Origin: Centroscyllium fabricii
Taxonomy: Eukaryota
Direction: 5' to 3'
DNA: 41,541 nt
Assembly (NCBI GenBank): GCA_051313645.2
Contig: JBNRSN020000027.1
Location: 25,628,460 to 25,670,000 of the forward strand
Under the pieces are notes generated by a model. The model saw nothing but the letters and a program-made list of their open reading frames with translations. It was not told the DNA's origin and made no database searches. The translations under genes were made by a program, and so were the position numbers. This document shows, one piece after another, positions 1 to 41,541 of the stretch (positions within the stretch are counted from its first letter, which is position 1; each line of letters starts with the position of its first letter).

Positions 1-2250
1 GCAATAAAATTGTATTTATCTATATTATAGAGCAAACTTATCTTTAAATTATGCAGCTTCTGCTTATCTATGTTTTGGAAATACAAATTGTAACCAATGA
101 GGTGGAATTCATGTTTTTAACATTTTAATCAGCATTTACACATTCTTTTTTCATTCCAAGGAAAAACTCGCATTGTGATGACAGAGATAAAGAACTTAAG
201 CAATTTTGATTATTATTTTAGATGGTAACAATATGATGTGTTCCACTTATTTTATGCTTACTCTAGCCATTCATTAGTTGCGGTTAGATAACATAATTTC
301 GCGCGACGTATACAATACTGATCATTATAAAGATATTATAAGTAGATATGATATCGCTACAAACAAGTTAAAAAAAATCAGTTTCACTATATGTCATTAG
401 TAAAGAAAGTTCCTCAATAATTTTGTGCAATACTCAGAATTGAAAGCACATTCCATGGCCTGGCACCTGTTAGACGGTGTAACTGCCCCAGTGTTCTTGC
501 ACCGTTAACAGGGCCATTCCGGACTGAAAGCCTTAGTTGCCTGTTGCGCCGATTATCTCAGCCATACCCCGCTCGCTGTCTGCTGTCCCTCGTATCCATT
601 TGCGGCCTTTTTATCTATCATTCTATCTAATTTATCGACGTTTTTATGTGACAAATGACCCGTTTCTCATGCAGACCTTCGTTCGAGCCCTGGCACTTCG
701 CTCTGCCTCTGAATTTTTCAACTCAGTAGCCCGCAGCCCCTTGTAATGTGTATCAAGATAAATATACCGGAAATTTAGCTTCCTGAAAACAGCAGGGTTA
801 AAAGTCAAATGGGCTCTGTTTAATAATTCACATGTCATATTTCTTCTATTTTGTCAAGTTTGCTAAAGAAGATGAAACGATTTGATGGCGGTGCAGTGGA
901 GTTGGTCAGATGGTCAGCACCTTGCCCCTGTTTGGGGTCCAGAATGGGTGTTACAGACACAACGTGCTAATGTACTATTTAAAATAAATTCATATTTCTT
1001 TGATCTATGTATAGGGCCGAAAGATGGATCTTCTCATCGATTCTCTGGGCTCTGGTATTTGAGATTTGCGTCAGCAGTTCCTATTCAAAGAACGTTGTGT
1101 ATAACTGTAAGCAAAGCTGTTAATGTTTCCGGATATATGTTTCATTACTATCACATAATGTAAATAGAAACCATAACTCGTACTTTAGAACAGTGTAAAA
1201 TGTTTCCGAAGACTTGAAGGGTGTGCGTGTTGTGTTTCCACTTCTACTTGTTTTGTATAAAGATATAATTTCTGAAGCAAAATCTTCTTTCTGACTTTAA
1301 TATCTTAGTGAGTGTAGAACGTGGATAACAATAGATTTCAGGCTGCAAATGCTCTCATTATCCCTCTGGATTTGTCTCGGAAACATCCATTTTATTACAT
1401 GCGACTTTCATTATTGGTCATTACAATAATCGGCGTGAGCTCAATTTATCAGCACTGCATTGGAGTATATTTCGAAATGACCTTCAAATGGTGTGAAAAT
1501 GACGATAGACTCTGTGCAGATTTAGGTAGAAGGCTCGGATCTATAATTTAACTTCTGTCCTCCCAGAACTTCCTCTGAGGCTTCGCGCTGAACGTTCCCT
1601 TTCGCCTCGATGCTAACAAGTCGCCGCAATAAATCTCGGCCAGAATAAACGTCATCAATCACCTTGAACTACTTCTATTTGTACGAGAAAGGGTTGTCTG
1701 CTAAACCGTGAATTAGACAACAAATTATCCCTCGATTCTGTAATAAACCATGCCTGATAAACCTTAAAAATCAAGGGAAATGTTTGAAATTGTTACAATA
1801 CAAAAAAAATTGCACTGAATACGTGCAGTCGAGTGTGAGAGTCGGTGAGAGTGTAATCTGCAGAATATCATTTTACAGTTAGACCATTGGAAAGGGGTTT
1901 AATATTCATCTCTCGCACTTTAAATTACGAAGGTTATCGTCTCCCAGAAGGTAACCGAAATAAAGCAATTCTAACCTGAAAGTTATCACAGGCCCACTTA
2001 TTCGGAAAAATACAGTCATGTGTTTTCATGCTTGACTGCATTCTCGCACAGGTAATGTAGAAGGCGCGGCGTGTCTTTATTAACACATAAACCTTCGACA
2101 TTATACTGGTGTATATGTTATACTATCATTGAATGTTCAATTGAACACAAGAGAATGGGATTCAAATACAATAGCAAACATTGAAACCAGTCTTCTCTGC
2201 AAGTATAAGAAAGCGGTATATAAAGCAGCCACGAGTTCTTAACATTTCTT

Positions 2251-2428
2251 GATGTGGAGGTGCTGGTGTTGGACTGGGGTGGACAAATGCAAGAAGTCAC
2301 ACAACACCAGGTTATAGTCCAACAGTTTTATTTGAAATCACAAGCTTTCGGAGCGTAGCTCCGAAAGCTTGTGATTTCAAATAAAACTGTTGGACTATAA
2401 CCTGGTGTTGTGTGACTTCTTGCATTTA
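2251..2428. mobile_element. Penelope-like (family A) 3'-end fold-back insertion
   Basis: Perfect 70-bp inverted arms 2285-2354 and 2358-2427 around a 3-nt loop (GTA). Flanked by direct repeat AACATTTCTT at 2241-2250 and 2429-2438 (TSD). Same sequence as the copies at 4469, 19182 and 24009. The centre is HHR stem II (GGAGC-nnn-GCTCC-GAAA). PLE assignment is inferred from the HHR plus inverted structure. Confidence 0.8.
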
Positions 2429-3312
2429 AACATTTCTTGTACTTAGGTGACATTTGTATCACCATCAGATCTAAATAAATACAAATTAATATATTTTCTA
2501 AAGCTGTGATTCGGGTAATAGTCTAACAGATAACGATTGACAATGTTTGGTAATGGTGTGTGAGGAATTCATAGAAAGCACAAAAAAGTTTCGCCTTTTC
2601 TCAGCACCTGGCGGGAAACGTTCAACACGGGCAACAACTGAGCGAGTTAGTAACTGAAAACAGGTTGCATTTTATTGGGGAAATGAAGCAAACCTGGATT
2701 GAAATAAAGTTTTCTGGAGAAAGAGAAATAACTGCCCTGGATCACTGAACGAGGAATTGACATAAAATGCTTCATTAGATCCACGCACGGCGTGTACCTG
2801 CAGAGCGAAGTTGTCCTATTGGAGTTTAAACACACAAGGCTGCAGCTGAATTGAACTTTAGATTCAACTCATATTTTTTTTTGTATTATTGCAACTTGTC
2901 TTAATGGCTGAGTAGGAGCATCGGCGGTACCTCTGACCCAAAGAGCTCAACGTCTAATGGAAAAGCAGAAGACTAAACTTTGTGTTACCCCAGGGGTTTG
3001 TCACCTTCGTGTTGACTGAGCAAAACCCCTTTACTTTTTGCTCGATTCAAGGCACAGGCAGAGAGAGTGGTCGCTCTCCCAGATCGTACATTAGAACGCA
3101 GAAAGGAGTCAGTGTGTTTAGCCAACCATCCCTGCGTTGTCCACCCTTCAGTCAAGCAGATTTTAGCTGCGTGTATCTCTGCGGCTGCTCTGTTATGCCC
3201 CGCGGGGAATATTCATAAGAATAAAGCGAGAAAGTTATTTTAACTGTAGATTATGGGGGGGGTGGGGGGGGGGGGGTTACCTATCAGCAATGCCCAGTCT
3301 AGCCATTTCATT

Positions 3313-3551
3313 ATAAGAACAGAAACTGCTGGAAAAACTCAGCAGACCAGACAGCATCGGTGGAGAGAAATATCGAGTCGACGTTTCGGGTTGGGACCCT
3401 TTATCAAAGGGGTTTTGAAAAAGGGTCCCAACCCGAAACGTCGACTCGATATTATTTCTCTCCACCGATGCTGCCCTGGCCTGCTGAGTTTTTCCAGCGT
3501 TTTCTGTTGTTATTTCGGATTTCCAGCATCCGCAGGATTTTGCTATCCTAC
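3313..3551. mobile_element. Penelope-like (family B2) 3'-end fold-back insertion
   Basis: Minus arm ~3318-3408 and plus arm ~3411-3546 are near-exact reverse complements. TSD CCATTTCATT at 3303-3312 and 3552-3561. An HHR-like motif lies on each side of the junction. Confidence 0.8.
3411..3446 (+). ncRNA. Minimal type I hammerhead ribozyme, U3:A8 core variant
   Basis: GGUU-UUGAAAA-A-GGGU CCCA ACCC-GAAA-CG-UC-GACU: stem I GGUU/GACU, 4-bp stem II, palindromic ACGU stem III. The GUC triplet predicts cleavage after 3442. Confidence 0.6.
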
Positions 3552-4468
3552 CCATTTCATTGCCCGTTAAATGTGAGGCACTCATTTCATTTCTATTTTT
3601 TTAATAAATATTGCTTGTGATGAATTATCGCTCAGACAGCAGAAATAGTTTTTTAAAGCCCATGAGCCACTTTCTGTGGATTCCGTTCTACTGATTTGGT
3701 GGCAGTTCAAGGAAAAAGGATAATACAAATCTCAAGGTGTTGCACTTAACACGCCTCAGAAATTCCCTTTTGTTGCAAAGTTGTGTTTAACATCTGCAAG
3801 AGAGCAGTGTTGCTTTTATCCCGACGATTGTGAAGTCCTTGCTTTCTACAGCACGGCCATGAAATTACACCTTTAAACACCCACAGCAATTGTTGGATTA
3901 ATACAATTTACAGAAATAACAGAAGCCAGTCCGCAGTAAGCCGTTTCTTTCTGAAATATTTAGGAGTGTGCATTTAAACATCCTATATAACTCATTCTAC
4001 ATGCTCTGAATAAACTTTGCAACTGTAATATTAAATAATAGGCAAGGCATGATGTTGCACTATAAAAGCATATTTTTTTTATTTAGGCTTCAATGTTGCC
4101 ACAGAATGTTCCTGTTGGAAGATCGCACCGGTCGACATCAATAAAGTGATTTGATTACATTGAATTTGTAGCCTTTGAAGTGTCTGTCTCTCCATCTTAG
4201 TAACACCTATAATGCAGCACATTACAATCTAATTGTGCCAGTATTCCATTTGGAAAGGACGCATTTTATGATGTTGACCAATGTGTATAGAAGGAAAAGG
4301 GCATTAGACCAACTCAAGTATCCCACGGTCATAGAAACTGCACATGGCCATATCCATATTAATTTCAGGATTGATTGGAATTGAACTATAATATTGGGAG
4401 AGGGGATTGGGGAGTAGGGGGACCCTTCCCCGCCACAAATATGTATATGTGATACTCACCTTCATCTA

Positions 4469-4588
4469 CAAGAAGTCACACAACACCAGGTTATAGTCCA
4501 ACAGTTTTATTTTAAACTATAACCTGGTGTTGCGTGACTTCTTGCATTTGTCCACCCCAGTCCAACACCGGCACCTCCACATCATGGC
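4469..4588. mobile_element. Penelope-like (family A) 3'-end inverted insertion
   Basis: Minus arm 4469-4515 joined to plus arm 4516-4588. Exact 12-bp TSD CACCTTCATCTA at 4457-4468 and 4589-4600. Confidence 0.8.
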
Positions 4589-4875
4589 CACCTTCATCTA
4601 GTTCGTTTTAACTAGGGGGTGGACACAATGAAACGGTCTTTTATTGACAAGGAGGGTGCTCTGGTTCCCTTATCCCCTGGCCTGTTCCATCGGATCGAAT
4701 GATTTATCTGATTAGCTGCAGGATTCACTTGTGAAGTTTGCTAATGCGAAATATACAGGGCGGGTACACTGAGTGACAGGGAGCCCTACCTTTGGGTACA
4801 TGCCTCAGCAACGTGCAAGTTCACATTAAATTTGTATTTTTTTTTGTTGTATCAGCTGCCGTGGAGATATCCAGT

Positions 4876-5205
4876 TGAGAGAGAGGCAGAGAGAAAGGGG
4901 GCGAGAGTCTATCATTCCCCCTTGAAACAGCATAATAAAGTAGGGTGTGTTTCAGTTCGGAGTGATGGTGGATAAGGGGGACGAGGGAGATGGGATTGGG
5001 GTGGAGGAGAGGGGATGGGATAGAAAGCGACCAGCTGATAGGGGGGAAAATAGAGACAAGGAGGAAAAGAGGATTAAAGAGGAAGAAAAAGAAGTGGAAT
5101 CTGGTGAGGGGGAAAAAAAGATAAAGGAAATAGATGAAATGTGAGGAGAAGAGAGGAAAAGACTGACAGCGAAAGATGAACGACGTAGGGGGCGAGGGTA
5201 GATCA
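4876..5205 (+). repeat. Purine-rich (G/A) low-complexity tract
   Basis: Strongly G/A-biased sequence; explains the spurious E/K/G-rich ORF 4947-5144. Confidence 0.7.
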
Positions 5206-5495
5206 GGAGAACTAACCTTCTCTGCCTTAATCAGTCCTCATTAATTTGTTTTGAGGATATCGTATTAGTCATGGAGCGTACTTAGAGTGTGTGAGCTGAT
5301 TAGCGTAGGGTAGTATTTAGAGTTTGTTTAGGGACGGGAGAGACTGTGTGATTGAGTGGAGAAAAGCTGATTACATCAAGGAATTCTATTTACCTATAAT
5401 TTTAGATCATCGGTAAAGCTTCAGTCTACTCGCTGAGCTGACCGTTCAAAGCATGTGATTCCACTTGCTGTTTTCTTTCAGTTCTCTCCGACTCT

Positions 5496-5951
5496 CAATT
5501 CAATTCAATTCAATTCAAATTTCTTTATTGGCATGACAAGATACATCTTATGTTGCCAAAGCACAGACAAAGGACATATACAATTGAACACACACACACA
5601 CACGCAGATCTAGACATACAGTGAGTGGACAAATATACCCATGTAAACACATATATGCACACATATAATCTTTTCTTAGATTCAATGGTCACTGGTTGCC
5701 CCTTTGCTTATGGCAAGCTGTAACGTAGTTTGCCGCTAATTTTATACAGTCCTTCTGTTCCCCCAATAGTTTTTGGTGGTCGTTCAAATTTTTGAATTCA
5801 GGGCAAGTTTTTTATGAATTTGGGGTAGAAATCCCCCCTTATGTCCTGATAGTTTTCACAGGTTGTGAGGAAATGCAGCTCTGTCTCCGCCGCTCCCTGA
5901 CTGCAGTGGGAGCACAGCCTTTCCTCTCTGGGCAGCCAGGTCTGTCTATAG
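5496..5951 (-). mobile_element. 5'-truncated RTE-X-like LINE 3' end
   Basis: Minus strand reads YRQTWLPREERLCSHCSQGAAETELHFLTTCENYQDIRGDFYPKFIK, then a frameshift, then TCPEFKNLNDHQKLLGEQKDCIKLAANYVTACHKQRGNQ* (stop at 5691-5689). This contains a C-terminal CxxC...H...C knuckle. It is followed by AATAAA and a (GAATT)n tail. Confidence 0.8.
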
Positions 5952-7500
5952 CCTGTCGTAACCTGTAATAGAATGCTCCTTGACAGGAGTTAAACTCTAT
6001 CGACCATCAGATTCATTTCCAGCTGAGAGACGAGAGATAATATATAATATTTTACATGCCTGGGGCTTTTTAAAATGAATGTACTAAACATGCATAAAAA
6101 GCAGTTCTCTCAGAAGCAACGGCAACAGAGATTCAAGTTGTGTGTATTGATCACTTTTTAATGTTAAGCTGCAACTTAGCGTTAGATTTGTGCCATTCTC
6201 GCTGATTATTGTTCTTTCTCTTGGTAGACGAGGCTTCTCACTCGTATTTTTTCTTCATGCAGATATCAAAGGTCTTCTGGTCAAGCTGATGGGAGGTCAT
6301 TCTAATAATACCCAAGGTCACTTCGGGGAGCCAGCGAGTCTCACAGTCATTTTTCACTTGCTTGCAGCATTAACTGACAGTTGCAGGGAACTGGATGTTG
6401 CCGGCCATGGACATCATGTGATGTCATCAGCACATGCCACAGGATTAGAGGACAAGCAGGAGCAGGGGTCTGTGGATTAAAAGGGAGCAACAATTTAAAA
6501 AAAAGACATATGATGGCAGCGAACGCATATCTTGCGGATCATATTCAGTGTGCGCAAAGCTGGAAGACAGGATGGTGTTTATTTTGATCTGAGCCCAAAC
6601 CTTCCCTTGGCGCTGCTCCAGAATATCTACCGTTTGGCCATTGGTGCCGCGGTGAAAAGTCAACACAGTTCAGTGACTGGATCTCGAGGGGAAAAAACAA
6701 ACGCCGAGAGTGTTGCCTGAACATTTATCTAATAAAGACTTGCTGCAGACATCCTGCAGAACATCCCTGGGACTCCCTATTCCTTCCTGCCCTGCCCAAC
6801 CCCCCCAAAAAAGACAATGGCAAGATTTCAGGCTCCATTGCCATCCTCGGTATTTGATTTACATTTCAACTGTAATTAAACAGTTGAAGAACAACAATGT
6901 CGACAAATTCCAGCTGAACTTTAAGTCTGCTTCTCCCCTGCCTTCGTGGCCCTTCATTAGATACTTTCCTCTTGGAGCAGGAGGTCAGGGAGTATAAATA
7001 TAAATTGCATTTTGCATTACTTCTAGATGAGTGAAGCTGTCAAACCAATAATACTAGCTTTCAGTCCCACTTTCTGCCACTTCTATCCCATTTTTCGGCC
7101 AGCAGGTCATGCACAAATTAAAAGTGACAGCCCAGCCGGCATGTCCAACAGACTTATATTGTTATAGGTTTCTGTCGTGGCACAGATCTCAGATCACAGC
7201 CTCAGCCTGTCTCTGTGTCCCCGGTGCCTGCTGGAGATACTGCCAGCCTTAAGGAAGCGCTGAAGAAAAGGAACGGAAAACGTGCTTGAACATGTGGCCA
7301 TTAATGGTGACGTGGACAGGGGGGTGGGGGGTGCGGGGGGAGACGTTTATTGACAAATTAAATGGATCTCGTTTGTTGGTTTGCATTTCTCAACTGCCCC
7401 ACATTCACATGCTGTTCGCTCGGTCACAACTGAACACTGTTTCTTCAAAGTGAACTTTCAACATTTTGACTGGAAAGATGAAATGGACGGCAAATATTTT

Positions 7501-7701
7501 GAGTTCTAACAACAGAAAATGCTGGAAAAAAAACTCAGCAGGCCAGGCAACATCCGTGGAGAGAAATATAGAGTCGACTTTTCGGGTTCGGGCCCTTTGT
7601 CAATATTTCTCTCCACCGATGCTGCCTGGCCTGCTAAGTTTTTTCCAGCATTTTCTGTTGTTATTTCGGATTTCCAGCATCTGCAGTATTTTGCTATCAT
7701 A
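7501..7701. mobile_element. Penelope-like (family B2) 3'-end inverted insertion
   Basis: Minus arm ~7508-7603 ends exactly at the first core base of the HHR motif (TTGACAA on minus). Plus arm ~7604-7697. TSD CAAATATTTT at 7491-7500 and 7702-7711. Confidence 0.8.
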
Positions 7702-9498
7702 CAAATATTTTCATTTACAAGTTGATCAATTTTATTGACCTGTGAAAGGACCTGCATGATATAACAATCAAATTGTATTGCAGCGAATTCTGCATTTTTT
7801 GATCTCTCATATTTTTCCTCGAATTGTTTTATTTCAGTGTGATTGCTCACAGATGAACGGTTGCTTAGTATTATGTATATGTGGGTTCTACTTTGCCAGT
7901 CTCCTTCACTTACTGGATCCGTTCACGCTGTCAATGTTGTCGCCGCACGCTTTGAACGACTGTAGAGAGACATCCCAGGACATTCATTGATGGGCAGATT
8001 TCCTTTCGCTCCAGACGTGTTGTTTTGCCAAAAGAAAAAAAAACTGGAAGAGTGTGGCAACACGAGTTGTGGGCGACCCTTTCCATAACCTCAAGGTCTG
8101 ATGCAACAAACAGCTGAAACAAAGTTTATCATCGAGTCTTACCTGAAATGGACGTGTCGGTGACATTTCTCTATTAAATTAATACCGACTTTCTGACTTA
8201 TTGAGGGATCTGTGCTCTTAAAACTCTAGCACAACTTTCATTGCATTCTTTAGCGGTCAAGTTTTTACAGAACAGAAACTTAAAACTTGTTAACAAATAT
8301 TCCCCCAAAATATTGAAGCGTTTATTTCAATGTTCGAAGTTATTTTTTTTGGCTGCGGAATTACAATCTCCAGCAGTCAGCTTGTAAAATGTACCCAAAG
8401 AAAATTAATCGATGAAATGTGCTTGTGGAAAAGGCTATCACAATGTAACAGTAAGCTGTTGCATAATACTGTCACTGTTTTTTAATCTGACAAGTTTGTA
8501 CAAGAGGTAGTTACTGCTAAATAAACCATGTGAAAATGTACATATTTTAATTGAATGAGAGGTGATTGCCCCTAAACTGTCAATCATCCTTTTGCCATTT
8601 TTGCATAAATTATATTGCAGCTTCAGTTATCTGTTCGGACCTACTAACCCTATAAGTGATGTTCTGCACTTTTCAGAGGACCGTGCTTAAGAGGCTTAAG
8701 AGGCGCGCATGTGAAGTGTGTTGCAGTGCGAACATTAATTGTTTTCGGACGAAAACCAGGGAGATATATATTTTGTTTTCCCCATTCTCGCTAATTGTCT
8801 CCATTCATGAAGGCATTGGCTTCTTCTGGGGGATGTGCTTCCATGAGCATCACGTTGCCCTCGTTACCTCAGTGGCCGCTATTCAAATGTGAGCCTTAAA
8901 GGTGACTGTTGGCTTGCTGCACAACCTCAGGGGCCATCGCACCAGATCGCCAACCCATCCCCCGGCGTCCAAACATGCGCACACTGTGCAGGGAACTGGA
9001 TTGCGATCAGCAATGGGAACCCTGGCCAATCTCCCCCTGCTTTATCCAGGCGCACTCAGACCAACTGTAGCACCCTCCTCACTACCATGGCGGAGAACCA
9101 ACGACTGCAGTACAGCAAAACAGCAGGAAACGCTGGAGAAACTCAGCAGGCCAGGCAGCATCGGTGGAGAGAGAAACAGAGTTTCAGGTCGATGACCTTT
9201 CTTCAGAACTGGAGAAGCCAGGAGCGGGGGGAGGGGGGGATAGATTTTAAAGCTTGTGGGGGCTGGGGAAAGGGGGAGGGGCTGAAAGAACAAAGGAAAG
9301 ATCAGCAACAGGCTAGAAGGCGGGGGAGATAAGAGATATTAGGAGACATTCGAGGAATACAGGACGGCTAACGGCTCTGGCAGAGTAAAGAAAAAAGCCC
9401 AGACGAAAGGGTGGGTTGAAAAAGAGAGAATATATATATATATAAAAAAGTGTGGTAGGGGCCGAGGTTATGATCTAAAATTGTTGAACTCTATGTTT

Positions 9499-9695
9499 CA
9501 AGTCATTAAATATATTCATATATTTAAGAAGGAGTTGGATATATTTCTTAGAGCTAAAGGTATCGAGGGATATGGGGAGAAGGCAGGGACAGGGTGCTGG
9601 GTTTGGATGATCAGCCATGAACTTATCAAATGGTGGAGCAGGATCGAACGGCCGAATGGCCGACTCCTGCTCCTATCTTCTATGTTTCTATGTTT
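9499..9695 (+). mobile_element. CR1/HER1-type LINE 3' fragment nested in the PLE
   Basis: Encodes IFKKELDIFLRAKGIEGYGEKAG; 3' end GGCCGAATGGCCGACTCCTGCTCCTATCTTCTATGTTTCTATGTTT. TCTATGTTT occurs at 9490-9498 and 9687-9695. The empty site is visible in the paralog at 11838-11846. Confidence 0.9.
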
Positions 9696-9849
9696 AGTCC
9701 AGAGGGCTGTAGAGTGCCTAAAATCTCTTATCTTGCCCCGCCTTCTAGCCTGTTGCTGATCTCGCCTTTGTTCTTTCAGCCCCCCCCCCCTTTCCCCAGC
9801 CCCTACAAGCTTTAAAATCTATCCCCCCCCACCCCCCCCTGGCTTCTCC

Positions 9850-9886
9850 AGTTCTGAAGAAAGGTCATTGACCTGAAACGTTAACT
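9850..9886 (+). ncRNA. Minimal type I hammerhead ribozyme (canonical core)
   Basis: AGUU-CUGAAGA-A-AGGUC AUU GACCU-GAAA-CG-UU-AACU: stem I AGUU/AACU, 5-bp stem II, palindromic ACGU stem III. The GUU triplet predicts cleavage after 9882. Confidence 0.75.
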
Positions 9887-10558
9887 CTGTTTCTCTCTCC
9901 ACCGATGCTGCCCTGGCCTGCTGAGTTTCTCCAGCGTTTCCTGTTGTTATTTCGGATTGCCAGCATCCGCAGTATTCTGCTAATGTGGTGCACCTTCCTG
10001 GTCCGTATATTTCAGGCATACCCTTCAACTGAGTGTGCCATTTACACCACGAGGACTGTGGTGGGTGGATACATGGGTCAATACATTTAGTAACCTCAGA
10101 AATAATGATATACAAGCTTAAAAGAGCACGAGTTATTTTCAAGGCTACTGGTTTACAACGACTGAACAAGTCAAATTCTGCTTTGAATACATGGGACTTC
10201 GAGATTTTTTATCAGTGACTTGGGGATTGCGTTACGCAATGCTACCATTTGTAATTGGGGACCGTGATTTACTCTGACTCAATAAATCAAATTGCACTTT
10301 TATAATATAGGATTCCTGTATTTATTCCCATGTTTTGAGGCAATCTCATTCCACGATTCTCTGCATTTTTCCAGTCTGCAGTGGTCTTAACTCATACAGT
10401 CTCCATATCACCTAGAGAATTCTTTTATAACAGCCACCAAAGTAGAGATGCATATTTATAAATTATGCAACGCCGGCTTTTGTGATTCAGATCTCTTTAA
10501 CAATTAAATTAGCTTGGTTTTTGATTAGCTTTGGTTCTGTTCTTTTCTGTTGTATTAG

Positions 10559-10688
10559 GAACATAGAAGATAGGAGCAGGAGTAGGCCATTCGGCCCTTC
10601 GAGCCTGCTCCGCCATTCAATGAGATCATGGATGATCATCCAAACCCATTACACTGTCCCTCTCCTCTCTCCATATCCCTCGATCCCT
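10559..10688 (-). mobile_element. CR1/HER1-type LINE 3' end joined to the HE1 SINE
   Basis: Reverse complement matches the last ~130 nt of the CR1 copies at 14027 and 15190 (AGGGATC.AGGGATATGG...GAATGGCCTACTCCTGCTCCTATCTTCTATGTT). Confidence 0.85.
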
Positions 10689-10956
10689 ATCGAGCCTGCA
10701 TCAACACATATCCCACCCTATCCCCGTAACCCCACATATTCAATCCCCCTAACACTAAGGGTCAATTTATCATGGCCAATCAACCTAACCCGCACATCTT
10801 TGGACTGTGGGAGGAAACCGGAGCACCCGGAGGAAACCCACGCAGACACGGGGAGAATGTGCAAACTCCACACAGATAGTACCCGAGGCTGGATTTGAAC
10901 CCGGGTCTCCAGTGCTGTGAGGCAACAGTGCTAACCACTATGCCACCGTGTTGCCC
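10689..10956 (-). mobile_element. HE1-type tRNA-derived V-SINE
   Basis: Pol III A box TGGCATAGTGG (10945-10935) and B box GGTTCAAATCC (10901-10891). Central V-domain TGTGTGGAGTTTGCACATTCTCCCCGTGTCTGCGTGGGTTTCCTCCGGGTGCTCCGGTTTCCTCCCACAGTCCAAAGA. Confidence 0.9.
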
Positions 10957-11388
10957 TTATTGGCGGCACGGTGGCATATTATTGGCACCTTGTTTATGAC
11001 ATCACTGGAACAACAGTCCTGGAGGAGATACTGAACTTTCAGAGTTAATCAACTCGGAGGAATATATATCTTCCTTCATTCATCATGGTGGAGAAAAGTC
11101 AACACGTGTAGAAAGCGGAAATGTGCTTAATACTGACATTAACATTAGAAAATACACCCCAAAGAGTTTAGGTCTCTAATTTCCAGAAGCAACCCTGGGC
11201 TATGAAGGTTTTGACACATTTGCGTTTCGCTCATTGAACCCGGAGCGAATGACTTCGGTTCTCTGCAGGTTTGATGGGCCACTTCTTACTGGCACCTCCA
11301 AAACCCAGATAGTGATTCATTACAAATCACAACAGGAAACGCTGGAGAAACGCAGCAGGCCAGGCAGCATCGGTGGAGAGAGAAACAG

Positions 11389-11425
11389 AGTTAACGTTTC
11401 AGGTCGATGACCTTTCTTCAGAACT
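11389..11425 (-). ncRNA. Minimal type I hammerhead ribozyme (canonical core)
   Basis: Minus strand AGUU-CUGAAGA-A-AGGUC AUC GACCU-GAAA-CG-UU-AACU; differs from 9850-9886 only in the stem II loop. Confidence 0.75.
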
Positions 11426-11465
11426 GGAGAAGCCAGGAGGGGGGATAGATTTTAAATCTCGTAGG

Positions 11466-11602
11466 AGCTGGGGAAAGGGGAGGGGCTGGGGAAAGGGGGA
11501 GGGGCTGAGGAAAGGGGGAGGAGCTGGGGAAAGGGGGAGGGGCTGTGGAAAGGGGGAGGAGCTGGGGAAAGGGAGAGGGGCTGTGGAAAGGGGAAGGGGC
11601 TG
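11466..11602 (+). repeat. G-rich ~19-bp minisatellite (about 7 units) inside the PLE
   Basis: Tandem units of RGCTGGGGAAAGGGGGAGG; the paralog has a single unit near 9261-9283. Confidence 0.85.
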
Positions 11603-12769
11603 AAAGAACAAAGGAAAGATCAGCGACAGGCTGGAAGGCGGGGAAGGTGAGAGACACAGGGATAAATTGAAGGAACACAGGATGGCTCTGGATGTGTGTG
11701 AACGGCTCTGGCAGAGTAAAGAAAAAAGAAAAAGAAGAAAAAAGCCCAGACGAAAGTGTGGGTTGAAAAAAGAGAGAAAATATATATATATAAAAAAGTG
11801 TGGTAGGGGCCGAGGTTATGATCTAAAATTGTTGAACTCTATGTTTAGTCCAGAGGGCTGTAGAGTGCTGTTATGGCCTCATAATGTTTGTGCGGTGACG
11901 CCAAGAGGTCCCGATGCATGCACACAAAACAGTTTGGCTAATTTTGTAACCATGTATCTCTAATATTACCTCAAAATTGGGCAAACAGTTAAGGAACGAT
12001 CTTGCACATTATTTCCCTCCCCTACCCTTTGGGGGCAAAGCGCAGAAAGCGGTTTTTACAATGCAATCTGGGATCTGCAGTTTAGGTCGGAAACTCTAAG
12101 ATGCCGGGGTTCTATAATTGAGTTTGGAGATTGATTCAATCTGCTACTTAGCCTGTTTTACGCACCGACTTTCGCAGTGTGTGAAGCGAGAACCGCCTTG
12201 CAGCAACACTACAGCTGGTATGTGAATATACCCTTACACACCCAGTGACCCGTGCTACTGTTGGGCTCAGTGACTCGCCCGCCAAATCTCATAAGCAATG
12301 TGCCTTTTAATAAAAATTGACAAAAAAAAGATGGAAAGCGCACGAAATTAAATCTTAATTACCATCATACAACCACTTTCCGATCAATGTGAGGCTCTTT
12401 TGGGCGTGCGTCGATATGATATCAGCGTTCTAACATGGGATTAAGCATTGATCTGACTCAAGTGTAGTAAAGTGAGATATATGTACCCACTTCTGGTGGG
12501 TAGTCTCACACTCTTTGGAGCTCACACAGGATGTGGTAAAACTCCAATCTAGTGTAAAGCTAGTTTTAAAACCTGGTCCATTTGCCCTCAATTGAATTTC
12601 TATCTCCAGTGTGGAATATGTTTATCTTTCCTTCCAAACACTTTAAGGACAAAAACCAAAAAAAACACAAAAAGATTGCAAGTTGAGAAAGAAAAACTGG
12701 CAAAAGTTTAAAACACTTCATGGCAAAGCATTAAAACATTTTGTTCTACAACAGAGACACAGTAATACA

Positions 12770-12925
12770 AAAGCAAAATACTGCTGATGCTGGCCATCTG
12801 AAATAAAAACAGAAAATGCTGGAGGTACTCAGCAGGCCAGGCAGCATCTGTGGAGAGAGAAACAGAGTTAACGTTTCTGAAACGTTAACTTTGTTTTTTT
12901 CGCCACAGAAACGGTCTGACTTAAC
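12770..12925. mobile_element. Older Penelope-like (family B) fold-back fragment
   Basis: Minus arm 12770-12877, palindrome centre AGTTAACGTTTC-T-GAAACGTTAACT at 12878, diverged right arm. No clear TSD. Confidence 0.7.
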
Positions 12926-12968
12926 AGAATAGAGCCTATTGGTGTTCATGCCACCATAGTAACGGTGT

Positions 12969-13345
12969 CCGATAGCAAAATACTGCAGGTGCTGACAATC
13001 CGAAATAACAACAGAAACTGCTGGAACAACTCAGCAGGCCAGGCAGCATCCGTGGAGAGAAATATAGAGTCGACGTTTTGGGTTGGGACCCTTTGTCAAA
13101 ACTAAAGCCAGGAAATGAAACAGGTAGGAAGGCCGGGGGAGCTGGGAGGGGACAAAGGGGAAGAGGAAATAAAAGAGAAGAGAGAACAAAAGAGGAAAGA
13201 CATTAAGAGGTATTGAAAATGAGACGAGAGGCTGATGGGGCTGTGGACAGGAGACAGCGAGAGATTGGGTGTGAAAAGCACTGGCAGAATGGGAGGCGGC
13301 TGCCACCAGAGAAAAAAGCCTTTGCAGCATTTTCTGTTGTTATTT
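12969..13345 (-). mobile_element. Penelope-like (family B2) 3' end with a short inverted terminal copy
   Basis: Minus-strand body with HHR-like motif at 13068-13103 (AGUU-UUGACAA...; GAAA mutated to AAAA at a CpG). Short plus-strand copy 13325-13345. 13-bp TSD ATAGTAA(C/T)GGTGT at 12956-12968 and 13346-13358. Confidence 0.8.
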
Positions 13346-13869
13346 ATAGTAATGGTGTGTATTGTCAATGTGGCGCATTGATGGATAAGTTGTGTATATT
13401 TAACATACTTAAGATCTGAGGTGGACTGGGGGCAACACAGTTAGATAGATATACACAGGGTCTATTGCGTGCCTCAATACATGGGGCTATTGATACACAG
13501 GGCTTATCCCGCCTTTGATACACAGGGGATACCCTGCCGCCTCCGAGGGAATATAGCAGCTCTGGGCCACGCTGTCCCATTAAAAAATAATTACTCAACA
13601 TGCACACGATCTCTCTGCTGGTTGAAGAGAGTGTGGTGTGCTGCAATGCAAGTTTAATTTAGTTCTGCCGCTGAACACCGCACTGTACAGGTACTGGCTA
13701 AAGCAGGTTTCTGTAGCAGAATGGCAGCCATCATTCGTTGAATGTGGAAAAAGTTGCGCTAGCGAGCTTTATTATTTTATTTGAACCAGTAACTTGCGAA
13801 ATGTTGTTACTAGGTTTCATACGGCCCAATAAAAAGTTAGCTCAAATAAAACTAAGAAAGTAAAAATAA

Positions 13870-14650
13870 ATAACTTGTGTTCATAGTCTTGGTATGTCCC
13901 AAAGTGCTTCATCGTCAATGAATTGCAAGTGTAAGCTCTGTTGTTAAGGAGAGACATGCCACAGCCAATCAGTGCTCAGCAATGTCCCAGAAACAACAAA
14001 TAAGGCAAATGACCAGTTATCACAATGAAACCTATAAAATTGTCAGGCCTGGACAGACGAGATGCAGGAAGGATGTTCCCGATGGCCGGGGAGTCCAGAA
14101 CCAGGGGGCACAGTCTAAGGATAAGGGGTAAGCCATTTAGGACTGAGATGAGGAGGAATTTCTCCACCCAGAGAGTGGTGAACCTGTGGAATTCTCTACC
14201 ACAAAAGGCAGTTGAGGCCAATTCATTAAATATATTCAAGAAGGAGTTAGATATATTTCTTAAGGCTAAAGGGATCAAGGGATATGGGGAGAAGGCAGGG
14301 ACAGGGTACTGAATTTGGATGATCAGCCATGATCTCATTAAATGGCCGTGCAGGCTCGAGGAGCCGAATGGCCGACTCCTGCTCCTATCTTCTATGTTTC
14401 TCTGTTTTGGTTGAGGGCTGAATGTTGGTCAGGTGACCAGGAAAACTCTGCTCTTCTTGAAATAGTGAATGGGATATTTTACATCCACCCGAATAGGCAG
14501 ACAGGGCCTCAGATTAATGTCTAATTTGAAAGACTGCTCCTCCCACAAAATTGCGTGGGATTATCAGCCTAAATTACCTGCACAAGTCCGAGAATAGGGC
14601 CTGAACCCATAATTCAGACTCAGAGGCAAGAATGATACCACTGAGTCAAA
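13870..14650 (-). mobile_element. Old Deu-domain SINE (SacSINE1/AmnSINE-like), interrupted by CR1
   Basis: AATGACCAGTTATC | TGTTTTGGTTGAGGG...CTGCTCTTCTTGAAATAGTGAATGGGATATTTTACATCCACC...GACTCAGAGGCAAGAATGATACCACTGAG resembles the reverse-complemented Deu-SINE consensus as recalled, and continues across the CR1 insert. Confidence 0.7.
14027..14401 (+). mobile_element. CR1/HER1-type LINE 3' fragment
   Basis: ORF2 C-terminus RTRGHSLRIRGKPFRTEMRRNFSTQRVVNLWNSLPQKAVEA, 3' UTR and TTCTATGT tail. Confidence 0.93.
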
Positions 14651-15189
14651 TTTCATGGGATAAAGAGTGTAAAGCAACCATCTAAATGTGCTTTATTGCT
14701 AACCCAATAATAATCTAAAAACACTTCAGATATGCTTAACTAAAGCTCATAACTGACATTTTGTCATCGATTGTTACTTCTTCCGATCTATTTAACTAAA
14801 CATGTTTGTGTCCGTTCAAGAACTTATCAGCTCCACACTACATTTCCAACTAGATAAGTGATTTCCCTCATACTTCTCTATCATATTCAGTAAACACAAA
14901 ATGCATCCTTGAATATGAATTTGTCTCTTCGAAAACTTATAAAGGTGTCGTGAGATTTTCAGCATAAATAAATAGTAAATACCACGTTTGTATCCAGAAT
15001 ATAATTGTCACCTCATCAGCTTAGGGTGCAGTTGCACTGTCATTTTTGCATCGCACCCAAACGCTTTGATGGTGCGGTATAAGTTAAGTGTGAGGTCTGT
15101 GGTCTGACTCCCTGGCACACTAATACTGGGGGGTTTCAGAGCAACAACTCAGGCTGCTTGGATGTTGCACTGGATGCAGTATAACTTCT

Positions 15190-15573
15190 TTGAGAGGGGA
15201 TCTCATCGAAACCTATAACATTCTGTCAGGACTGGATAGACTAGAAGCAGGAAGGATGTTCCCGATGGTGGGGGAGTCCAGAACCAGGGGTCACAGTCTA
15301 AGGGTAAGGGGTAAGCCATTTAGGACTGAGATGAGGAGGAATGTCTTCACCCAGGGAGTGGTGAACTTGTGGGATTCTCTGCCACAGAGGGCATTAAATA
15401 TGTTCAAGAAAGAGTTGGCTATATTCCTTGAGGCTAAAGGGATCAAGGGATATGGGGAGAGAGCAGCGACAGGGTACTGAATTTGGATGATCAGCCATGA
15501 TCTCATTGAATGGCGGAGCAGACTCGAGGGGCTGAATGGCCTACTCCTGCTCCTATCTTCTATGTTTCTATGT
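15190..15573 (+). mobile_element. CR1/HER1-type LINE 3' fragment
   Basis: LRGDLIETYNIL...TRGHSL...VVNLWDSLP, a classic CR1 ORF2 end. Small internal deletion relative to the 14027 copy. (TTCTATGT)2 tail. Confidence 0.93.
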
Positions 15574-16003
15574 CCCAGTGCAAAATTGCGTCTTTGAAGG
15601 GCTCGGCAGTCTGTTGGACCTTCTGGATACTTTATAGATGTATTCTTCAGAATGTTTCATGTTAGGGGTAGGTAGACGCACTCCCCTAACATTACAAAAT
15701 ATGTATTTAGGAGGCAGAACCCCGCCGTCCAAGAAGACGTGCACAGAACTCCTCTATAGCGGACCTCAATGCAGCCTGCAATGGCACAGCCTGCAATATA
15801 ACTCCAGCGTGCCAGTTGTCCATCGCACTCTACAGCTGAGACCAGTAGCTGCAATATGACTGCAGTGTTAGCGTACAGTGACACAGCCACTTGCATCGAT
15901 CTGAAACTACTTTGGATGTGTAGTGTGTGCAAAAGTGGTCGCATCATTCTGGAGTCACGTCCCTATCTGTCTTTCTAGTGTACTGAAGCTTATATGTTTT
16001 CGT

Positions 16004-16096
16004 ACATAACAACAGTCACTACACTTCAGAAGTAATTCTTCGCGTGAAGTGCTTCAAGATGTTGTCATGCAACAATTAGCTATAGAAATGTAAGTG
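16004..16096 (+). mobile_element. Decayed 3' end of a Deu-type SINE
   Basis: ACATAACAACAGTCACTACACTTCAGAAGTAATT...AAGTGCTT...GCTATAGAAATGTAAGT resembles the recalled SINE tail and the reverse complement of ~13870-13950. Confidence 0.5.
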
Positions 16097-19000
16097 CTCT
16101 TATATAAAGCCAGAAGGCGAACTATCCCCTCCAGCAACCTGTCTCAGTTCCCAGGAATTGCAATATAACTTTCACCAAGAAAGTTGCCGATTTTAAATCT
16201 GCTCTGTCAGCCCCGCGGATCTCTGGAAACTTGATGTTTTCAAAGTTAGAAAAGCTAAGAGAAAGCAAGCTCGCCCGCATTAAAACACCCCCAAAGGGCG
16301 AGGCTATGCACAGGCACACCGTTCCTTCGCTACTGACCTCGGCGTCACTCCAACCTGCTAGCTGCACCTGTTCCACCCTAGATAGTACTTCTGAGTGGAA
16401 ACCCAGCCTTAAAACTCCTTTGTTCTTTGTTTCAGCTTCACCAAAAATCTTACGTGTTTTATTTTATGAAATGCTTGGCTCTTATAAAATTACTTCTTGT
16501 ACATCAAGTAACATCGTGAAATCGGCACAGGAAGACTGGAGGAATTACGCGGAGGTGCCTCCACCTATGCGATTCCGCCTCGCGGTTGTCCAAACCCGCT
16601 CACCTGTGCAGGTGTGTCAAATGTCACTGGCAATTTGGAACTTCGCCAAGTACACAAAATTAGCCATTTCTAGCGCTCCGGCAGTTCGACATTTGCATTT
16701 CCTTTCTAATCAAATTACCAACTGAACCTTAAGGGCCGGGGTAGCAGAACCTTGTCCGCTCTCAGAGGTACTCGCGGCGACTAGCTTCAAAACATTAAAC
16801 GAGTTTAACAAATATTGTATGGCGCCCAGTGATTCTGCATGTCACATCTTCGATAATCAGTTGCATTTTTATCTTGTTCATTTTTAGTCTTTGTAGTTTC
16901 TGGTTTCATCACTGCCAAAGTCCGCCTTGGTTCGGTGACTGTGGAGGCGGGCAGTCGCCCACTTCCCCGCTTTAATTTGTATTTGAATCAACCATTGCAT
17001 GAAACTTTGTTGGAAACTAGAATTGGACCGTCGTTGTCTTTAACCTTACAAACTCTTGACAATAGCCCAACTCGCTTCAGCCTTGGGTGGATGTCAGTTG
17101 ACTGCACTGACATTTCAATCAAAGTCCTGCAACTCGTGAATATTCATATATTTAAGGCGGGTTTTTAGCTTGCGTTGGCGTTACCGTACAAACCTTCTGA
17201 ATTCTTACCTAACAACTCGCACAGAAGTGAAGTAACACACTTATAATTAATATGTTACGGTTGGTAGGCTGATCATGATTTAGTTAATGAAAGTGTTACA
17301 ACTATTGACAGCTGAAATGTTCATGCTGAGCATGATGCATCTGGTATTGGTAAGAATGGCAGGTTGCCTGGCCATATATAACCTCCATACGGCATACATT
17401 ATGAATTAGGTATAATAGATACAATCAAATTACAGGGGCTACACCATAATTTGTGAATGTGGGATCTCCAATCCTCCAGCGCAATTACTCTCGAAATGTG
17501 TGACATTATATGATGCCTTTTGCAACAATGTTGTTCATTTCCCCCAGATGTCATGGTTATCGACTGTCGACCAACTGGGCTGAACATGGTCACACACTGC
17601 TCCCGTGAAACAAACCCGAAACTGTGGGGAGGGGGACACGACCGATATACCACCAAAAACCTGCCTTCAGTCTAGAGCAAAACAAAAATTGAGCGAGCTA
17701 TGACAGCCTGTTACTAATCGGGATCAGTAGGGATGCTCACCTGCCAATAAGGTGGCGGACTACAGGTTTGAAGGGACAGGTTTAATTTTAAGACTAAAAA
17801 ATGATTCACTTTTCAGGGAATTTTGGAGAATACAAATTTGGTGCCTTTCAATTTTATCGGATGACACTAGGTGACATTTTTTTTCTGTCAGCTGGTTGGT
17901 TTGGGGTTAATTGTGTTAAATAACCAAATAAGCCAGGGATGTAATGAAGTGGAAATATCAAGGTGTATGTTACACTTTTGATTGGACGGGTCCTATTAAG
18001 CTCGCTGTCTGCTGTGGTGAAAAGCGTTTACTTTTCATTTGTTGTGCTGGGGGCGGATAAAATGTATACATTGTTGCCTTATTTCTTCTTGTTGTTGGAG
18101 ATATGTTAATTTTCCTATTCTGCTCCTTCTCATCTTCTGGCCTTGATCTCTCTCTGTGGCATTTATTGCGCTTTTAATTATTTTACCTCGATTTATATCT
18201 CGTAGATTTATTGGACCGTGTGCCACACTCCCTGTTCGCCCACTCTTTATTCTTTTTATTTGTCCCCCCACCGTCTAGGAAATATTAACCCGCCGCAGAC
18301 TTTCTGTTCATTTCACAGAAAGATATTCCTATTGCTTGCTAATCAAATCCATTTTAATATGACCGAAGTGTAGATGCTGAGGGCCGCGGCTTCATTGACG
18401 GTGGAAGTTATACTGCAGCCGGTACAAAGTCCAATTAGTCCAATGCCAGGTTCTCGAGGTGGTCTAGTGCCCCTTCTGTTAAAACCAAATCGCTCTCAGA
18501 TCGCAGTATACTGCGTATTCTGTGGCCAATCGATGCAAAAATCGGCAGTTAACTAGTCCAACACCGGAGTTAAGCGAATCTGGAAAAATGCTATTCTATC
18601 TAAATGTGATGCGATCCTGGCACTGTAAGGTTAGAAATGTGACATCTCAATAGACAGAAAAAATAGCGGAATCCTAAAACCAAACTGCTTATAATGTGTT
18701 GTCTTCTTTAACACATTAATGAAGTACCATTTAACTGCATAGTTCATGCTCCGCTCCCCTGAGACATCCCAACTTTATTACCGATGGATCAAATCGAATT
18801 CAAAGAATGCAAAATATTCGCCAAAAAAATTACATTAATGATCAATTCTGACATTGGCGTCGTAGACTGGCAACTTCCAAACAAGTTGTCACTTAAGAAC
18901 ATGACTGAGTCCATATTTGGGGGCTCTTTAGGGATGTAATTAGCACAGTAAAAGTTATCATCTGATTCACCTGAAAAGGGGAATTTCAATCCCACTGGGC

Positions 19001-19181
19001 TATTTCAGGGTAATTCAACAGCGCTGATCTGAAACACAGACACATGAACAAATAACAGGGTGGATTTCAGAAAAAGGCGCCATGTCTCGATTGGCGAACA
19101 TTTAAATTAATATTTAACTCTTGCCATCCATGAGAGGGTATATGCTGCTGGAATACACCGTGAAATAGGATGCACCCTACA

Positions 19182-19284
19182 CCAGTCTCTCTTTCACCTG
19201 ACGAAGGAGCAGCGCTCCGAAAGCTTGTGATTTAAAATAAAACTGTTGGACTATAACCTGGTGTTGTGTGACTTCTTGCAATTG
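19182..19284 (+). mobile_element. Penelope-like (family A) 3' fragment with complete HHR
   Basis: 19214-19280 matches the right arm of the 2251 element. Possible 7-bp TSD CCCTACA at 19175-19181 and 19285-19291. Confidence 0.8.
19194..19230 (+). ncRNA. Minimal type I hammerhead ribozyme (canonical core)
   Basis: UCAC-CUGACGA-A-GGAGC AGC GCUCC-GAAA-GC-UU-GUGA: stem I UCAC/GUGA, 5-bp stem II, palindromic AGCU stem III. The CUU triplet predicts cleavage after 19226. Confidence 0.78.
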
Positions 19285-19904
19285 CCCTACAAAAAAAACA
19301 CCTTTGCAAGTATTCCTTTGAACATGCTAGCCGTGTGGACAATGCAATAGAAAATGAGAAGGGCTAGAGTACTGTAAAAAACACACAGTGTGCCAGTCTG
19401 AGAGTAGAGAGCCCTTTCTATTTGAGGTGAATTCAAGTGAACCCTAATATCACCGAGGTTGCATTAGGTAAATACGCCCCGTTTGCTTCAGACTCGCAGC
19501 TTTGGTTGGCTATGATTTTTTATACAAAAACAAGACAGACAGACTGATTTGTGTTTCCCCATCCTCTGATCACGCTGTTTATTCTTTGAACTCCAAAGCA
19601 GCATGTTTTTGCGCGTGAAGTTTAGTTGAAATATACAGTGGAGCTGATAAGAATGATTTGTTGTAGCAAGGCTTGAGTGAAGACTATCCTGCACTGTCAA
19701 ACACGTGCAGGGAAAATGCGTTTCTCTCTGAATGTGTAGCTGATTAATAGCGAACCGCTAAAGGCAGCCAGCCGTGAGACTATTAGAAAAAAATTAAACA
19801 GCTTGTGGTAGAGGTTCGCCACAGACAACACAACTAGGATACTGGGCAATAATTTAATGGTGATGTCAGCTACAAAAACTGGTCATCAATCAGCGCAGGG
19901 TTTT

Positions 19905-20285
19905 TATCTCTAACCCTTCTATCTTACTTTTCTCGGATTCGCACTTTCTCTCCTCTGCCAAGTATTCCCCTCCCCTCCATTTTTGCTTATTGGGTATATT
20001 CTTTGTCCCTCCTGTTCCTATTCTTCTCGTTTATTGTGCTCCACTTTCTAACACATTTTTCTCGTTCAGCTGGTTTCATTGCCCCGGTTTTCAATAGTTT
20101 CTCACTCTGTTCTTACAGTTTACACTCATTTTAATATCCAATGTGCATTAATCTCACTTTCTTATCCTTAGTTTATCTCCATCTGACATTGCTTTATTTT
20201 ATTTTACCTTTATTGTTCCACTCCCTTTTCATTCTCTGATCTTTTTTCTTCAACTTTCAAATTTCATTTGTATTTCTTTCATTTA
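19905..20285 (+). repeat. Pyrimidine-rich low-complexity tract
   Basis: Strong T/C bias over ~380 bp. Confidence 0.6.
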
Positions 20286-21549
20286 AAAATCTGTCCATTT
20301 CAACTAAGTTTATCTTGCAACACAAGGATGGGGTGACATCTATTCACAGTTTTATTGATTTGCAGAAGTACAAACTACACAACTAATAAACCAACTGAAA
20401 AGGGGTTTATACTGAGGTCCTCACTCTTGTGCCCACCTACCTACCGCACTTCAGTTACAGTATCTTCAAACCACACGAAATGTCACAAAAAGAGACTTTG
20501 GTGTAAATCGAAATTTTTCCAACTTATTTGACTTGTGACCTAGTGCTAATTAAGAAAATGAATCTCGATTTTTATTCCTTTTCCCAAAACGCATCGTTAG
20601 TTTATGTCGTGCAGAAAACGCCCACATATATTCTGTGAGGCGTGATTAAATCCTTCATATCTGTAAAAACACGCCCCATAGATATTTTAACGTTAACTCA
20701 TTATAATTGTAATAACAATATTCTAGGTGCCCATCACAAAGAGTGATGTACAGGAGATTAACTAATGCCCCAACATTGCATAACTTTAAAATGATAATTT
20801 TATATGAAACTTGCATTTGCAGAATGGTGAATGATAAAACAAATGGCAAACGCTTGCAACGTCTCAATGCAATCTTCCTTTTGTATAAGCAAGCCACTTC
20901 AGAATCTGCAGTTTTAAACTTTGCCTTTATTGGTAAAAATATTGCCGACTATTATTATATAAGCAACTATTTTCGATAAAATTGGCAAATGATAGTATCT
21001 GGCATCGTAGATTTGCAAAATTGTAATGATCTTTGCTGTCATTATAATGTAATATTAATATTGTAACTTGGCAGGGGACATTCACTTTTAATATTCCTGG
21101 TCTGATTATTTGGGTCTTTGACTGTTGTATCAAACTTTTTTTGAAATTGATGCCTACCGGTGACGTCATTGATTCAGCCTGCTTCAAGCCATGTTGAAAA
21201 CAAACATGTTTCTCTAAACGTCACTGGCCACCGACTTGTCTGGGACTGCACTGGGTTCCCGTGTTGTGGCTTTCACTGCATGCATTCATTTTTCTCAGTG
21301 TGCAAACCAGTGGAAATGTTTTAAAAAAGAAAGGGAAAATCACGCGACCACTCTCATAAGCAACACGTGCTTAAAAGAAAACTTTGATTTGTCTTTTTTT
21401 ATTTTGGTCCGCCACTTAATTTTATTCACAATTTCCGCTAACTCGGGCTTTGAAGGCAGAGAGGCAACAAGACAGACGCCAATCTCTTTTCTGAGAGAGA
21501 CCCGTCATCCCAGCGATCAGAGACTGTCAGAACAGTGCTTTCCAAATTC

Positions 21550-21790
21550 ACTCACCCTGCAAGACATCGCTGCATCAAAATGCAGCCCAGTTACAGACCT
21601 GAATTTTTTGATTATGAATCCACTGATCTTGTTTTGAAATGCGAATCAGTAAGCCCATAAGCCTTCAAACGTGTGAAATTTGAAAGATCTCAAGAAGCAA
21701 TCTCCGGCTGCCTGACCCCTGACAGCCTGTCTGACACTCTCTCTCTCTCTCTCTCCCTCTCTCTCTCTGGCCCTGGCAGTATTTAATTCG
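21550..21790 (-). promoter_or_regulatory. Candidate promoter and first exon of an unidentified minus-strand transcript
   Basis: TATA-like TTAAATA (21786-21780), (GA)n leader, two ATGs just before the donor AGG|GTGAGT (exon end 21556). CRE-like sites at 21931 and 21971; perfect TGACGTCA at 21161-21168. Confidence 0.35.
21737..21768. repeat. (CT)n microsatellite
   Basis: Directly visible. Confidence 0.9.
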
Positions 21791-23898
21791 CTACAAAATA
21801 TCTTTTAGATTTGCGTCTACATTGAATATCCATAGAGCGCCGTTCCTGTGCGGGGCAAACCTTTACCATGTCGCAACTCGAGGATTTGTGTGAAAAATCA
21901 TTATCTGAAATACAGATTGAAATTAGAGCAGACGTCACCACGCAATCGAAAGAAGCCAAGACCTGGAAAATGACGTATTATCCATTGGATTTCACTTTAA
22001 TCGTGTTTGGTTAAACAAGATGCGACTAAATCATTTGATAGAAGGGAAGTTTCGTAAGACAGGTTAAAAGTTTCAGTCGCAGAGTGTGCATCCGTCAATG
22101 TTACACAGTAACAAGTGATGTTTCAAACCGAATTCTCACATGCTAACTCTATATATATAATATATATAAACACACGATATAGAATCGTAAATAATCATAT
22201 ATATATATATGATTGAATGAAAGAAAACGATTAAACGTTTTTAATAAAAGTTAAATATTTACTTAATGTAACCTACTGAGCTAAAAGTTTGGCTAACTGT
22301 CCCTCATCATTAAGTGCTGCAGAGGCGCTTCCCCTGATATCAGAATTCCAAACCCTGCGTTATAACAACCTGATCATTTTTGATCAATAAATCCCTGCAC
22401 CAAACGCTGCAGAAGCTGTGTAATTCCTTCCTTAAGGGGAGAAAGATGATGAAACAGTAAAATAGAAAATCGATCCCAAAGTACTGAAAGTAAGACCAAG
22501 TCTGTGTTTATTTGTCACTGTTTGGATAATTACAATAAGACCTTTTTAAAATGCTGGAATGTTTTTGTTCTGTGTTGCCAATCAGCTATACTCGGTTTCT
22601 CAATGTGTCCGCTAACAATTTAGCTTTTTTTTTGTTGCCTTGATGATGAAATAAAGTTCTCCTAAGTAATCAGTGATTTCCAGTTTTGTTTCTGGTGCTT
22701 GTCATAGCTCCCCTTCGATTTTCTGCTTATTGCTTCCTCAAATGTTTGTACAAATGCATTTCTTCAACTCATTCAATCCCAACTATTCGCTCGCTTTCAC
22801 AATGCACTTGTCTATTTCCCGTCAGCCTGGAGAGATGCATGCAACTCATTGGATCTCTTATAGCTATCAATAAATGTCATTAAATCAAGATAAGTAGCGG
22901 TTGCTCTGAGATACATATTTCTACAGACAGTGTGTATAACACGCACTTAAAAAAACAGCAGTAAAACTGAGTGTTGGCATCTTCGCTGTGGTTTGTAACT
23001 TTTTGGGTAGAGTTGGTTTGTGCCTGTATAGTATGTGGGTGTAATTACCACCCCCAACCCCTGCAAACACACACACAGAGTTTGGACCGTAGACTATGTC
23101 ATTAGATCCAATGGCAAGTCTTTATGGAAAGTGTTTTGCATAATTACATGCCATAGCCAGAATACTAACCCCGACATTTTATGGGTCACAAAACTTTAAC
23201 AATTGCCACATTATTGTCCAAGGCACGAAGTACGCCACTATCGGCTTGAGGAGAAAGTAAATCTAAGAATGTGAGGCCGAAATTTTCTCAGAACCCAAAG
23301 AAGAGAGATTATTCCAATCTGACAACGTGTTTACTTATAGCTACCGAGTTCAGCGAACTTCAGGGTCCCCTGATTGAGAACTTCATCGTGATCCGATCTA
23401 GAAACCCATCAAAGAAATAGACCGAAAGGGCTCCCTTTTCAAATCTATTTTTTTTTTGCAATCGTTACCTTTGTGTCGCAGTAATTAAGATATTCTTATC
23501 TAGGGAGACAGTTTCTCTGGTAACTGAATAATGTTGTGTCTTTGATGCGAACTTTTGACAGTTATCGCATCAAGGTTGGTCAATTTGCTCAATTGCCCGC
23601 TTTTCAAATTCGATGAAAATTATTGTAAGCGTGAATCGTGCAGCGCAATGATTCAAATCTTAGTGGACACTGATCTTCGGTATAATCTACTCTTAGTTTT
23701 AAGTGTTTTTTGGTGTAGCATTATAAATCGTATGAATTGCTTGACATTTAAACAATTGTTTCGATTTTTGGAATCCGATGATATTTCCATATATTTTCTA
23801 TTCTGAAGGGCTGGGGAATTAGCATTATAATGTAACACGTAATTTGTGTTAGATCTACTATAAACTATAGAGACCTGTCGGGTTCAGAAAATGTATTG

Positions 23899-23924
23899 AT
23901 ATATATATATATATATATATATAT
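23899..23924. repeat. (AT)13 microsatellite
   Basis: Directly visible. Confidence 0.9.
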
Positions 23925-24008
23925 TTATGTTAGAATTACTACGATAGTTTTATTGTGCAATACGGAGCAATCCTGTATGATATGAATTACAAGAACTAGT
24001 TTTCTTAA

Positions 24009-24162
24009 TGATGTGGAGGTGCCGGTGTTGGACTGGGGTGGACAAATGCAATAAGTCACACAACAACAGGTTATAGTCCAACAGTTTTATTTCAAATAAC
24101 AAGCTTGTGATTTCAAATAAAACGGTTGGACTATAACCTGGAGTTGTGTGACTTCTTACATA
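24009..24162. mobile_element. Penelope-like (family A) fold-back insertion
   Basis: Imperfect palindrome centred on AAGCTT (24101-24106), which is HHR stem III and the cleavage site. 11-bp TSD AGTTTTCTTAA at 23998-24008 and 24163-24173. Confidence 0.8.
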
Positions 24163-27100
24163 AGTTTTCTTAAGGCTGAGGTTGTCATCTCACATTATAT
24201 GTACTGTCCCTGTTTTAATCCCCGTTTCTAGGCTTTAAAGTCTTGAGAATATGATGAATTTTTTGGTAAAGTCTAAATAGATCTCGTCTCAATTCACTTG
24301 GACGCGAGGTTTTCCGTGACAAAACCTCCCGAATTCATTCCCAGCAGGCTCGCCTATTGGGGGAAGGGGGTGAAGGTAGAGAGACTACAAAGTAAATCAA
24401 TGCCACGATAAATCCGTTACGTTTCTGCTTATTCCTGACACACCGATGTTAGAATGAAATCATTCTGATCGACGTGGGGTTCTTTTTCGGTTTGGAAAGG
24501 CCCTGGCGAAATAATTCCTCCACGCTCACCTTAAATGTAATTTAGTTTTAGGGGGGGATTCATTGAATATGCTCCATTTCAAACTGTCCCTCTCCAGCGG
24601 AGTAGGCGGAATCTCCAGCACCTGTGGCACCGCCATCTGTGGAGGGCTATTGCACAAAAACTGATAACAAGGTGAATTTTGATCAGGTTCAAATTTCGTC
24701 TAAAATCGGCAGGATGTGTGTGTAGGGTCTATCTTGACAGCCATGCCACAATGTTGACATTTAAAAGTGGCTGGTATATTTGTTGGACCATTGGCGAGGG
24801 AGATGGGTAGGGGACCTAAACGGTAGTCTGTCAAATAAATGCCAGGAGCGTCATGAATGGTTTCAATATTTGGTTCGATTGCATTGCAGATATACATTCG
24901 TTTGTTTAATGCTTTCTAAAGCCTTTTGCTACACATGTGCTTCGCGTTAGTTCGAAGTGAATGGAGTTATTTGTACCATAGATAGCACCAACTGCAAACA
25001 AATATGTGTTCAACCAGTGGGAAAATTTAGATTTGTAACCAATTAGTTGTGAAATAAACAATAAAATAACCTTTATTTTTGTACATGCACCGCTGTGGAA
25101 CCATTGAAACGGCTTAATACGGTGCACGGAGCTCCAGTAATGATACGTTCACAAGTGGAACTTGTCTAACATGCTGTTCAACAGGTGCTTTGCAGAATCT
25201 CGTCATGTTCTGAGCACCTCTGACGTATCGCAGCTGCAGGCTTTGAAGACAGTTGAAGTTTCTTTCAAACGAAGAATTTCTATTACATTGCGGCCGCCGA
25301 TTGTGTTAAAATAAACTTCAACGTCTATTGATGAAACATAATTTCAACGTTATGCTCTTTGCTAAAGCCAATTTCATCGGCTGAGCACAACATTAAAATA
25401 TAGATGACGACAAGCCGTTTGGTGGGGGCACTATTTCACCGCGTCCCCTCTTTTTGTGAATACTATTTTACTGGACTCCAAAGTAATACGGCTGTGTAGC
25501 GCGTAACAATTGAAGGACAAGTTATCATACTGTGTTCAGAAATTCCACGCAATAAATCAAAGAACACCGCGCATATAGGTTGGTAGAGTGTAATTCGGCT
25601 GTGTCTAGGAGTTTATGGGAGAGTATTTCAAATAGGAGAGTATTTTAACAATAGTCAACATCATAAATATTCCAAATAACATGGTTGCATTCATTGGAGA
25701 GAACATTACATTAGTTGACCATAAAATATAGAGAGAGAAACCATTCCCCTGACCTGCAGGATAACTTCCGTGTTTTAATCATCAATGTGCAAACTGATTT
25801 CCCATGCCGTCATCCAATTGACCTTACCGTCAAGGATTTTTTGAAAGATTTATCAATAGGACAAATGACTTAAGATAACTTCAGGGAGACAAAAAACGTA
25901 CTAAGCTCCCATAATCATAATCGCATACTTATCATCTACAAATGAAATAAAAAGCACCAAAAGTTTCAAATTAGTTCTCGAAAGACTTGATTCCATTATA
26001 AGCAGCGGAAGACTGTACAGTTCACGTGAAACGCACATCATTTGACAAGATAACAATGATATAATAAGTACAATTATTGTGTTACACTGCTGAATACTTT
26101 TAAAGCATTTGGTCAAACCATTCCCCTTATTTTAATGAAAAACATTATATGATTTTTGCTTTTAAACCTGGTAGCGATTCATTTAAATATAGCGCCAGCA
26201 TTGAATTATAGTACTGGAAATAAGTACGGAATAAAATTATTAAATATATTTTCTCAGCACTTTACCTTTTTGCACATTAATGAGGTAAAATGATCGAGAA
26301 TGAGACATAATTTCACGGAGAAAATATGTGACACCCCGTTTGTCCATTTTCTTGAAATCTGTAAAGAAAACAACGTGTTTTATCACCTGAAATCACCAAA
26401 AGAAGAAAAACGCAAAGAACAAATTGATTTGCTCTGGACGTTATTATACTGATGCAGCGACGGTGACAACCTGACAATTGTAAAGATCCGAAGGAAACAG
26501 GAAATTAGAAAATTCACAGAGAGCTATAAAGCTTCAATGAAATTTACCTTCAGAACACAGACCATGAAGGATCACAAGCAGATGGATTATTAAATTATGA
26601 CAGCGGCCCCCGTCCTTGGAAAAAATAACTACAATTTATTTAAACGCAGCAAATACAAATTTACTTTGAATATAAGAAATATTTTTGGGTGCAAACTATT
26701 ATATTTGCGCGTTAACAAGTATTCAATCAATTTTGCACAATACATTTCCTGCATTACTTCTTCGCTAACTTTTTTTTCTACATAGCATATAATTGAATTG
26801 TAATGATCAAAAGTAATCAGTCAGCACCGTATCTCCAAATTGCAACCCCAGCCCCCCCCCCCCCCCCATTTTAATGTGTAAAATAGGTTATATGCGAATT
26901 AGTTGTTTTTCTCACTTTTTCCAAAAAAAAAGAAAGGTCTTTTGATTGCCCCTTACATTGAACTCAATGCGAAACGCTCAAAAGTTTAATAGTAGGTTGT
27001 AATGGTGCATCCGCTCCGAGTTTATTGCCTGATACCCGTTTGGGACAGTTAGATTGGTGCTCACTGTTAAATCAGCTTTTTTCAATTACAATCTATCATT

Positions 27101-30100
27101 TCCTTAAACGTCGTGGAGAAAACATAGTTTCATTGATTAGTATTTTCGCCTTTTCCTGGTTTATTTATCAGGACCTCGGACGAATCCGTGGTACGACTTC
27201 ACTTATTACATTTAAGAGATTTTGATGCTGAAATGTCACTTTTAATTTCACAAGACAAACAGCATTCTCGACGTATAATATTAAACCAAACAGATACACC
27301 AATGAATGCGTTTCAGTTCATTTTGTACTGGCAAACTGCAAGCAAAATGCAGATATCGCCTTCTCACTTTTAATTTATAACGCCACGTCCATATTTTAAA
27401 TTGACAATAAAAAATTGACCATTTTTAATTTCCAATGCATGCATTTAATTCAGCGAAGGTTGTTTGATGAGACGCCGTAGGTATATCTAATTTAATTTCG
27501 CAACCAGTAGGGTTTTAAATAATACCAGACGATGCAATCTATTTTTTTTTGCAATTATAGGTGTGTTGATTTTCGTTGCCAAGAATTTAATTTTGAAATT
27601 TGGTATTACCTTCGACAGATATCACCTAGACAAAGAATTGAGTTTCAGAGCACATCATGTTGTTCAGGAACCAGCGCCTCCTAGTACCTGACTGGGTATT
27701 AACGCGAATAGATTCTCCTAAAGGCCCATCACAATACCATATAAAATAAAACAAATAATATGAGCATAATGCTGGGGTTTTAAGGGAAATGGATGTGCGA
27801 CAATGTTATATCAGTCAGTATCGGTCTAATGTAAAATGCTAACTTCGTGATTATATCGCAAAATGAAACGCAAGGGTGGCTTTGTGTGATGATAAATGCG
27901 AACTCCTACTGAAATCAAACAATTCTTCAATGCGAGAAATTATTCTCAAAGCTTAAAGTGTTTTACATGTATTGGTGGTTTAATACTGCCCGATTGACGA
28001 TGTTGAACAAAATAAATATTAAATGATACCAGCTATAAGCTGGAAAGGCCCTCCTTATCATATGGGTTTCTTTACAAGTATTCCAAATATCTTATTTTAA
28101 CTCAGATTTAATACATTCAGAACAGTTTATGAATACAATTGTATTTAACTACAGCTCCAATTATTTGACAATCTTGTCGTCACATAACTTTCACCTGCAG
28201 CACTTTGCTCACATTCTCCCGAATAAGTCTTTTTTTTAAGTAAAATGTAACAAGCAGCGACGTGTAAATCATTGCATTTGCAAACAGGGTGTCAACAGCG
28301 AGATAAAACGCCAGGTACTAAAACACTATTTTTTTTCAGGGGATAATTAATGTATTGTGGTTATTTCGCTACGATTCTATAATTAAATACTTACGCCTTT
28401 GCTAAACTTTTAGTAATAAAAATAATTTCGCAATGAAACGACCGACATATTCTATTTTTCAACGCAGGGCCTGTTTTACAGTTTAATTTGTGTTTTCTCC
28501 AACACGTTATAGCTGAGATAATTTGTTTGTCTTAAAAGGCAAAAATAAAAGTAAAAGCAATCATTACACGTAAAGGCTGTACAGTTATATTGAATAGACC
28601 AGCGCAGTTTCTAACCTCTGGTATTTATTCAAACAAAGCAAAGTTAAAATCATAATCTGACTAAGCTCAGAGGCTCCATAGTTTGTCAGACACTCCGCAA
28701 TCGAAGAAAAAGACAAGATCAAATTAAGGAAACCCCTTTGTGCAAAATAGCGCTTTCTCCGCGCAGGTCTGTCTCCAACTATTGCTGTAAAATAATTTTT
28801 TGAACTTTTAATCTGCGGAACTCTTTACTGCAGCGATCACTGGTTGGAATTGCAATAGTTAAATTATGTGGCGTTCAACGTGATTTTATTTTACGAAGAT
28901 GTGCAAAATGCATGTGGGATTTTATCACAGTTTATGGACCCCAAACAAATGCAGTAATGTCAGATTCTTTTGTGCCTGATGGCGCTGCACCATCTTGAAA
29001 GTACAACAGGAAAACCACAGATATTAGCGCCACCCCGCTGTCATTGGTGGGATGTGCACTCCAAAAGCAGGGAGCAGATCAAACAGTCTCTCAGACATGA
29101 CACACACATCGTTACCCTTTGTAACTTTTCATTAAATTATTGAACCTTTTATTAGACACCAACAGCAGCATCCTTTTTGACGTGCTGATCCCGAACTGCT
29201 CACATTAAAATATTCCTTTGCTCCAAGTCTCAGTACTTTAACTGTTAATGACAAAGTTATATAATCTCAATTAATTCCATTAACAATCCATAATAAAATA
29301 TGTAAACGTGAATGCTTTTAAAACAAATATATTTCTCAAAGTTTAATGTTTATTAAAGCATATATTCAATCTATTCCTCAATACAAATTGAAGGATGATT
29401 GATGCCAACATGTTTGGTACATATACCAACAATTTCTTTCTCACATCTGACTATTGTAGTGGATCGCAATTGTTATGCCTACTATGAGTGTAAGGGTGAA
29501 TTCTACTGCTGTTAAACTTCCTGCCACAAAATGCAAAGCAAGAGTGAGGAGTTTGTATTACAACTGTGTCATAGTGTTACACCGATGCAAAACATGTAGC
29601 CAGAGGGGCTGCTAATGATTACAGTATAAAACCCGGCTCCAACAGAACAGGCAGCCGAGAAACTGGCCATTATTAATTCAGTGGTCAGGCACTTATCCAA
29701 CTCTCTCTGGACTATAAAACAAGAAACACATAGCACTCCAACATAAAGATTTTTAAAATATGATGCTTTATGTCTCAACGCTAATTATAAACTTTTCCCT
29801 CTTCTTTTCAAGCCGGTCCCACTCTTTATACAGCTGATTTCCTCTCCGGCACCATGCTACAAGACGATTAGCAGCAAATTATCCCTACGTTTTTGCTATT
29901 ACATTACAAATTTATTTTATGTGACGCGCCGTCAGACCTTTCCAGCCGCATTTCACTGAATGAGTAATTGTAGAGATCCAGATGGAATAGATTTTCTAGA
30001 TTTGGCAAGACATTTGTCATTTTTAGAGTACCAGATACAGAATATAAGTCAAGCCTTTTTTGTGCATGAAGTTTCCTAATAATTCAGATGATATTTAATA

Positions 30101-33100
30101 CAGTGGAACGCAGCGATTTTGTTTGACAATGCAACATTTTGAAAAGGTAGAACTAAATTCACTGCAATATCGACACTTACTAAAGTTGGGACTTATTAAA
30201 TCTAGCCGGACGTGGCTATACAGGTTGTAAATCATCGCACATCGTTTTATTGAAAAGGAGCATTTGAATTATTTTCTAAGTGTTGGAGAGTGTGGAAAGC
30301 TTTGCAATTACGAACAGAGGGCGGAACTACTTTTTTGGGCATCTTTTTAGGTGTTATTTATCTCAGAGGGAAAGACAATTCTGTTCCAGTTCTCCATTAG
30401 ACTGATACAACCACTTTGCTGTATTAATGCACATTTTACTGCAGCTAGTTTTAGATTTGACTTTGGAATACTTTCTGCAATCAATCCATGTTCTAATTCG
30501 TACAGTAGCTCATGAAATAAAATAATCTAGTGATTGTGAACTAACTGGACCACTGCAAATATGCATAAGAATCGCTGCATCCAAACAGACTGCGACAGCA
30601 TAGTCACTGCGTCCATTTCGGAAGACATATTTAGAAAAGACATGGCTGAATCAAATCGGTTCTCCACCTTACAGGTTCTGAAACTGAAAGGTTTAGAACT
30701 TTTTCATTACCGTTTCTTTATGCTAGATCAAAGATGTTGCAAAATTGCACACAGCCCCCAATTGTTATTATGTTCGCGCGGTGATGGATAAGCACAGTGC
30801 CATCGCATCTAGTTCTAAAATAAACATGCAAGCATGCTCGTTTATTAATATATTGAACAATGTGCTGTAATATGAAATATCAAGCGTGCATTACAGTTGC
30901 ACCTCGATCTTAGTGATTTGCCCCGTTTCTATTCAAATGAATGCAGTGTGTTCGATATTTTAATAAGTCTTGGTTTATGTTTGATTGTCCTGATATTGTA
31001 ATAAATGCAATTGTTCAGAGTCACGTGCTGGGCCGGGATTCCAACCTCAGATCCGATTTAATCTGCTCACTCTGAGCTTGCTTTAATCGGCGGATCTTCG
31101 GGGGGGGAGAGAGCGAGAGGGGGAAAACAAACAGAAATTAAAAAAACCCGCGGGCCTTATTAAAAAAAAAGGCACAAAGCATTGAGGTGTGTGTGTGTGT
31201 CTGTGTGTGGAACGCCACACTGGAAAGGGAGCGGAGTTGTGGGATCAATCCAAAGGACACCCAGAAGAGATAGAGCCGATATTCCAGAAATATACATACA
31301 ATATGTATATCCATATATAAATATATAATTGCACAGGAAAAAAATATAATACATGCAGCATCTAGGCTGGGATATTAAATATATCTCCACTATCATTGAT
31401 TGCACTGCAATGATATAGGCCAGTGTACTTGGCTAGCTGTTCACAACTGTCGATTCATTAAAACAAATAACCTGCCCTGCCTGTTTCCCTCACATATCTG
31501 CAATAATCTAATACCCAGTAAATGAAATTGTTTTTAAATGCTCGGCAGATACATGTTATTCCACCAATTTTAAATCCAACGCGGTTAATTCTTTTTTTCT
31601 TGAATGTATATGTAAAAAAAAACGAATCATAATAGTTGAAAAAAAAATACTGGCTGAAATTATTTATTAACACTTGCAATAAATAGTCCCACTTATCCGC
31701 GTCCACGGAATGGCGGCAGTTGATAATCTGCCACAAAGCAGCCATTTTTTTAATCGCTTGGAAGTCGTGCCTGGATGAAGTATTGATACAATAAAATGAT
31801 CTGCCTAACAAGTGAATCAGATTTGTATTGCCAAATAAATAACTCCAAATAAACGCATAAATAGCTCGCTACTCGAGCCTTATAGCCAGCGTGTCAAACT
31901 AAAACGGCGATAAGTAATACTGGGGATTAAATGTTTTAAATATTACCCTATAGTATTACATTTAAATCGACTCCTAGCCAGAAAGGGCCATGCTATGGTT
32001 TCAATCATTTTGTGCGCTTCCTCCTGAATATCCGATACCTATCCGATACTATAATGGTACATTTTTGGAATAAGAATCGGTTAAGTGTAGCAAATTAATT
32101 GGGTACTTCATTGTAACATAACCCTGTTTTTATAATTCGGGAGAATAGGAGATATCATTTCAGCCTCATTTGATTGTTGCATTTAACATCCAATTTTCAA
32201 TTAGTAAGCAGAAGTATGAAACTTATTTAATTGTGATTCTACCATCATACCACCAGCAGATATATTTCCACACTTGCACGGTTTGTCGCACTTGCAAATA
32301 AATATTCTGCATATTTTGGCGAAGATTTTTCTGAAGATTATTTTGTATGCACTCTGCAAAAGGAAAATCCGTGAAGAACTCAGTGTGATGGTTTTTTTTT
32401 AAATGTTTTACAGATTCTGCATGTTATTGGAAGGCAGTAAGCAGATGTGGTTGAATAATATGTCATCAATATACAAAATGTGTGAGTCACTCTGTAAATA
32501 AATTATTGCTGGCCACTGATTTAATAACCAAATTTGAAGGGATGCTACAAGGATTAACTACTTGCTACATCGGCATATGACGCCTTATTCTGTCTCCCCG
32601 CCTAATGATATTAGAAGTTTAGGTTTCCTGCTGGATCTGATGTATAGATTCTTTTCATATTCCTTTCTGGACAATTAATAGCAATTTAACATTTTCATCA
32701 GACCATATTTACCGAGATGGACAAACGAATCACACCAGTCCACCCACTGTTTTTTTTTAAATTCAAGGGTTTGAAGAGTGCTGCAGAATGTTGTCATGTT
32801 TTAAAGGTTATGCTTTTTTTGTAATAAGTACATTTGTTTCGATCAAACAAGACATTATTTAGACCGATGCACGTTAGCACAGCCGAGCTATCCTCAGTGC
32901 TGAGATGGTTCATGCAGCCATATGAAGTGCATCTAATTCAGTCCATTGCACCAGCAAGTCGTCTTGAAATGCGTTTTATGTCATGATTGTTGCAAGCATT
33001 TCTGCGTTTAAATGCATTTCGACGATCTATGCCTTTGAAATTGTTTACTGTTCAAGTGTGTTCTGCATAAGTTATGTTTTTTGACATGGCGAAATATTCC

Positions 33101-35907
33101 TTTCATAATGTGAACGTGCATTGTGCGCCATTTGTGTCGCTGAAATGTCCCCAATATCTTTCGGTTTAAAGGAACTGAACTCTTCAGGTTGTGAGACGAA
33201 AACGTCAAGGCAGTATTTAGCAGGCATTCCAATTTTCTTATTTCTTGAATACTTTGCGGTGCTATGCTTTATAGTAATAGGACAGTAAATTGCCAGTGAC
33301 CCTGAACTATCGCTGGGTCTGCTTGAAAAGCTTTGCTTCCAAACCCAGACAAAGGTTTCATGCACACAAATACAACCTATTTAAAGGCGGATCACAATAC
33401 TCGGCAGATTGAATTCCTCATATATATATAAGGTCTCATAGGGGTTGCAACATCCATTTAAATTTAATTTCTGTAGAAAGTTTGTTTCGCACAAGCACGT
33501 TTATAGTCCTAATACGAGTGTTGATAAGGTAAATAATATAGGCCCCTGCTCCCTTTCTGATTTATACGGAAGATTCGCCAAATTCGTGCGAATTGAAAGT
33601 TTTTTTGGTTGGGCTTTCAAGCAACGAGGAACATAAATGGGCACAGTTGGGGGGAAAAAAATTATAAACTTAGATTGGCAGAATTTAAAGAAGGCGGTGG
33701 AACTAGGATGAAACAATAGGTGTTCACAGAACGAAAGAACTTTGCAAATCTTATTTACTGTTTTCCAATGGAAAAGTGTCAGAATGCGCCAAAGGGCTTA
33801 AAGGCTTAACGCTGGCAGTAAGTTCATCATCAGAGCGTGCTATTCTTTCGGGCTTTTTAACCATCCTTTGAGACGATTCAAACCACTCTTTCTCCGGCTT
33901 GATCCCAAAAGAAAAAAACCCAAAGGAGCAAAGGTCGAAGTTTAACAGTATTCTCTTGACTTCCAGGTGTTCAACATGCCGCATTCAAGCATCAGCAAGG
34001 CTGATATATATACTGCACCTCGGGTTTTTAAATAAATATATTGGGACGTACACCGATCGAGACGAGTATCGGGTGAACGAGCTATGTGACTGGCTATGTA
34101 AACAAATACATATCTAACTTTATAGGTACTGTACCACACACTGTAATGGGCAGGCGCGCAGAATGAACTGGCGTTTTAGACTGTGGAGATTTTAGTCCTG
34201 TAATCGTGTCTTACCTAAAGGTGATGATGCCACCAACAAAACAAAAACAGAACATAAATTTGTGTCATTTAAGTTTTTTTCAGAATAGAAAACCACCAGT
34301 CTGCTTTAATAGTCCCGCAGCAAGTATACTGGTTGCAACATTATCTGTACAAGAGATGTATCAATCAAATCAATCAGTGTTGACAAATTAGAAATATTTG
34401 AAGGAACGCGTTAATTTACAACTTCGTTATTAGTTAACAATCACCAGCATTGTAGTGGCAATTAATAACACTCTGAGTGGGACACTCAAAGACGGATGAA
34501 TCCTCCTGTACCGGTAGTGATAAGCACAGCTGTCCCACAATGATGGCGAATGATAGAAAGATTGGGGAACCGGCGGGGGTGGGTAGGCGGTGGTGTGGGA
34601 GAGAGCGGGGGGCGGGGGGTGGGCTGGCGACTGAGAGAAAGCGTTAATAATGAAACCTTCGCAGGTAGGAAAGGATGGGGAAGAATGATGAAGAGAGAAA
34701 AAAGAAGAAAATAAAACAAATGCTCATTGCAATACCGCACGACCCAGCGGCTGGTCGACCCGCTGTCCACAGAGCATGTTGCGGTTGCAAGCACGGCGAG
34801 CTACAATCGGTTCCAAAACCGACAGAACCAACCGACAGTCGCTGCCAATAACTTAATGATCAGGTTGAAAATCAAACTGAGACCCGCCACCCCCCAAAAA
34901 AAAGACTCACTTGCAAGCCATACCACACACAAATTCATCACAGTACGGGAATGACCAGTGTGCCAGTCATTGTTTAATGGGATCCTCATATTTCCATTCG
35001 GAGTCAGAGAGTTTTTGCAGGTCAGATGCGCCAATGTTAAACTTTCTCTCTCTCTCTCCCCACTCATTCCTTCTCGCGCATGCACAACATTTATAGACCC
35101 TTCCCCCAACCCCAATTGCTGACAGTTCGACATAAACTTCAGCTTAAATATTCTTTTTCGTGTGTGTGTGTCGCTGTTGGCCTCCTTCGCAAACATCCTT
35201 TTTTTTAAATGACCAGTTATGTATTTTCCACCTCCCTCTCTCCCTCTCTCTCCCTCACCCCCCAGCCCTCCGTCCCTATTTCTACCCACTTGGCTCAAAT
35301 CACAGCAGGTTCTAACTACTTGAAATTCAGCAAAATAATGACCGTCTCAAAACGATAAATCATCGCCTCCATGTAAACCTTGAAGGAGCTTTTTAGAAAA
35401 TAGCTTGCTTACTGTGTTATGTGTGTGCAGAGCTCCGTGTCCATTCCGATCGCTGCCACGATCCTTCCTGTGAACGGCCAGTTCCGCACTTTACACTGGA
35501 ATCTTTTTGGTTTTGTTTAAAGTGATACTTTTTAAAAAATCGGTTGCAACTTTTTTCGACTTTATTTTTTGTTGTTGTTGTTGAACGCACACTTGGGGTT
35601 TACTAAGTCGCAGCGCGCGGCACAAAAGGAGCTACGGAATGAGATTTATGGGTTTCCAAATCAAAAGGTTCATTCGACATGAGAGGTTAACACAAAGTTC
35701 GTATGACCGTGACTTGCATTGGCAAAAAGCAACGCCGACTCAGCACAAAGGCAGTTCAAAGGAACCCTTTAAAACACACGCAGACACGCACACACATACA
35801 GACACACACAGACACACGCAGACATACACCAGTCCAAACTGCGGTTTTCATATTCCTGTTATACTTTCCAAGCCGGGGCATCCTTTTGTTCGTCACTGGA
35901 GTTGGGC

Positions 35908-35910
<3 letters not shown>

Positions 35911-35943
<33 letters not shown>

Positions 35944-35947
35944 CCTC
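35911..35947. repeat. (CT)n microsatellite
   Basis: Directly visible. Confidence 0.9.
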
Positions 35948-38762
35948 AATCTGAACTTTGTCACTTTGGTGTCGAGTATACCTCGTCTATTGCACAGAAA
36001 ACAAAAAAATCAAGGCACTGAGCTATAGAGAGGAAGGAGGTCGGGTATGATGAGAGGACGTTCGGGGAAGGTGGGGGGAGGTAAGAAATAAAAAAAAGAG
36101 GAGGGAATAAACAAAAAGAAATAAAGGAAGGGGAAGAAAAGAGATTTAAAACATAAATGAGAAAAAAAGGGGCTGATTGAATGGGTTGGTGTGTCTCTAC
36201 CAGTAATAAAATGAAAAAAAAAGGCAGAAAAAAGTATGGAAATAAGACTCGTGTTTTGTGATTGGGGAAAAGCTTTTAAAATAAGCACAGAGCAGATGCA
36301 TCTGTGTGAGTTGTCAATCTGTAGGGTCGTGCAATGGGAATGCTAATGAGGCAAAATTAACCCGTCCTTTCGTTACATTGGAAGGGATCGATGGTTGACC
36401 CAGGGCTCCCAGGACGTCTTATTTATGCTGCATAGCAATGATATAATCAGCCTCGTCTTTAGGAAGGATCTGCTCACAAACCAACAACTTTTGTTAACAA
36501 CCAAGGTTGTATTTGCCGAGCATTCACATCATCTCGTATATCAATTACAAACAGGCATAAAATGATTGTTTGATTGCAAACCCCATCAAAACCCGAGAGC
36601 CTATTTAATTATTGACTCGGTGTTATTTTTACCGCAATGCTATGTACAACGGCAGAAACGTGGAGGAACAGCTTTTATCTGCTAGCGTTGTGTTGATGAC
36701 GAGTCTTGCGTGCTCAGATACCAGTTGCGGGGTTTGCGAGGATGGTGTAGAATGGGAACTCTGCTCAACGCTAAAGTTACAAAACTGCCATTCATTAGTA
36801 ATGTACTCGAGTTAGTGCACTTGTCTGTGTGTTGACACCGGTCCCTGTAAAAACGATTGCTGGTGTTTAATAGCAATCAGTCCACAATGGAGTGCTCCTC
36901 CCCAACAGAGGAATGGAAATAGAAGTACCCGTGCAAATAAAAACAAAAAAGGCAAGCATTTCTAATAAAGTATGGATGGTTTGTTCAAAGACTTGTTTGT
37001 TGAGTATGGCAGATGTAATCCCCTTATGACCTTCGAATTACATTGATGTGTGTGGCGTTGTGCAAGATTCTACACGTGTGTGCGTATCTATTTCACACTT
37101 TTCCACACCTTGAGAAACTAACGTTGCATATTTCAGATAGGAGCTTGATCCGGTCCCAGGGGGGCAAAGCAGGGATGTACCATCATAAAGTTGGAGCAAA
37201 ATGTGCTATATCAGAATGTATTCCTTTAGGCCTTTATCTGTGATCAAATATTAGCACCTGAACAATTTGCATAGACCTCAAACTTTTATTAATCCAGTTG
37301 TGAGTATAAGTGCCAGAATACAATTATGAAGATGTTTGTCTCAAACTTTTCCGTGGTGGATGGCGAGTGTTGGAGTAATGTGTATTATTACACTGAACCC
37401 TCCGAGATCTGTGTATAACAGGTGGCTAATCTAGGACGGGTTTTAATAAAGCTGGAGGTAAGTGATGATGGGAAACAGAGACAAACATGTGAAGAGGTTA
37501 ACTTCTCTCTGGGTGCAGGTATTAAAATAATATAGCCTTTCCCCACTTTGAATCATTCCTGCTCTTGGCGTGTTTAACTTGTGGTTGAAACTCGAAGTAG
37601 GTCCTTAAGTGACAATTCTGTGAATAACGGGTAGATGGCACAATTTTCTAACATTTAGAGAGCCTACACGCTGAGCTTTAAGTCCATTTAGAAGCACTTT
37701 CTTTGTGTGCACAGAGATAACTTGACAGACAAGAAGAACAGAGACATCTCAATGAAGCCTGTAAAAGTTTGCACAAAAGAATTCGCAAATCACGCGTTTA
37801 TGAAGAAAAATTGTAGCAGCAGAGATTGTCGAGAAGGGAAACATTATTCCGTGGGGTTGTCAATAAATTAATTCTCCTCCGAAGAAATGTCAATTTGGAC
37901 TGAAAATAAATAGTGTCGAAGCTTTTGAGTTTTGGAGGACTGGGCCGCGTAGAACAGTCTGCTTGAGTTGAAGGCGAATCCCTGATGGTGAATCCATCAT
38001 TAGCATTTGTTTTCTGTTAGGCGGCCGCTCCAGTGAATTTATCTCGTTTTTGTAGCGCCTTGATAGACATTTATTAAATGCTTTCAGAGAGAGAGAGCGT
38101 GGGGTGCCTGATTACATAAACTTAGAAACGGAGCAGGAGAGGGGGAAAGTCGGTAGTGGTCTGGTTATCAGACTTTTTTTTAAAAGTGCTTCATCGCCTC
38201 AAACTTATACATATTCAAAATAATGGAAATGAATGCCAATATAACAGCCGCTTTTTTTTTGGCATGTCAGGATACTCGTTTTCAATCACACACCTTAGCT
38301 GAGATAGTCTGTATGGGCTCTGATAAAACGCAAACACGCCCAATGTTTTTTTTCCGAAGGCGGTTCACATTTCACAGGTTATATAGGTAGGAAAATATTC
38401 TTACTGCAAACTTCAGCTGGGTCTGCCCAGAAAGCAGAGTACGCGCGCGCGTGTGTGTGTATGTGTGTTAACAATGTAATCAGTAACAGCTCTCTTGTCA
38501 AGAGATTTATGCCATCTTCTCTGAAAAGGTAAAACTGGTTAAGATGGACAACCTCCTGGGGAGGAAAAAAAAGGGAAACACAAAAAAAAAGTGTGTAAAA
38601 CGTATTTAAACCTAGCTAGTGCTATGTTGTTACTTGCTGTATCCTGAAACATTGGAGAATTGCACTTTATTTAAAATCCAGGCAGTTGTTTGTTCATGTT
38701 TTCCTGCCCTCTTGTAATGTCAGTATTTTACAAACCGCTTTAAAGTCAACATATATTAGCAC

Positions 38763-38794
38763 TGTGTGTGTGTGCGTGTGTGTGTGTGTGTGTG
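38763..38794. repeat. (TG)n microsatellite
   Basis: Directly visible. Confidence 0.9.
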
Positions 38795-40830
38795 CAGTTT
38801 CATGATTACACGATTTTTTTTGTATTGATTATGTTTCCATTTTACAAGTGTAAGGTAAGTGGTAGAATGCGGCGCCATTCCAGTTGACACTTGCTATTTT
38901 TTTTTCTCAAAAATAACCCTTTCTTGAGGAGGGAAGCCTGTTTGCGCTGTATCACCAAGCACTGGGACTCGGCTCTTTCTCAAACTTTCCGCAGCAGAAA
39001 ATAAATAAATGTGACATTCAGCTAAGCAAGAGCTCATTAGTTCGCTGTACACTCCTAATACGGGGACATAAGTGCAAATTATAGAGTTCAAACCCAGCAC
39101 ACGCGTTGTCAACTAAAATCAGCCCCCTAGAACCATGATACAAATTGCTGCAAAATTGCATTCCAGTCCCTTTGAGGTTGTGAGTATAATGACAATCATC
39201 TTTGCATTGAACGCTATACTAACATGAATTTTGCGTTTCAATATATGCAACACAAATTTTTGCAAGTTATTACATCTATTCTCGTTTTAACATCGCCCTT
39301 TGTGTGTTTTACGCCACGGGCTTTTAAAAGCCAGATCTGTAAAGAATATTCTAGCGATGCTTCTTTTTAAAAAAAACACATTTATACTGAATGAGGCTGT
39401 GCAGCCACACATTCCCAGTGAACTTTTTCCCCCCAACTCGAATCCTATTACAACCAACGCCCACATTTAAGTACTTTAAAATTACTGAGTAATTAGATTT
39501 AGTTGCGTTTCACCATTAATTAGGCAACGGCGCAGTAGGGAGGCTTTGAAATTCGAGAAAATGGGGGGCAAAATCATCTGAAGCAACTTTCAGCTCAGCT
39601 TATACAAATAAATGCTCGCAGGGCTTGAGAATTCTGAGCGTGGCTGTGTCTCAAGAAGCTGTAAATACATTTCCCTGAAGTCGATGCCACGGCGGATCCA
39701 AACTTTGTTAAATCACTTGTGTCTTTTTTTTAAGCTTTGTCTTCGCATCATTAAGGCTGAGCAGCACCAGACTGAATTTAACCCTTTCGGCCTGTGCGAT
39801 TTAAAAAGAAATAGCTCAGATTTGAACCGGGGAAGTGGGAGAGCATGTTATGTGGAACGTGGAAATGCAAATAGATTATTAAAGGGACAACTATCTATGC
39901 AAATATGCCTTATTGTTGTGTTGTTGTTGAGTGCAGCCAATATTTTTCAGCCTTTGAAAGGCGATTGAATTGAGGCTGGCGGTTTTTTTTTTTTGCATAT
40001 TTAAACGTCAAACCACAATAGGATCGCGTGAAACGCCGGGCCTTTTTTTTTACCTCAAGGATTGCAAGGGATAAAATCCGGTCGTCTCCAGCAAAAAAAC
40101 AACAACTGCATTTCCACCGTCAGACCCCCAGCTTGCTCATTCCCCCTGCGCCCCCCCCCCCTCTTTCTTTTGAGTCGTTCTGCTTTACGATTGCAAATAA
40201 ATAAATAAATAAATAAGCCGATACATATATCCTGCTGCTAATAGTTTTATTGCAGCCGCTCTGTACACAAATGGCAAAGGGGGGGAAGGTGAAGGGGGCC
40301 TACAATGTGTTTCCTATTACACACTCGCCTGGAGACGGCAACATATTACACGCCGCCATGTTGGGTTACTAACAGGACACCCAGCCCAGCCGCCTGAACG
40401 CATACTTTCACACGCTCCGTCTCCGATTACAAATACACCCCTCACCCCCCCTCCCCAAAAAAGAGACATTAAACACACACAGAGCAAGAATGCGCCCAAA
40501 CTTTCTGCTACAATGCAACCGCCTTCCTTGTACGAGCAGAAACATCGCAGCGCAGGTGGTGCAATATTGAGATATATCCGCTTAATGGGGCTTTTTTGTG
40601 TGTGTGTGTGTGTCGTTGTTGGTTTGTTGTCGTTGTTTAGAGAGCGACCAAAGCCGCCTTGTAAAACATGATCTGATCCCCCCCCCCCCCATCCCCTATC
40701 TCTCCCACCGCCAACCACCCTGTGAATTGTCGAGGTTCGGTCATTAGCGGTCAAAGCAAATCACTTGGGTTACTCAGCATGCCGAGTGAAGTCAGATTGC
40801 ACAGACCTCCCTCCAGTCGCAGCAAAAAAA

Positions 40831-40867
<37 letters not shown>
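40831..40867. repeat. Compound (GT)n(GA)n microsatellite
   Basis: Directly visible. Confidence 0.9.
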
Positions 40868-41541
40868 GGGGCGGCACGCCGGAGCCCTACAAGCTTGCAG
40901 ATCATGTTTGGCTGGTTTTCTTTTAACCCCTAGCACAGAAATGCGAAGTAAGATCAGATTTTTTTTTTAAAGAGCCAGAGCTGGAAGAAAAAAAATGGAC
41001 ACTTCAGGCGAGCGTCACCATATTTGCACGGCCTCAGATCTGGCCGGTTAAAGGACAAGCTCGTCAATTTCAATCCCTTTTGTCAGTTTCACCCCCGGGT
41101 TAATTTTATTGTTCTAAAGCTGCTAGAATAGGGGCAACTTTTTTGAATGGAGGGGAGAGGGGGGGAGGGAGGGGGGAGGGTATTATTATTTATAAACTAA
41201 CCTAAACTAAAAGTAGGACAGATAATCCTGCAATCTGCAATGGGGGAACTGTACTGTACAGAGATGTTGCTTACTGTGTATAGATAGTATTATGCATAAT
41301 AGTGGATTGTGATCAAGGCCTCGGTTTATCGATATTTAAATTAAGAAAATAGGGAATAAAACAGGGAGAGCCTTCGATTCAAAGCCATAAATTATAATTT
41401 AATACCAAGAACAATTTACAACAAAAACGCTGTATACAATAGCTAACACAAACAGGAGTCTGGCGTAGTAACTCCACACACATATTACTTGCAATAAAAA
41501 ACATCTGAAAAGGCTCGATCTATAAGTTAGAACAGCGTAGC

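Follow-up and report, generated by a model that had tools for sequence, protein, structure and literature searches.

Head-to-head inserts of two Penelope-like families in Centroscyllium fabricii have inner ends concentrated at the 5′ edge of a predicted hammerhead

The short palindromic inserts found in the window, i.e., the whole 41,541-nt stretch of Centroscyllium fabricii DNA analyzed here, are head-to-head, 5′-truncated copies of two very abundant Penelope-like element (PLE) families, A and B, both Neptune-type by sequence. Genome-wide, their inner junctions cluster near the predicted hammerhead far above chance, as the sequence-only reading of this window had anticipated; the peak, however, lies at the 5′ edge of helix I, and not at the hammerhead stems or the cleavage site. 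We consider it probable that the inserts form from separate cDNAs primed on both strands of a staggered target cut and joined at their inner ends. The layout itself (inverted copy, one-sided tail, TSD) is already described. What this genome offers is tens of thousands of short inserts, and thus statistics able to separate the models: these favor priming on two strands, with run-off at a predicted start, over snap-back and over ribozyme cleavage.

Family A was linked to PLEs through ORF pieces at two loci (L161 and L147), with an RVT_1 match (E 1e-6); its homologues carry PF00078 and, in one case, PF01541. A VVY...YIGET motif was spotted by eye in family A, and Pfam returned no GIY-YIG match on single decayed ORF pieces of this family. 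For family B, YIDD and VY...YIGES motifs lie upstream of one family B end (L075). The full-length copy at L147 reads inverted copy, pLTR, tail, ORF and pLTR, with an ATG directly after the tail, and 3′ ends are bimodal, ~37 nt apart in family A and 30 nt apart in family B. This is the arrangement of EN+ PLEs, i.e., a pLTR, an optional inverted copy and a tail before the ORF, along with a minimal hammerhead motif in the pLTR. The hammerhead is predicted from a core and helices recognized in the sequence, partly by folding, and an Rfam scan gave no hammerhead match. As in metazoan PLE type I hammerheads (PMC4209133), the core is CUGANGA...GAAA, helix II is short, 15.2-16.2 is palindromic, and one family B lineage has the U3-A8 variant. 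Both families also show a C-x4-C-x2-C motif of the CX2-5CxxC form that characterizes the zinc-finger linker between RT and endonuclease in the Neptune clade (PMC8557442), and it is by this motif that we judge them to be Neptune-type. Separately, Rfam matches to HAV_CRE and mir-39 fell below gathering scores and merely reflect hairpins.

Within the window, five of six proposed fold-back inserts have real arms and exact 10–12 bp TSDs. Insert A1 has an 11-bp left TSD at 2241..2251 (+; right copy 2429-2439), a left arm at 2252..2356 (−) consisting of a family A 3′ end with its ~37-nt tail, and a tailless family A right arm at 2357..2428 (+) that starts in hammerhead stem II; the left arm is the source of the stem II loop, in which the junction at 2356 falls as had been claimed. 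The placement of the B1 junction (~3410) just 5′ of the core was equally accurate: in this insert (3303..3561; 10-bp TSDs 3303-3312 and 3552-3561), a tailless left arm (3313-~3409, −) and a tailed right arm (~3412-3551, +) both have their inner ends just 5′ of a U3-A8-type hammerhead core, and the arms differ at several sites. Insert A2 (4457..4600; 12-bp TSDs 4457-4468 and 4589-4600) pairs a tailless left arm (4469-4515, −) with a tailed right arm (~4513-4588, +); its junction is 3′ of the hammerhead, and the tailless arm, not the tailed one, extends farther 5′. In B2 (7491..7711; 10-bp TSDs 7491-7500 and 7702-7711), the tailless left arm (7501-7603, −) holds the entire hammerhead to core position 3, while the tailed right arm (~7600-7701, +) has none. 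For these two inserts, the tailless arm does end at or near the hammerhead (4515 and 7603), but the tailed arm starts well downstream. Insert A3 (23998..24173; 11-bp TSDs 23998-24008 and 24163-24173) joins a tailed left arm (24009-24103, −) to a tailless right arm (24104-24162, +) at the midpoint of AAGCTT, the palindrome in stem III. The palindrome had been correctly named, but its midpoint lies 5′ of the scissile bond by 3 nt, and bases missing from a cleaved 3′ product are present in both arms, which mismatch at one subfamily-diagnostic site. Across the five inserts, the inverted arms match over 70 nt at 100%, 40 nt at 98%, 29 nt at 97%, 45 nt at 91% and 58 nt at 88%.

The sixth candidate, B3 (12765..12918; junction 12878), is a tailed copy (12765-12877, −) that ends at GAAA and is followed by a right arm of ~40 nt at 80% identity, exact in its first 12 nt only; given this weak arm and a search that found no TSD, we doubt that it is a single event. 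A long head-to-head family B pair at 9119..9982, absent from the earlier list, combines a tailless left arm (9119-~9718, −), split by another repeat at 9499-9695, with a tailed right arm (~9717-9982, +). We looked for a TSD around this pair and found none, and its junction (~9718) lies >100 nt upstream of the hammerhead. Single copies are also present: a longer tailless family B copy (11324..11870, −) with an intact hammerhead at 11397-11421 and a TATA-like motif upstream, a tailed family B copy of a second lineage (12965..13150, −) carrying sequence upstream of the hammerhead, and a tailless family A copy (19186..19287, +) that starts just 5′ of helix I and retains an intact minimal hammerhead, with its core from 19198.

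Since random 10-kb stretches yielded too few matches (3 of family A and 2 of family B in 200 kb), consecutive pattern matches served as the sample, with sampled loci coming mostly from the start of one contig. Genome-wide, family A fold-backs (n = 15,060) fell into successive spacing bins of 648, 2,154, 2,926, 7,210 and 2,122; the peak window, picked after inspection of the data, is the 7,210-member bin in which both arms hold the entire ribozyme. For family B, where the bin boundary was fixed beforehand from the family A result, counts fall from 1,340 to 211. Inner ends in both families are concentrated within ~12 nt 5′ of the hammerhead core, and this helix I edge is also where single copies adjoining a TSD stop. 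Expressed per 100 nt at risk, 5′ ends number 2.51 at −1..+12 from core C3, 0.33–0.49 upstream, 0.76 inside the hammerhead and 0.16 at the cleavage site. Ribozyme cleavage had been put forward as the stop for cDNA synthesis, and this is not supported by the unbiased 5′ ends: 1 of 94 lay no more than 3 nt from the cleavage site, a lower rate than in any other segment. Junctions do have local hot spots at the palindromes of stem II and stem III, with 474 and 524 exact hairpins, respectively, about 1–3% each. Overlaps of ≥2 nt occur at about 60% of junctions, a count that, like those of arm extent, excludes loci picked with a query containing the stem II junction. As for recurrence, junctions are mostly unique, although the stem II junction is found again at loci that differ from one another in flanks and TSDs, in loop and short-arm end, and in the side that bears the tail.

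The helix I edge is likely the transcription start of the copied RNA because a TATA-like box lies ~30 nt upstream in both families (the motif starts 33–39 nt upstream of C3), a reading drawn from sequence motifs and the positions of ends; the candidate start is an initiator-like A, ~4 nt (family B) or 2–12 nt (family A) 5′ of C3. Inspection of the ends by eye showed no evident untemplated G of the kind a cap would leave. The D. virilis promoter, as far as it is described in PMC2377424, is TATA-less and starts farther upstream. We regard it as unlikely that the inserts form by two-strand priming but that the pile-up at helix I reflects a splice acceptor, a processing end or RT drop-off. The family B edge does carry a pyrimidine tract and a YAG, so that its upstream sequence resembles a 3′ splice site, and in D. 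virilis the 5′ end of helix I is reported to mark where an intron ends (PMC4209133). However, family A peaks there too and has its TATA-like box equally far away, despite lacking an AG at its edge, and 13 of 15 family B copies ending at the edge adjoin an inverted arm or a TSD, with no shared upstream exon found among them. RT drop-off would follow the unwinding of the hammerhead-protein complex. Protein-aided folding of the hammerhead (PMC11167929) would favor it, but a structural block should stop the RT on the fold's 3′ side, and few ends lie there.

The two arms of an insert are not equivalent. Among 110 de-duplicated family A pairs, 100 have the tail on exactly one arm and none on two arms; for family B, 13 of 15 pairs have a one-arm tail. 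One arm runs to where the ~37-nt tail ends, and the other stops where the tail begins. These asymmetries bear on the proposal that a single cDNA halts at the hammerhead, through cleavage or structure, folds back on the ribozyme stems and copies itself, a scheme akin to the self-priming proposal of PMC3846280. Such snap-back would account for the exact stem II and stem III hairpins recurring with different flanks, and for arm lengths that are correlated (rho 0.67, n = 26). It also fits the finding that arms are usually of the same subfamily: diagnostic sites, with position −29 set aside as a CpG-decay site, are discordant in 24 of 231 comparisons as against 17–50% expected for random pairs, and one site examined in the symmetric stem III class is discordant in just 3 of 48. 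A copied arm cannot, however, carry a tail that is missing from its template, and should be an exact subset of that template. In 83 family A pairs, the tailless arm reached farther 5′ at the junction in 34 (as also at 4515 and 7603), the tailed arm in 22, and neither in 27. Some inverted arms consist of the tail only (L047, L202 and L205), 6 of the 14 symmetric hairpins that could be read took their stem II loop from the tailless arm, and among 30 assignable pairs, 8 had stem II haplotypes differing by ≥2 substitutions or in loop length; tail, loop and site-discordance counts include the loci picked with the stem II-junction query. Moreover, there is no excess of ends at the cleavage site, and AAGCTT leaves no loop, so that annealing between strands would fit it better than folding. 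Because the tailless arm is often longer, tail-only arms exist and haplotypes differ, snap-back fails as the general route that the sequence-only reading had made of it, and we hold it to be improbable. Snap-back or copying of a single RNA may still apply to the stem III class, which is small and perfectly symmetric.

We consider it very improbable that the inserts propagate themselves as a non-autonomous family or represent MITE-like DNA transposons. Identical junctions do occur at many loci, and some fold-backs recur with the same ends: L045/L093/L095 and the L190 group (7 of 76 family B matches). Such fold-backs share their flanks and are therefore carried inside other repeats, whereas recurrent stem II junctions vary in loop, tail side, short-arm end and TSD. 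In 110 pairs, we found no clade combining one asymmetric junction, the same two outer ends and private mutations with unrelated flanks and TSDs of its members' own. Nor did we find the fixed TIRs and fixed TSD length of a DNA transposon: TSDs are 10–14 bp in 50 of 87 pairs and of other lengths in the remainder, the tail makes the arms unequal, and junctions are mostly unique. Together with the RT-endonuclease ORF, the variable TSDs and unequal arms identify the inserts as retrotransposition products, which upholds the earlier view of these palindromes. They also differ from non-LTR retrozymes, i.e., tandem head-to-tail units with a hammerhead in each (10.64898/2026.07.22.740005), the window inserts being single head-to-head pairs. 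For annotation, such palindromes are PLE stubs and not MITEs, miRNA hairpins or new ribozyme devices.

Two-strand priming would proceed as follows. The element protein would nick both target strands, by analogy with an anole element in vitro, and each 3′ end would serve as primer at one or other of two internal RT start sites, with a single RNA or two RNAs as template. Transcription driven by the pLTR promoter would begin at helix I, and most cDNAs would run off after ~90–130 nt. The two cDNA ends would then be trimmed and joined via microhomology or end joining, with the hammerhead palindromes as occasional annealing sites and no part for hammerhead cleavage. The hammerhead would thus lie at the junction mainly because it forms the first ~45 nt of the RNA. 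The correlated arm lengths weigh against two-strand priming, since snap-back predicts the same. In L1 twin priming, both target strands likewise prime cDNAs that are joined by microhomology into an inverted, TSD-flanked insert, but the second priming site there is an upstream one of the same RNA, which leaves arms without sequence overlap. Here, in contrast, the same 3′ segment is present in both arms, and some arms come from different RNAs.

The anole element, Poseidon of Anolis carolinensis, has been reported to nick and extend both target strands in vitro, with two RT start sites that bound the tail, a predicted dimer and a dispensable hammerhead cleavage (PMC11167929). Poseidon belongs to the Penelope/Poseidon clade, whereas the families here have a Neptune-type zinc-finger linker, and inverted products and junctions are absent from the treatment in the accessible parts of that paper. 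With somewhat less confidence than in two-strand priming itself, we lean toward a broader reading, that PLEs routinely integrate by synchronous double target priming, with a TATA/Inr start exactly at helix I. A protein dimer would prime both strands, one per tail end and often on two RNAs, and the commonest product would be a pair of strong-stop-like cDNAs. If true, a single mechanism would explain how the upstream pLTR arises, why the tail is one-sided and why the repeat is inverted, and it would supersede the published self-priming model.

Neither the layout nor a self-priming explanation of palindromic junctions is new, contrary to the suggestion of an under-described mechanism: complex EN+ PLE insertions with an inverted 5′-truncated pLTR, a one-sided 30–40 bp tail and a TSD are in print (PMC3846280, PMC8557442). 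The published insertions share with ours the head-to-head copy, the one-arm tail, a TSD of ~8–14 bp, palindromic or overlapping junctions, and TATA and Inr-like motifs in the pLTR, and their inverted copies were ascribed to self-priming on an antisense template (PMC3846280), a poor fit to the arm asymmetry and haplotype data here. Opposite-strand hammerhead pairs 100–700 bp apart are noted in PMC4209133, in the available text without junction clustering, and among open-access main texts we found no further paper that treats the clustering of junctions, or priming on two strands, for inverted PLE copies. Compared to the published EN+ PLE insertions, those of C. fabricii are mostly 150–260 bp long, number in the tens of thousands and have inner ends that stop sharply at the edge of helix I.

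The fold-back feature is real: the window carries head-to-head, 5′-truncated 3′-end copies of two abundant Penelope-like element (PLE) families, A and B. For five short inserts, the claimed inverted copies (arms) and exact target-site duplications (TSDs; 11, 10, 12, 10, and 11 bp) were confirmed, while a sixth, at 12878, has an arm (40 nt, 80% identity) but no TSD. The sequence-only reading had further placed the inversion points on the hammerhead ribozyme (HHR). This held for the junctions at 2356, in the stem II loop, and ~3410, just 5′ of the HHR core. The junction at 24103/24104 does lie at the centre of the stem III palindrome AAGCTT, but by standard hammerhead numbering the scissile bond is 3 nt farther 3′, and both arms retain bases that would be lost on cleavage. 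The junctions at 4515 and 7603 each have a single arm ending near the ribozyme, namely the arm without the optional 3′ extension (tail; ~37 nt in A, ~30 nt in B). An additional, longer head-to-head pair (~9119–9982) has its junction far upstream of the HHR. PLE stubs are dense in the window (~12 copies per 41 kb), roughly 10× the level in 20 10-kb stretches drawn at random from the largest contigs (5 matches per 200 kb). Copies of another interspersed repeat, which we take to be LINE 3′-end-like, occur at 9499–9695, 10556–10688, 14019–14407, and 15200–15573, one of them interrupting this long family B pair (~9119–9982).

Across the 7.2-Gb genome, a 28-mer lying 3′ of the family A HHR has 111,008 exact matches, and a family B 30-mer has 44,017 matches. 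A full-length family A unit of ~3.1 kb (locus L147) comprises, in order, an inverted copy, a PLE terminal repeat (pLTR), the tail, an ATG, a decayed ORF, and a second pLTR. Family A ORF pieces match RVT_1, and inspection by eye showed in them a C-x4-C-x2-C linker as well as GIY-YIG-type motifs; an ORF with the same motifs precedes a family B end at L075. Because of these motifs, both families are classed as probable Neptune-type PLEs. The genome looks shark-like, since among named proteins the nearest homologue of the family A ORF comes from a shark (87% identity). Segments 76–83% identical to this ORF occur in annotated shark host proteins (P0003, P0007, P0009, and P0011; septin 5a, XRCC5, NOXP20-like), either as exonised PLE pieces or as gene-model errors. 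The 3′ ends of both families are bimodal, which corresponds to the known optional tail. Element class and insert layout are already known: the inverted copy, tail, and TSD arrangement is described in PMC8557442 and PMC3846280, and minimal hammerheads and opposite-strand pairs in PMC4209133. Tandem retrozymes are the subject of 10.64898/2026.07.22.740005.

Next, we evaluated where inner ends fall genome-wide. With fold-backs binned by the distance separating two opposed 16-nt anchors, family A yielded 648 (0–30 nt), 2,154 (31–60), 2,926 (61–90), 7,210 (91–120), and 2,122 (121–150). The expected clustering around the HHR was thus recovered, but the peak bin corresponds to both arms spanning the entire hammerhead rather than to cleavage-site ends. 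For family B, with a bin boundary fixed beforehand by the same logic, the two bins counted held 1,340 (71–100 nt) vs 211 (101–130 nt) fold-backs. Among 100 consecutive family A matches (94 after removing 3 passengers in another repeat and 3 mis-assigned ends), the rate of ends per 100 nt at risk was highest, at 2.51, from −1 to +12 of core position C3 (22 ends; binomial p = 3e-8, for a window picked after the data were seen). It was 0.33–0.49 farther upstream, 0.76 within the HHR, 0.16 at and around the cleavage site (1 end), and 0.30 downstream of the HHR. Family B (76 matches, duplicates and passengers taken out of the counts) gave 15 independent ends at −3 to +5, against 3 or 4 over the following 35 nt. 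Exact stem II (474) and stem III (524) hairpins, found at 2/50 and 4/50 listed loci in their respective bins, are local hot spots that each make up only ~1–3% of fold-backs. Directly after GAAAC at the cleavage triplet, the family B HHR is also a recurrent insertion spot of short-TIR elements, presumably Harbinger-like MITEs (L196, L207, L238, L247, L262, and ~10 more of the 76 matches; both ends visible in 5 cases, one in the remainder). With a G-rich left end, a C-rich right end, a length of 100–900 bp, and an apparent 2–3 bp duplication, these elements seem to have a marked preference for this target, and their insertions can be mistaken for copies truncated at the cleavage site.

This 5′ border of the HHR (helix I edge) is a predicted transcript start site. 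In long copies of both families, a TATA-like motif starts 33–39 nt upstream of C3, which places it ~30 nt ahead of the peak; the peak itself coincides with an initiator-like pyrimidine-A motif, both labels following general motif definitions. A rotifer pLTR has a TATA box together with a TCACT initiator (PMC3846280), and the internal promoter in D. virilis is TATA-less (PMC2377424). Palindrome decay does not account for the peak, since single copies with an abutting TSD terminate at the same edge. The family B edge is also splice-acceptor-like; a search for a common upstream exon among family B copies found none, and the family A edge lacks an AG. One family B lineage with a U3-A8-type hammerhead core (window 3390–3420, 7580–7603, and 13075–13102) is without the TATA-like motif in its 2 long copies, yet its copies also stop at the helix I edge.

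Insert architecture, end positions, arm asymmetry, and mixed haplotypes are the observed parts of a route in which both target strands would be nicked, priming would occur at two start sites bounding the tail, the cDNAs would run off at the transcript 5′ end, and their inner ends would be united via microhomology. After removal of 8 duplicates or passengers from 118 family A pairs, 100 of 110 had a tail on one arm, 10 no full tail, and none two tails; the 15 family B pairs had one (13), none (1), or two (1). The alternative, in which ribozyme cleavage or structure stops a cDNA that then snaps back and primes itself, is possible only if the tailed arm extends as far 5′ as the arm copied from it, or farther. 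However, the tailless arm reached farther in 34 of 83 family A pairs (tailed arm farther in 22, within 3 nt in 27; loci picked via a stem II junction-containing query left out), and inverted arms of tail alone occur at L047, L202, and L205. In addition, 8 of 30 assignable pairs combined strongly different stem II haplotypes (6 unassigned; 52% expected under random pairing). As a general route, snap-back is therefore unsupported. It may apply to a symmetric minority, such as the stem III class, in which the arms disagreed at one site in only 3/48 pairs (after removal of 2 rows showing a third allele); self-priming on an antisense template has been proposed for palindromic junctions (PMC3846280).

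The evidence is not one-sided: the two arms of a pair resemble each other far more closely than randomly paired arms would (24/231 diagnostic sites discordant vs 17–50% expected; background mismatch 5.4%) and their lengths are correlated (rho 0.67, n = 26), both of which count against two cDNAs. Because of this, many pairs may derive from a single RNA or a single source locus. Long head-to-head pairs (L137, L139, L141, L143, L145, and L161) have similar arm lengths, e.g., 178/178, 119/119, and 238/225, which suggests two syntheses coupled in time. Among 93 junctions, 55 overlapped by ≥2 nt, 11 had a blunt join or a 1-nt overlap, and 27 had extra bases. TSDs were 10–14 bp long in 50 of 87 pairs. 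In biochemistry from another clade, both strands are nicked and extended, two start sites are used, and for the same in vitro PLE system a dimer is predicted and hammerhead cleavage is dispensable (PMC11167929). Overall, the genome-wide numbers favour two-strand priming with run-off at the predicted start site, and their value lies in this support; among the papers that our literature searches brought up, none dealt with helix I edge clustering or two-template pairs.

Recurrent junctions had been proposed to distinguish propagating hairpins from de novo events. Those in stem II represent separate events, since their loops, tail sides, short-arm ends, and TSDs vary. Of the symmetric stem II hairpins, 8 took the loop from the tailed arm and 6 from the tailless arm, while 17 were unreadable. 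Fold-backs recurring with identical ends instead share flanks and are carried inside other repeats. Among 100 consecutive family A arms, 32 were in short adjacent pairs and 52 had an inverted partner within 3.5 kb. Passenger stubs and fold-backs (L190, L204, L239, L241, L245, L269, and L271; L045, L093, and L095; L059, L063, L127, and L167), with identical junctions and common flanks, inflate recurrence counts.

Follow-up and report, generated by a model that had tools for sequence, protein, structure and literature searches.

Covariation of C3 and G8 to U3 and A8 has been described in several natural hammerhead ribozymes, and the variants were reported to be active in vitro (Perreault et al., 2011; PMC3088659); both the 3-8 pair and the active U3:A8 variants on which the original prediction for this locus drew are thus in print, in the portion of that source available. 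A U3-A8 descriptor has also been applied to the hammerheads of Penelope-like elements (PLEs), with about 1,300 matches in Schistosoma, and the alignment of 56 rows in the same work, as far as its accessible text goes, has C3:G8 in 13 of 13 chordate rows and contains no cartilaginous fish (Cervera and de la Pena, 2014; PMC4209133). For a PLE of Anolis, single mutants at position 3 or 8 abolish cleavage and the double mutant partly rescues it, and dead ribozymes did not lower insertion in vitro (among PMC8557442, PMC3846280, and PMC11167929, in the parts accessible). Published min-HHRs cleave poorly, even as dimers.

The closest described counterparts of the U3:A8 family considered here, B2, are the U3-A8 motifs of the Cercyon PLE of Schistosoma mansoni. 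As described in the text to hand, these share with B2 the UUGANAA core, an extra nucleotide after A9, a short helix I and a two-pair palindromic helix III without a loop, and likewise occur mainly as single truncated copies and opposite-strand pairs in a genome that also carries C3:G8 families; B2 differs in its vertebrate-type genome, its 4-bp helix II, and its unrelated flanks (PMC4209133). From the natural hammerheads of Perreault et al. it differs in being minimal and without a stable helix III, and the available part of that paper draws no link to PLEs (PMC3088659). Like the endonuclease-containing PLEs, B2 shows a 5'-truncated copy with an inverted neighbor, a tail of 30-40 bp on one side and a hammerhead in the terminal repeat, while its TSDs of 12-14 bp with one mismatch are unlike the approximately 8-10 bp given for those elements in the consulted portions of PMC8557442, PMC3846280, and PMC11167929. 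Its copies are, unlike those elements, too short for any RT or endonuclease frame.

The window analyzed here is a stretch of 41,541 nucleotides from Centroscyllium fabricii (contig JBNRSN020000027.1). Four B2 cores, UUGAUAA at 3407-3401 (minus strand), UUGAAAA at 3415-3421 (plus) and UUGACAA at 7603-7597 and 13099-13093 (both minus), lie where the original prediction had placed them, as do two CUGAAGA cores of the family B1 at 9854 (plus) and 11421 (minus); a third B1 core at 9206 (minus) and a further family, B3, with the core CUGACGA at 19198 (plus), had been overlooked. Among the window copies, U3:A8 is found in 4/4 B2 cores and C3:G8 in 3/3 B1 cores. The four B2 cores derive from three insertions only, and their treatment as four covariation events was rejected in favor of a single lineage event at positions 3 and 8. 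A relaxed pattern of core plus helix II matches eight motifs in the window, compared with 0.005 on average and at most 1 in 200 dinucleotide shuffles, an excess that reflects recurrence rather than function because the pattern was derived from these very copies; an initial loose scan had given 14 matches, with 6.1 expected by chance, and had overlooked two decayed copies. Rfam returned no match across the window at the gathering threshold and, at E up to 10 over 3000-14000, 15 matches from zero hammerhead families, B1 being missed too; these matches were set aside as hairpin artifacts of the fold-backs.

All three B2 insertions are inverted, carry a one-sided tail of 33 nt and are flanked by TSDs. 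Insertion 1 consists of an inverted short arm without a tail (3313..3408, minus), in which the 5' strand of helix I was lost at the junction beside the core at 3407-3401, and of a long arm with the tail (3412..3547, plus); its left TSD (3299..3312, plus) has 14 bp with one mismatch to the right copy at 3548-3561. The long arm holds the sole complete U3:A8 motif among the four B2 cores, with an unpaired A at 3422, helix II at 3423-3434, GAAA at 3435-3438, the palindrome ACGU at 3438-3441, C17 at 3442, a predicted cut at 3442/3443 and a helix I of at most 5 bp including wobbles; even here, a hairpin is predicted to trap the motif. In insertion 2, the core of the inverted short arm (7507..7603, minus) starts at the junction, the 5' strand of helix I is gone, helix II has 3 bp and the helix III palindrome is broken; the tailed long arm (7604..7698, plus) begins downstream of the ribozyme; the TSD (7491-7502 and 7702-7713) has 12 bp with one mismatch. 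Insertion 3 comprises a tailed long arm (12971..13320, minus) whose core at 13099-13093 is followed by a private G12A change at 13079, with a helix I of 4 bp and a pyrimidine-rich upstream part of about 220 nt, and an inverted short arm of 25 nt (13321..13345, plus); the upstream limit of the long arm follows from the TSD (12956-12968 and 13346-13358; 13 bp, one mismatch). The B2 copies in the window are most likely inert.

The B1 copies have the same fold-back arrangement. A short arm at 9119..9717 (minus; limits set by repeat matches) is split by another repeat at approximately 9499-9693 and has its core at 9206-9200 and a 6-nt deletion spanning helix III, and the tailed long arm at 9718..9982 (plus) holds a complete C3:G8 motif with its core at 9854-9860, a helix I of 4 bp, a helix II of 5 bp and U17. 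A second short arm (11324..11868, minus) carries another complete C3:G8 motif, with its core at 11421-11415. A search for TSDs around the insertions at 9119-9982 and 11324-11868 found none. The B1 fold-back at 12772..12909 (long arm 12772-12877, minus; short arm 12878-12909, plus) is without a core because its junction at 12877/12878 falls just before GAAA. The B3 minimal hammerhead (19175..19291, plus) has its C3:G8 core at 19198-19204, the palindrome AGCU, a helix I of 4 bp and a helix II of 5 bp, and related fold-backs lie at 2250-2427, 4469-4584, and 24008-24161.

As far as sequence can define them, the B1 and B2 motifs are minimal type I hammerheads. Against the metazoan min-HHR consensus, B2 agrees in the extra nucleotide after A9, the G10.1:C11.1 pair, the palindromic positions 15.1-16.1 and the short helix I. 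With regard to the core, in which a Watson-Crick 3:8 pair, GAAA and a UH site are expected, U3:A8 is present in all four B2 cores, G12 in three of the four, and the site ends in C17. The unpaired nucleotide separating position 9 from 10.1, and also G10.1:C11.1, occur in 4/4 B2 copies, where B1 has A10.1:U11.1 in place of the latter pair, and the loop-less palindromic helix III reads ACGU in 3/4. Helix I is 4-5 bp long in the two B2 copies that retain its 5' strand and amounts to four Watson-Crick pairs in the family majority. For the segment 3409-3450, the lowest-energy fold is predicted to consist of helices I and II (-9.4 kcal/mol); a hammerhead-type dimer is predicted at -17.1 and the lowest-energy dimer at -26.3, in a model that leaves tertiary contacts out. 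The segment 3411-3446 proposed earlier for cleavage assays is less suitable: it comes from the inversion junction, carries the minority letters U2.1 and A7, and is not predicted to adopt the ribozyme fold that 3409-3450 adopts. Nor does a tandem-dimer construct reflect the genomic copies, which are head-to-head.

Family-wide frequencies were taken from 5,490 and 6,574 contig pieces of two runs of one study (X1 and X3) that contain this locus; the resulting shares apply per position, not to joint haplotypes, and are skewed towards the reference. Letters other than U at position 3 and other than A at position 8 each make up less than 2% of depth in both runs, and U3:A8 is fixed in the B2 family rather than a product of private decay. 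Such low variation indicates fixation in the source and not selection, because most non-CpG places are equally low. N7 varies, with C7 in the majority and U7 at 13-15% of depth, as does one position of loop II (34-35% and 24-25%), while A7 of the copy at 3415 is below 2% and therefore a private change; G12 (86%) and C2.1 (90%) are the majority letters. The statement that positions 3 and 8 change together while N7 varies accordingly survives in that U3 and A8 are fixed and C7 and U7 are both family-wide, and falls short in that the change is one inherited lineage difference and A7 is private. Fixation of C3:G8 in B1 is a matter of three window copies. The B2 core also appears, though only at low depth, in runs from two further organisms, which hints at wider spread.

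The case for selection comes from the comparison of B1 with B2. At three pairs (3:8, 10.1:11.1, and 2.1:1.1, the third with the family-majority letter at 2.1) both partners differ between the families, and the catalytic bases are all the same. Six substitutions that form three complete pairs out of nine have a probability of about 0.005 when the family majority is used; restricted to the copies in the window, the test for compensation has little strength (p about 0.06), two-sided changes are confined to 3:8 and 10.1:11.1, and 55/56 cells are paired, a statistic inflated by related rows. Because three pairs were compensated without loss of any catalytic base, the source element was probably under selection, and the suggestion that it was selected for catalysis gains two further two-sided pair changes. 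A companion expectation, that U3:G8 or C3:A8 would be rarer than the double change, must be qualified by an acorn-worm PLE in which U3 with G8 stands as the family representative.

These data can be read without function. The B2 ribozyme might be dispensable, with U3 and A8 a chance fixation in a single master copy and overlapping constraints, such as a promoter, a splice site, or the start of a reading frame, mimicking conservation. Only one lineage event separates the families, and G8A is a CpG-type change wherever N7 is C, the family majority. The Anolis ribozyme mutants leave insertion in vitro unaffected, and Naiad PLEs have spread without canonical hammerheads, according to the accessible parts of PMC8557442, PMC3846280, and PMC11167929, of which one is the source. 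Single changes at 3 or 8 also occur in 7/129 motifs from metagenome contigs, but these look like decay, and their close relatives, where seen, are C3:G8. Chance fixation must also contend with three two-sided pair changes, with none of the nine shared pairs mismatched in the family majority and the catalytic bases intact, and with the canonical G10.1:C11.1 pair and GUC site of B2; it is improbable. CpG decay as the entire cause of U3:A8 was rejected, as C3 lies outside any CpG. Even less credible, to the point of being nearly negligible, is a self-standing non-LTR retrozyme, in which B2 would be a short tandem unit making circular RNA through ribozyme cleavage. B2 copies do lack coding sequence, and animal retrozymes, one of them from a cartilaginous fish, are non-coding with type I hammerheads and an origin in PLE terminal repeats (bioRxiv 10.64898/2026.07.22.740005, as far as accessible); that source, however, sets a minimum of two complete-motif units in succession, whereas B2 has no tandem units in the window; each of its three insertions is arranged head-to-head, ends variably on the 5' side, and bears TSDs and a tail on one side only. 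Head-to-tail units of the retrozyme type with complete hammerheads were absent from the window.

A third reading concerns descent. The original prediction called B1 the sister lineage of B2, a status that is no more than putative: the ribozymes are identical at 27/40 positions, the 3' arms at 50/57 and the tails at 28/32 (copy 13099 against copy 9854), and the upstream parts cannot be aligned. This drop in identity, the end of the alignment, which lies upstream of the core by about 15 nt, and the runs of the two other organisms, where the 3' arm is deep and most contigs leave B2 at helix II and turn B1-like, would suit a module exchange: a different PLE lineage, itself already of the U3:A8 type, would have supplied the ribozyme and upstream part, and recombination or a template switch would have attached them to a B1-like 3' arm. 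Such a ribozyme might still work, and B1 and B2 would then not be sister ribozymes. B1 and B2 nevertheless agree in the bases that immediately precede helix I, in three of the four pairs of each of helices I and II, and in the palindrome, an agreement that exceeds the sharing between unrelated min-HHR families (compare B3), and a protein-binding 3' arm would be expected to evolve more slowly in any case. Such an exchange is somewhat more plausible than chance fixation but still unlikely.

The preferred reading, which is probable on sequence grounds, is that B2 represents truncated head-to-head leftovers of a PLE, with the U:A 3-8 pair family-wide and cleavage predicted to have been retained in the source element. 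The stumps are likely to be PLE-derived because head-to-head arms, one-sided tail and TSDs match the PLE layout. In both B1 and B2, a pyrimidine tract followed by AG terminates within helix I's 5' strand, where a terminal-repeat intron of the D. virilis kind might end, and insertion ends among the contig pieces concentrate at 13103. At the upstream end of the B1 arm at 11324..11868, about 16 codons and a stop at 11816-11866 look similar to PLE proteins at their C-terminus and may be a remnant of one; Pfam gave no match for the 20 aa of this frame and, on 3 and then 26 of 52 long reading frames, no RT or endonuclease and one sub-threshold HTH match. The window contains no tRNA genes. By analogy with other PLEs, the source element's transcripts would span tandem terminal repeats, and helix III would be completed either by two motifs pairing via the ACGU palindrome or with the help of an element protein; the completed hammerhead would cut slowly after GUC. 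RT and a GIY-YIG endonuclease might then copy the RNA from two starts 33 nt apart, giving one tailed and one tail-less arm. The core itself may, at a guess, have passed from C3:G8 through a U3-G8 wobble to U3:A8, the final step being eased by CpG where N7 is C.

Beyond the locus, metagenome contigs (9 of 64 parts covered) and one viral locus yielded 129 motifs at 124 loci, of which 119 were C:G, four C:A, three U:G and three U:A at positions 3 and 8; only one of the three U:A motifs has a helix I, so the scanned parts hold no second U3:A8 family. Viral contigs gave one match without helix I, taken as chance, and prokaryote genomes five, against approximately 7.6 expected by chance.

U3:A8 in B2 is a real variant, yet the identical variant in the identical element class was published in 2014, and the known picture is unchanged. 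The warning that CUGANGA searches would miss it holds for a strict descriptor only, since a U3-A8 descriptor has been in use since that year (PMC4209133, in its accessible text). No vertebrate U3:A8 PLE hammerhead was found in the literature that was accessible. Tentatively, and rather doubtfully, B2 may be proposed as the first vertebrate PLE family, of very high copy number, to use a U3:A8 hammerhead, three compensated swaps away from a co-resident C3:G8 family, with a helix I that overlaps a splice acceptor where many insertion ends lie. Strict CUGANGA ribozyme counts in cartilaginous fishes would leave out a large family. The role of PLE hammerheads is at issue because they are poor cutters in vitro and, in one reconstituted system, were not needed for insertion; B2, with three pairs swapped, including the tertiary 3:8 pair, and the catalytic bases all kept, offers comparative evidence for selection on the fold. 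If the proposal is true, B1 and B2 would be a natural experiment indicating that in vivo cleavage by PLE ribozymes is under selection and that their folding is timed by splicing.

Hammerhead-type cores recur in the window in three repeat families, of which B2 carries a U3:A8 pair and B1 and B3 carry C3:G8. Every core position in the original prediction was verified in the sequence: B2 reads UUGAUAA at 3407–3401 (minus strand), UUGAAAA at 3415–3421 (plus) and UUGACAA at 7603–7597 and 13099–13093 (both minus), and B1 reads CUGAAGA at 9854 (plus) and 11421 (minus). A third B1 core at 9206 (minus) and a B3 core at 19198 (plus) had been overlooked, and C3:G8 is found in all three B1 copies of the window. 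A relaxed core pattern matches eight motifs against a mean of 0.005 in 200 shuffles, an excess that signifies recurrence of the motif and nothing beyond, the pattern having been derived from these same copies. Rfam returned no hammerhead match in the window for either B2 or B1. Each copy runs through a short helix I strand, the seven-base core, an unpaired A, helix II and GAAA; a four-base palindrome then stands where helix III would be, and the motif closes with the cleavage base followed by the second helix I strand. Judged from sequence, B2 and B1 have the layout of minimal type I hammerheads from metazoan Penelope-like elements (PLEs), for which the consensus shows one additional nucleotide following position 9, G10.1 paired with C11.1, and a palindrome spanning 15.2–16.2 (PMC4209133).

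Three insertions account for the four B2 cores. Each is composed of two arms placed head to head, with approximately 33 nt extra on one arm only, and is flanked by a target-site duplication (TSD) of 12–14 bp with one mismatch. In this they resemble endonuclease-containing PLEs, for which an inverted truncated copy, a one-sided tail of 30–40 bp and a TSD are described (PMC8557442; PMC3846280), the tail of an Anolis PLE reflecting the spacing of two reverse-transcription start sites (PMC11167929). No reverse transcriptase or endonuclease frame is left in the B2 copies of the window. Upstream of the B1 terminal repeat, one B1 copy has about 16 codons and a stop (11816–11866, minus) that we take to resemble the C-terminus of a PLE endonuclease protein; 20 residues of this frame gave no Pfam match. 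One B1 copy also contains a GA-rich 19-bp tandem expansion of seven units (11460–11600), absent from the other long B1 copy. B3, which combines C3:G8 with an AGCU palindrome and shares the fold-back layout, is represented at 19175–19291, 2250–2427 (exact 11-bp TSD), 4469–4584 and 24008–24161, the 19198 copy being bounded by a 7-bp direct repeat. The fold-back junctions at 12877/12878, 2354–2358 and 24103/24104 fall within, or next to, the GAAA-palindrome segment of the ribozyme. A further repeat family (9512–9693, 10556–10688, 14041–14405 and 15224–15573), one copy of which breaks a B1 arm at 9499–9693, has frames at 14013–14312 and 15124–15480 that resemble CR1/L2-type LINEs at their 3′ end; Pfam gave no match for these frames.

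The B2 family was surveyed by aligning four public sequencing runs to 13040–13160 at an 85% threshold. Two of these, X1 and X3, both from one study, contain roughly 0.7 of the locus's sequence words and yielded 5,490 and 6,574 aligned contig pieces. At U3 (13099) and A8 (13094), alternative letters all fall below 2% of depth in both runs, shares that are taken per position and not jointly, from depth sums that are not copy numbers, under a threshold biased toward the reference. The U3:A8 reading is thus real and a family-wide trait of B2; as most non-CpG places also show less than 2%, this indicates fixation in the source and not, by itself, selection. Sizeable variants within the motif are limited to N7, loop II, where one position is three-way (two other letters at 34–35% and 24–25%), and wobble-compatible position 2.1. 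The variation proposed for N7 holds as a mixture of C (the majority) and U (12.6% and 14.6%), with U also in the partner arm of the 3415 insertion; the A7 of the 3415 copy itself is below 2% and hence private. G12 accounts for 86% of family depth, so the G12A of the 13099 copy is likewise private. Position 2.1 is C in 90% of depth, pairing with G1.1; both B2 copies that keep this position (3414 and 13100) have U there, reflecting either a minor sub-lineage or coincidence. In X12, a run from another organism, low-depth contigs crossing the B2 core have a UUCG-type loop II (13084–13087) with positions 3 and 8 unchanged, and a single loose end is suggestive of a U3:A8 core joined to a B1-like upstream arm.

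Between B1 and B2, both sides have changed at 3:8 and 10.1:11.1, and also at 2.1:1.1 when the family majority is used. With that majority, the six substitutions form three complete pairs out of nine (p ~0.005), as against p ~0.06 when only the window copies are counted. Of the cells in this comparison, 55/56 are paired, versus 14–54% with partners slid. U4, G5, A6, A9, G12, A13, A14 and the palindrome are identical in the two families, H17 is U in B1 and C in B2, and B2 lacks the fifth helix II pair seen in B1. The three two-sided pair changes favour the predicted selection on the source element, as selection on its fold, with fair evidence from one comparison of two lineages. That positions 3 and 8 change together is correct in that both differ between B1 and B2, but this amounts to a single event that every copy has inherited. 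Describing the families as sisters is not proven: identity is 50/57 in the 3′ arm but only 27/40 in the ribozyme, and the upstream parts cannot be aligned, so that a module swap may possibly lie behind the B1/B2 difference.

The U3:A8 variant and its PLE setting are already published. "U3-A8 instead of C3-G8" is known from Schistosoma PLE hammerheads (Cervera and de la Peña, 2014; PMC4209133), where a dedicated descriptor gave ~1,300 matches and opposite-strand pairs were noted; the variant would be missed, as predicted, by a standard CUGANGA search, but is not hidden from specialists. Natural U3-A8 covariation was described by Perreault et al. (2011; PMC3088659), citing prior proof of activity in vitro, which supports the view that such variants can retain activity. 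The 56-row alignment of PMC4209133, tallied as text, holds 53 C3:G8 rows, two U3:A8 rows, both from S. mansoni and one of them PLE-linked, a single row combining U3 and G8 (a PLE-linked Saccoglossus motif) and none combining C3 and A8; its chordate rows, which include no cartilaginous fishes, are all C3:G8 (13/13), in contrast to B2. No vertebrate or shark U3:A8 case was found in a literature search with incomplete coverage of PLE hammerhead variants, and one may be in print. U3:A8 is also rare among 129 motifs from metagenome contigs (9 of 64 parts, plus one viral locus), which comprised 119 C:G, four C:A, three U:G and three U:A, only one of the last with helix I; single changes at 3 or 8 were each at 2–3%, the level expected from decay. 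Many of these loci (L002–L124) are C3:G8 minimal hammerheads of several families, with head-to-head pairs at L041, L048, L090, L110 and L122, and are probably PLEs of host animals. Prokaryote genomes gave five matches versus 7.6 expected.

Only one of the four B2 copies (3415) has a complete motif. The 3407 and 7603 copies lack the helix I 5′ strand at the inversion junction, and the palindrome of the latter is also broken. For 3409–3450 the predicted lowest-energy structure contains helices I and II (−9.4 kcal/mol), whereas this is not so for 3411–3446, the construct originally proposed for cleavage assays. The insertion at 3300–3550 is predicted to form a single hairpin over its full length (−166.5 kcal/mol), in which the complete 3415 copy would be locked. 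Insertion ends cluster at 13103, which has the largest group of loose ends (30 records in X1, 33 in X3), their flanks long and dissimilar. Helix I has its outer edge here, and in both B1 (9850–9851, plus; 11425–11424, minus) and B2 a pyrimidine tract terminates in AG at this point, resembling a splice acceptor; in D. virilis a PLE intron ends at helix I (PMC4209133). The cluster could reflect splicing or a preferred reverse-transcription stop.

Minimal motifs are reported as uncut in monomers and weakly cut in dimers (PMC4209133). The Anolis motif requires protein, loses activity with single changes at 3 or 8, is partly restored by the double change and is dispensable for insertion in vitro (PMC11167929). 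By extension from these studies and PMC3088659, the source PLE would most likely be transcribed through tandem terminal repeats, such that two motifs would complete helix III via the ACGU palindrome, or with the protein of the element, and would then cleave, slowly, after GUC. As a guess, C3:G8 may have passed through a U3-G8 wobble followed by G8A at a CpG; both the C7 majority and the acorn-worm (Saccoglossus) example fit such a path. The genomic B2 stumps are probably inert; in the source element, U3:A8 would keep the geometry of the 3-8 pair, and there is fair evidence that its fold was kept under selection.
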